Translations under genes and position numbers: made by a program
Part shown: positions 1 through 64,000 of the stretch, in pieces
How the letters are laid out: each line of letters begins with the position of its first letter
Position numbering within the stretch: the first letter of the stretch is position 1
Notes under the pieces: generated by a model
What the model was told of the DNA's origin: nothing
Databases searched by the model: none
What the model saw: only the letters and a program-made list of their open reading frames with translations
DNA from: Centroscyllium fabricii
Lineage: Eukaryota
Direction: 5' to 3'
DNA: 64,000 bases
Assembly (NCBI GenBank): GCA_051313645.2
Contig: JBNRSN020000016.1
Span: 89,280,001-89,344,000 of the forward strand

Positions 1-565
1 CCTTCTACACAGACTCAGTTAGAAATCTTACCGGCACAGAAAGCTGAAGTCTGTCACTTTTGACAGATCGCAGCCATTCTGCTTTCTGTGCCGATTAGAT
101 GAGGGACTCCCGAAGCCTAAAGGAAGGAAGGCTGAAAAGGTAAGAAAAGGTATGTTAAACTTATTTAATCACTTTAGACACACCAAATACACTTACCTTT
201 GCACTCCTGCACATATCACTCACCTGAACACCGACATCTCAAACCCTCCAAGTCCTTCAACCTGACAGCCCAATTCCTCTAACCTGGCGTGGTTTGGAGC
301 TGTCGGGAAACTCACACTTCAACGTTTAAAATAGGGATTAGGCTAAAAACTGCCTGTTAACTACCTGTTAACAGGCAGTTAATTGGCACTAATCCCTTCC
401 CCGCCTCAGGTAGGCGGATCCCAGTGCAGGACGGATGCCCGCCTCCTTTGAAACTGGCATGGAGGCGGGCTTGGGTGCGGGATGGGTCGGGACCCCTGAT
501 TTCGGGATTTTAAACCCCCGCACGCCTCCAATCCCGACTCCACGGCTCAGTGAAAATCGAGGCCC
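1..565. mobile_element. Right part of a Harbinger-type non-autonomous element (MITE); left end outside window
   Basis: Ends in GAAAATCGAGGCCC (rc GGGCCTCGATTTTC), the same GG-n-TTTT terminus style as the other Harbinger MITEs here; GC-rich subterminal block 390-565; TSD cannot be checked. Confidence 0.55.
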
Positions 566-678
566 ACATGTCCAGCGACAGTGTCTATTATTCATTTTAT
601 CTGTCAAAAATGCATTAGCCACATCTGGATTTCAAACTAGCCACATGTGGCTAGTGGCTAATATATTGGACAACACTG
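566..678. mobile_element. Right end of a hAT-Charlie (MER3/MER33-like) non-autonomous element
   Basis: TAGCCACATGTGGCTAGTGGCTA...ATATTGGACAACACTG terminus followed by the 8-mer CTTTAGAG, close to the Charlie NTCTAGAN target pattern. Confidence 0.6.
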
Positions 679-2635
679 CTTTAGAGGCACATGTGAGCTA
701 AATCCATTCAGTGCTGACAACCTGCTATTGCACTTGCTATTACTAGTAAGACAATTGAAACATTTAAAAAACAAAAAAAGGTATCTTGAATAACATGCTT
801 TATACAGTCAGCACAGCTAATAGTGAACTGCAATTTAAGAGTGAACTAAATATTTTAGATAGAAATTCCTATTACAAATATACTGTGCTTTAGTCTATAA
901 AATATTCTGTATCCTGTTTATCCCATTTACTCATAAGTTCTGTGCATTATACCATACCAAATCAATGTTAACCAGTGGGTAATTTATATATTTTATAAAA
1001 AATTTCATTACAGTTTAGAGACACATTGTCATAAGGAATGTCTGGCTTGCAAGCCAGACATTCTTGGAGTAAAAGTAACCAACTTGACATTATTAGATAT
1101 GGTGCCAGCTCTTTTCAATACACTATTTTTGACAAATTTTTTTTAATGTGTAATTTGTCTACAATTTAAACTGTTCAAAAAAGTTACTAAATGCATGAGA
1201 ATGGACTGACTGTGTAGCACCATGTTAGATGCGAGCATGGATGTTCTGAACAGTTTCGATTGGTTTGATACATCACCATAATTACTTGCTTCCCCACCAG
1301 GATGATGATACCCCTTCAAAAATCCCAAACCATTTGACTAGAAGATAGTATTTCAATGTGAATTGCTGTTTATAAACATTCAGAGTAAAAGTTCTGTGGT
1401 GAAGAAATTGTCCACTTAACCCTCAGGAACACAAGTCACAACATTTGTTGTGCTAACTGTATAATGCCATTGCATTCAGCAGAAGATAAACACAGGTTTC
1501 CCCTGCCTACGCGTAGGCTCCTCCCAAAGTGCATTTGTAGGCACCCAATAGGACAAATAATAGTCTCACTTGTGATACATACAGATTCATTTCTGTTACA
1601 TCTTTAAACTATTTCTCAGACTAAATAATGTCCCCAACAAATTTAAAAAAAGCTTTGTTCTAAAATAGCCAGGGAGAAAGCTGGCCTACTGAATTCGAAC
1701 TACAGTATTTGCACCACATGCACAGAGGTAGACTTTACAGAGTCCCAGGCTTCAACTTCCCACGAAAAGGGATAACATTTTCTCATAAATGAAATTAAAG
1801 TGTGCTACAACTTAAACTTCAATAGCTGTAATACTTTGGCCCAGTGGGGCTTATTTAATAGAGAGGTGAAGAACCTCCAACTTTCCTTCACAGTCCAAGA
1901 TCCTATAGTAAAATATCACCAGATGTACAAGAGTAGAAAAGGAGTCTGTGGATCTGGGATCAGGATGTTGTAAATATGCAGACATTTTATAAAGCAGCTG
2001 TCCTGTCTGTATGGCCAGGGTAATATGACTTCTCAAAATCTGTTCTGCCAGCAAATGCAAAGACAAAAGGAAAAGGAAAAACAGCAGACAGTCCTACCTC
2101 ATTGCAAACCGCTTTTCAATATGAACAAATCGGACATTAGCCCATGGTTAAAACTGCATTGTGGTATAGCGCGCACAAAGCATTATAGCCTCCATTACTG
2201 GGTTTAGCACACCCCAGGATGTCTCCACACTAAGCCAATAAATATCCAGTGCGCATTGGAGGGGCTGTGGAGCAGTTGGCAGCTTCCTTCATTACTTCTG
2301 AATCTGCCTTTAAGTATAACTTTATTACTGAGGCACAACCAAAATAATTAAATCCATTGCTGCATCTCAGGCAAGCTAGAACTGTCTCACTCACAGTTTT
2401 GGCTCTCCACAGAGTTCCAGCTTGAGCTTCTGATGGACCTCCTACTTACTCTTCTGCTCCTTGTTGTGAAGTGAAATGTCCCCGTGAGGTGGTAACAAGG
2501 CAGACTATATATGGTGCAAAATAGTCCATTCAGAGAGAGCTAAATTCATAAAATACAGTCTCTCCTCTCCTGCAGTACTTCAACTGTTGCACCAGTGCAA
2601 AAAGCCCTTTCACAAAGTCAGCTTCGCTAAGCTAT

Positions 2636-2876
2636 TATAGCAAAATACTGCGGAAACTGGAAATCCGAAATAACAACATAAAACACTGGAGAAACTCAGC
2701 AGGCCAGGCAGCATCGGTGGAGAGAGAAACTGAGTTAACGTTTCAGGTCGAAGACCTTTCGTCAGAAAGGTCTTCGACCTGAAACGTTAACTCTGTTTCT
2801 CTCTCCGCCGATGCTGCCTGGCCTGCTGAGTTTCTCCAGTGTTTTCTGTTGTTCTCCAGCGTTTTCTGTTGTTATT
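2636..2876. mobile_element. Penelope-derived palindromic short element with hammerhead ribozyme core
   Basis: ~85-bp near-perfect inverted repeat centred near 2762; 13-bp TSD TTCRCTAAGCTAT (2623-2635 / 2877-2889); minus-strand CTGACGA-A-AGGTC-TTC-GACCT-GAAAC-GTT. Confidence 0.8.
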
Positions 2877-3002
2877 TTCACTAAGCTATACTTGGCAACA
2901 CTTGTCATATGAGTTACTTCAATCCATCTACTGAGAGCAAAATGATTTCTTGATCTGCCTTTGCCAGGAATCCAACAATCTTGAGTTAACTCTAGATGGG
3001 AT

Positions 3003-3395
3003 CTCATTGAAGCTTATAAAATTCTAACAGGACTAGACAGACTAGATGCAGGATGTTCCCGATGGCCGGAGAGTCCAGAACCAGGGGCCACAGTCTAAGG
3101 ATAAGGGGTAACTCATTTAGGACAGAGATGAGGAGGAATTTCTTCACCCAGAGAGTGGTGAACCTGTGGAATTCTCTACCACAGAAACCAGTTGAGGCAA
3201 ATTCATTAAATATATTCAAGAAGGAGTTAGATATATTTATTTCTTAATGCTAAAGGGATCAAGGGACATGGGGAGAAGGCAGGGGCAGGGTACTGAATTT
3301 GAATGATCAGCCATGATCTCATTAAATGGTGGAATGGGCTCGAGGGGCCGGATGACCTACTCCTGCTCCTCTCTTCTGTGTTTCTATGTTTCTAT
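3003..3395 (+). mobile_element. CR1 LINE, 5'-truncated 3' end
   Basis: ORF2 C-terminal peptide MFPMAGESRTRGHSLRIRG..RRNFFTQRVVNLWNSLP; 3' hairpin and TTTCTATG-type tail. Confidence 0.9.
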
Positions 3396-3699
3396 AAATA
3401 TTGGCAATTACTTTATCTTGTCCACACCAAAAGATATATGTTCCACTTTTAAGATGGATTAAAAAGTAAATAAAAATTTTGCAGAGCAAAGATGAATAGT
3501 CAGTTGAATTTTGTAGGACCTGAAAGAAATTACTTTCGGCCTATTAAATGCTTGCTTCACCCTTTATCTTCACAAGTTCTCTGTAGATCACTGAAATAGC
3601 AATGACTATGTTCTGTATATTTATTCACGTCTGTTTCTCTCTGTATGATATTGTACACCATTGTTATTTTTTCCTGTATTTAAGTTCCACTGTTAAGAG

Positions 3700-4075
3700 C
3701 ACGTGTTCCACCCACCTGATCCAGTCAGTACCTGCCAGCACCAATCGTGCTCCCTAAAGGCATCTCGCCGATTGGGAAGGTGGGAAATCTGGCAGTGTGC
3801 CCACTCGCTAAAAGCAGCCTGCAGCACTTTAAGGGGAAGGCACACTGTTTGATCGTTAAAAAAGTGATATTCTGGAACAGCAGGCATCGTGACTTCAACC
3901 AAGACCACAGTTTCTCAGATAGACCCAGTCAGCAGCAGGGAGCTCCGATGGATGATGGGTGCCCAGACAAATTTCTTAGCAGCAATAGCGAGGGGTGGCA
4001 GAACATGTAGATGCCACAAGGATTGTTCCCAGGCCTGGCGACAGTGCAGGAAAAAATTTAATGACCTCACCATGA
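3700..4075 (+). pseudogene. Decayed Harbinger Myb/SANT-gene remnant
   Basis: Peptide WRQCRKKFNDLT resembles WLQCRKRFHDLH of the intact Myb/SANT exons nearby; boundaries approximate. Confidence 0.45.
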
Positions 4076-4120
4076 CTCCTGTGACATCTCTCATACTGTC
4101 CACATAACCCTGTACCACCT

Positions 4121-4193
4121 GAATAACAACAGAAAACGCTGGAAAAACTCAGCAGGCCAGGGCAGCATCCGTGGAGAGAGAAACAGAGTTAAT
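4121..4193. mobile_element. Penelope-derived repeat, left part (continues at 9651-9675), host of Harbinger element 1
   Basis: Near-identical to the arm at ~2669-2739; resumes GTTTCAGGTCGATGACCTTTCG after the insertion. Confidence 0.85.
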
Positions 4194-4907
4194 GGGGGGT
4201 AATTTCATGTCCCCATCAGGCGGGGTTTTGGGCGGCCATGACGTGAAAATAGGAACATTTTGGTTCCTGCCCCAAGCTGCCGAATCCCTGCCAGTTTTGG
4301 ATTTTCGGCCAGCCTGTTTCCCCGCCCCGAATCTTTCCCGCCAGCCGCCGGCGGGAATGGCTGTTAAGGTCGTTAAGGGCCCTTAATTGGTATGTGTAAT
4401 GCAATTTTATTATTATTAATTCAACTTTATTGTCATTATACAATGTACAAGTACATGAACAATGAAATGTGATCTTGCAAGCTCCCAAGAGTCCAGCAAA
4501 GCCGCTGCATCTGTGCGCGCCGCCATTCCATCTTTCCATCATTCTGACAATCTTCAGCCAACCGTCCCTCCCTGGGGCTCCTTTCATGACCTTCTGCACC
4601 CTTATCAATTTTCAGCTGTTTCCCACCCAAACGCCGCCGCCCTAAACCCCGTTCAGTGAAACCTAGCGGGAGCACACTCGGATTGCTGAGTATCTGTGGC
4701 AGGTCCCTCATTGAAGGCTCACATTTAATCAGCCATCATTGGCATTCGCAACCACATTGTTGTGTCAGGCCTGGGGATACTTGCAACAGGCTTCACCACA
4801 CCTGTGAAAGGTTGCATCCTCACACACTTCTGCAGTGTGACCTGGGAAAGTCCTCTGACTTCCCCCACTCAGTCAGTGCTTCCTCAGCCGAGGCTGCCAG
4901 CACAGCC

Positions 4908-5965
4908 ATGGGAGGCCTTTTCTTCCTTCCCTTCTTGGCATTAGATGATCTCCGGCAGGAGCAGTTGTGACGACAGGAGGAGCAGCAGCAGCAGCCACAC
5001 TAGGAGCCACACGCTCCTGCGGACCCTCCGGAGGCAGCACGGGCCAGAAGGCATCAGTGCATGGAAGGCCGTCGCCGTAGAACATACCCCCAAACAGGGT
5101 CTACAGAGTCAGAGCCACCTACCTCAACATGAGTGAGCGTCGGTGCCAAAGGCAGCTCCGACTTTCCCAAGAGGTAGTCACAGACATCTGCACCATGCTG
5201 CAGTAACAGCTGGAGCCCAGAACACCAGATAGACATGCCTTACCAGTGGCCCTCAAAGTCACCACTGCACTCAACTTTTTTGCCTCGGGTTCATTCCAGG
5301 GATCATCAGCAGACATCAGCGGCATCTCCCAGTCGGCCACACACACTTGCATTGCGTAGGTAACCAATGCCCTCTTTGCCCTCGCCCACAATTTCATCCA
5401 TTTCACCAGGGAGCGTGCAAGTGTGAGGGTGCGAGCGATTGGAATTGCTCGTCTGGCAGGCTTCCCAAGGGTGCAGGGCATCATTGACTGCACACATGTG
5501 GCTCTTAGGGCACCCACCGACAACCCAGTTGCTTTTGTCAACCGCAAGGGCTTCCATTCGCTCAATGTTCAACTGGTGTGTGATCACAACAAGGAGATTT
5601 TGCATGTGTGTGCCAAGTACCCTGGCAGTTGCCATGACTCCTTCGTCATGTGCCACTCAACCTTGCCTGCGCTCTTCACACCGCCAGATGAAATTCTGGG
5701 ATGGCCACTTGGAGACAAGGGCTATCCCCTCAGGACTTGGCTCATGATGCCGGTCAGGAGGCCAGCCAATGAGGTGGAGGAGAACTACAACTCCAGACAC
5801 ATCTCCACCAGATGCATTATAGAGCACACCATCGGCTTGCTCAAGATGCGTTTCAGATGCTTGGACAGATCAGGTGGACCCCTGCAACACTCCCCAGCCA
5901 GGGTCTCCAAAATGGTAGTGATTTGCTGCCAACATCACAACATGGCACAGTGGTTTAGAGCTTAG
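4908..5965 (+). pseudogene. Harbinger (HARBI1-like) DDE transposase pseudogene
   Basis: Motifs [30 protein letters not shown]; in-frame stops near 4968, 5204 and 5357; acidic C-terminus deleted relative to element 2. Confidence 0.9.
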
Positions 5966-7180
5966 CCGCTGCAAACCTGCTTTAAGGCCAAGGAGCAGCA
6001 TCACATGCAATAATGTACACAGAAACATTAAACGTTCCCATTCTAATATAAGGTTTAATTAGGAAATACAACAACCATGGGCAAATGAATGGTTGTTGGA
6101 GTGAAGACCAGCACTTATCAATCAGTCCATTTATTTGGTCCCAGCCATCACACCTAGCTACATGCAGCTTGGAAAGGTCATATATTCATTCTGAGCAATG
6201 GAGAAGTTCAGCCAGTCCAGTTTTGAGATTGCACTTTGCTTTCCATTGTCCCTCAGGGTCTCCCACTGTCACATGGTGCCCCTCCCTTTTCAACTGTGCC
6301 AGACATTCACAGCTTCCATCTGCTTCGGTGATGCGGTCATGCGCCAGACTCCACAAAGGCTCTGCTCATGCTCGCTACGGACTCCTCCATTCACTTCACA
6401 CTCACAGCTACCTCAGAGACAAAACCTGCCAGACACGCCTGCATCTCTGCATAGAGTTCCATCAGCTGTACTCTGCGGATGGATCCAGAGGCACAGGGTC
6501 CACATGCAGCTGAGCTAAGCTGGCAGAGTCCTGCACCCTCCGACTAGGACTCTGCAATGCTGTCCCTGTCTCCACAATCTGCTGAGGCTCACTTGTGATT
6601 TGTGATTCACCCGGTGACAATCCTAAGCTATGTCCCGAGGGTCCCACCGAGGTGGGAGTATCTGCGCTGGTGCTGGGTGGCATCAGTGCTGCTGACGCTA
6701 CGCCCTCACAGGTGGGAGCTTCCTCTGAGGATTGCATGTGGCCAGGCTCTTCAGCACAAACAGTGGCCAGGTGCTCTGCCGATGGTCCTGTGGGGCAGTA
6801 AAAGAGGAAGTTAGAGATGTGTTACCAAGGTTACATTCACATACCATTCAGCAGATGAGCAGAAGTCCATCTGAAGTGCTTTTATATTCATTGTGGCAGA
6901 CTCATGTGATAGCTATGATAGAGATATTAAGCAATTCTGTCACCAGCTTCCAAAGCGGACCCTGCCTCTCCCTCACCCACTCCCGACGCTTCTCCATCGC
7001 CCACAATATCCATAACTCCCTCATCCCAGGTGGTCAGGTGTATGATGGAGGGGGGGCCTCCTCTGGTCCTGGCTCTCTCCCGCTGGTTGCTGGCTGTCTT
7101 TTCCTGCAATGAGGGAGACAAGTGGAGGATGAGTGAGAAGGAAGGAGTTTGTGCAGCGAGTGAACAGCAAATGGAGTAAA

Positions 7181-7329
7181 AACTATATTATCTGCACACT
7201 TGAAATGTACTTTATTGTATGCAACCCATGTAACTTATTTGCACTACTCTCGGGAGCGGCGAGTCAACGTTTCGTTGTATTGTACTAGTACACTGCAATG
7301 ACAATAAAATTGAATTGAATTGAATTGAA
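7181..7329 (+). mobile_element. Rex1/Babar 3' end fragment
   Basis: Homologous to the 3' UTR of the LINE at 11108-11250; AATAAA followed by (TTGAA)n tail. Confidence 0.8.
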
Positions 7330-7595
7330 GATAGTTGGAGGGAGAGAAAGTTAGAGTAAGGCTGCAAGACCAAGGGCTCTCCCTGTGCGCTGTCAGATGT
7401 GCTGCAAGCATCAGAGTGAGAGGGAGTGTGAGGGCTGCATGGTCGAAAAGGCCTGTGAATGTGAGCATAGAGAGGGAATGGGTAAGGGTGCTTGGATGTG
7501 ATAGTGAAGTGGGATGTGGAGGAAGGGAGTGGTGAAGCTAAGTGCTGGTGAGGAGAGGTGAGTGGGATCAGATTGAGGATGATGGAAAATTAATA

Positions 7596-8402
7596 CAGGT
7601 TGAGCACCGGCAATAAGTTAACCGGAAAGCCGGCAGCTTCAGTCGTCCGCCATAAATTGCCCCGACTGCCCTGCGCATGTGCAAAATGGCCACCGTGATT
7701 GATGCTTCGGCGAATGATCTGCGTATGCGTTGCCGAACGGCAAACGCATGCGCAGATCATTCAAAACGGCTGCCGGAGGTTTTGAATGATCTACACATGC
7801 GTGACTCCGAGAAGAGCACGGAAAGGTAAAGGCGGCCGTTGTGTCAAAGCCGGGCGGAGAGTTTGAAGAATGAGGAGACTGAGCCGCTGGACTGGCGGCC
7901 TGGGCTGGAATGGGTTCCTCGGGCGCGCCCTAGAGCCCAGCTTCTCTTTAAAGGGATCACGCGGTGCCGCCTGGCTTCAAATGTCCCGGGTCCCCGCAAA
8001 CCCGCCGCAAGCTCTTCACTGCCGGCCGGCTAACTGGGCGCAGCCCCGCCACCCCTTCCCTCCGGGAGCGGCGGCCAGTTTGCTGCTGTACTTTGTGCCG
8101 GATCTCTGTCCCGGGTCTGGGCTTCGGCCCCGCTCGGTTGGAAATCTCCGCTCAGAGTCACGGGGAGAGAGAAAGGAATCGGGCATTTGATTAAAAAGTG
8201 GTGTGCCTCATTTTTAATTAAAAAAAGAACGAGTTTCGAATTCTTCAAAACTTCGCGGCGGCCACTTCCAATGTTATGCGCATGCGCGTGGCCATTTTGA
8301 ATGGTGTGCGCATGTGCACTGGCCGGCTTCATTCTTCCAGTTTTTTCGGTATACCGGCGCAGGCCGAGTCCCGCCCGTGCCGGTATAATGGTGCTCAACC
8401 TG
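7596..8402. mobile_element. Tc1/mariner Tigger/pogo-like MITE
   Basis: 13-bp perfect TIR CAGGTTGAGCACC; TA TSD (7594-7595, 8403-8404). Confidence 0.85.
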
Positions 8403-8684
8403 TACTTACTTTAGCAGTGCGGTGAAGGTCATGGAATCTCTTCCTGCACTGGAGCCAGGACCCTGCTCTTACTCCCAAGGAGGTCACCCCCTCAGCGTCC
8501 TGCAGCCAAGCAGTCTTGGTCTGGGAGGGAGGTCTCTTCCTCCCTGAGGAGGGGACGAGAACCTTCCTGTGGGCCCTAGCCCCCTCTAATAAGGCATCCA
8601 ACGAAGCCTTGTTGAATTTAGGCGCGGGTCGTCCCCTCCCGCTGCCCGATGCAGCTTCCTCGCGCTGTGCCATCCTACTTGAGC

Positions 8685-9405
8685 GTTCAAGGTTCAAGGT
8701 AAATTTATTGTCACATGTTTAAATACAATTTAGACAGTGAAAAGCTTACTGCTACCCGAACGCACCGTGCAACAACCGCGCAACAAGGACATTAAGCTGC
8801 CCGGCACGAACGAGCCCGCAAGACGTCAGCCATTCTCCGGCGCCATCATCGTGGGTCCCGTTCCTGCTCTGGCTACTCAATTGATGGTAATTGTCCTCTA
8901 CCGCTCCGTCAACTCGCTCTGCCGCGGTTTCCTCCGTGGTTACTCTCTGCCCGACACCATGTCGGCTCCCCCGAATCCACGGAGCTCCGAACTCCGGGTG
9001 CAGCATCCTGAGGCCTGGGGCCTAGCTTTTCTCCAAGCGCCATCCCAGCTCCCCTGAGCTCCGAACTCCGGACCAAGGCCTGGGGCCTAGCTCTCTTGCA
9101 GGCGCTCAACACAGGCTCCCCGGAACGCCAAGCCAAGGCCATCCCGACTCCCTGGAGGTCCGAACTCTGGACCGAGGCCTGGGGCCTAGCACGCGGCCCG
9201 GCGCACGTCCCGGCTCCCTCTGAGTCCTCCGAGCTCCCAGCTCACTCCCGTTGGCCGAACTGGTGCAGCGTCCTGAGGCCGAACTACGCCCCGCATCCCA
9301 CCGGGCTCCCTCCCGGCGCCGCCGACGTCAGATGGCGGCCGACCAAAGCAAATTAACTTCACGTAGAGGTGTAGAGGTGCGGGCGCCAGCCAGCCGGAAC
9401 CGGAA
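8685..9405 (-). mobile_element. Non-autonomous retroelement with Rex1-type tail, inserted in the 5' UTR of the Harbinger Myb gene
   Basis: Absent at the equivalent position of element 2; minus strand ends AATAAATTTACCTTGAACCTTGAAC; GC-rich body with three internal repeats of GGCCTGGGGCCTAGC. Confidence 0.6.
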
Positions 9406-10118
9406 CTTAGCAGAAGGCTGAGGAGTGCGGGAGGCGAGCTGTGTGCATCAAAAGAAACGGGAATGCTGACGTCATATTGTGCGACTTTCTGACTGGAAAT
9501 CCTAGATTGAGAAGGCTTCCCGCAGGCGGGGATTTAACTGGGCACTTAGCCAAAAATACCGTGGGAAACGCAGACACTTTAGCCGGCAGCCCCAAAACCC
9601 GCCACACCCGAAACCCGGCAATTCCCCGCACTTCCAGCAAAATCCCCCCCAATGTTTCAGGTCGATGACCTTTCGCCCTTAATGTACAACCCTAATTTAG
9701 CTCAACATTATTAATCCTTTCCTCCCCTTCTTGCCATGCCTCCCCTCCAATCATAATGAGACACTTCACTCCTTCTGCTTACACTCACACCCTCAAAGCC
9801 TACTATTGCTCTCACAACTACTTCCACTTCTATTCTATTCTATATTTCTATGTTTCTTGGCCACACTTGCTGCTGCTCCCTGTCACCATGCACATGATGC
9901 TAAGCTGTCCCAAACAGTTTGAAAACACAATAGGGCACAGACATACCCACTGCCACTCTTTCTGTCGAAGGAGCGAGCATGGCCATCCCTAGTTGCCCTG
10001 GATACAACTAGCACTTGCTTTCTAGGACAGTTAAGAGTCAACCATGTTGGTGTGGGACTGGAGTCATATATAGCCTAGACTGGGTAAGAATGGCAGGTTT
10101 CCTTCCCTAAAAGATATT

Positions 10119-10963
10119 GGGCCCTGTTTTCCTGTGGTCCGTTTGCCGCGGGTGCGCGCTCCCGTGCACCCGCGGCGCACGCGCACGTAATTAAAAAAAA
10201 ATAAAAATTTCGATGTCAATTTCCTGTAAAAAAAAAACGTCTTCGGGTGCTGCATAGGGGTCTGGCTTTTGTTGGTGCGTGACCAGCCACGCCCCCACAG
10301 ATCGCAAATTTAAATAAAAAACGCCCCCCAGATCCCTAATTTAAATGACCAGATCCCGAGTCGGACCTTAGTGAGAGCAGGGAAGTGCGGAGCTGCACAA
10401 CAGACTCGCGGGGAGCAGCGCGGGGGCACAGCAGCTTCTCAGAGGAAGAAATGGAAGGTAAGTCAACCATTTTTTCCTCTTAGATTTTTTAATTTTTTTA
10501 ATTAGCTAGAGAGTTAAAAATTTCAGAAATTTAACTTTAAAAATTAACAATTTGAAACAGGTAAATTAACTTAAAATCGGATTTGTTAAATTTTTTTTAA
10601 AACTTTAACTTAAAAATTTAACGCTACCGATGTGGCCACACTACTCCCCAAAACTGTAAAAAATTTAAATTAAAGTTAAAAAATTAACTTACCTGCTTCA
10701 AAAACTAAATCTTCTCCCTCTTACACCTCGATTTTTGTGGGCAGCTTGTGAGCCAGTTGCACACGGAATCACTCTCCAAAAATCACCCGTTCTGACAGGA
10801 AATTGTCAGTGCAAGGTCTTCCTGCGTTGGGAGCTGAAGGGCCTTGCCCAACAGCACAGGAAATTCCCGTTCGTGGGCATCCCCCGTGCTGCACACCCAC
10901 GAGGCATTTCTGACCCCCCTTCGTGGGTGTGCAGCTCCTCTGGAGCACAGGAAAACAGGGCCC
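10119..10963. mobile_element. Harbinger-type MITE
   Basis: 18-bp perfect TIR GGGCCCTGTTTTCCTGTG; 3-bp TSD ATT (10116-10118, 10964-10966). Confidence 0.88.
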
Positions 10964-11107
10964 ATTAGTCAACTAATTGGATTTTTTATGACAATCTGAC
11001 AGCCTCATGGTCACTTCTTTTTACTGCCCACAGGGCAATGTGGGTGTAATCCATGACTTGGAAGAATCCTGTAAACTGAGTGAACCCGAGGACCCGATCC
11101 TGCTATA

Positions 11108-13485
11108 TTCAATTCAATTCAATTCAAGTTTTATTGTCATTGCAGAGTACTAGTACAATACAACGAGACGAAGACTCGACGCTCCCAAGAGTAGTGCAAA
11201 TAAATTACATGCAAATTGCATACAGTAAAGTACATTTTCAGGTGTGCAGGTACCGGAGTTTATTTTTAGAGTTCAGGAGGCTGACAGCCTTGGGGAAGAA
11301 GCTGTTCTGAAATCTAGTCGTGCGGGTACGAATTGATCTGTAGCGTCTCCCGGAGGGCAGGGGGGCGAACAGACTGTGGCTGGGGTGTGTGGGGTTTTTA
11401 ATAATGTTCAGAGACCTCCGTAGGCAGCGTTTGAGGTAGATGCTTTCAATTGACGGTAGCTGGGTACCGGTGATTCGTTGGGCAGTTTTGACTACCCGCT
11501 ACAGGGTCTTCCGGTCCGAGATGGTGCAATTTCCATACCAGGCTGTGATGCAGCTTGTCAGTATGCTTTCGATTGTGCAGCAGTAGAAGTTGGAGAGGAT
11601 GCCGGATGACAGCCTGGCTTTCTTCAGCTTCCTTAGGAAGTACAGGTGCTGTTGGGCTTTCTTAACCAGAGAGGAGGTGTTTAGTGACCAGGAGAGGTCT
11701 TCCGATATGTGGACCCCGAGGAACTTGAAGCTGGACACCCTTTCCACCTCAGCCCCTTGGATGAAGATGGGGGTGTGTCTTCTGCTTTCAGTCCTCTGGA
11801 AGTCCACTATGATCTCCTTAGTTTTCTTGGTGTTCAGTGCCAGGTTGTTGTCGGCACACCATCCCACAAGGCGCTGGATCTCATCCCTGTAGGCTGACTC
11901 ATCGTTGTTTTTGATCTGGCCAACCACCGTGGTGTCGTCCGCAAACTTGTTGATCGTGTTGGAGCCATGGACAGCCGCACAGTCGTGAGTGAAGAGGGAG
12001 TAGAGGAGTGGGCTCAGCACACAGTCTTGTGGGGCCCCCGTGTTCAGGGTAAGGGTGGGGGGTGGTGAGGTTGCCTAACTTCACAGACTGTGGTCTGTTG
12101 GATAGGAAGTCCAGGGTCCAGTTGCAGAGGGAGGTGTTCAGGCCGAGGGTGAGGAGTTTGTTAGACAATTTGCTGGGGACGATGGTGTTGAATGCTGAGC
12201 TGTAGTCAATAAACAGCATTCTGATATACGTATCTTTGCTATCCAGGTGGTTTAGTGCAGAGTGAAGAGCCGTAGTGATAGCATCTTCCATAGATCTATT
12301 CCCTCGGTAGGCGAACTGGTATTGGTCCAGGTCGGCGGGGACGCTGGCTTTGATGTGGGCCAGGACCAGCTGCTCAAAACACTTCATGATAATGGGTGTA
12401 AGTGTGACAGGGCGGTAGTCGTTCAGGCACGTCACAGCCGTTTTCTTGGGCACAGGGATGATGGTGGCGGTCTTGAAGCAGGTAGGGACAGCTGCCTTCG
12501 CCAGTGACAGGTTGAAGATGTCAGTGAAGACTTCAGCCAGTTGGTCGGCACATTCTTTGAGTGCCCGGCCGGGGATGCCATCAGGACCCACGGCCTTCCG
12601 TGCGTTCACTCCACGTAGAGCACCTCTTACATCGGAGGAGGACAGTGTTAATGGCTGGTCTTCCGGGGATTGCAGGACTTTGGTGGCAGGCTCCCTGTTG
12701 TCCCTGTCGAAGCGAGCATAGAAGTTGTTGAGTTCCTCCAGTAGGGAGGCATCGCTGGTTGGGGGGCTGGTGTTTCTGCACTTGTAGTCCGTGATGGACT
12801 GTATGCCTTGCCACATACGTCGAGGGTCCGAGTTGTTGTGAAAGTGTTCCTCTATCTTCAGTGTCTGATTTCATTTGGCAGACCTGATACCCCTCTTTAG
12901 GTTGGCCCTGGCTGTGCTGTAAGCCGCCACATCCCCAGATTTGAAAGCTGTGTCACGCGCCTTCAGCAGCGAGCGGACCTCCCCGTTCATCCAGGGTTTC
13001 TGGTTGGGGAATGTCTTGATGGTTTTTTGGGTAGTGACCACCTCGACACAGCTGTTGATGTACAAAAGCACTGTGGATGTGTATTCCTCGATGTCCGTGT
13101 GAGCGAACATGTTCCATTCAGTGCGTTCGAAGCAGTCTTGTAGCTCTGAGACTGCCCGTTCTGGCCATACCCTGACTGATTTGGCTGAAGCTTTCACCCT
13201 TTTGATGAGTGGTTTGTATGCTGGGGCGAGGAACAGTGAAAGGTGGTCGGAATTCCCGAGGTGGGGGCACGGGATGGCTTTGTAAGCCTCTGCGATGTTG
13301 GTGTAGACCTGGTCCAGCGTGTTCTCGCCCCCCGTGGGGCAGGAGACATTCTTGTGAAATTTCGGTAGTACGGATTTGAGGTTAGCGTGGTTGAAGTCCC
13401 CCGCCACGATAAAGGCTCCTTCCGGATGCACGGTCTGCTGCTCGCTGATGGCCCTGTGAAGATCCTTGAGTGCCAGTTTGGCATA
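11108..13485 (-). mobile_element. Rex1/Babar non-LTR retrotransposon, 5'-truncated (APE endonuclease end plus RT)
   Basis: VAGDFN, LGNSDH (endonuclease); [26 protein letters not shown] (RT); in-frame stops at 12871 and 11499 and one frameshift near 12055; (TTGAA)n tail. Confidence 0.9.
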
Positions 13486-13934
13486 TCTGATGGCCACAGG
13501 GAAAGTCATGAAAGTGTTTTCACCTGCTTAATGCAAGCATGGACTGCAGACTAACTGATGTTACTGACATCCCCTGTGGCAGCCTGGAAGGAGCCAAAAG
13601 CAAAGGAGTTCGGGACTGCAGTGGCCTTGAGTGCAACAGGCAATTCTATACTAGCTGTGGCAGTGGATTGCAAGAGATACAACTCTGACAGCTTCTCTAG
13701 TCACTGCTGCTCAGCAAACTGCAGGTATGTTGTTCTGGGTCTATACACTTTGTTCGAAGGCAAAGATTCCTGCAAGCACACCTCCGTCTATTTGCTCACC
13801 TTGTAGCTCTGTTTGCTCCTTCCTCCTGCCAGAGTGGAATTGCCAGAAGGATCTCTACAAAGAAAAAAATGCACTGCCAGAAGAGTTCAGAATGTTCTAC
13901 AGCCATTATAAGCACTTTGAAATTGTCTAAGTAT

Positions 13935-14147
13935 CAACAAAGCCCCAAAGCACTTTGCAGCCAATGAAGGTTAGCCACTGTTGTAATGCAAGAAATGCAG
14001 CAATAAATTTGCACACAGCAAAATCCCACAAACAGCAATGAAATAAATGACTAAATTATCTGTTTTAGGTGTTGCTTGAGGGATAAAGGTTAGCCAGGAC
14101 ACCAGAAGAACTCGCCTGCGTTTCTTCAAATTGTGCCATGGGATCTG
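13935..14147 (-). mobile_element. Deu-domain SINE (SacSINE1/AmnSINE1-like) fragment
   Basis: rc reads AGATCCCATGGCAC..GTGTCCTGGCTAA..TTGCTGTTTGTGGGA..TTGCTGTGTGCAAAT..CATTGGCTGCAAAGTGCTTTGGG. Confidence 0.65.
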
Positions 14148-14149
14148 AG

Positions 14150-16555
14150 GACGTTGAGGCAGAGTAGTAGGCACAGGCAGGTATTGCAGGTGTCCCCTGT
14201 GGCCATCCCCCTCTCAAACAGATATACCGTTTTGGATATTTTTGAGGGAAATGGCTTATTGGGGGAAGACAGCAGCAGCCAACTTCCTTACACCGTGGGT
14301 GGTTCTGCTGCACAGGACGGGAGGAAAAGGAGTGGGAGAGCTATAGTAATAGGGGATTCAATTGTAAGGGGAATAGATAGGCGTTTCTGCGGCCGCAAAC
14401 GAGACTCCAGGATGGTATGTTGCCTCCCTGGTGCAAGGGTCAAGGATGTCTCGGAGCGGCTGCAGAGTATTTTGGAAGGGGAGGGTGAAAAGCCAGTTGT
14501 CATGGTACCAACGATATAGGTAAAAACTGGGATGAGGTCCTAAAGGAGTAAAGCAAAAGTGGTGGTCAGAGAAATCAAGGATTTAAATGAAACGTGGCAA
14601 CAGTAAATAATAATTCTAAAAGGTCTAAGTGTGTTAAAAAAAAAACAAGCCTGAAGGCTTTGTGTGTTAATGCGAGGAGCAGTCGTAATGAGGTGGATGA
14701 ATTAGCTGCGCAAATAGAAATAAACAGATATGATATGATTGGGATTACAGAAACATGGCTCCAGGGTGACCAAGGCTGGGAACTCAACATCCAAGGGTAA
14801 TCAATATTCAGGAAAAACAGACAAAAAGGAAAAGGAGGTGGGGCAGCATTGTTGGTTAAAGAGGAGATTAACACAATTGTAATGGCCCTGTCACACCTTG
14901 ACGTTTTAGCCAGCGTATGCAAATTTGGCTAAAACGCTGGGTAACGTCGGATACGTTATGGGTACGTTTTGCATACGTTAAGAGCACGCTGGCATACGCT
15001 GGCAATAAGTTGCATACGTCGTTGTACTCCGAGTAAGTCGAGAAATTTTGAGCATGCACAAAATTTCTCGACGTACCTTGCGTATGATTCACACGTTCCG
15101 CATACGCTGGCCATACGTTGTAGGCACGTTAGGCGATCGTTGACACACGTCGACACACGTTACTTGTAAGTTAGTCATAAGTCAAAATACGTCGAGATAA
15201 TGTCTAGCGTACCCGGAACTTATTTCTAACCTATGAGTAACGTGCTTTGAACCTATGTGTAACATATCTCCAACGCATATTGACGTATTTGACGTCTTCC
15301 GGACGACCACAGAACTTATGCCCCTGTCATGCCCTGTCACACCTTGACGATTTAGCTAGCGTATGCCGACGTATCAAAATTTATCTAAAACGTCGGCGAT
15401 ACGCTGCCGCGCGCTATGCATACGTTAGACTATCGTTGGGCATAAGTTGTGAATGCCGACAACACGCTAAAGGCCCTGTCACACCTAGACGTTTTAGCCA
15501 GCGTATGCAAATTTGGCTAAAACGCTGAACTTTTGACCTTTTTTTTCAGTTTTGGGCGTATAATAGCGTATTCATAACGTATTGGACGTATAACGTATTA
15601 GTAACGTACACAGAGCGTATCAATAACTTACAGATAACTTATACCAACGAATGCTTAGCGTTCACAACTTATGCCCAACGATAGTCTAACGTATGCATAG
15701 CGGCAGCGTATCGCCGACGTTTTAGATAAATTTTGATAAATTGGAAAACGCTAGCTTAAATCGTCAAGGTGTGACAGGGCATGACAGGGGCAAGGTAATG
15801 TGTGTTCAACGATCGCCTAACGTGCCTACAACGTATGGCCAGCGTATGCGGAACGTATAAATCGTAACATTGATACGTCGTGATTTTTTGTGCATGCACA
15901 AAAAATCTCGACTTACTCGACATTTAACGACGTATACAACGTATGTCCAGCGTATGGCAACGTGCTCTTAACGTATGCATAACGTACCCATAACGTATCC
16001 GACGTAAACCAGCGTTTTAGCCAAATTTGCATACGCTGGCTAAATCGTCTAGGTGTGACAGGGCCTTTAGCATTCGTTGGTATAAGTTATCTGTAACTTA
16101 TCGAAACGTTCTGTGTACGTTACTAATACGTTATGCATACGTTATGCATACGTCCAACTCGTTATGAATACGCTATTATACGGCCAAAACTGAAAAAAAC
16201 ATCGATAGTTCAGCGTTTTAGCCAAATTTGCATACGCTGGCTAAAACGTCAAGGTGTGACAGGGCCATAAGGAAGGATATTAGCTCTGATGATGTGGAAT
16301 CTGTATGGGTAGTGCTGAGAAATACCATGCGGCAGAAAACGTTAGTGGGGGTTGTATACAGACCCCCAAACAGTAATGCGGAGGTTGGGGATGGCATTAA
16401 ATGGGAAATTAGAGAAGCGTGCAATAAGGGCACAGCAGTTATCATGGGTTACTTTAATCTACATATAGACTGGACTAACCAAATTAGTAACAAACTGTGG
16501 AGGAGGGATTTCTGGAGTGTATGCAGGATGGTTTCCTGGGCCAACATGTCGAGGA
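14150..16555 (+). mobile_element. CR1 LINE internal fragment (ORF1 esterase domain plus start of ORF2 endonuclease), interrupted by a MITE
   Basis: IVIGDSIVRGIDRRFCG..VCCLPGARVKDV (SGNH ORF1); ALCVNARS..IGITETWL; VGVVYRPPNS; coding continuity across 14883-16267. Confidence 0.88.
14883..16267. mobile_element. PIF/Harbinger-type MITE with long TIRs, containing an inverted copy of its own family (15471-16066)
   Basis: ~57-bp perfect TIR TGGCCCTGTCACACCTTGACGTTTTAGCCAGCGTATGCAAATTTGGCTAAAACGCTG; TAA TSD (14880-14882, 16268-16270); inner copy has TIR AGGCCCTGTCACACCTAGACG flanked by TAA/TTA. Confidence 0.88.
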
Positions 16556-16811
16556 ATATCGATGACATCAACCTGAAACGTTGGCCGGAATTTTGCCCTA
16601 ATGGCGGGGAACTGGCGGAGATTGGTCGGGGCGGGTTTTTGTCCCGCACGAATAAGTGCCTGCGTTTCCCACGCGATTTTCGTCTAACGACCCAATTAAT
16701 TCCCCGCCTGTGGGAAGCCTTCCCAATCACCGATTTCCAGTCAGAAAGTCGCACAATATGACGTCAGGATTCAGGTTTTCTTTAATAAACACAGCTCGCC
16801 TCCCGCACAGG

Positions 16812-18853
16812 ATGGCAGAGCGTGAGGGTGCTGCATTGGGCAGCGCGAGGGGACGACCCACCCCCAAATTTGATGATGCTCCCTCGACGCATTGCTCGAG
16901 GGGGCAACTACCCATAGGGAGGTTCTCTTCCCCTCCTCAGGGAGGAAGAGACCTCCCTCACAGACTAAGGCTGCATGGCAGAAGGTGGCTGAGGGGGTCA
17001 GCTCTTTGGGCACAACACCCCGGTCCTGGCTGCAGTGTCGCAAGCGATTGCATGACCTTCATCGCACTGCCAGAGAAGTATTCATTTCCCCTCACTCTCA
17101 ATCTCATCCCCCTCACCACAACTTATCTTCACCGCTCCCTTCCTCCACATCCCACTTGCCCATCACCTCCAAGCAACCTTACCCATTCCCTCTCTATTTA
17201 TGCTCACACTCACGGTCCTTTCCCTCCATTCAGCCCTCATACTCCCTCGCACTCTCATGCTTGCTGCACATCTGGCACCACACAGGGAGAGCCTTTGGTC
17301 TTGCAGGCTTACTGCATCTTTGACACCCTGCAGCAAACTTTGCTGCTCACTCGCTGCAACAACTCCTTCCTTCTCACTCAACCTCCACTTCTCTCCCTCA
17401 TTGCAGGAAAAGACAGCCGCCAACAAGCGGCACAGCGCCGGGACCGGAGGAGGACCCCCCACCATCCAGCAGCTCACCACCTGGGAGGAGGCAGTGCTAG
17501 AACTCGTTGGGGAGGGGCAAGCCCCGGGAGTGGGTGACAGCGAGGCAGGCATGCAATCTCGAGCTGGTGACAGCATGGTTTAATTATTTCTCTCACAAGT
17601 AACATATGAGACTGGCACAATGAATGTAAAAGCACTGCAGAGGCAGCTCTGCTCAGCTCCTGAATGCTATCTGTATGTAACCTTGCTGACATATCTCTAA
17701 CCTCTGCCTTTACTGCCCCACAGGCCTAGCCGCAGCTGGACGGCCAACCAGAGATCAGCACCAGGCCGCCCCTGTCCAGTCCTCAGAGGAACCTGCCACC
17801 TCTGAGGGTGCACCATCAGCACCACAGACTCCACCCGGCACCAGCGCAGATATTAGCACCTCGGTGGGCCCCCCTAGAGCTACATATGACTTGTCACCGG
17901 GTGATTCAGACAGCACTAGTGAGCCTCAGCAGAATGTGGAGACAGGGACAGCAGTGCAGGGTCCTAGTCGAAGGGCGCAGGACACTGCCAGCTTAGCTGA
18001 GCTGCATGTCGACACAGCGCCTTTGGATCCATCAGGCAGAGGACACATGATGGGACTCCAGACACAGATGCAGGCGTCTCTGACAGGTTTTGTCTCCCAG
18101 GTAGCTGCAAGTGTCATGCCAAAGGAGGAGTCTGTCACAAGCATGAGAAGTGACCTTGCGGAGTCAGTGTCGCATGATCGCATCACCATGGAAAGGATGG
18201 CAACCACCATGGAAAGGATGGCAACCACCATGGAAAGGATGGCAACCACCATGTAAAGGATGGCGACCACCATGGAAAGGATAGTGACCGTGGACGAGAG
18301 GATGGCCACGGCAATCGAGCACATAAGTTGCCAGTCTTTCGAAGACATGGGCACTGTCCACAATAGATACACATCTCTTGAGCAGCGAGTGGCATCTATT
18401 GAGCAGATGACCCAGACCTTCGTGGAAGTCGCTCTCATTAGGACTTCCACTGCAGAAATGGGTCCCCATGGCCCCCCTGAAGTGCAGCAAGGTGCTGTCC
18501 AGCCACTTGCTGGTGCTGAGGGGGAGGTGACCCATGAGAGGGAGGTTGGTGGTGCAGCTGAACGAAGTGGGGGCTCCTCTCCAAGCGCTCCCATGTCCAC
18601 ACCACTGCAGAGCCCTCGGTCAGAGGCCCGCCGGAGTCCCCATGCACCTGAGATGGAAGTCTCATACCCTGCCCAGCCACAGGAGCAGCAGACTGGTAGC
18701 GAGCCCCCACAGGCTCACCGCCCCAGAGGACGACCGCCAAAGGTGTCCAGACAGGAGCAGCAGGGCACTCAGCAGGGGGCCTCCACATCTGCTGACACCA
18801 CAGGGATAGCACCACGTAGGAGCACTCGCAAAAGAACAATTAAGCACCCTTAG
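16812..18853 (+). pseudogene. Harbinger Myb/SANT partner gene; exons 16812-17074, 17407-17566, 17724-18853
   Basis: Myb/SANT exon 1 with a 1-nt deletion; donor damaged (GAAGTA vs GTAAGTA in element 1); exon 3 phase consistent; one TAA at 18254; AT-hook-like RPRGRPPK and basic C-terminus. Confidence 0.82.
18188..18290 (+). repeat. 21-bp coding tandem repeat (MERMATT heptads)
   Basis: ATGGAAAGGATGGCAACCACC, about 4.5 copies. Confidence 0.9.
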
Positions 18854-20090
18854 GCACAACGGGAGTCACTTGGGTGTTAGTGTAACAGTCAGTCGGTGTC
18901 CAAAGCAGTGGTCAGACAGCAGACCACTGCAGGTGCCACCTGATGCAGTTGTCATGTCTGACATCTTGCGAATGGCCCTTCCACATTGAAACCTTATGCA
19001 AGCTGGACAGCAATCGGGCAGGCCTCACAGATATGCATGGATGCAGACGCAACATGGCAGAAGGACTTACAGCAAGACGAATGAGGTTCAATAACAGACT
19101 ACAGCTCAATGGTTAACAGTGAAGGTCCTTGAAACCGGCCTACCTTCATGGTGACGCACACCAGCGAACAGAGGGACTGTATGACCGATGTGTGGTCCAA
19201 AAGATGACCAGGTTAACTGAACAAACCACCTGATGTTTTCGCTACACCAGCAAACACGCCTCAGGGCTGAACTTTAACACGAACAAAACTTTAAAAAGAT
19301 GGAGGTGGGCAAAGAAAAGATGGGCCAACTGGCCAAAGTACCCACGCATCCAACATCATCTGGCTGCAACTGGTCCCTCACAGCACCTGACCCTGATGGA
19401 ATGGCCAAGGAGCCATGGTGCCAGCATGCCTCAGCTCTCACACATCAAACAAGATCAGGTGGGTGAAGAACCACCAGACATTGACCCTCACCGCCCTCTA
19501 CAGCTCCTGCCTCATGTGCGGGTGCGTTGCCCTGGTTTGTCAGAATATGTGTCACTCTTGAAAAGGGAGGGGCAGCACGTGAGAGGGGGGAACATGATTG
19601 ACAATGGATATGAAGTTGCATGCTTAAAACTGGACTGGCTGAGGTGCATTTTGACCATTTCAACCTGCATGTCTGCAGCTGAAATGCCTGGGACATCATT
19701 AATGCAGTGATTCATAAGTGCTGGTCATCAGTTGAACAACCATGCATGTGGCCATGTTTGCTTAATGTCTTTACTAAACAGCATGTTGCAGTTGCAACCT
19801 TTAATGTTTCTGTGTTCATTATTGCATGTGATGGATGGATGTTTGGGTGGGACCATGTTCATCAAAGAAATGTGTGGTGCGTCAGGGGCGCGGGTGCATG
19901 CGCGAGCGCAGAAAGCCTTCACAGGCACTTGGCAGCCCCAGAAGCACACTCCCCCAACACCCCCCCCCCCCACAGAGATGTCGTTACAGTAGTGGGACTC
20001 ATGCAGGTATGAGCTGTGGAACTGATTGGAGTGTGTCATTGAGGATGCGCTGTTAGGATGAGGAGAGTAACACAAGCTGGCTTGAGTAGT

Positions 20091-21389
20091 CTAAGAAAAT
20101 CGTGCAAGGATGAGCTCCATCCTTGCTTGCCAGCCAGCAACGTTCTCGCGTAATGGTGGCGCTGGCTGTGGTCGAGCGGCAGCAACCCCGTCCTCCTCCT
20201 CCTCTACCTCGTCCTCCTCCTCCTCTACCTCGTCCTCCTCCTCCTCTTCCTCCTCCTCCTCCTCCTCTTCCTCCTCCTCCTGTTCCTCTTCATCTGAGGA
20301 CGGTATGCGAGGAGGCAGGTCTTGGTCAGGAGGTTGCAAGCCACGGCGCTGGGCCATGTTGTGAAGTTGACAGCATACCACTACCATTCTGGAGACCCTG
20401 GCTGGGATGAATTGCAGGGCTCCACCTGATCATTCCAAGCATCTGAAACACATCTTGAGCAAGCCTATGGTATGCTCTATAATGCTTCTGGTGGAGATGT
20501 GTGTGGAGTTGTAGTTCTCCTCAGCCTCATTGGCTGGCCTCCTGACCGGCGTCATGAGCCAAGTCCTGAGGGGATAGCCCTTGTCTCCAAGTAGCCACCC
20601 CAGAAGCTGGTCCGGCGGTGTGAAGAGCGCAGGCAAGGTTGATTGGCACAGGACATAGGAGTCATGGCAGCTGCCAGGGTACCTGGCACACACATGCAAA
20701 ATATCCTTGTTGTGGTCACACACCAGTTGAACATTGAGTGAATGGAAGCCCTTGTGGTTGAGAAAAGCTACTGGGTTGTCATTGGGTGCCCTAAGGGCCA
20801 CATGTGTGCAGTCAATGATGCCCTGTACCCTTGGGAAGCCTGCCAGACGAGCCATTCCAATCGCTCGGGCCCTCACACTTGCGCGATCTGTGGTAAAATG
20901 GATGAAATTGTGGGCACGGGCAAAGAGGGCATTGGTTACCTGGGTGATGCAGGAGTGTGCGGCCGACTGGGAGATTCCGCTGATGCCGGCTGCTGATCCC
21001 TGGAATGAGCCCGAGGCAAAGAAGTTGAGTGCAGTGGTGACTTTCAGGGCCACTGGTAAGGCATGTCTACATGGTGTGCTGGGCTCCAGCTCTTGCTGCA
21101 GCATGGCACAGATGTCTGTGACTCCCTCTCGGGAAAGTCGGAGTCGTCTTTGGCACCGCCGCTCACTCATGTTGAGGTAGGTGGCTCGGACTCTGTAGAC
21201 CCTGTTTGGAGGGTATCTTCTGTGGCGACGGCCTTGGATGCGCCGATGCCTTCTGGCCCATGCTGCCCCCGGAGGGTTCGCAGGAGCATCAGGCTCCTGG
21301 TGTGGCTGGTGCTGGTGCTGCTGTAGCCGCATCTGCTCCTGGTAGAGATCATGTAATCCCAAGAAGGGAAGGAATAAAATGGCTCCCAT
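20091..21389 (-). pseudogene. Harbinger (HARBI1-like) DDE transposase, ~432 codons, single premature stop
   Basis: IIDCTH / LLGDKGY / IIEHTIG catalytic motifs; TGA at 20430-20432 where element 1 has AGA (LDRSGG); same frame continues through a poly-Glu tract to LARFS*. Confidence 0.92.
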
Positions 21390-21919
21390 GGCTGTGCTGG
21401 CAGCCTCGGCTGAGGAAGCACTGAGTGAGGGGGGTAAGTGAGAGGGCTTTCCCAGGTCACACTGAAGAAGTTTTTGAGGATTCAACTTTCCACAGGTGTG
21501 CTGAAGCCTGTTGCAAATATCCCCAGGATTGAGAGAACAATGTGTTTGCGCAAGCGAATGATGGCTGATTAAATGTGAGCCTTCATTGAGTGACCGGACA
21601 CAGATACTCAGCAGTCCCACTGAGTTCACACAAGGGTTTCACCTGACAGGGTTTAGCTTGGCGGGTTTTGTGCGTGAACCACATGAAAATTGCTAAGGGA
21701 CCTTAAAATGGAATTACTGATGCCAATTAAGGGCCCTTAACGACCTTAACAAGCATCCCCGCCGGGCGCCGGCGGGAAAGATTCGGGGCGGGAAAAAAGC
21801 CCGCACAAAAATTCAAATCCGGTGGGGAATGGGCGGGCTTGGGCGGGAACCAAAATGTTCTAATTTTCATCTCCCGCCCGCCCAAAACCCCGCCTGACGG
21901 GGACATGAAAATTACCCCC

Positions 21920-22025
21920 GTTAACTCTGTTTCTCTCTCCACTGATGCTGCCTGACCTGCTGCGTTTTTCCAGCATTTTCTGTTGTTATTTCGGATTTCC
22001 AGCATCCGCAGTATTTTGCTGTCAT
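21920..22025. mobile_element. Penelope-derived repeat, right part (left part 16560-16582), host of Harbinger element 2
   Basis: ACCTGAAACGTT | GTTAACTCTGTTTCTCTCTCCACTGATGCTGCC..GCAGTATTTTGCTGTCAT. Confidence 0.85.
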
Positions 22026-22541
22026 AAAAATGACAGAATTTGGGAGTCAGATTGATTGCTGATCACACCAAAACTGAGGTGTGAGTACTCCCCCTGGGGT
22101 GAGAGGGTCAATCTCACAACACCTTGAATTCACGCTGGTGCACTGGAACTCAAAGTGCAAAGCTTCATTTAAAACATTTCCAAGTGGTCCATTGGATCTC
22201 CTCAGAACTTTGAAAAGTAAATTTATAGCCTTTTTAACATTAAGAGGAAGCATATCCTGCCAAAGACTCTCTCAGAGAGCAGAGCTTTGTATAGGCAGTC
22301 ATACATTGCACTGCCAGCAACAAGGTGGTAAGAGTCAGTGGTCCATTCTTCAAGTATCGGTCTGGAAATAGTACCTTCAGTATAACTACAGTCTTACAGT
22401 CATAAATCTCATCCTTCTTTCTGACTTTGCTGATTAATCATTATTCTGGATTCTTTCTTGGTTTAGCTTTAAAAAAAACTGTGATGCATGACTTAATTTT
22501 CACATCCTAACCTTTAGCTCAATCACAACTTATTTAAAATA

Positions 22542-23172
22542 CAGGTACACAATCCTTTATCTGAACACCTTGGGACCGGGCGGTCTTCGGTTTTCGGATA
22601 ATTTTGGTTTTCGGGATGGTGCCCAGTGCTCCTGCGCATTGCCGTGTTGGCGGCCGATTGCGCCTCTGAAACGGTAGGAGATTGTGAGCTAACAACAGAA
22701 AACGCTGGAGAAACTCAGCAGGCCAGGCAGCATCGGTGGAGAGAGGAGCAGAGTTGACGTTTCAGGTGGAAGACCTTTTGCCATTGATACCGGGGCTCGG
22801 GTGCAGCGCTGTGCGAGGGAGGCCGCAGCGGCGGCTCACGGAATGGCAGACTGTCCTCTCCCATTAAAGGGGAGGGGGCTAGCGCGGCTACGGCTAGAGC
22901 CTCGCGGGTCCGCCGAGGGACCGGGAGCCGCAGAACGAGCCCGGTACTCGGGGGAAGTGCCGGGCTCAGCTGAGGGAGGGCTCACCCCGCAGTTTTTACA
23001 TTTCCTATCGAGCAGTGCAAGGGATGGAATGGGAATGTAATACTTACTACACCAGTATGATTCAAATTAGCTTTCGAAATGGATCAGGTTTGGCGCAACT
23101 TGGGTCATTTTGAAATTTCGGTTTTTGGAGCTTTTCGATTTTTGGAGTTGCGGATAAAGGATTGTGTACCTG
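22542..23172. mobile_element. Tigger/pogo-like MITE containing a Penelope-repeat arm (22691-22780)
   Basis: 20-bp perfect TIR CAGGTACACAATCCTTTATC; TA TSD. Confidence 0.88.
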
Positions 23173-23846
23173 TACTACCAATCTCCAGTGACATTGTTCA
23201 CAGTAAGTCAGACGATGTGCTGTTTTAGAACAACAGGAGCATTATACCACATCTACACACGGGGTAGATTTTTATCTTCATCACCGAGACAGTAATGTGG
23301 GCGGTGGGGGTCCAGATTGGACACCCTTTGCAGAATTTGCCTGATTTTCATGGCATTGAAATGAATGGAGTGAAGATTAGGTGGGTGCTGTAAAAGCAGT
23401 GAATATGTAAATTACCTGCCCTTTCTTTTCAGGCCACAAAGTCAAATTGCTGAAAGTAAGAAGTCACACAACACCTGGTTATAGTCCAACAGTTTTATAA
23501 GCACACTTTGACTCACTTAGTGGGTGCTGCTATTAGTGAAGAAAGTTTGCAGATTGACAGGAGCTTGTGAATTCCTTACTCCTGGTCAAATGAAACAACA
23601 TCCTTTCTTTCTTTAAAAAAAAATAGAGTGAAACCTGTAAACCACAGACACCGAAGGGACTGGCCTTAAGCACTCCTTTTTTGCTGGTGTCTTTATTTTC
23701 AAAATGTAGGTACTGTAAAAATATTTCCAATAATTTGAAGAACCAGCTGAGATTATGATCAGTGCCTAATCAGCTCCAACAATACTAAGGACTTATGTTT
23801 GGAAGCAGAAATAACAACAAATTGATGTGCCAAGTACAGTATCTTC

Positions 23847-24558
23847 CGGGTCCATGTGGGGTTGGGTGTGTACACATCCTCTGGGTCTGTGTGGGTCGGG
23901 TGTGTACACATCCTCTGGGTCTGTGTGGGTCGGGTGTGTACACATCCTCTGGGTCTGTGTGGGGTCGGGTGTGGACACATCCTCTGAGTCTGTGTGGGTC
24001 GGGTGTGTACACATCCTCTGGGTCCACGTGGGGTCGGGTGTGGACACATCCTCTGGGTCTGTGTGGGGTCGGGTGTGGACACATCCTCTGAGTCTGTGTG
24101 GGGTCGGGTGTGCACACATCCTCTGGGTCTGTGTGGGGTCGGGTGTGTACACATCCTCTGGGTCCACGTGGGGTCGGGTGTGGACACATCCTCTGGGTCC
24201 ACGTGGGGTCAGGTGTGGACACATCCTCTGGGTCTGTGTGGGGTCGGGTGTGGACACATCCTCTGGGTCTGTGTGGGGTCAGGTGTGTACACATCCTCTG
24301 GGTCCACGTGGGGTCGGGTGTGGACACATCCTTTGGGTCCATGTGGGGTCAGGTGTGGACACATCCTCTGGGTCTGTGTGGGGTCAGGTGTGGACACATC
24401 CTCTGGGTCTGTGTGTGGTCGGGTGTGTACACATCCTCTGGGTCTGTGTGGGGTCGGGTGTGTACACATCCTCTGGGTCTGTGTGGGGTCGGGTGTGTAC
24501 ACATCCTCTGGGTCCACGTGGGGTCGGGTGTGTACACATCCTCTGGGTCTGTGTGGGG
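23847..24558. repeat. 35-bp minisatellite, about 20 copies
   Basis: Unit GGGTCTGTGTGGGGTCGGGTGTGTACACATCCTCT with 34-bp and CCAC/GGAC variants. Confidence 0.95.
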
Positions 24559-25227
24559 CTGCTTTTGGAAGCGGGGACAATGGCTGCAGGGGTGATTCAA
24601 ATCACAATACTGGCATGAACAAAAGGAAATCCAGTAACAATCCATCAGTCATCATGATCTTCAGACTCACATACAGAACATTATTTGAATATTTTAGTGT
24701 AACGTCAGGCTGTGTTCATATTTTAAGATGTGAAAGCGTTTGGTGCATTCAAGGAGTGTTCATTTATACAGGTTTCACTGTACTATTGCTGCGTTAAAGT
24801 GCTATGTATGAAATGTGCAGGGTATGCACTAGACCTACTTTACATAATATATCTGTACATCCCTTTGACTTTTAACTCCAAAGTGCAACTATTAGCCTTC
24901 ATCCTGCAAATAATACATTCAAACTCGTCTTTACTTTTTATGAAAATTGTATGACATTACAGTCACAAAGAGGAAGGAAAATCGATGGGGAAGTAGCTTT
25001 ATTCAAACTATTCGCACCGTTAAAAGAAGAAATTGTATTATTCAAAGCTTTGTGGGAAATTGAAACATTCCTGCTACCATTGCACATCAGGTCTCTTTCC
25101 TTGCTAGGCAGTTCTGATGACATTTATTATGGAGAACACCACAAGCGATCCCATTGCAAACTGCAAGGAAGGAGGTGTCTTCAGGCTGACCTGAGGGCCA
25201 TTTTGAAGCAGGATCACAGGAAACCAT

Positions 25228-25457
25228 CTATGACAGCAAAATACTGTGGATGCTGAAAATCCGAAACAACGACAGAAAACACTGGAGAAACTCAGCAGGC
25301 CCGGCAGCATCGGTGGAGAGAGGAACAGAGTGAACGTTTCCGGTCGATGACCTTTCTCCAGTTCTGAAGAAAGGTCATCAACCTGAAACGTCAACTCTGT
25401 TTCTCTCTCCACCGATGCTGCCTGGCCTGCTGAGTTTCTCCAGCGTTTTCTGTTGTT
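25228..25457. mobile_element. Penelope-derived palindromic short element
   Basis: Long inverted repeat; perfect 15-bp TSD ATCACAGGAAACCAT (25213-25227, 25458-25472). Confidence 0.88.
25360..25396 (+). ncRNA. Minimal type I hammerhead ribozyme motif
   Basis: Stem I AGTT/AACT; core CTGAAGA; extra A; stem II AGGT-CATCA-ACCT; GAAAC-GTC with palindromic ACGT stem III; predicted cleavage after C25392. Confidence 0.7.
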
Positions 25458-26647
25458 ATCACAGGAAACCATGCTGCAAACAGCTGCCAGGCAGCTCAGT
25501 AGCTGATTTGAAGTCCTACCTTGTGAGACTGCCCAAACTTATTTCACACAAGACCTTTACACGAACAGTGTGAGGAAAAATCCATTCAGCCAATCTAGGC
25601 TGGGCTCAATTCCAGATTCTAAACATTAAAAAAAAAAGCCAATATTGTAAGTCAATCAAATCTTGAACCACTCCCAAAACATGTTTTTTTTCTTTACTTG
25701 AAATTACAATGAATCCCTTTAATGAGAATAATTCCATTAGGTAAGGAGTTAGTCAGCAACATATGAAAATATCTTTTTAGCATGCTGGCCAACATGTTTG
25801 AGTAGTGTAGTTATACCCATTTTTGTGGTTTCTGCATCACAACAATCCAAAAATAACAGTCTGACTCGGGTTCTATTACAACTCTAAAGCAGAGCAGTGC
25901 GAGACCTCTCGGAGGAGTTCATCTCGCATTGCTTTGGCTTGACATCACATGTGCTATAACTCCAGCACAATGTTTTGCCAAGCTTAAGAAGTGCTTAAAG
26001 CAGTTACTGGATCACTAGGACATTTTATAAACCTAAGCAGAGCTTATTTAAATATTTTGAGAGGGTGGGTACTCTCCCCATTTAAATTTGTGCCAGGAGT
26101 GGCAGTCTGCACGTTTGCAAAGAGCTCTCTCCTAGCCAGGAAATTCCAATTTCACAGCCAGGCAGCATAAACAAGCTGCAACCAGTGGCAAATAGATCCT
26201 CTAACTACTGACTTAAAGATTTTATATAAATATATATATATTTACAATAAACAATCAACAATAGGTTATACTACCAATAATACCAAGGTCTACTATTTTA
26301 TAACTTGAAAATTTTTTTTAGCTTCGAATTTTTAATTTCACTTTATTAAAAGAGGTGTACAAAATTATGAGGGGCATAGATAGGGTAGATAGAAAGGATC
26401 TTTTTCCCTGAGTAGAGGGATCAATAACAAGGGGGCACAGTTTAAAGGTACGGGGCAGGAGGTTGAGGGGATTTGAGGAAGAACTTTTTCACCCAGAGGG
26501 TGGTTGGAATCTGGAACTCACCCACTGAAAGGGTGGTAGAGGCAGGAACCCTCACAACATTCAAGAAGCATTTAGATGAGCACTTGAACTGCCATAGCAA
26601 ACAAGGCTACGGACCAAGTGCTACAAAGTGGGATTAGAATAGACTGG

Positions 26648-27680
26648 AATAATAACAGAAAACGCTGGAGAAACTCAGCAGGCCAGGCAGCATTGATGGA
26701 GAGAGAAACAGAGTTAATGGGGGGAATTTTCTGGAAGGGCGGGAACCTGGTGGGGATTGGTCTGGGCGGCTGCCGGTCCCGCCCGCCCAAACAGCTGGGA
26801 AGCCCGCGCAATTTTAGGTTAATGAGGTTGTTAAATCCCCGTCGGAGGTAATTAGTTGAATCCAGTCGGGCTGCAGCAGAGCTGCTAGCACTTTGATTGA
26901 CAGTTCCAGCACTGGTTGTTGTCAGTTCCCATGGTAACACTCCACTGTGACATCACAGTGGAGTGGAGCCAATGGGAAAGGCCAAGTGCTGGTGACTGAC
27001 AGGTGGGTGGGCGGGCTCCGAATCCCTCACAGCCGGTGCAAGCTGTGAGGCCATTGTGAGAACTGAGATTGCTCAGTTTCTGGTCAGAGCTGATACTGAA
27101 GGCAGAATGGAGTTACTATCTCCTCTAAGGTGCTGAAGGCATGCCAAGCATTCGGCAGCATGTCCTTCAGACCTTAAAGGAGAAAGTAATAAATTCAGGA
27201 AGTCACACACCAGGTTATAGTGCAAAAGTTATAAGCAGCGCTGTGCTCCCGCTGGGTTTTACCCAGCGGGGTTTAAGGTGGCGGGGTTAGGGCGGGAAAC
27301 ACGGCAAAATGGCTGAGGGCCCTTAAAATGGCATTAAAGATGCCAATTAAGGGCCCTTAATGAGGTGACAACCCATCCCCGCCGGTCGGTGGCGGGAAGG
27401 TTTCGGGGCGGGGAATCGGGAAAATGAGAAAACGGCGGGGAGGGGCGGGACCCGCCGGTTCTGCTATTTTGCCGGCCGGGCCGCCCAAAACCCCGCCTCA
27501 CGGGGACATGAAAATTCCCCCCAATGTTTCAGGTCGATGACCTTTCTTCTGAAGAAAGGTCATCGACCTGAAACATTAACTCTGTTTCTCTCTCCACTGA
27601 TGCTGCCTGGCCAGCTGAGTTTCTCTGGCGTTTTCTGTTATTATTTCAGATTTCCAGCATCTGCAGTATTTTGCTATCGC
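26648..27680. mobile_element. Penelope-derived palindromic element, host of Harbinger MITE 3
   Basis: 15-bp TSD ATTAGMATAGACTGG (26633-26647, 27681-27695); hammerhead core CTGAAGA..GAAAC at 27549-27574. Confidence 0.85.
26719..27522. mobile_element. Harbinger MITE 3, related to elements 1 and 2
   Basis: 13-bp perfect TIR GGGGGGAATTTTC; TSD AAT (26716-26718, 27523-27525); ~250-bp subterminal region homologous to 21660-21919. Confidence 0.9.
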
Positions 27681-27949
27681 ATTAGCATAGACTGGGCTTG
27701 ACGGACGCGATGGGCCGAAGGGCCTCTTTCTGTGCTCTATAACTCTGACTCGATGAACTTGTTCCAAAATATTTTTTAGGCTCCTGCTAACAGAAGTCCT
27801 CATGCCACATGCTTGCAGTTCGAGAATGGAGATGGGCCAACGGTTACCTCGCACACTCTTCCATTCAGTCCTCTCCTATTGGCCTTCCACTTTAACAAGG
27901 TGGGAGGCTTGGCCAACAGTGACTTCACAACCCAGCCGGCGGCGCACCG

Positions 27950-28220
27950 GCGCCATGTTGGCGGTGACGTCACGGAGTCCGGGCTGGGCGCTGTGACGTC
28001 ACGGATCCCCCGGGTTGGGCGCAGTGACATCACGGAGTCCGGGCTGGGCGCGGTGACGTCACGGACCCCCCGGGCTGGGCGCGGTGACGTCACGGAGTCC
28101 GGGCTGGGCACCATGTTGGCGGTGACATCACGGCGCTGTGACGTCACGGAGTCCGGGCTGGGCGCAGTGACGTCACGGAGTCCGGGCTGGGCGCGGTGAC
28201 GTCACTGGCTGGGCGCGGTG
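27950..28220. repeat. ~30-bp GC-rich tandem array of GTGACGTCAC (CRE) palindromes
   Basis: Seven TGACGTCA plus two TGACATCA variants in a GGAGTCCGGGCTGGGCGC framework. Confidence 0.85.
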
Positions 28221-31200
28221 ATTGGGCAGGGGCGGGGCTGAGCTCGCGCTGGGAGTCAGTGCCGATCCCGCCGCGCTCTCCAACTCACTTCTCCCCCCAC
28301 TCGGCGTACAAAATCCCCCAGTGCTACAAACAGCAGCAGCAAAAATAAAGGGCACGCACCCACTATTGACAAACCTGCCCTTGGATTTTTTAAAAAAAAC
28401 AAATGCGAGTCACCTGTAAACATGCCACTAACTGGTCTGACGTTCCCGCAGACAGCGCCTCGCTCAGCTTGTGCGCCGAATCTGGCGGCCGGTGAGCGCC
28501 CAGGCTGACGCCGGGATCGCCAGTCACCCTGCCTCATCCATTCGCCGAGCCAGTGCAGTGCAGTGCCTCCGGGGGCCGGCATTACCTCCCTGGAGCAACA
28601 TAGCTGCGGGGCGGCAGCTCCCCCCTCGCCTCCAGAGACAGGGAGCCGGGCTCCTTGTGCATCCCGTCAGTGCCGCTTCAGATCAAACATTTAAACTGCA
28701 GACAATCCGATTTTTACTGTGTGATCAGAAAGCAAATTGGTGCGAAGCAATAGTATCCCCCCCCCCCCCCCCCCGCCGCCTCACCATTTGATCCAGGCAT
28801 CTTCCGAAATTAGACTAGATCCGCAGTTTTTAAATAGCAGTGGCAGTTGTTTTATTGGAGAACAAAAAGAAAAAAGATGAATGAAAACAGAACTATTGAT
28901 ACATTACGCAACATCTCAGATTTCTGTAAATATTTGACCGCGCTTTACTGGCTTTTGTTTGTGTTTTGTTTTGAGGATTGTGTGTGGCACTGCAGTTGTG
29001 ATCTTCCAGTTTGGTAATCCTCAAGGATTTGTCTTAGGGTCAGATAAGTATCAATTCAAATCAAGAGGATTACTGAGGAATCCAAAACTGAGAACAATGA
29101 GTGAGCAAGTTTTAATTGTCACCTGGCCTGAATATTTAACTTTATAGAGACAAATTTAAGATATATTTTAGCTTAATTTTAGAGAATGACCTACACTCTG
29201 ACAAACTATTTCGTTTTCCTTTATTTTTTATGAATGGCGTATTAGGGGACGTTACAAAATAAAGTAATTGTTCTACAGCTTTTAAAAATACATTTATTAT
29301 GGGGCGCTTAGCGGACTAGAAATATTTTATGGTGTGATAACTCGGATCCTGCGCAAATCACATTAACTTTTGAAGTTATGCGTTCCACCTTTTAAAAGCT
29401 TTGGCATATTTGGTGTGAAAACATGATGATGACACAACATATGTGACATTTTCATCTTTATAATTAAATCACTGTAGGAAATAATTTTCTGCATATTTTA
29501 GTGGCAGAATAACTTGACTGTTGGGTGATGAATTTTCTTTCACGCTTCTTTATTTTAAGTTGTAATTATGTAACACAATAGAAACGTAGATTTGCATTTC
29601 AAACGAATGCATCAGGCGGAACGGGACAAAATGTTAAGCAAAGTAAATATAAAATTCATACAATTGTGATAATTCGTGTTTCTTTCCAACGAAAAGGGAA
29701 GTTCTATTTGCATATGAAAAATAATCAAATACACACGATACTTTGTAACTTCTTTATCAATGAGTATTTCATTTAACTGAGTCTGTCTTTATTGGTATTA
29801 CGCTCTCGTGTACTGCGTAACCTACAGCTTTTAATCAGGATGTTTGTTCGGATCTCGCAATCTGCTGTTCAAATGTTGCGGCTTGTCCTTCTTTACAACA
29901 ACAGTAATTAAATGCTGCGATTGTACTCTCTGATCGTCACTTTTGAAAACCAAGTGTGTCCTTGCCGAAACTAGCCCCAATACACATTTTACTTCCCAGC
30001 ATCAAACGCGATTCACTCAATTACAGAGGACTTAAACACTATAATTAAATGATTAAAAAAATTTAAAGGTCAGTGTATGGATGGCCACAGGGAATTGGCT
30101 GTGCAAATAAATGTGAAACGGAAGAATTTTTCAGAACAATTTGCACTTAAGCCGTGCGATTTCCTTCTGAGCAAATACTGCATGCGATGAAACAATTCTT
30201 ATTTAAATTTCAAGCTAGTTAAAATTTTAGATCGAATTAAAATATTTTGAAGACAGTGAATATAAACTACATCAAAATGTATTTCTAATGATCACATTTC
30301 TATTTGTGATAGATGTTATCGAATATGTGTATTTAATATGTATCTAAAATCGAATTACATTACTTAGATTTAAGAATGCTGGATAAGGAATGAGTTGAGT
30401 GCTGTATGACAATTGATAGGGGGCATAGCATAGTTATTCAGTACAAACATTCATCGTATCCTTCATTTAAATACAAGACAGAAATTGAGTACAGTCTAAT
30501 GTTGTATGCGTCGGTGTCATTTGTAAATTGATATTTTAACATTTTATTTCGTCTCAAAGCAACACAAATAGTTTGCACGTATGTGGACAATATCGTTTTC
30601 ATTAAATTTTACTTTAATAGAAATAAACTATTCTAAAAAGATCGTCTCCGCTGTTTACTAGTTGTACGTGCAAATGTGTTTGATCGAAAAGAGCAAATTT
30701 GATTTTTTTTAAAATCACTGTAGAAATCTATTCATTTGTTATTTAGAACCGATTTTATGTAGCCGTCTCGAAAATGAAGGTACAATTCGAAATGATGTAG
30801 AAACAAGTTTCGGATGATGAACTTTAAAGCTTCCTCCTATGTGGCGGTGTTGTGTATCTGTATTTCAAAAATATTGCAATTGCTTTCGTTCGACTTGCAT
30901 TAAAGATCGGGAAATGTTTCAATTCTTTTGCTATATTAGATTTGTCAAACTGCATGAACACGAGGTAAGTAAGCACAACAATCGGCGCTCTGATCCGGGA
31001 TAGAAGACCAGACGGGACCATCCACAGCGAGCACTGGGCTTGCATCACACAAACTTCAGGTTTATTAGTGACTTGGTTTCACTTTTAAAATAAATCAAAT
31101 AGTCCCTTCATTTATACGTTACGCATTTTGACGTAGCAAATGAATCGTTTCGCGGTGAAAGAGGAGACAGATCTGAAGTTATGTTTTAACAATACATAAA

Positions 31201-33012
31201 TAAGCCTCTCCCCTGACAGGTTCTCTGCAGATAAACATGCCGGAAGCTGATGCCCCCACAGACAAACAAAGTGTTCAATTTAATCCCGTTTGAGTGCCAG
31301 GAAGACAAAAGGACGAAGCGAATACCCAGAGCAGTTCCAAGGATCGTTTAGCGTCTAGTCCTGTAAATATTGGGGAATTTGGCTTGTTGTAAAACCCAGA
31401 GAGGATGCTGTGCTCGAATTAACAGTTCCTGCATTGCAGGAAGTGCAACGATGTGTAAAATTAAACGCAGCTGTCGAAAAGGGGGGGAAAAAGATCACTT
31501 CAATAAAAGAAATGGACTGTTCAAGGCAAATACCTGCCGTTTCATTAGGATAAAGGCTATGCGATCTTTATTGGGGCTCATAGATCTTAAGTTCCAAAAG
31601 GGACCGAGACAGTGTTCCATGGGAATGTAGTAAAATGAAAAGCATTATTGGAACAGGGCTTTTGTGTTTATTTCACCCAATATCCCTGCAAGTGATTGGC
31701 CTGGTAATAGGAAAGCAAACATGAAAATGTGGTATAGATTTTTAGCCTCATTAAGGAAGCGCTCACCATTTAGCGTCAGTCAATCAATTATAATCAAGAG
31801 TAAAGACACACGGCATTATTGTAAAAGCATTGGCCCGGTGATGTTATAGTAAATGAGGAGATCGGTCCCGGCACGCATTCCATCTGCAGAGAAATCTTTT
31901 AAAATCAGCTTTGCATTTCAGCAACAAAGTTGATCAGGAAAGTGATTCTAGCGAGCAGGAGGGCGGGACGTATCAAAGCTCCCTTTGAAAACGTGGCCGT
32001 TTAAAAGTGCGTATTTTAAGACAAAAGGGGGGACAAATCATTTTTTTTAAAGTTTCAGTAAAATCAAGCATTTCATTTATGTATTTCTTGTAGATTAATA
32101 CTACCGATCCGCTATCTAACGCCGGCAAATGTCTTCTAATAGATGTTCGAGTTTTTTTGGACAGTACTTTGCTCTTTGCGCAGAAGTTATTCAAACACGC
32201 AACATTCCTCTAAAGCGTTCAACAGGCTGAAGAGAATTTTAAGTGGAATGGACCGACCTCATACATAATATAGTCTGTGTGGAGATGGAAGGGATTGCAA
32301 ATGATACAAGCCGTCAATCATTCTCAGAATCGCTGGTCTAAATAAAACGCACAAGCCCTTCCTTAAAGATCCCAAACTTGCAAGTAGATTGAATTGTAAA
32401 AAGTAGCTCATAGTTATTTCCCCACTTTCTCTTTCGTTTCGCCAACCATTAACATTTGAGAATGACAAGCCCCACTTTGGTACAGCAGCTATAAAACAGT
32501 ATCTAGTTTGACCAGACTGCAATGATGATGGTGCACCTTTATTGAGGTACAACTGCAACCGTGTATTGCCTTCCACAATTGGGCGCACAACTGGAAATGC
32601 CCGAACGACCATAGTTCTTGAAACATATGTGGCTGTTGGCAGGAACACCTTTTGTTGCACCTAATGAAAAGCTCACAAGATATTCCAGAGCAGTCGTGAT
32701 AATCCACTTCGCCATTTAGTAAACTTGGGCCAATTGGCTGTAGTCATTAGGAAACAACTTGTCTGCAATACAAAATATTCTAGAGTTGAAAGAAAATGGG
32801 ATCAGAAAACGCTTCCTGTAGTAGCAATAATTTGCACAATCGACCTTGCATCAACGGTAAGCAGTCAATATAATTTCGTTTTTTAGTAAATTTCCCAATT
32901 CCATAATAAGTAGAAAACAGCTTATACAATTATCAACAGTCTTATACGGCATATTATATTGCAACCCGTTACAGGTACTGTACACTTGGTTCAAGTAAAT
33001 GCATTCTATATA

Positions 33013-33035
33013 ACACACACACACACACACACACA
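33013..33035. repeat. (CA)n microsatellite
   Basis: Direct inspection. Confidence 0.9.
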
Positions 33036-35370
33036 GGTAGTGGCTTCGGCGATAACTAATTTAAGAGATAAGAGAAAACAAATATCCAGCACAAAAGCAA
33101 TTACCAGGGCTGAAGCCCAGCTCCTCCCATCAATAGTGACTGAAGGACGGAAGGAGCCTGATCTAATCGATACTGTAATTAAAGATCCTATGAAGCGACC
33201 AGAGAGTGAGAAGCAGGCGAAGAATTTATAATCCTGTCCCTGTGAGCACTTTATGAAGGAAAATCATTGGGAAAAGCTCCCTCTGTCTCCTTCGATGTCA
33301 ATACTGTGCGAACAGCAAGTAGGAGACAGCTGGAAAAGACTGTCAATAAGATCTGCTCGCTTTTTCTTTCATAGAAACAGCAGCGAGGAATTATTTCCAG
33401 CGCAAAGGGGGCGTTTTGGCGAAAGGAATCTGTCCAATTCCCCCACCATCCCCTGCTAGTAGACGGCAGCGAAAATACCTCAATCAATTGGGTCAATATT
33501 AAAACGCAGTTTGATTAAGTTGCCAAACATCCTCCACAATCTACTAGTTACTACTACTCTCGGGGAGGAATCTCTTTAACCAAGAGGCTGACATTTTAGT
33601 CTCAAGCACTCATACTACTTTAATCTTTAAATACAAGTGCAGGGAGATTTAACTTGGGTACAAGATGCAGCCCAGCATGCAGGCTGTGTTTTCAAACCGA
33701 GTAGATAGGCAATAGGTTATCAGAGATATCACAAAGCTCTCTCTGCACATCAAGTTCCTCATCTAGTAGTTTAAGTCGACAACACTGGATTATAATTACC
33801 GAGCTGTTTATTAAAAAGTGTATAACTGATTTCATTTGATGCTGTACTATTGAAATATTTCACTTATTCCATTCATTATTGCTGAGACTAGTCATGAGTT
33901 GCTTAGTGGTATATTGTGAAAGGCGCATTGGCAGTCATTACCTAGTAGTCTTTACATACGCCAGACCATGCAATAATGGAATGTCCTTATCGTAGTGTCA
34001 TTTTTTCAACCGAATCATCTTTTAAAATCACATCATTCTGCATTGTTGTTTTAACTCCTTTGTTTTAGAAACTCCTCAGATTAGTCGTTTTCAAAAAGCG
34101 CTGCTGATTTGAATAGATTAATTTTTTTAAGCCTTTTACAAATGGACACTTACCTAGTTTCGAAAATAGGTCAATTGGATTGAAGAGAGTGCACAGGGCC
34201 CCAAAAGCAAGTGTTTTAAGAGAGAAAGCAAAAATACACACGCATCAAGGGTGGCTGTTGCAAAACTCATGTATTTGATTAAATGAGTAAGAATTACAGT
34301 ACCTCAGCTGTTAGTAGGTATTAAATTTTAGTGAAACTGGATCGTTTCTTCCAGCTTTCCAAGAAAGTGCATATATCAGTCACAAGGGTTTTTCATACCT
34401 AATACAAAATTATTACACAATAAAACACTATCTCTCATCGGTCGGTGAAGATGAAGCTTTGTCTTAAGCAACGTACCGGTACAGTATATACATTAATGAT
34501 TTCCCTAGACATGTGTCATTATGATATATATATACACACAAGACATAATCTACAATAGCTTCATATTACTCCCTTCAAAGTTGTTCAAAAGATGCATTTA
34601 CGTAGCAGCAATGTGAAAGTCCAGCACATTTTTCTTCTATACTAAATATACCTATGGGGCAGAAAACCTTATTGTATTTAAAGGTACAATAACAAGAGTT
34701 TCCTTCTATGACCATCGTGCTTATTACTTCACTGAAACTCATCAACATTTAAGATGACGTAAGTGAAAAGCACAATACAAAGAACCATTTAGAACATAAA
34801 TGGTTTAACCTACAAAAAAAACTTGCAATTTCACTTGGTGTTAAAAACAGTAAAGGGTAAACTGCATACAGAGCAACGGCATCGACATTCAGTTTGAAGT
34901 CTGCAATTTACAGTTATTTTGTTAATGGAAGGTATGACTGAACAATTAACTGATTGTGAATACTCCAGCAGACTACCAAAACTTTACATTATATATACAG
35001 ACCTTTCTTAGTGAGGAATGGTCTAGTGAGGCATTGCACCAATGCCAGTCATGTTAAAACTAGATTACTCACAAATCATAAAATAAGTTAATGCAAGGGC
35101 AAAAATCACCTAACAGAATAGGTCTGCAAATGCTAGGAAACTTACATGTTTAAAGCACTCTAGTCCATTAGTATATAGGCCAAGATGCTGAAGACCAGTA
35201 GTTTACATTTGCAACTTGTTTGCAAAGCAAAGTTATTATCACTAATAAATAAGTTTTTCATACAACACTAAAAGTTAGGCATTGTACAAAAGGTGTTCGC
35301 ACAACACTTTGGTCCATTGGCCTGAAAGACGCCCCAGATTACTTCCATTGTTGGAATGTTGACTGTCACT

Positions 35371-35811
35371 TTAGTTTGATACAATTTCTTTGTTGTCTTC
35401 CACCAAGCGGGTGAATCTATGGTTCGTTCCATTTTCAGTGGCTGCCATTTTCTCCAGACCAGCTAGAGGTGCACTGGGTTCAGTACTGTGAAGCTTCTCC
35501 ATGCTTCCCGTTAAACCACTGATGGGTGAGCTGCCACCATTGCCCAGACTAGCGGGGTTTGGAGGAAGTCCACCATTCTGAATCACTGAAATCTCATTGG
35601 TCTTCATTGCTAAGCCGTTCGTTAGTGCAGCTGCATACTGGTTCCAAAATGAAGAAGGGTCTCCATCGCGAGCCCGAACAGCCAAATCCTTCTGAAGCAT
35701 TTCTGTGAATTTAATAGGATTCCCGCCTAGGAAGGCCATGGGACCATCCACTGAAAGACGCCGCCCTCGCCTTGCAGGGGCACTGTTCCACATGTGTGTC
35801 CCCATATGAAC
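35371..35811 (-). CDS. SALL1: Spalt-like zinc finger transcription factor SALL1, exon 3
   Basis: CAG acceptor then [62 protein letters not shown]; phase 0. Confidence 0.95.
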
Positions 35812-37382
35812 CTGTAATGACGAAATCAGATGGAATAAAGTTAGGTCATGCAACTATAGACACATTGGATACCAATGAAGACGTTGCTATACGTGATCTA
35901 TTCAAAATACATTCTTTGGTAAAGAAAAATGCATGCACTTTGAGGCGATGAGCGTCAATTGTACTGCATTGGGCCAAGACTGCTGCATCCAATTTCTCTG
36001 CGATTACTCATATTATATCTGACATCACTAACTCTACGAATAAACGTTCTTATCAGACAGGGATAAAATATCCTTTACTTGTCAGTCTGATTGCTCATCA
36101 GAGAGAAGCCACTGAAGGTTATTATTCCTCTCATATTACAGGGGCGATCCCAAGAGAAATAGTTTGTCAGAAGAAATCGGCACACATTTATAGTGCTCAA
36201 TGGCTCCTTAAATTAGGTACCAAGCAGAAGTGCATTTAATTTTTTGCAGGTCTTTTTTTTCTCCACACATTTAGTTAGCCCATTTTCTACAAGTGATCAA
36301 TTAATCGTCAGGATGATACACGCATCGAATTTTATTAACTGTGTGTAAGAATTAATTGTTGCACAAATCACATACACACAATTTAAGCACACTGTAGTAT
36401 TTCCCACGAATATAAATTGCTCTTTGATTATTCTGGAATAAGGTCAATTTTCTGTACTTTTGGCTCTCCAATATCACGCATTAATTACACTTTCTATCAT
36501 TTATCTTCCTATTCCCCAACCCCCCATCCCCTCAGCTACACACACAGCATTACCGCTGGATATCTTTACTGTGTAGAATGCTGCAATATGCAGATATCTC
36601 GGCAGGCTTCTTGGCCAACCCATGAATACATACACTGAGGCTGACAAAACCACCCTAAGGGAGAGGCCAGATTGCTAATGCTGGCCAAGCTGGTAGCCAA
36701 TCTCAGGATCCCCATCCAAACCAGAATTTTATATTAGCAAATACTAGAGATCTTCCTTGTATTTTTTTAAACTTCCCAGACAAACTATTTGCTTATGTAG
36801 TCAACTCAAGAAAGGGATAAAAATATAATGTACAGTGGATGAGATTCTAAGGAGTGCAGTGAGACACTATGGTGTGCAGGAGTCCTTTGATGGTTTTGGG
36901 TTTCTTTAGCTATATGTGTACAAATAAACCACAATAAATTCTGGGTCACAGACATTTTGTTGTGTATTGCCAAGCAATTATTATCATATATCTATATCCC
37001 TTCTTCATGCATTATCCAACTTGTACAAAACATAAATGTACTGAAGTATTACTGACCATAATACAAACTAATAAAATATATACAGTTCTGAAATAAATAT
37101 GGAGTGCATAGTTTTAATTTCTCAGGCTCTAAAGTCAATTAAGGGAATTCACATTTATAGCTATTGTTTTAGTTAAATATATGCACAGGTAGAATTGCAT
37201 TGTTTATATGAGTAGAATTGCATTGTGTTTTTAACAAAGCAAAACTATTTTTGACCTTAAATCAGGTAAAACAGTGTACACAACCAATTTGTTCTCACCT
37301 TCCTCCTTACATATTTAAAGCTGAACAGTATCACTAAATATTGCTCTGCTCCCAGTTCAGTTTAATATCTAAACTACTGTAA

Positions 37383-37749
37383 GTTGCCTTACAGCACTAG
37401 AGACCCGGGTTCAAATCCAACCTCGGGTACTATCTGTGTGGAGTTTGCACATTCTCCCCGTGTCTGCGTGGTTTCCTCCGGGTGCTCCAGTTTCCTCCCA
37501 CAATCCAAAGATGTGCGGGTTAGGTTGATTGGCCATGATAAATTGACCCTTAGTGTCAGGGGGATTGAATATGTGGGGTTACGGGGATAGGGTGGGATAT
37601 GTGGCAGTGCAGACACGATAGGGATCGAGGGATATGGGGACGGGGCAGGGACAGGGTACTGGGTTTGGATGATCAGCCATGATCTCATTGAATGGCGGAG
37701 CAGGCTCGAAGGGCCGAATGGCCTACTCCTGCTCCTATCTTCTATGTTT
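37383..37749 (+). mobile_element. HE1-type V-SINE (5' clipped) in SALL1 intron 2
   Basis: B box GGTTCAAATCC; V domain GGAGTTTGCACATTCTCCCCGTGTCTGCGTGG; CR1-type tail. Confidence 0.9.
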
Positions 37750-37795
37750 ACTTGCACTAATTCAACATATTAGGGAACATAATGTAGGAAAATAC

Positions 37796-40700
37796 CTTCA
37801 GATTGCCTTTGGTGGTAAAAGCTCTTCCGCATATAGTACAAGCAAATGGTTTTTCTCCAGTATGTGTTCTCTCATGTATCTGCAGAGCGCTGGATGAGGA
37901 GAATGTTTTCCCACATGCTGTGCAATAATGCTGTTTTGGAGTTCTTCTTTGCGGTACTGGCAGGACAGGCGAGATAGCAGATACAGACAGAGGCCCCGAT
38001 GAAATAAGGCTAGCAGGTGGATCTTTACAGTCCTGGGAGCACCCATGCATGAAACCATTAACCTCAGTTTTGATTAAGGATGTCAAACTGTTGGCAGCCA
38101 CATTTGAAGAGCTCTGATTAGGACCTACATTAGAGTTGTTGGGTTGAAACAGCTGAGATGGAAGGTCCCGCATCTGATGTGTCAACATGTGTTGCTTCAA
38201 ATTACCCTTAGTGGAAAAGCCACGATTGCATGCTGTGCAAATATACGGACGCTCTTTGGTATGGCTTCTGTAATGAATGTCCAAGGCACTCTGACAAGCA
38301 AATGCTTTGCCACAGATATCACAAGATGTATTCCTTAACTTACCCCGATCTCGACCAGGAAACAGCATGCTTAAAGTATCATCTTTAATTATTCGTTCTG
38401 CATTACTGGAAGTCAGGTCCAAGGCACCGCCATTGGTAGTTGCTGGAGACGCTGAATTTGATAAATCTGATAGTAAAGTTCTGTGCTGTCTCTCATCACA
38501 GCCTGGTGACTTTGACCTACGACTATCTGTGTTGCTGTTGGTTGGGGATGGAGCCTGCATGGAAGAGGTAGATTCTGAAATGGCAGGACTTCCAGCACTT
38601 TGGCTCTCCATATCCCCAATCACTGAAAAAGAGTCACTAGTCATTTGGTCTCCATCAGCTGATCCATTCTCACCTGACCTGAGGCTTGCTTGGAGTTGCT
38701 CAACAAGACCAGCATTAATCATTTTCATTTGATTCTCAAGAGCTGCAATACTGGACATTTCCAATGGCAATGGAGATGGAGATAAACTGCCTTGAGACAC
38801 CTCTGCAGATTTGGGTGTGTCTGGTACACTACTATCAGGACAATCTTCCATATTCTCATCTGAGTAGTCATCTATATCATCAAAATTTTTGTCTTCAAAT
38901 GAAGCTGTGTCAGATTCCATAGATTCAGGATAGTTGTCAGCAACAGGAGTATTAGGAATCTGGCCTCCCATATGCATTCTAATGTGCTGCTGCAATACAA
39001 CAGCATTTGTGAATTTCTTCTGGCAGATCGGACAAGAATGTTGAACTCTCAGTGGTGGCATGGCACGATGAACACCATAATGGGTCTTCAGGTTTCCCTT
39101 AGTGGTGAATGCGCGACCACAGACTTTACATTTGAAGGGCCTCTCACCAGTATGTGTACGATAATGCATCTTCAGTGCACTATGGCAACTAAGAACTCGA
39201 TGGCAAATGACACATTGGTTGGGGTCCGTCATCTTCCTGTCAATATTTTCTACTAGCTGCTGCAATTTTGAAGTTTCTGATGCCTGTAAAGAATCTAAGA
39301 GACCTCCAAATGGAAACTTTGACTTAAACTGGTCTGACATAAGTGGTATAAGTGGGCTTGTAAAAGCAGAAGTAGTACTTAGACCTGAATCCGATGCACT
39401 CGAGCTGACAGGGACAGCCAAGCTGGTGACAGAATTAATAGATTGTGTGTTTTCATCTAGTTTACCATTTGAGGTAGGTGAAGCACTTTCTTCCACTTCG
39501 TCCAAATCATTAGCATTTTTCATGGAGGGCTCTGTTGCTCCCAAGTCACTCTTAACTGAGCCAGGAGGGCTGCAAGAAGACTGATTAACTGAGATAGACT
39601 GACACTCTTCTGATTTGATAATAGCAGACAAACCTGATATAGTTGATGGGAGTGGCAGGCCCACAGATGTGGTCAATGTAGGTAATACAGGCTTACTATC
39701 CAGCCAACTTGTTATAGGTTTTTCAGGTGGTATAGACATTCCATATGGAATACCTGTATTTGTTGGAACGTTGTCTAAATGTTCTGGAACTGGATAGGGG
39801 TTCATATGAATATGGGGATATTTCTCTCTGTGCCTCTGAAAGTGAACCTTCAAATTTCCTTTCGTGGAGAATCTGTTACCACAAATGTTACATTTATATG
39901 GTCTCTCACCAGTATGAGAGCGCAAATGAATCTGCAAGGCACTGTCACTTCCAAACACTTTAGCACAGAACCTGCACTTGTGTTTAAAGAAAGCCTCATC
40001 AGAGCTGCTTTTAGTCTCAAATACTACCACATTTGGTGGCTTGCCTTTCCTTTGATTTGCCAGAGCTGACATTGAGCCATGGTTTCCTGAAGTTGTTTCA
40101 ATGCTTGAGAGAGGGTTGGAAAACACAGAAGTGGATGTGGAGGACTGAGGTAGCAGTGAGCTGGACAAAACAGATGCAGGACTTAGTAAACTGCTAATTC
40201 CAAGAGCTGGTGTGGACACTGTAGATACTGAAGGACTGATCAACTGAGAACCATTGATGGTACTTGTAGATACACTTTCAGAGGGCTGTATGGTACTAGG
40301 CAATGAGGATGTGTTTACTTTTGGAGAACTACTGCCAGGCTGAGCTATGGTGTTTCCAGGGTTGCTCTGAGGTAGATGAAATTGCTTTCCACCATTTATG
40401 CTGGCAGAGTGGCTGGCAAGGCTCTGTGCTAGCCCAGCTGCAGCAGCAAGCTGCTGAGATAGATGTGAACTAAGTGTAGTTAATGGATTAACAACAGTTC
40501 CTAAAGTACCTTGGGAAGAGTTGACTGGTGGTGGAATTTCTGCATTTTGGGAAGCCAATAAGATTATCTGGTGACGGATTTGTTCAATAAGCTGTAACTG
40601 ATGGATCTGTTGTTGTTGCAAAGCCAGTAGTTGTTCCATAAGTGCAGGAACAGCAACTTTACTGTTTGATGCACTATTAGATCTTGTTTCCTGGGAGAAC

Positions 40701-41214
40701 TGGGCTACTGCCACTTTAGTACTTTGAAGATTTTCAATGATCACATTACTGTTTAACATTGAGAAATTTCCCAGAGCTGTTAGATCACCTATATGAGGTA
40801 GAGGTGTTGTGACAGCTGAGGTACCCATTGTGAGATAATTACTGCTTGTATTACTATTGTTATTACTGTTAGAACTGCTAACGTTACTGTTGCTAGTGAT
40901 GCTGGAAGTGTCCACCTCCATGGATTCTTCCTGGTCAAGTTTTTTATGCTCTACAAGGTCACTGCAGTCTGCTTGACTTGTGTTATTAATGTTGTCATTT
41001 GCTTCTTCAACGGGGTTATCAGGAGATCTTGGAGAGGAGGTTTCAGAAGGAGCTGTTGAATTTTCATTTACAATCAGAACCAATTGTTTCTTAGTGCAAT
41101 TTTTTTTGTGATGAAGGAAATCGGGCAGTTCAAAGAACTCAGCACAACATCGGCCACAGACATGAGCATCTCCATTCTTAGTGACTCGTTCTTCTTGCCC
41201 TTCTTGTGAAGCTC
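37796..41214 (-). CDS. SALL1: SALL1 exon 2 (C2HC finger, Gln-rich region, C2H2 clusters with SAL boxes)
   Basis: Open 3419-nt exon, TAG acceptor and GT donor, phase 1 to 0; [30 protein letters not shown]; FS/TTKGNLK boxes; these match my recollection of SALL1 rather than SALL3. Confidence 0.95.
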
Positions 41215-42713
41215 CTAGAAAATCAAAGGGACACGAGATTAGTCAACAAGCAGACACAGAATCCCTCACCAAATATGGGACATGAACTACATGAAAGGAA
41301 TAGGGAGGGTGGAAAAAAGATCAATGTTTGAACAGCATAGATCTTACTTAGAATGGAAATCTGTAAAGCTTGCATTTGGATTCCATCATTCACTAAATCT
41401 AAGTGAATCATGTACCTCAGACAAGCCATCAAAATATAAAATTCTCCAAATTAAAGACATTGGAGCTTAATGAAATTCCATAGAAAGTATTGATTTCCAA
41501 TATTTCATACACATCATCATCTCCTTGTCCACTGGGTGCAAATCAAACATTTGAGGACTCGTTAGACTCTCCAACAACTGTCAACTTTCTTCATTTCTGG
41601 CAGAATAAGAGAGGTCTTTGACAGTTCTCGCCCTGTCACTAAACCCATTTGTAATCATTCAGATCCCAATCACTATGTGACAGGAGAAACAGAGACCATG
41701 TCACCTGGCTGCAGACAAGAGATGCTGAGATGTAATATCTAACTGTATCATGGATACTCCTGAATCTTCCAGGTCTCAAGGCACCATGGTTTAAAGTCAC
41801 AACCTACAGATATTCTAAAATAATTTTGTTATATCAACAGATGACTTAATGTAAAGTAATGCACAAAATATGCTCATCATTATGCTTTCAATATATACCA
41901 AAATATGCACTGCACTTAACTCCTTAAAAAGACAATTAAAAAAAAAGATTGTTTGCATGTTCTAAATATTGCATAACATCCTTTAAAGCTTTATCATTTC
42001 TCCAGGATGCTCTGCCGATGCTATTTTGATAAGCAATGTCAGAGGATCTCTTAAATTTCAAAATTGTTAACCTATTGTCTAACTTTCATCGTTATGGTTT
42101 TATATGGCAGCATATACTGAAGGATATTTGGAAGGCTAAAAGGTCATATATTTCTACTGCTGTGTTTACATTGGTAGCCAAACGAGTTTGGTGGGCACTC
42201 TGGGTACCCATCTGAAAAACTACAATATTTACACTGCTGTGGACCTCTGACCTTTTAAATCCAGCAACACAGGTGCAGAGAAGGGACACCAGCATTGCAA
42301 CTAGTTCACCACACTGGTGTCCTTTATTGCCTGGAGACATGCAAAGAGATCAAACACTCTCTCTACAACCAAACAAAGGCTTGTATATGTACTCTCATAG
42401 AACAGTTATAAAACTGGTACAATGCCCATAGTCGAGAAACGGTTTTCATATTGCTATTCAGGGAGAAATATTTACGACTAGGTTTACTCCAAAGCAGCCC
42501 ATATTGCAGTTAAGTTTCATGCTATAAAATGGATATAGTTGCATTGTGTATTAAGATCAATTTACTTTTATCATGCAGAACATTTAGGAATTCTTGTTGA
42601 TATGCCGTAAATGAAATGTTTTCCCAATAAGGGTTAAACATTTCTTTGAAATATATTTAGTCAGATAAGCTAGTGTAATCAAACTTATTGTACATCTTTT
42701 TACAATTTGATAA

Positions 42714-42813
42714 GAAGAAAGAATTTGTATTTATATAGTTCCTCTAGTGACCTCAGGATGCCCCAAATCGCTAATGAAGTAATTTTGAAGTGTAGTCATT
42801 GTTGTAATGTAAT
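42714..42813 (-). mobile_element. Old Deu-SINE/L2-type 3' tail fragment in SALL1 intron 1
   Basis: Similar to 62862-63020 (GAAAGRAYTTGYATTTATATAG..TTTGAAGTGTAGTCA). Confidence 0.5.
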
Positions 42814-45800
42814 GATACTACAAAACTGTTTCAAAGTAGTTTTCAATAAGTATCCAAAGAGTAATTGACTAACAATTCCAAGGATACTCATTGAATATAT
42901 TTTTTAAATGTAGTGAAGAACATTAGAGCATTAGTATGTGATGCTATGAGTGGTGGGATACAGGATCAATTCACCATGTATTGCCGATATCAGCCAGTTC
43001 ACTAAGTAAATGCCAAGCCAAGATCAAGAAAGCGGTACCACCTAATGACTAGTTCAGAGCAGTACTGAAGCACCAGCAACAAATTGCTCACTTGCTTGGC
43101 CACATGACTGGAAGAAGGGAAAGTGCCCTCCAATCCCAGTATTATACTCACAAAGATGAGTGATGTAGAATGGTACACTTTTCCTCTTTTGCACTTGATG
43201 CGGGCACTATGCACTCAGATATAAAGTAAATCACGCTTTCTTTCCTCACACTGAATGAAGTGTACCTCTGTGCTAGGTACAACAAAATCTTACACATTTA
43301 CAAGAGCTAGTTTATAACTTTGATATGCCCAGCAGGAAGGAAAGCTCCCACCATTGTCTTAATCTCCCAATCTCAGAAAAGCACCCTACTGTACCAATGT
43401 GAGTTTTCTATTTCCCAATGCCAGTTATCTTTATGGCTTCTTATTTAGTGCCAATTTGTGGGCAAGTGGTTCATGCCCACTGGGCTATAGCTGAAAAAAA
43501 TAATTTGACACAAAACCATGCAACTATCAGAGTGGAATCTTCAATCTAGTCTGAAGTACAATATAGATGCCGGAGATGACAACTGTGCCAGCTGTCCCTT
43601 TACTCAATCTACTTCTGATAGTGCTTGGGCACCAGAGGACTGAAGAATTGACTGAGTTACTGATAATTATGTAAAATATAAATGTATACAGTGCATACAT
43701 ATGCACACACATACATTCATAGAAACACCACCAACAAAAAGCAATGCAACAAAAATGTACTGTATATTTTCAATTATATCCAATTTAAAACCTTTTAACT
43801 TTTGGAATTGCTTTATTAAATATCAAAGCAATTATGTATATGCTTCACTTACAAAAAAATGAAGGAATTCAAAACTGTAGGAAAATACGTTGCATAATAT
43901 AGGCTGTATACAAACAGTTATGGTATATAACTTAGAGATACCCAGAAATGAATGTCCTTAAAGATGACTGCTGAAGCAAAGACAATAGAAAAGGTTGCTC
44001 TATGTAAAGACTGACCTAATCTTGAGTATTAAATTGCTTAAACTGGTTCAAAGAGGCTTTGGCGGTTAATGGGTTATACAGTACTTCCCAGTGCCAGATT
44101 CTGGAATGATTTTTGACAAACAACATGTAGGCTGCACAGTTGGAAATATCTGTGTTAATTTGAAACATTTAGTTGCAAAATCTGATTTATTGATAAGCAA
44201 ATTGTCCCCATTCAGACCATTCACTGAAAGATCCCTTTACTTCCTTTTTCATTCGCACTGGTTGCTTGCATTTCTCATCACACTGAGGATTAATTTGCAA
44301 ATCAAACAAAAAATTTCAGCCCTCTAACCCACTTCATCCTTTTCAAGGACAGGATGGCTCCCTATTGTTTGCTCAGCATGAGGACAGCAACTTCTGTCTC
44401 ACAATGGTGTGTGGTCATCAGGGAAGGCCCAGAAAGCTGATCTTGTTTAATTCAGGGATTATCTCCCTGCATGTTTCCCTTTACTACAGAATTAGATAAT
44501 AGAAAGTTGCCATGACATCAGAATCCAAGTCCATAGCAAAGCACAGGAACAATTAATTCCAGATATTGGGGAGATCATCTGAAATAATGTGGTTCAATTG
44601 CCACACTGCTCAAGTGTCTCTGGGCTACATTCAGAACAATGGCCGTTAATGTCATCTCCTGCAGTACATTCAGTTTAATACCTACAAAGTTGTAATTCTG
44701 TGACCTGCTGAGCTCTACTTTTAAATGCAGTTTTAGAAGTTATTTACATATTGTTGCACACAGTCAAATCCAAAATGACTATAATTCTATGCATTTCATT
44801 TTCATTTAATTTACCAGAGCTGACAAGAAATGCACAATAATTATTCATCTGTAGTATTCTGAAAACAGATTATTAAAATATTAAGTTACTCATTATTCAT
44901 GTCAGCTTTAAAAACGAGCTTGTATGCAGAGGACTATAGGGAGAGTTTTTGGGAAGGAAATCAAAATACAATGGCTCCAAGGAACACCAAAGTAGCAAGT
45001 GAATGATTTATCTGGCATCTGGTTCATTTTTGAAGTTTTTAAGCACACGGAGCCATCTGCGCTTAAGGAAATGACATTTGAGATATGATGGATTTTACTA
45101 AATTACTTGGTTCATCTGTTGCATAAATTACACACGGAAGTTCAAGCTATAGTTCGCCTGGCCAAAAAATATTTGTGAAGGAATGAAAAATTTCACTTGG
45201 ATATATATATATGTCACGCTCATTATACGTATCATTTTTCAAAGAGAATTATGAGTAAATCTGAGAATTTAGCGGCAATTCTAATTAATTGCCAATACTT
45301 GGCACATTAAAAAGTTAGACCCCTTTGCCCACATGTTAGTAAGGCGCCCCACGTAGAGAAAAATACTTTTCAACTTGATCACATTTATCAAAACACAAAG
45401 GCACTCTAGAACCTGGTTTCGCTTGGTCAGCTGTGCTTAAACAAATAATTATCAATACAAACTAAATAACTACTGTGGGAAATCACAAGACCCACTTCAT
45501 CAGTTTTGTAACTCAGCATGAAAAAAATCTGAAGTGCAGACACACAAGTTTAGTGTGGTCTGAATATATTAGTTAGTAATACTATTCAATACTGGAATGT
45601 TAATTCTAGTGGAAACCTATCTAATTGCATTTTTTAAACACAGAGCAAAAATAAAACACGAACCAATGAATCATACCTGCTATTAAAGTCACAATGTCAG
45701 AGCACAGTGTACTGTCCTAATCAACAAGATAAAGCCTTTAATTATTTTGCTTCTGGCCTTTCACTTTTTATAGATTAAAACAAAATGGGAACACAAATTG

Positions 45801-48800
45801 AATTACAATTTACAAATAAAATATGGTCTCAGAAGAAACATTTAAGTAATTGTTCATCAAATAAAACATTTAAAAATCAGTGGCATGGTTTATTTTAAAC
45901 AATTTTGCTAGTTATCAATATTAACTAATATAAACATATCCATGTACATCTCCTTTATGAAATGTCGTGTTGTAACAAGTATTTATTAAATATTTACTAC
46001 TATTGGATGTTTGGAATGTTTGGTACTTTACACAACTCAAGAAGTAATGCCCTTTAAATAAATGAAAACTTCACAATCAATACTGAAAAGACACCATTGT
46101 GTGTTTTACTGTGTTGCAAATATATTGGCTATGGGAATCAAACTATTTTTCAACCCACTATTCAATAAATCTATACATTTATAGAACTATCTGAATTGTA
46201 AAATTTGGTAAGAAATGATTAAACATAAAGTTGATGACAGTTCAAAAGGTGTTAGAAGACAAGACACAATCCAATGAAAAGCTAAACATTTAATGTAAAA
46301 TGATAGTTCTTCTAGTTACTTATTTTTGTTGTCATTTCTAACAAATGAGTTACTTCTTATTTTTATGTAAACTGCAAAGATTCCACCTGACACTATTCAA
46401 TTATATATTTGAAACTACACTTGAGACGTATGATAAAACTGCGGTGATTTGCTGGTTTATGAGCGAAGCTCAAGTATGAAATAATTCCAGCAAAACATGG
46501 GTGCATCAGAATGAACACTAGATGGGGTACCAGTTGCAACAGCTAAGTGGGAAAAAAAACTTCAGTACTACTGTCCTACTCTCACGTAAAGTATTTCTGC
46601 TTTAGGCTACATACAAGCGTTGGCTGCATAAACATTGGCAATGTGACAAGAAACTAAATCCCTGTTGTAGGTAAGGTAAAACTGTGCCGTGGGAACTACC
46701 CGTCAATCACCTCATCAGGGGTCTGGCATTTAAGGGGAAAGGGGGAAAGGGTTAGTGGTTCATGTAGTACTGATAAGGTTAAAGCTGAAATAAACTGCTG
46801 CGATCCTGCTAGGCTGGCTGTGGGACTGACTTCTGGGGTCAATTCAAAGGTACTGAAGTACATCTTATGTTATGAACTCTTGTCACCTTAGGATGGAGGG
46901 AGGCCGGCAAAGGTTAAAACAGCAGAACACGAGAGCACTTCGCCCCTCCCGCTATTAAGAATGCTACAGTATAAGTACAGAAAGTGCCACAAGTACCTTT
47001 ACAACAAAGGGCCAGTAAAATCATTTAGCCAACTCTTCAAGTTCCCCACTAAGCTGTTTATCCAAGAATGCATAGAATATCCTATAGGCTCACCACTGTG
47101 CAGAGATACAACACTCGATTCATCAACAGTGCCCAGAACTGTACACTGCCAACTCCAAATGTCTTAAAAATAAGTGTACACTAACCAATCCCATTAAAAA
47201 TGTTCATTATATTTTTTGAAATCTTCCGTTTTGGTCGCGTTACTAAGAACAATGCATTCTTTTTGCAAACTGACTGAGTTGCCCCATGACAGTGCAAAAA
47301 GCTCACATTTATATTCATGTATCAATGAAGCCTATTGCATTACACATGCAATGCAAGATCAGTCCACACTGGAAAGAAGCTAAAAAGAAATTTGTGCAGT
47401 TGATGCAACAAGAGAACAAGCTACAAAAATGGACGAAGTCGTTTTGGTTTAATCCAAAGCTCGTCCGAAAAGTTCAAACCAAAATTAAAAAATATAAACC
47501 ATTAGGATAACTTACTGAAACAATAATAATAAACTTGATCTTTTAAAAAAATAGACGTCTTTCTTCAAATCACACTGGATCCAAATTATTGTTGCCTATG
47601 CAGCCCTTGAAGTGAAATTCTAGTAAAATCGCCTTCAGTTGTGCAACTCTACTATGAAGCAAGATATCGGGCCACTTTGGTCCCAGACCCAGTAATAATA
47701 AAGCTCGAGAAATGTTTCTAGTGTGTAATCCATTCTGGTTTAATGGCCAAGGTACCATAAATAAACAAACCAAAGCAACTTTTTTGATAAGACGTCTTAT
47801 TTTCAATCAGCATTACTCGAAAGATTTCGCGTTGACGCGCTTTCAACAATTATTTTTTTAAATCACAAATAATCGGGGCTGCTGGTCACGGACCGCTGAT
47901 GCAGTTCACATTTGCAAATACAGGGTGGTATTGGGCAACAACAAAAAATTCCTAAAACTAAATTATCCATAAAACCTCTTCATTTTTGATATCGGTAAAT
48001 TACAGCACTTACCACTTTAAAAGAATCTGAATTGCTTGAGAAGTTCCAGTACACTCCAGTACAAGACCTCAAAATACATTTTGTTTACACCTGTAAAACT
48101 CTATGAATCCACTGGAGCAAATCTATCCTTATTCAGCCTACATTCCACACGTCTAAAACAGTATAACTGACTTTCCACTACCTCAACGCTGAGTGCATAA
48201 AGGATATGTGAAGTTTCCACTTAACTCCTCAATTAATGACAAACTACAACAGACTAATATGAATTTGAAAGGTTTTAGGGAAAGTATTTACAGTCCCTGC
48301 AATACTAACTGGCTTTAAACAACGATAATTTGGTGGAAAAGCGAAGATACATACCTATGTTCAAGCAGTTTTGTTGTGATAGCAGTGTTTAATGAATAAC
48401 CCTGGTTGAGTGTTGTTGGGCTGGTTTAATAGTAAATCTCTGGCTGATCCAGGAGGCTGAGTGCGCTGTGTGCTCTATTCACAGATCAGGATGAGTCACA
48501 CACATCCGAACTGTCACGTCAGCTCCTGCAAATTCCCTAATAGTGCAATTTGTTGTTTTTTTGTAACAGGGTGAGCGATCGTGAGTTTGCATAGCGGACG
48601 GGAGTTAGCGTCCAAAAATCGTCCTAAAGTATCTGGAAACAAAGTCAAAGGTGCTTCCTAACCCCGGGGCTACGACATACAACCAGTCTCCTCCGAAACG
48701 ACGGGAATGGCAATAGCGAACAAAATCATTTTCTACTTATCTGATTTTTACAGCCCGGCCTTTTCTTTCTAGTGAAAAAACCAGATAATAAATATTTAGC

Positions 48801-49925
48801 AACTCAACTCTGTACAAAATATACAGTAACTTAATGCTCGTATTTCAAACAAATCTTCTAAAGCTTTACATTTCTCTGCAATATGAATTATCCTTCAAGA
48901 AGGATTGAGAAAATGAGGGTTTCAGAAGTTACTGCGTCAAATAATTATTTTCAGGATCGTCTGAACCTCAAGAATGGCTCGTACTCAAAAGAGATTCTGC
49001 ACTTAAGAAAAACACAACGCTGGGGCTTTGCAAACAGAATGTTGACAGACTAAACATTCATGTGTAGAAGTTTCTCGCAGAGACTACGACGGTTCTGTGA
49101 AAAATGCAGCAAACTACCCGATGTTCTGTAAAACACCAAAGAAACAACGGGGGTGTCACGTCCGCGTATATCTTTCAAAATGTTAATTGCCTGAAGTTTA
49201 CAGCAAATGGCCTTTATTTTTTGTTTAATCCTCGCTTCTTTTTTTAACCACTTTCTGGGGGAGTTCCTTCACTTTTTAATCCATAAAGTCACGCAGATTC
49301 GCGTGGTGGCTCTGCCTTGCATACCCACAGTACCCAGGCGAACTTTGTTTTACCCCTAAACGAGGTGTTCGGCTCCCAGTGACTGAAGTCATATTGGGAC
49401 ACACACAGCGCTGCCATCATTACAGTCAGGTTATTTTTAAACCTAGCCTACGGTTGCGGGCTCCTTTCCATCAAAACATTCAGCGTTATTTCAGCTGAAA
49501 TCCTGCCTTTTAAATCCACCAGCGAGCCTAGAGGGAGACTTTGGAAGACGTGAGACTTCGATTCCACATGTGCTGCGCTGGACCAGCCTCATTCCACGCT
49601 CTCGCAAAGGTACGAAATTAAACTTTCTTTTTTTTGTGGGGGGGGGGGGGGGGCGGGGGTTGAGGAGTGGGGGGGAGAGGGTAAGGAGAAAAGAAAATGC
49701 AACGGAAGGCTCAGTCACTTTAAGTGTTGTTTTTTTGCATCTCTGCTCATCTCTTTGCATATCAGTATGGTTGAGAGCACATCGTGACTTCTGTAGAATT
49801 AGCAGCCGAGCGGCCAAACAAGAGCCAACGTGTTAATTACTAAATCGTGTTAATTTCAAGCCTTCTAACTCCAGAAATCTCCCCCTTTTCAAACTTTGGA
49901 TCATTTTACTCGCAATCAGACTCAC

Positions 49926-49998
49926 CATTCTCTGCGGATAATGCTATATCCTGGTCCGACTTGATGTGTTGCGGCTTCGCCTGCTTCCGACGCGACAT
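49926..49998 (-). CDS. SALL1: SALL1 exon 1 with N-terminal NuRD-binding motif
   Basis: ACCACCATG Kozak; MSRRKQAKPQHIKSDQDIALSAEN-G; GTGAG donor; 73 nt, phase 1 matches exon 2. Confidence 0.95.
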
Positions 49999-50420
49999 GG
50001 TGGTTGATACATCAGCAAGCGAATAAAAAATTACAAATTCTGGAGTTGCAAAATTACGGAAATTGACCCTGCCGCCTTCAGTGCGCATGTGTGGGGGGTA
50101 TAATTATGATTATCAATAATGCATTGCGATTAATCATCCGCTTCTTGAAAGCCGATTGGCACGTTTCCAGGCGCGGCTTAAAGACTATTCAAATTACTCG
50201 ACTTAATCAATTAGCTTGTGATTTGCTGGCGCGCTCCGGCTCCGGCTCCGGCTCTCCGGGCTCTCGCCCAATCACTGGCTGCGCGTCAGTGTGTGAGCGC
50301 GGGGCCCCGGCCCCTGGATACCGTACTCCTTAGCAACACGCTCACAGCCACATTGCCACAGCACGCGCCTCGTTGCTAGGGCTAGTTTCAAGGCTGCTAG
50401 TCGTCCTCTCAATTTTATTT
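49999..50420 (-). promoter_or_regulatory. SALL1 5' UTR and CpG-rich promoter region
   Basis: CpG-dense, CCAAT/ATTGG boxes and GC-rich stretches just upstream of the start codon; TSS not determinable. Confidence 0.6.
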
Positions 50421-53400
50421 TTGCCAATTGCGTTTATATGAAATGCATGTTAGTGCACATCGCTGCGACCAATTCGCTTTCCTTTCTATCGCTGCATTCC
50501 ACATGCATGGGCGATGGGGAGGTGAATGATTTGGCGTTTTTTTAAATATATATATATATATATATATAAATTGCAATTGACAAGCCTCAGTGCTGAGCTT
50601 ACTCGTTACTTTCCAGAAAGTGTAACTGGCTGCGAGAGTCGGCAGCATCGGGGACTCAATGGCTGCTCGCACTGCCAAGGCGAGACATGTGCATGCCTGC
50701 GGAAGGATGTGGCGTTTGTTTGTTATTTCACAACATGCCGCGAAACTCGGGACCGATCCAAGGGTTCGTCGCCAGATTCATAGACAGTCGAAACTGGCAC
50801 CAGCAACACATTCATTTTCGGGGAACTGTGCATGGGCTCGATTGGACTCTGATCCTTTTTGTTACGTGTTGGTGGTGTTGCTTCGGTTTGCTTTAAGTTA
50901 GAATAAACTGATTTGGTATTCCCCATTTTTTGCTGAACAAATATAACTTTAATATTCAAAGTCTCTCATACAGAATTTTTTTTAACTTTAATTTTGAAGT
51001 GGCGCTGACTCCTAGCCAAAGTTTGAAGTTAACACTTCTCGGAAGCGTGCTCCTGCCCCCCAGGTTCCGCCTGCACACCGCGGCCACGATGTCCTTCGCT
51101 TTCCGCATTGGCTACTCGCAGTCAGTGACGATCGCCACAAGCTGCGCCAGTTATTGGCACTCCGCACTGTCAGTCAGGGGTCGCTTAGGTAGTCGTTGGT
51201 TACTCGAGCTTTCAGTCGCGCAATCCCGCGATTACTATCAATTCTGTTATGTTTGCAGTGGAGACGGCGTCGCAATGGCTAAAACTTACTAGCTTAGGGA
51301 TCACCTTTTAACGAAACGTGCCTCCTACCTGTAATTATAAGGGGGGGGGGGGGGGTGTTGACGAACACGTTCTACTGCTGGAATATCTAACACAAATTGT
51401 GCGATCGCATGAACGAAATGATACATTCACACGAGCGAAGATGTGTAAGGCTGCAACAAAGTAAATTATTGATCAGTGCGAGACATCAATGGACCTTTTG
51501 GAATTTCTTACACAGTAATTTATACCCAATTAGTGCCTTGGATACGTTGGCGGTGGATTGTGCCTATGTCAAGTATCTATACTGTTCTAATAATGTTCAC
51601 ATAATACATACAGTTACCTATTTTAAAATCACAACCATACGATTTAAATATTTCCCTTTCAATTTGTTTTTCACCCAATTGTTTAAATTAAATACTGTAC
51701 TAGGAGTAATAAAATCGACTTTTCAACAGCCGCCTCCAAACCTTCGATGTTGTGTTTTCTGTTCCCCCCACCATGAGTATTTGATGAAATGAGCCAAATA
51801 AGACCCGATATTGCGAAATCATCGTTAACAGAGCAGCATCAACAGCATTCAATACTGAGAAAACTTTCAGAGGCTCTTGTCTTTTTTGTTGGTGTATCGC
51901 ATCCAACTCGTAAGGGACTGATAATTTTTTTTAAATTTCTAAATGCAACGTGCTAAGATGTGAGTTTTATTAATTAAACAAATTACTAAAATGTGTATAA
52001 CACGGAAACCTTGCATTATTAACAAGATTGAGAATCGAAACGAAACTATATGTTTCCAGTGTTATCGTTTAATTGATTACCGAAATAAATTGTTTGACTC
52101 TGGATAAATCTTGCTTGATAATATAAAGATGTTATAAATATTATGAAAGAAATGCCAGTAAAAGTAGCACGGAAAAGAACACGCGGCAAATGCTTTGCGA
52201 TTTTAAAGAAATTACAATTTTGAATAATTAATTACATTTCTTAACTTGTTTAAAATAACGTCATTTTTTAAACAAATCTTTCAGTCGTGGTTATTTCTTC
52301 CTTAATAAGACGATTTTTCTGTAACGTTTGTAGAGTTCATTTTACTGGAAAGACAAACGAAGCTATCATGTGGAGATGATTTTGAAGAATGAAGATAATA
52401 ATGTGGTTAGGTGCTTCTTGAGTTGCCATTATTTTTCACGGAATATTTAACTAGGCACTTGGTCAGTGATGAATACTCAGGAGTCCCTGCTTCCATTTTT
52501 AAACACATCATCCTCCAAGCCATGCGATAAAATATTTGTTTAATATTTCCATATGCGTTTTAAAATTAGATATGTTAATAAAGTCTTATATCAATATTTA
52601 TGTAACCTACTACAAACTAGTACTGTAGTTTGACTTGGTGGTAAACTGTACTGGGTCTAATATTTTAAGGCTCCGAGTTAGCAAAATCAATTTCGAGTTA
52701 ATTGATCTAAGTGTGTGGATGCGACTGTAAACAGGGTATGATATGCAGTCCACTCATGTGAAAGACGACCTAAATTAGATTCTTCTGGGCTAGATTATTA
52801 AACCTTGCAATCTAAATACAAGTGAGTTTCACAATACTCACTGGAATTTAAAACTTACACCAAAAAAACTACCCTAAATAAAAACATCTAATAAGCTATA
52901 GTTTGGAATCTAAAGCAGATAATTTGTTCTAAATGACTTATTTGTTGTAATAATAGTCTAGAAGGAAAACGGTTTTATTTTTGACTTCGAGTTTTGGTGA
53001 CTTTGGCAATCATAATGGTGAACACATGGACACATGTATTTCATATTTTAACACATAAGTAAACTGTACTAAAATAATAACTGCAAAAATTGTAGTTTGA
53101 TCGGTTCTTTAAGATGATAAGCAGGTTTAGAAGCAACCCGACTGGGTTAGAAGGATTTTTAAGAAATAATACAATCCTGTAGTTTTCCCTGGTAAAAACA
53201 CATGTAAGTTATTTAGTCAAGACAGATATTTTGTCTGCATTGTTGTGATGAAAAAAAACCTGGGACTGTTCTAAGTCTGATCGATGGCTATCTCTCCGAT
53301 TTCTGATGTTTAAGAACCAGGATGTCCAGTGTGGTCTGACGGGGGCACTACAACGTGGAATATCAGCCATCACCCCAAATACTGATTTATTTACTAATAA

Positions 53401-56400
53401 TCGATACAAGGAGGGGAACACAATTGAATCACCCTCGATTATTGCTGACATAGCATAATTGATCATTGTTCATGAACAGAGGTTCTCACCACATAATTGA
53501 ATCATCAGCAATATGGGTCAGCCAAGGGCGCCAACTTAATACAGCAGTAGCCAAAAAAATGATGCTGGTTTCTCAGAATGTCCAGAGGGTGCAAGGGGCG
53601 AATCTAGTGAAAACTGCTAACCTTGTAACCAGATGAGGTGAAACATTTTAACTCGATTTGTTTCTTAACACATTTGATGGCTTTTGTTTGACCTGTTTGT
53701 CAGCAACCCACTAGTGCTGTCCTTTTAACACTTATTGATAGACATACTTTAAGATGATTAACTACAGATTTACAGTTGACAACCCACCTGTGGAAGAGAT
53801 AAACGCATTCACCTTTGTGGAAGCGTTACGTTATATTTTAGATGACAGCTTGTCCGTATTTATAAATGCACATGTTAATTGAAAACGGACCACAAAACGC
53901 AAGCAGTCCACATTTCGTATTGTGTGTGGCCAGCGATCCAAATACAGCTGCCCTGCGTGCATTTTGAGCTTTTAATCTTTTGGCTATAAACAGCAAATAT
54001 GTTTCATTTTTTTTGCGTGTGTGGAAATGACAGCGAAAGCTTACACATGAAATAGTAATCAGGGGTCAAAGCATTTCAAACGTTTTATTTGTTGCAGTCT
54101 TGGGCACAAGATGTTTATCTACAGCCACCAGACACACATCCAGGACAGAGGACCTTAATTCTGTCTGAGACAGGCTGTTATTGTTATTGATAGTTAGCAT
54201 CAACGTCCAGGGTGAGAAATGGAGCCGCTGCAGGGAACTTCATGCAAGACATAGTATTGATCTACTGGTCCCTTACCTCCCTGAAGCTAGATGGAAAGAA
54301 CAGGAGAAACTTGCCATCTCACACGTTTTATTCAGTTTCTATACCAACTATTATCAGTTTGGGAGCATATTGACAATGACAGAAGGCGATCCATGGCTAT
54401 TCAGCACATCCGTAAGCCAGACTGAGGGAGAGGAAAAATCATATAGTGTATAAAGACAAATGGTACATTAAAGTGCAGCGGGATCGTCGACGAACACATT
54501 CTCTTGTCAATGAAGACCCACGTATAGGGAATAAAGAATTAATCAGATTACACATACCTAACGATCGATTGTCCAGCTAAATCTGCCACCAAAGTGTAAG
54601 CATTGTTTGATTGGCTTACCTAAACTTCAATCCAACCACACAAAAAAAGTGAATTTCAGAGTTGTCGATTTCATATTATCGACCTATCACTAACAACTTG
54701 CCCAAGTATGCACAGCGATTCTCTGCATTGTTATTTCCCTCCACAATTACTGCAGCTCAATTCCAAGGCCTTTCAGTTATTGGTTCAGCAATATAGTTTG
54801 TATATGTTTCTGAAACTATCTATCGGCTAATATAAGAATCTTCGTATTATGAAAGAAAATATTTGTTTTGTAGGGTGTAGGCCATTCCGATTTCTGTCTG
54901 AACACATTTATAACGGCTGTCTGCTCCTGTCAGTATAAATACTGGTTTTGGTTTAAGTGTTTTACCACATGGAGTCATTTAGAAAGTTACTTCTTAGAAT
55001 GTCATGATAAAATATGAAACCACAAAACGTTCATATCTAAACACATGCACTTTACCTTAACTATCCAAAAATAAGAGGGTAAAACATCATTATTTAAAAA
55101 TAGTAACAATTATATTAAGGCAGCATCAACATTTTGACTAGAACAACGCGCATTTTTTGTTTATTTTCTAACCTCGTTTTATACCAATGCAAACAAACTT
55201 TGTGAAACGTGACGCTGAGTAAATTTCGTTGCAAGTTGCAGCTAGTTACTTTAACAAAGCGCCAAAGACGACCTTCTTCGAGCGCTGAAATTCCAACACT
55301 TGCGATTTTCGTGACGTGCAGCTATTCCATACATCGTCTATATATAATTAAATCGGTTCTTTGAAATAAACACAATTGGGAACAATGAGCAGTAATATAT
55401 AACATAGTAAAGAAAAGTCCCTTAATTGCTTTTAGATTATATTAATTAAGTTAAAATTAATAAATGAAATTATGTGAGAAGATAAATTTCAAACTCAGAA
55501 GTTTGTAGAATCGTCAGCGCCTTAAAAAATCTGCCACTTTCACTCACTCTCCCTCATGCGTCACCCTATTTCCTACATTAGCATCATTGCCACTTATATA
55601 ACGGCGCGAAACAAGAGCCAAATGTAGAGATGTCATTTAAGATTTCCGGACCCAATTTCACTGTAACTATGTAATTAGAATAAATTCAGATCTAAAACTG
55701 AAATGTCTCGCAGTTATATTCCTACCACCTACTGTACATAAAAACAAATGCCCTGAGAGAAACACTATCCCTGGCATCTCCCTCTCAGATGTACCAGCGC
55801 CTCTGCACTGTAAAGTGCTAAAGAGGACTAGAGTACAAGATAGAGCCTATCCTGAGGATTTTAAAGATGTAAAATAAATATTAAATATGCAGGTAATGAT
55901 TATTGTCCACTGGCATGTCATCATCAGTGAGATACTAGCTGTAATTCTAAACCATACTAGCTGTGTTAATGGGTTAATTGTATCATTCATCTGAAAGCAC
56001 AAAGACCTTCCATAACTGAAAAACCACACATAAACACACAATCTGTTGATTTTGGACAAAGAGAAATTTGGATGCTGTGATGATTTCTGTGAGCCTTTAC
56101 AACACAAATGATTATTGTACTTCAAATCTCCAAATGCAAAGCATATCCTCCCCTAGGAAGATTTCATTCCATGCCAGAAGTTGTTCAAACCTCAACGACG
56201 TTTGGCTGAATTTAGCTGGAAACAGTGAATTGTAGAGTTTTGCAGTCTTCATTTTTTAACTGTCTGAAATACACGGTGAAGGTATAAGCAGATTTGTTCA
56301 AGTATTTGTATCATGTCCCCTTGCATAACTGCCGCACTATATCTTAGACATTTGTTTTATTTAAAAAAGTTTCTAGTTATTTTGCAGACTTTATTTTATA

Positions 56401-57594
56401 ATCATAATTTTGGTATTTTCTGAGCCAGTGGAGAAAATAAGGCAATCCTTTAACATATGTTTGTACATCCTTGTATCCATATGTGGAGCTTGAATTTAAT
56501 TCCAAATTTTGTCTGGCAAAAAAATGCTGCCCAAATTATTTTTTGTATATTTGGCAAAGGCATGACTCCATAAACGAGGCACCCTCATCCTCCTGCTACT
56601 TTTAGCAACACTTATGCTCAGGATCTTTGAAGAAACATGTTTTTTTTGGGGGGGTGGGGGGGGAATTTAGACTAATTAAATTGTCCCTGTCATTGGGACG
56701 GCTAGCAGTTAAGGATTAAATAATTTGAAACAAGAGTAGGTGTGAGCTAATGTTTAGAGATAAATGTGGAATGACAGAAAAGTGAGGAAAATCTATCATT
56801 TGCACTGAAATAATGCAAAGATCAGCCATAAATAATTTAGATGCTAAAGACAACAAAGGATGATTATTTTAACTGCAGGATTTTCTTTGCAGTTTTCTAG
56901 CATCTGTAAAAAATGAATTTTGCTTATTTCTTTGTGCTGAATATTGAAATGTGATATGAGATAAATACAGGAAACCAGACAACCTTGATTTAGTCATAAT
57001 ATTCCCACAGCACTTTGGAAAACAATAGCTATAGATAAATATTTTCTGGATTCAAAATTTTAATATTTCCAGTCCTGACTGCCTTACAGAATAATCTTGT
57101 GGACGCAGTGATGGAGAGGGAGTGAAATAGCATCATTTATTAATGATTTTTATTATTCCTACAACTTATGATAATACTATGTAGAAACCTTTCAAGCAAA
57201 CTTCTTTACAGTTACGTCTGCAACAATCACCCTGGAGCTCCAAAGCGCCATTCATTCTATGCACTCTGCAATTGAAAATTCGTTCCGAGGCTCTGCTGCA
57301 GCCTGTTGATACTGTTCTGAGTACCAAATTTAATTCCCACATCCAGTTTGAGGGAGTCCCACACTTATTTATGAGTTTGCATCTCAACCTTACCAGCCAC
57401 CCCACCCTCTTTCCTCCAGCTATGATCTTGCATCCCTCACTGACACCATGAAAAGATCTTTGAGGCTTTACTTCTCCCACTTGTTTAAGCCAGAAAAGGA
57501 AGTTGAACATATTAAAAATGTAGAGTAAAGCAACAAGATGCTGGAGTTGATGTTTGTTAAAAATCAGTTTAAAGACTATGTCAATGTGGGGGTC

Positions 57595-58290
57595 ATCCCT
57601 GGCAGCTCAGTGGAGTAAATGCAACACACCATGTGATATTGAGTCACACAACTGGGACAATTCCAGATTTAAACCCTGATCTATGTTAGGTTATCTTATC
57701 TTGGTCCAGGTAATGGTGGAGGCAGTACACTTTCCAGGCTAAGGATTAGGGGGGAAAAAGCTAGAGTTCTTCCTCATGATCACGGTGGCATACTGGTTAG
57801 CACTGTTGCCTCACAATGCCAGGGGCCCGGGTTCAAATCCAGCCTCGGGTGGCTATCTGTGTGGAGTTTGCACATTCTCCCCGTGTCTGCATGGGTTTCC
57901 TCCGGGTGCTCCAGTTTCCTCCCACAGTCCAAAGATGTGCGGGTTAGGTTGATTGGCCATGATAAATTGACCCTTAGTGTTAGGGCAATTAAATATGTGG
58001 GGTTACGGGGATAGGGTGGGATATGTGTCGGTGCAGGCTCGATGGACCGAAATGGCCTCGATCTGCACTGTAGGGATTTTATGATTCTATGATTCTTCTA
58101 TGATCACTGTTCAGTGACCTTATTTCAAAGTACATATGTGTGAATGTCAAGTGAGGGCAGGATTGGGTATGGTGGTAATTCTCCGCCCATGAGTAAAATA
58201 GTTCGCTGTCAACTGACTGTTGACGCTCATACATGACTATGTGGGCGAGGTATCAGAGGGTTGCTGGCACCTAATAAACTATAGGGGTGA
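57595..58290 (+). mobile_element. Old SINE-like repeat interrupted by a V-SINE; second copy at ~60380-60630 on the minus strand
   Basis: tRNA-like head GGCAGCTCAGTGG; degenerate similarity between 58150-58290 and rc of 60380-60500. Confidence 0.35.
57781..58100 (+). mobile_element. HE1-type V-SINE with short CR1/HER1-type tail
   Basis: A box, B box and V domain; tail GATGGACCGAAATGGCCTC..CTGTAGGGATT(CTATGATT)n. Confidence 0.9.
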
Positions 58291-58869
58291 TTCCATGATC
58301 TGGCACTCCCAACGGGGAGTGGTGTTTGCAGGGAGCACACTGCAGGAAATTGCATGCTGCAGGCCCTTTTTTCTCCATGATTCTCACCCTAGAGGTGCTA
58401 CCCCTCCACTGGGAGTGTTAGATCACTGAATTACCATATATTCCACTGAGTCATGACCTTTAAGAAAGGATAGTGTGTGTGGAAAGAAATTAGTGGATGC
58501 GGTGAGGGGGGTGGGGAGAGACGGACGGTAGAATACAGTTCGCAGTGGTATTTATGCTTACATTTACAGAGAAATATAGGTACAAATCACACAAAAAAGT
58601 GGTGATATTAAATATATGAATTCAAATCAGGACATTAAACAGTCCGAAAACTACTTATCAGAATTTAGGGCAAAACTGACAAAACTGTGACAGTCCCAAC
58701 CACACTAGGCATTCTAGTCACCTTATTCAAAGCTGAACAGAGCAGCTTTGTTTCACTCCTATTCATAATACTCAGCAGTTCGCAGGTTGTTTTCACTCCT
58801 TCAAGTCACCTCCAATTTTTCCTGTACTATTTCTAACGTGAAAATGTGGCATACACAATTTCCACCAAT

Positions 58870-60030
58870 TAAACATTGCGAAGACCGAAGCCATTGCCTT
58901 TGCTCCCGCCACAGACGCCGTTCCCTAGCCACCAATTCCATCCCCCTCCCCTAGCTATTATCTCAGACTGAACCAGGCTGTTTGCAGCCTTGGCGTCCTA
59001 TTTGACCCTGAAATTAGCCTCCACCCCCATACTCTCTCCATCTCCAAGACCACCTACTTCCACCTCCGTAATATCGCCCGTCCCCACTCCTGCCTCAGCC
59101 CATTGGCTGCTGAAACCCTCATTCATGCTTTTGTTACCTCCAGACTTGACTATTCTAATGCTCTCCTCCCATCTTCCACCCTTCATAAACTTAAGGGGCA
59201 GCACGGTGGCATAGTGGTTAGCACTGTTGCCTTACAGCACTGGAGATCCGGGTTCAAATCCAGCCTCGGGTACTATCTGTGTGGACTTTGCACATTCTCC
59301 CCGTGTCTGCGTGGGTTTCCTCCGGGTGCTCCGGTTTCCTCCCACAGTCCAAAGATGTGTGGGTTAGGTTGATTGGCCAGGATAAATTGACCCTTAGTGT
59401 TAGGGGGATTGAATATGTGGGGTTACGGGGATAGGGTGGGATATGTGTCGGTGCAGGCTCGATAGGGATCAAGGGATATGGGGACAAGGCAGGGACAGGG
59501 TACTGGGTTTGGATGATCAGCCATGATCTCATTGAATGGCGGAGCAGGCTCGAGGGGCCGAATGGCCTACTCCTGCTCCTATCTTCTATGTTTCTATGTT
59601 TCTAAGCTCATCCTAACTCGCACCAAGTTCCATTCACCCACCACCTCTGTGCTCTCTGACCTACATTGCCTCCTGGTCCACCAACGCCTCAAATTAAAAA
59701 TTCTCATCCTTCTGTTCAAATCCCTCCCTAGCTCCATAACCCTCAGAGAACTCTGCGTTTTACCTCTTTTGCATCCCTGACTTCCTTTGCCCCACCATTG
59801 CCAGGCATTCCTTCAGTTGTCTAGGCCATAAGCTCTGTAATTCCCTCCCTAAATCTCTCTGCTTCTCTTTCCTTCTTTAAGACACACCTTAAAACCTATC
59901 TCTTTGACCAAGCTTTTGGTCACTTGGCCTAATATCTCCTTCTACTGCTCTGTGTCAATGTTTGTGTACTGTGAAGCACCTTGGAACATTTTAATATGTT
60001 AAAGGCACTATATAAATGCAAGTTGTTGTT
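58870..60030 (+). mobile_element. L2 LINE 3' fragment, interrupted by a V-SINE
   Basis: AETLIHAFVTSRLDYSNALL, LKTYLFDQAFG homology; tail GTGAAGCACCTTGG..TATATAAATGCAAGTTGTTG. Confidence 0.8.
59195..59602 (+). mobile_element. Full-length HE1-type V-SINE with long CR1-derived tail
   Basis: GGGGCAGCACGGTGGCATAGTGG tRNA head, B box, V domain; tail matches 3255-3395. Confidence 0.92.
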
Positions 60031-61104
60031 AGCCAGGGAATCAATACCTTCAGGAGCGGAGAGAACAAAGAAAATTGACAAGATAATAATAACTTTGTAA
60101 AAGAATGTGTATTAGTTTTCAACAAAATGCTCTCTTCCTGTCAGCTGACCCCATTATAACCCTGCTCGAACATCATAATATTGTAACAACCCTCTTTCTA
60201 CAAAGTGATGTCAATCCATGTATCAAAACTGAATGATCATAATAATGACAATTAGTAGTGATAACAAATAATGGTGGTTGGAACAGATGATACATACTCT
60301 TTTTTTAAAAATGTTCATTAATTTGCCCTTCAATTTTCACCCTTGACTCCTCCTTTCATTAAACTCATTGGTACAGTTCTACATGGGTGGTACCCTCCAA
60401 TACCATGCCCAAGTAACCATTCTTTATGTGTGAGTCTGAACGGTCAGTGGGCTAATCAGCTCAAGGGCATCGTAGCTGAGCCCAGTCCTAACCTCACCCA
60501 CACATATGTACTTTCCAGCAGGGAAGACTGCACTGCAATCAGGAGCAAAAAAACCAGCAATTTTCCCTTCCCTAGCTTGGGGTCAACAGTAGTGCCTCTA
60601 TCATTACCCTGGCTGAGACTAACAACATAATATTCTAAAGGCAGAACTCAAATGAGAAAGCTTGGAAGTGGAAAAATAAGTCATAAATTTCTATATATTC
60701 TTAATAAAAAGAACACTTGGAATGTATTTGTGACTGTAACACACTCAACATTCATATTGGTTGAGTTTCGCTGTTATGTCATCTTTAATTAGTGTGTGAT
60801 AGTTTTGCAACATGCTCGCAGCCATCTGTAATACTCTCTACTATTTTAATTTTTTATTTATTTCTTAGTTGGTGGCAATTAAAGTTCATTTTCATAGTGA
60901 ATGTAGCTATACACTGCTATCCCCGATGCTTTAGTTGTGTGATACTTCATCATACAAACCAGGAAGCCCTTAATCCTGACACCTGGTCTGTGCTAAATTA
61001 AGTGATTTCAGCCAGGCCATCAATGACTCCACTGTAACAGCTGGAGAGTTCAGTCATATTGCAAATCAAAAGGTAGATTACATTTTAAATAATCTATTTT
61101 AAAT

Positions 61105-61203
61105 GTCTTGACAAAGGGATCGAACCCGAAACGTTGACTCTATATTTCTCTCCTCGGATGTTGCCTGACCTGCTGAGTTTTTCCAGCATTTTCTGTTGTT
61201 ATT
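61105..61203 (+). mobile_element. Penelope-derived repeat arm with decayed hammerhead core
   Basis: GTC-TTGACAA-A-GGGATCGAACCC-GAAACGTT-GAC followed by GATGTTGCCTGACCTGCTGAGTTTTTCCAGC. Confidence 0.7.
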
Positions 61204-61891
61204 TTAAGCATCTATATATGGAAAGGGTTTTGGAAGCCACTTTAACTTTGTTTATTGCAGGTTTGGATTATCTGGGTTAAGAGGGAATCCACATTCCTCA
61301 AGTATGGATGGAAATGCCACAGGGGGTTTGGTCTGTCTTTTGTTTGTGCAGATGACTGCAAGCAATCACCTCAGCCATTTTTTTTTGCTTATTCACTTAA
61401 ATCAGACCCATGACAAAGTGTTACAGTTCTGGAGGCTACAGATGCTTCCTACCATTCCTAGTGGCTGGGCTATTACAGTTGGCTTTGTTCTGTGTAAAAA
61501 CTGGCCAGGTTCCATTGTATCCTTTGTTTGATACATGACAAAGGCCTGTGAAACCTGTACTTAAGTAACCTGGCTCTCATGGCAAGGGGAGGGTCTTGCA
61601 CCATGGGATATCTTCAGGGGTAGGGATTGATTAATAACACCACGCTCAGGCAGGAGGATATAGTTTCTCCCAATTCAACCATGCTTCTGGTTCCAGTGAC
61701 GTAGAGGAAAACACCTGTAAGCTCCATGGGAGTGGACTAAACCTCACACATAAGTTTTGTGTTATGGATACTTGGCCAGATTTGGAGAGTTAGTTAAGTG
61801 TCAAGTCTTTCACTATATTTGTATTGGAGTTGAAAGTCCTTTGATTTTCTGCTACTGTTCAACTTTTACTTTAAATAAACTTGATTTTATA

Positions 61892-62704
61892 GGGCGCGAA
61901 ATTCGTGAGCGCACGGATTGGGCGCTAAATTTGGCGATGTGCTAAAATTTAGCGCCAACGCTAAATTAGCACCGAGGTGGCCGATATTGGCATTAGCGCC
62001 GCCATTGCAGAATTCAGCGCTAATTCACGTCTTGCACAGCTTCCAGGCGGCCAATATCTTGCCGCTAATGGCCGTTCCCGGGCGCAGCGCTCCCTCACTA
62101 ACTGCTTGCTTCCCCATGACCTCTGCAGCTGATTAGGCCTTAAAGGGGAAGCAGAGCAGCATCTTTCCCTCCCCGCTCTCTAATCATCTGCCGACCGCGG
62201 GCCATCGGCAGCCGCGGCCATCCTTCCCCCCTCCCCGCTCTCCGATCGGCAGCCGCGGCCATCCCTCCCCCTCCCCGCTCTCCGATCAACTGGCACATCG
62301 GTCCACCTCCCCCGTTCTTCGATCAACTGGCACATCTTGACGCCTCCCCCGCTCTCTCAGCAAGTGGCCGATCTCAGGCCGAAGAGGGAGGGTGGTCCTT
62401 TTAGCAGCGCTGCAGCGGCCACTCAAACCCGCTGCAGCGCTTGCAAAAGCTGGCGCTGATAGCATGGGGGGCGGTGGAAAGGCGCTAAGCCCAATATCGG
62501 GTGCAGCCCACCGGGTGGGCATTGCCCACGCATTGTCACGACGATTGGTGATCGGCAGGCGGTGCAGCGCTAACGTTTAGCGCCGGCGCTAACCACTAGG
62601 CCAATTTAGCGCCCGGCGTTAATTTGGGCACTACGTCAGCGCTGGCCCATTAGTGCTGATTTTCGGCGCTAATGGACCAGCGCTAAGGCGCCAATTTCGC
62701 AGCC
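61892..62704. mobile_element. Harbinger-type MITE with (TAGCGC)-rich subterminal repeats
   Basis: Imperfect TIR GGGCGCGAAATT / rc GGCTGCGAAATT; TSD ATA (61889-61891, 62705-62707). Confidence 0.8.
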
Positions 62705-62861
62705 ATAGTCTTAGGCCTAAGTTGCATGGTCTCATAGTGATCATTCTTCCATTATACAAACATTTGGAAAATATGAAACGGCTTGTGTTATTTTCCATTA
62801 TCTTTGACCCCTCAGCAATGCTACATTAATAAATTACCAGGTGCATATAAGGTCACCTTTT

Positions 62862-63020
62862 GAAAGAAAGGACTTGCATTTATATAGCACCTTTCAGATC
62901 CTCAGAATGTTTCAAAGTGCTTTACAACCAATCAATTACGTTTGAAATGCAGTCACTGTTGTTTTGTAAGCCAATGCAACAGCTAATCTATGTGCAGCAA
63001 GGTCCCACAAACAGAAACGA
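62862..63020 (-). mobile_element. Deu-domain SINE 3' fragment
   Basis: Homologous to 13935-14040; L2-type tail AAAGGTGCTATATAAATGCAAGTC on the minus strand. Confidence 0.6.
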
Positions 63021-63029
63021 GATTAGGAC

Positions 63030-63560
63030 CAGCACCCCTTCCCCTTCGCCCGGCACCTTCCCATGCAAGCGCAGGAGATGCAACACCTGCCCTTATACCT
63101 CCCCCTTCCCACTGTCCAGGGCCCCAAACACCCCTTCCAGGTGAAACAGCGATTTACTTGTACTTCTTGCAATCTAGTACAGGTATTCTGTATTCACTGT
63201 TCATGATGTGGTCTCCTCTACATTGGGGAAACCAAATGCAGATTGAGTGACTGCTTTGTGGAACACCTCTGTTCAGTCCGCAAGGGTGATCCTGAGCTTC
63301 CGGTCGCCTGTCACTTTAATTCTCCGCTTCACTCCCACTCTGATCTCTCTGTCCTTGGCCTATTACATTGTTCCACAGATGCTCAGCGGAAACTCGAGGA
63401 ACAACACCTCATCTTCCGATTAGGCACTTTACAGCCGCCCGGACTCAATATCGAGTTGAACAATTTCAGATCATAACCCTTTACATTTTTACCTTTTTTT
63501 TACATTATCCACACCTTTGCCTCGGCCCTCCCCTGCCCCTCCTCTCCTTTTTTTCTCTTT
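63030..63560 (+). mobile_element. Penelope-like element 3' fragment (Zn-finger linker plus GIY-YIG endonuclease)
   Basis: TFPCKRRRCNTCPY..FTCTS..LYIGETK..EHL..PVACHFN..RKLEEQHLIFRLGTLQPPGLN; frameshifted. Confidence 0.85.
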
Positions 63561-63562
63561 CA

Positions 63563-64000
63563 GGGCGGCACGGTGGCACAGTGCTTAGCACTGTTGTCTC
63601 ACAGCACTGGAGACCCGGGTTCAAATCCAGCCTCGGGTACTATCTGTGTGGAGTTTGCACATTCTCCCCGTGTCTGCGTGGGTTTCCTCCGGGTGCTCCG
63701 GTTTCCTCCCACAGTCCAAAGATGTGCGGGTTAGGTTGATTGGCCATGATAAATTGACCCTTAGTGTTAGGGGATTAGAATATGTGGGGTTACGGGGTAA
63801 ATTGACCCTTAGTGTTAGGGGGATTGAATATGTGGGGTTACGGGGATAGGGTGGGATATGTGTCGGTGCAGGCTCGAGAGGGATATGGGGGACAAAGTAG
63901 GGACAGGGTGCTGGGTTTGGATGATCAGCCATGATCTCATTGAATGGCGGAGCAGACTAGAAGGGCCGAATGGCCTACTCCTGCTCCTATATTCTATGTT
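63563..64000 (+). mobile_element. HE1-type V-SINE with a ~48-bp internal tandem duplication
   Basis: tRNA head and V domain; AAATTGACCCTTAGTGTTAGGG..GTTACGGGG twice (63751-63846); long CR1 tail. Confidence 0.9.

Follow-up and report, generated by a model that had tools for sequence, protein, structure and literature searches.

A 64,000-nucleotide stretch of Centroscyllium fabricii DNA (hereafter the window) contains three Harbinger elements, E1, E2 and E3, that interrupt one short repeat at the same trinucleotide. Was this site targeted, was it inherited together with the repeat, or was it hit by chance? E1 and E2 belong to the PIF/Harbinger DNA transposons, since each has ORFs for a DDE_Tnp_4 transposase and for a Myb/SANT protein (Table 1). 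The target-site duplication (TSD) of 3 bp and the short terminal inverted repeats (TIRs) of this superfamily were also found. The usual Harbinger TSD triplet is TWA, whereas that of E1 to E3 is AAY. The Myb ORF of E1 scores just above the PF13873 cutoff (22.5 against 21.7 bits). A search with the E2 transposase returned 202 relatives. Most of the 120 listed are named "putative nuclease HARBI1", and the nearest among these listed matches are shark and ray entries of that name, at most 62% identical. E1 and E2 share 72-88% identity within aligned blocks, while E3 resembles them at one end only (approximately 200-290 bp, about 72% identity). The TIRs of E3 match at 13 of 13 positions; those of E1 and E2 are decayed. 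E1 has its A-end (GGGGGGTAATTTCATGTCCCC) at the left. E2 is reverse-complemented in the window compared with E1, yet both have the same orientation relative to their own host copy, and E3 is reversed relative to the host. No other Harbinger copy was found in the window.

Table 1. Coordinates of the elements, their genes and junctions, the host repeat copies and the hammerhead-like motifs in the window (a slash in a junction marks an element boundary).
Feature	Position	Strand	Details
E1, decayed autonomous Harbinger, 5457 bp	4194-9650	+	Junctions, DDE_Tnp_4 and Myb
E1 transposase fragment, 180-aa ORF	5423-5965	+	PF13359 DDE_Tnp_4, E 2.4e-36, profile positions 1-158/158
E1 Myb/SANT-like second gene, 100-aa ORF	8395-8697	-	PF13873 Myb_DNA-bind_5, E 1.1e-4
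E1 TSD copies, AAT	4191-4193 (left), 9651-9653 (right)		Read directly; AGAGTT-AAT/GGGGGGT...CCCCCCC/AAT-GTTTCAGG
E2, Harbinger, 5337 bp	16583-21919	-	Junctions, block alignment with E1
E2 transposase ORF, 399 aa	20430-21629	-	PF13359, E 1.6e-29
E2 transposase, extra C-terminal piece past a stop	20091-20387	-	
E2 Myb/SANT-like second gene	16892-17323	+	PF13873, E 7.4e-7
E2 TSD copies, GTT	16580-16582, 21920-21922		GAAAC-GTT/GGCCGG...ACCCCC/GTT-AACTCTG
E3, non-coding Harbinger MITE, 804 bp	26719-27522	-	Perfect 13-bp TIRs (GGGGGGAATTTTC)
E3 TSD copies, AAT	26716-26718, 27523-27525		AGAGTT-AAT/GGGGGG...CCCCCC/AAT-GTTTCAGG
Host copy 1, short-arm type, left part	4122-4193	+	Remainder 9651-9675
Host copy 2, long-arm type, 5' piece on ribozyme-sense strand	16559-16582	+	Rest 21920-22020
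Host copy 3, inverted pair	26648-27675		Short arm 26648-26718 and 27523-27546, split by E3; long arm 27547-27675, intact
Uninterrupted inverted pair	25228-25459 (insert)		Flanking duplication CACAGGAAACCAT
Uninterrupted inverted pair	2636-2880		Flanking duplication CTAAGCTAT
Uninterrupted single-arm copy	22676-22783	+	Triplet GAC
Minimal-hammerhead-like motif, intact arm of host copy 3	27549-27581	+	CTGAAGA-A-AGGTC ATC GACCT-GAAA-C-ATT/AACT
Best complete minimal-hammerhead-like motif	25364-25392	+	Core CUGAAGA through GUC
Minimal-hammerhead-like motif with CUGACGA	2737-2765	-	Within inverted pair 2636-2880

The interrupted repeat is approximately 129 bp long and often forms an inverted pair. 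Its flanking duplications vary from 9 to 15 bp, and these features fit a retroelement without being specific to Penelope. Host copy 1 ends at ...GACCTTTCG. Host copy 2 starts within helix II of the hammerhead-like motif described below; its 5' piece ends in one copy of the GTT duplication and the rest ends in ...GCAGTATTTTGCT. The inverted pair of host copy 3 carries its own flanking duplication, ATAGACTGG (26639-26647 and 27687-27695). All three elements split the repeat at AGAGTT-AAY-GTTTCAGG, each with a 3-bp duplication. After scripted removal of the element and one triplet, the three occupied sites aligned in register with the six uninterrupted copies of the window, which hold the triplet once. 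An earlier note on this DNA had described three Harbingers at the identical triplet of one short repeat, with TSDs AAT, GTT and AAT, and direct reading of both sides of each element confirmed this description. Comparison of the junctions also agreed with that note on the unrelated flanks of the host copies and on the flipped orientation of E3.

Whether the insertions are independent, as had been proposed, depends on the pair considered. E3 was inserted independently of E1/E2, as it is reversed, belongs to a different family and lies in a host copy with unrelated flanks. E1 and E2 alone, which face the same way in their host copies, are compatible with one older event. The number of independent events is at least two or three. 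The difference between AAT and AAC is only a weak sign of independence, since on either side of each insertion the C belongs to a CpG and could have been lost to later decay. The identical triplet and the independence of the events therefore indicate a lineage with a strong target preference, as described for Harbingers in PMC3016246 and PMC2836001.

All three Harbinger copies of the window lie at the consensus site, and three of the nine host sites are occupied. With up to 3 mismatches allowed, a 21-nt pattern of the site matched 6 times in the window, whereas 100 shuffles gave an expectation of 0.02. Each half-site gave 8 matches, all explained by the 6 copies that are intact and the 3 that are split. 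These statistics are post hoc and concern three elements, as the window was flagged for this very pattern. The sequence CAGAGTT-AAY-GTTTCAG differs from its own reverse complement, so the target is non-palindromic, and insertion still occurred in both orientations.

Recurrence beyond the window was assessed on assembled contigs, not reads, of four public runs (X13, X14, X16 and X17) from three organisms. Contigs joining a Harbinger A-end to [G/A]TT-AACTCTG numbered 25 in X16 and 23 in X17, up to two of which in each run could be E1 and E2; the junction thus recurs elsewhere in the genome. The joints listed are 15 of 535, and their short sides, 22-28 letters long and 80% alike, are weak matches. 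In E3, the A-end is instead on the GTTTCAGG half. Joints from 26643 to 27703/27704 correspond to the outer repeat of host copy 3 without interruption. The host repeat was deep in all four runs, and the E3 type was abundant in one organism (X16 and X17). In X13 and X14, 12 of the 14 bins of the E3 interior had zero depth and the other bins at most 7, so the repeat is more widely distributed than E3. Among the 24 of 3574 loose-end rows listed, none was at an E3 terminus, and the repeat's own boundaries accounted for 395-1545 loose-ended contigs. The consensus of the upstream loose ends finishes in ...CCAG, ahead of TTCTGAAGA, in all four runs.

The earlier note had identified the target as the cleavage triplet of a Penelope hammerhead ribozyme. 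The majority sequence of the repeat, CUGAAGA-A-AGGUC.AUC.GACCU-GAAA-C-GUU/AACU, does fit the published Penelope-type minimal hammerheads. The core (CUGANGA ... GAAA ... UH) is present together with helices I and II, and the motif has an unpaired base after A9, a palindromic 15.2/16.2 pair and a 4-bp helix I, and lacks helix III. A custom motif descriptor matched twice in the window, only in the host repeat (the two motifs with the complete core outside host copy 3 in Table 1), and never in 200 simulated windows. The best motif is preceded by AGTT and followed by AACT, which form the 4-bp helix I, and sits in an uninterrupted inverted pair. In the intact arm of host copy 3 the triplet is ATT, while GTT predominates among genomic copies (at 27575, the greater part of the depth has G in place of A). 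Against this, no Rfam covariance model matched the window at its gathering score, and the hammerhead families gave no match even at E values up to 10. The conserved G10.1-C11.1 pair is absent, the motif having A-U at this position (A-AGGUC...GACCU-G), and no Penelope RT/GIY-YIG ORF adjoins any of the nine repeat copies in the window. The hammerhead reading is plausible and, if it holds, the duplicated GTT would be G16.2-U16.1-U17; the assignment to Penelope itself found no linked coding copy. Sub-threshold Rfam matches (E up to 10) were mostly to miRNA-precursor models and were read as inverted-repeat noise. The sole RT ORF of the window (11899-12816, RVT_1) is not adjacent to a repeat copy.

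According to Cervera and de la Pena 2014 (PMC4209133) and PMC6155905, Penelope minimal hammerheads resemble the motif in their CUGANGA and GAAA cores, the lack of helix III and the unpaired base between A9 and 10.1. They also occur as many dispersed truncated single copies and as close opposite-strand pairs. The palindromic 15.2/16.2 pair (C-G) and the 4-bp helix I are likewise shared (PMC4209133). In contrast to these hammerheads, the motif has A-U rather than G-C at 10.1-11.1 and a helix II of 5 bp rather than 6-8, and the host repeat has no RT/GIY-YIG copy or pLTR context in the window. The proposal that insertion inactivates the ribozyme did not hold for these elements. In each of the three occupied copies the CUGANGA core was missing beforehand, so E1 to E3 inactivated nothing. 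Six of the nine arms in the window are truncated ahead of this core.

We consider it probable that these elements represent a site-specific PIF/Harbinger lineage with a long sequence-specific target within an abundant hammerhead-like repeat. At least two diverged autonomous subfamilies (E1 and E2) and a MITE family (E3) would make up the lineage. The transposase and the element's Myb-like protein would cut at AGAGTT/AAY/GTTTCAGG, and insertion, in either orientation, would duplicate the AAY in the middle (on the opposite strand, GTT or ATT). The target would span the GAAAC core, the G16.2-U16.1-U17 triplet and the 3' strand of helix I, and would be almost confined, genome-wide, to the repeat. 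We infer that recognition is by the element's own proteins, as we do the length of the recognised sequence and any selective reason for the use of a ribozyme segment. Landing in the repeat is probably harmless to the host, a "safe harbour", because most repeat copies are dead 5'-truncated fragments. A bolder version, which we regard as quite unlikely, is that the elements do not use the ribozyme segment by accident. An old elasmobranch Harbinger clade would then be an obligate parasite of a Penelope-type family, tracking its most conserved part, the hammerhead core and the cleavage triplet. Because the insertion point corresponds to the missing helix III, the triplet is duplicated and the TIRs pair in a read-through RNA, insertion into a complete copy might produce a hammerhead that is discontinuous and has its helix III closed by the TIRs, perhaps cutting transcripts at the element boundary instead of destroying the ribozyme.

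The same site could have been reached in other ways. If E1 to E3 followed a usual Harbinger bias towards a short generic motif (approximately 7-9 bp around TTAAYG), the repeat would be merely its commonest carrier and the ribozyme-like motif irrelevant. Plant PIF/Harbinger elements do show a 9-bp extended preference (PMC2836001), and a rule of this length predicts the same picture in the window, where every exact site match of at least 9 nt lies in the repeat. Outside the repeat, none of 20 exact TTAAYGT matches (Fisher p 0.008, post hoc) and none of 227 TAAYG sites is occupied, against three occupied repeat sites. One site has also been kept by three subfamilies 12-28% apart. We consider a generic motif unlikely; in practice, it differs from a long specific target only by the length of the recognised sequence.

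Another possibility is that the site was inherited, one ancestral insertion having been copied with the host repeat by segmental duplication, as a retrotransposed composite or by gene conversion. The shared orientation and 72-88% relatedness of E1 and E2 would agree with such a history, and the host arms, at 88 columns, do not have the length that an informative tree requires. The reversed E3, of a different family, argues against it, as do the unrelated flanks beyond all three repeats and the intact 3-bp duplication at each element. In the tree of these short arms, the occupied ones are not mutual closest relatives. The host copies also differ in structure: host 1 is of the short-arm and host 2 of the long-arm type, and host 3 forms an inverted pair that carries a flanking duplication of its own. 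Finally, 23-25 distinct contigs per run have the A-end joined to the AACTCTG half, yet in E3 it lies on the opposite half. A single ancestral composite is thus highly improbable. The chance coincidence of three unrelated insertions, for which it can be said only that the window was chosen after the pattern had been noticed, is effectively refuted. With 5076 AAY/RTT positions in the window, three hits on 9 sites would have a probability of about 6e-9, (9/5076)^3, even under a triplet-only rule (post hoc), and the junction recurs in other contigs.

Targeting by a site-specific lineage, our preferred explanation, has a known relative. Few eukaryotic cut-and-paste transposons integrate with strict sequence specificity, and the one well-studied Harbinger among them has attracted interest as a tool. 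Harbinger3_DR and Harbinger3N_DR of zebrafish were reportedly described by Kapitonov and Jurka in 2004. The integration target of Harbinger3_DR is a 15-bp consensus according to Sinzelle et al. 2008 (cited in PMC3016246 and PMC2836001), and these two papers give the target preference of PIF/Harbinger elements as 9 bp in plants and 15 bp in vertebrates. Harbinger3_DR is likewise a vertebrate Harbinger that encodes a transposase and a Myb-like protein, makes 3-bp duplications, has non-autonomous derivatives and, as is probable for E1 to E3, integrates strictly into one extended target. That target is palindromic (AAACACCWGGTCTTT) with the triplet CWG, whereas that of E1 to E3 is non-palindromic with AAY, is located in the repeat of another mobile element, at a hammerhead-like motif, and is common to several diverged subfamilies. 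Plant PIF and mPing-Pong elements share the superfamily, the two-protein system, the 3-bp duplication and an extended target preference, but they use a loose 9-bp pattern around TTA/TAA genome-wide (PMC2836001), and not a single site in one repeat family. The targeting by E1 to E3 would be a variant of the Harbinger3_DR type with a new target. Our literature search found no paper describing a pairing of Harbinger with a Penelope hammerhead. A second, unrelated target common to diverged subfamilies offers a natural comparison for how a transposase and Myb pair reads its target DNA, and in shark genome annotation such Harbinger-in-repeat composites could pass for a single family. Other target-specific elements use multicopy sequences, such as R1/R2 in rDNA, Dada in snRNA and tRNA genes and Pokey in 28S rDNA. 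E1 to E3 would resemble them in landing where insertion does no harm, in a conserved sequence present in many copies. R1/R2, Dada and Pokey target host genes, whereas E1 to E3 are Harbingers invading a segment of another selfish element, which would be a clear case of one selfish element's conserved functional motif serving as another's landing pad.

The larger elements E1 and E2 both encode a DDE_Tnp_4 transposase (PF13359; E 2.4e-36 in E1 and 1.6e-29 in E2) and a Myb/SANT-like protein (PF13873; E 1.1e-4 in E1 and 7.4e-7 in E2). Because this two-gene layout is joined by 3-bp duplications and short G-rich terminal inverted repeats (TIRs), E1 and E2 are assigned by sequence to the PIF/Harbinger elements; every defining feature looked for was found. 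The smaller E3 is a non-coding derivative of 804 bp (a MITE), whose TIRs, GGGGGGAATTTTC, match at 13 of 13 positions. The nearest database relatives of the transposase are annotated as "putative nuclease HARBI1" in many sharks and rays, at no more than 62% identity (47-62% for HARBI1-like proteins of other elasmobranchs among the best-scoring hits), which makes an elasmobranch the most likely source of the window. Both autonomous-type elements are decayed, the E1 transposase being fragmented and that of E2 having a stop ahead of its last segment. E1 and E2 are 72-88% identical across aligned blocks, and large internal insertions set them apart; the similarity of E3 to them is confined to about 200-290 bp at one terminus, the A-end (left end of E1), at about 72%. 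About 2 kb of E2 is unmatched in E1, and a 150-bp stretch inside E1, found again at an otherwise unrelated place (88.7% identity), probably represents a further repeat nested within E1.

All three elements split copies of an abundant short repeat (the host repeat) at AGAGTT-AAY-GTTTCAGG, where AAY is the duplicated triplet. The earlier note had placed the three junction pairs at an identical triplet, and all of them were exactly as it gave them. When each element and one triplet copy were excised by script, the three occupied sites fell in register with six uninterrupted repeat copies in the window. With up to 3 mismatches allowed, a 21-nt site pattern had 6 matches there where 0.02 were expected, and the half-site patterns had 8 matches each. 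Since the half-site matches all resolve to six intact and three split copies, 3 of the 9 host sites in the window are occupied. BLAST of the three elements and a search with the conserved A-end 18-mer (up to 3 mismatches) detected no further Harbinger copy in the window, so that 3/3 Harbinger copies there lie at the shared site.

Features of the window discussed in the text
Feature	Coordinates	Strand	Details
E1	4194-9650		AAT duplicated at 4191-4193 and 9651-9653; junctions read directly
E2	16583-21919		GTT duplicated at 16580-16582 and 21920-21922; junctions read directly
E3	26719-27522		AAT duplicated at 26716-26718 and 27523-27525; junctions read directly
Uninterrupted sites of host repeat	2728, 22747, 25324	+	triplet once in each
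Uninterrupted sites of host repeat	2777, 25381, 27566	-	triplet once in each
Inverted pairs of host repeat	2636-2880, 25228-25459, 26648-27686		each with its own direct duplication
Different, very high-copy repeat	26451-26647 and 27687-27776		deep in all four runs, three organisms
LINE remnant	11899-12816	-	ORF with RVT_1, E 1.6e-12
LINE remnant	16228-16558	+	endonuclease-like by eye, no Pfam match; adjoins the host copy of E2
ORF of 1108 aa	37757-41083	-	many C2H2 zinc fingers
Tandem repeat in E2 interior	18160-18300		short, coding-like, MERMATT units in translation
Acidic run in E2	20110-20390		long, in translation, beside transposase C-terminus
Stretch inside E1	7189-7334		shared with 11103-11252
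Copy of that stretch	11103-11252	-

The window was selected for this pattern, and its statistics are therefore post hoc. It holds 5076 AAY/RTT positions, and if the triplet alone mattered, the probability of three insertions on nine host positions would be about 6e-9, or (9/5076)^3. Outside the repeat, the 5-mer TAAYG has 227 exact matches and the 7-mer TTAAYGT has 20, and no insertion lies at any of them (Fisher p 1e-5 for the 5-mer and 0.008 for the 7-mer, both post hoc); site motifs of at least 9 nt occur in the window only in the host repeat. Because all the non-repeat 5-mer and 7-mer matches are unoccupied, recognition is read from the sequence as reaching past 7 bp, a lower bound set by the window. 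Mimicry of the target by the element ends was also considered and rejected: the best local alignments span 9 nt, and 12-45% of shuffles score equally. The ends are unlike the target, which argues that the target is not read via the same contacts as the TIRs.

Assembled contigs of four public runs, X16 and X17 (organism F), X13 (D) and X14 (E), were compared with positions 26400-27900 at 80% likeness. The host repeat unit measures about 129 bp, its ends being marked by contig loose ends at 27547 (766, 680, 395 and 514 contigs in X16, X17, X13 and X14) and at 27675 (850, 821, 596 and 1545 contigs in the same order), and past these ends the flanks vary (agreement 0.40-0.45). The window contains single arms of the repeat as well as three inverted pairs, around which the direct duplications read CTAAGCTAT (9 bp), CACAGGAAACCAT (13 bp) and ATAGACTGG (9 bp, longer with imperfect matches). 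Flanking duplications of varying length are a mark of retroelements, not of DNA transposons. Each pair combines one short and one long arm within one shared duplication (9-13 bp or longer), and in every pair exactly one of the arms extends, at the turn, as far as the CUGANGA core. This arrangement suggests that reverse transcription included a snap-back or template switch at the 5' end. The third pair is inserted into a different high-copy repeat, and contigs joining 26643 to 27703/27704 represent that outer repeat without the pair.

On one strand the unit starts with AGUU-CUGAAGA-A-AGGUC AUC GACCU-GAAA-C-GUU/AACU. Minimal hammerheads of Penelope-like elements, as characterised by Cervera and de la Pena (PMC4209133), lack helix III; their helix I spans 4-5 bp, helix II has an unpaired base at its 5' end, the 15.2-16.2 pair is palindromic and G10.1-C11.1 is conserved. 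Such hammerheads are found as thousands of scattered, truncated single copies, with some close pairs on opposite strands. The host repeat shares all of these features except G10.1-C11.1, its 10.1-11.1 pair being A-U. The hammerhead reading rests on our own descriptor, written from the features printed in PMC4209133 rather than taken from a curated model; it had two matches in the window, both in the host repeat, and none in 200 simulated windows. In the four runs, most of the depth at 27575 has G, making GTT the genome-wide majority triplet, and in each run the consensus directly upstream of 27547 terminates in CCAG, which supplies the helix I strand. The genome-wide majority sequence agrees with the motif. 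Against the hammerhead reading, Rfam gave no matches over the whole window at gathering score and no hammerhead family for two host copies at E up to 10, where the matches were sub-threshold and mostly to miRNA-precursor models. Such matches at 25286-25439 and 27523-27577 (60 bits in one case, where the gathering score is 135) fall on inverted pairs and were read as long-hairpin or inverted-repeat noise. No Penelope RT/GIY-YIG gene is linked to the copies in the window. We infer that the repeat is Penelope-type and minimal-hammerhead-like, the Penelope label being putative and cleavage predicted. On this reading GTT would be G16.2-U16.1-U17, in line with the earlier proposal that the duplicated triplet is the ribozyme cleavage triplet.

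The further proposal that insertion inactivates the ribozyme did not hold here, as 3/3 occupied arms lacked the CUGANGA core before insertion or regardless of it. The host copy of E1 ends at ...GAAAGGTC, that of E2 begins within helix II, and the arm occupied by E3 has CAGAAGA on its sense strand, this stretch being the turn of an inverted pair. Overall, 6 of 9 arms are truncated ahead of the core. The transposon reads DNA, and for it dead fragments are as good as complete copies. In the fold predicted for the strand that reads through E3, the TIRs would pair and the helix II hairpin would form; this modelled fold does not on its own give a hammerhead.

The earlier note had also described the insertions as looking independent: at least two independent events are certain (E3, and E1/E2), and three are very probable. 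The sequence past the host repeat is unrelated in all three cases, the outer flank being an endonuclease-like LINE stretch for E2 (by eye, in an ORF without Pfam match) and the other high-copy repeat for E3. The occupied copies differ in type (short arm, long arm, inverted pair), and the A-end lies on the GTTTCAGG side in E3 and on the AACTCTG side in E1 and E2. Duplication of one ancestral composite was considered and rejected; host arms are 83-95% identical in pairwise comparison, and the occupied ones do not cluster and are not mutual nearest relatives, over 88 columns that give little resolution and are too few for a tree. The difference between AAT and AAC is a weak sign of independence because the C falls in a CpG at every junction.

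The same junction was sought in the contigs. The E3 interior is covered only in X16 and X17; in X13 and X14, depth is zero in 12 of 14 interior bins and does not exceed 7 in the others. As the host repeat has high depth in each of the four runs, it is more widely distributed than the E3 MITE family. Among the joints listed (15 of 535), 25 contigs in X16 (2+7+4+12) and 23 in X17 (3+4+4+12) pass directly from the final one or two bases of the A-end (27521/27522) to 27574/27576, with G or GG as intervening letters where listed. They read ...CCCCC(C)-[G/A]TT-AACTCTG, which puts a Harbinger A-end against the opposite half of the shared site. At 80% likeness their source may be of E1/E2 type or E3 type, and as many as two in each run could be E1 and E2; the joints, in contigs and not reads, have short sides of 22-28 letters, flagged as weak by the tool. 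No loose end at an E3 terminus was present among the 24 of 3574 listed. These contigs support recurrence of the junction outside the window, as listed contigs and not as a genome-wide count. A metagenome collection returned 0 stretches for the Harbinger A-end and 0 for the left half-site with triplet.

In characterised Harbingers, according to PMC2836001, a Myb-like protein recruits the transposase to the ends of the element and a 3-bp staggered cut is made at a preferred extended sequence. By analogy, the Myb-like protein of these elements would bring the transposase to their ends, and the complex would integrate by a 3-bp staggered cut at the preferred site, which is non-palindromic, yet received insertions in both orientations. 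The abundance and decay of the repeat suggest that the site may be a harmless landing pad, and that the ribozyme segment may be favoured as the most conserved part of the repeat. Full-text searches, whose scope did not extend to Repbase reports and most subscription journals, turned up no paper that links Harbinger targeting to Penelope hammerheads. Pending a genome-wide count, a site-specific Harbinger would be of solid interest to transposon biologists. The elements described here probably work like Harbinger3_DR, but their target is different, non-palindromic and located inside another mobile element.
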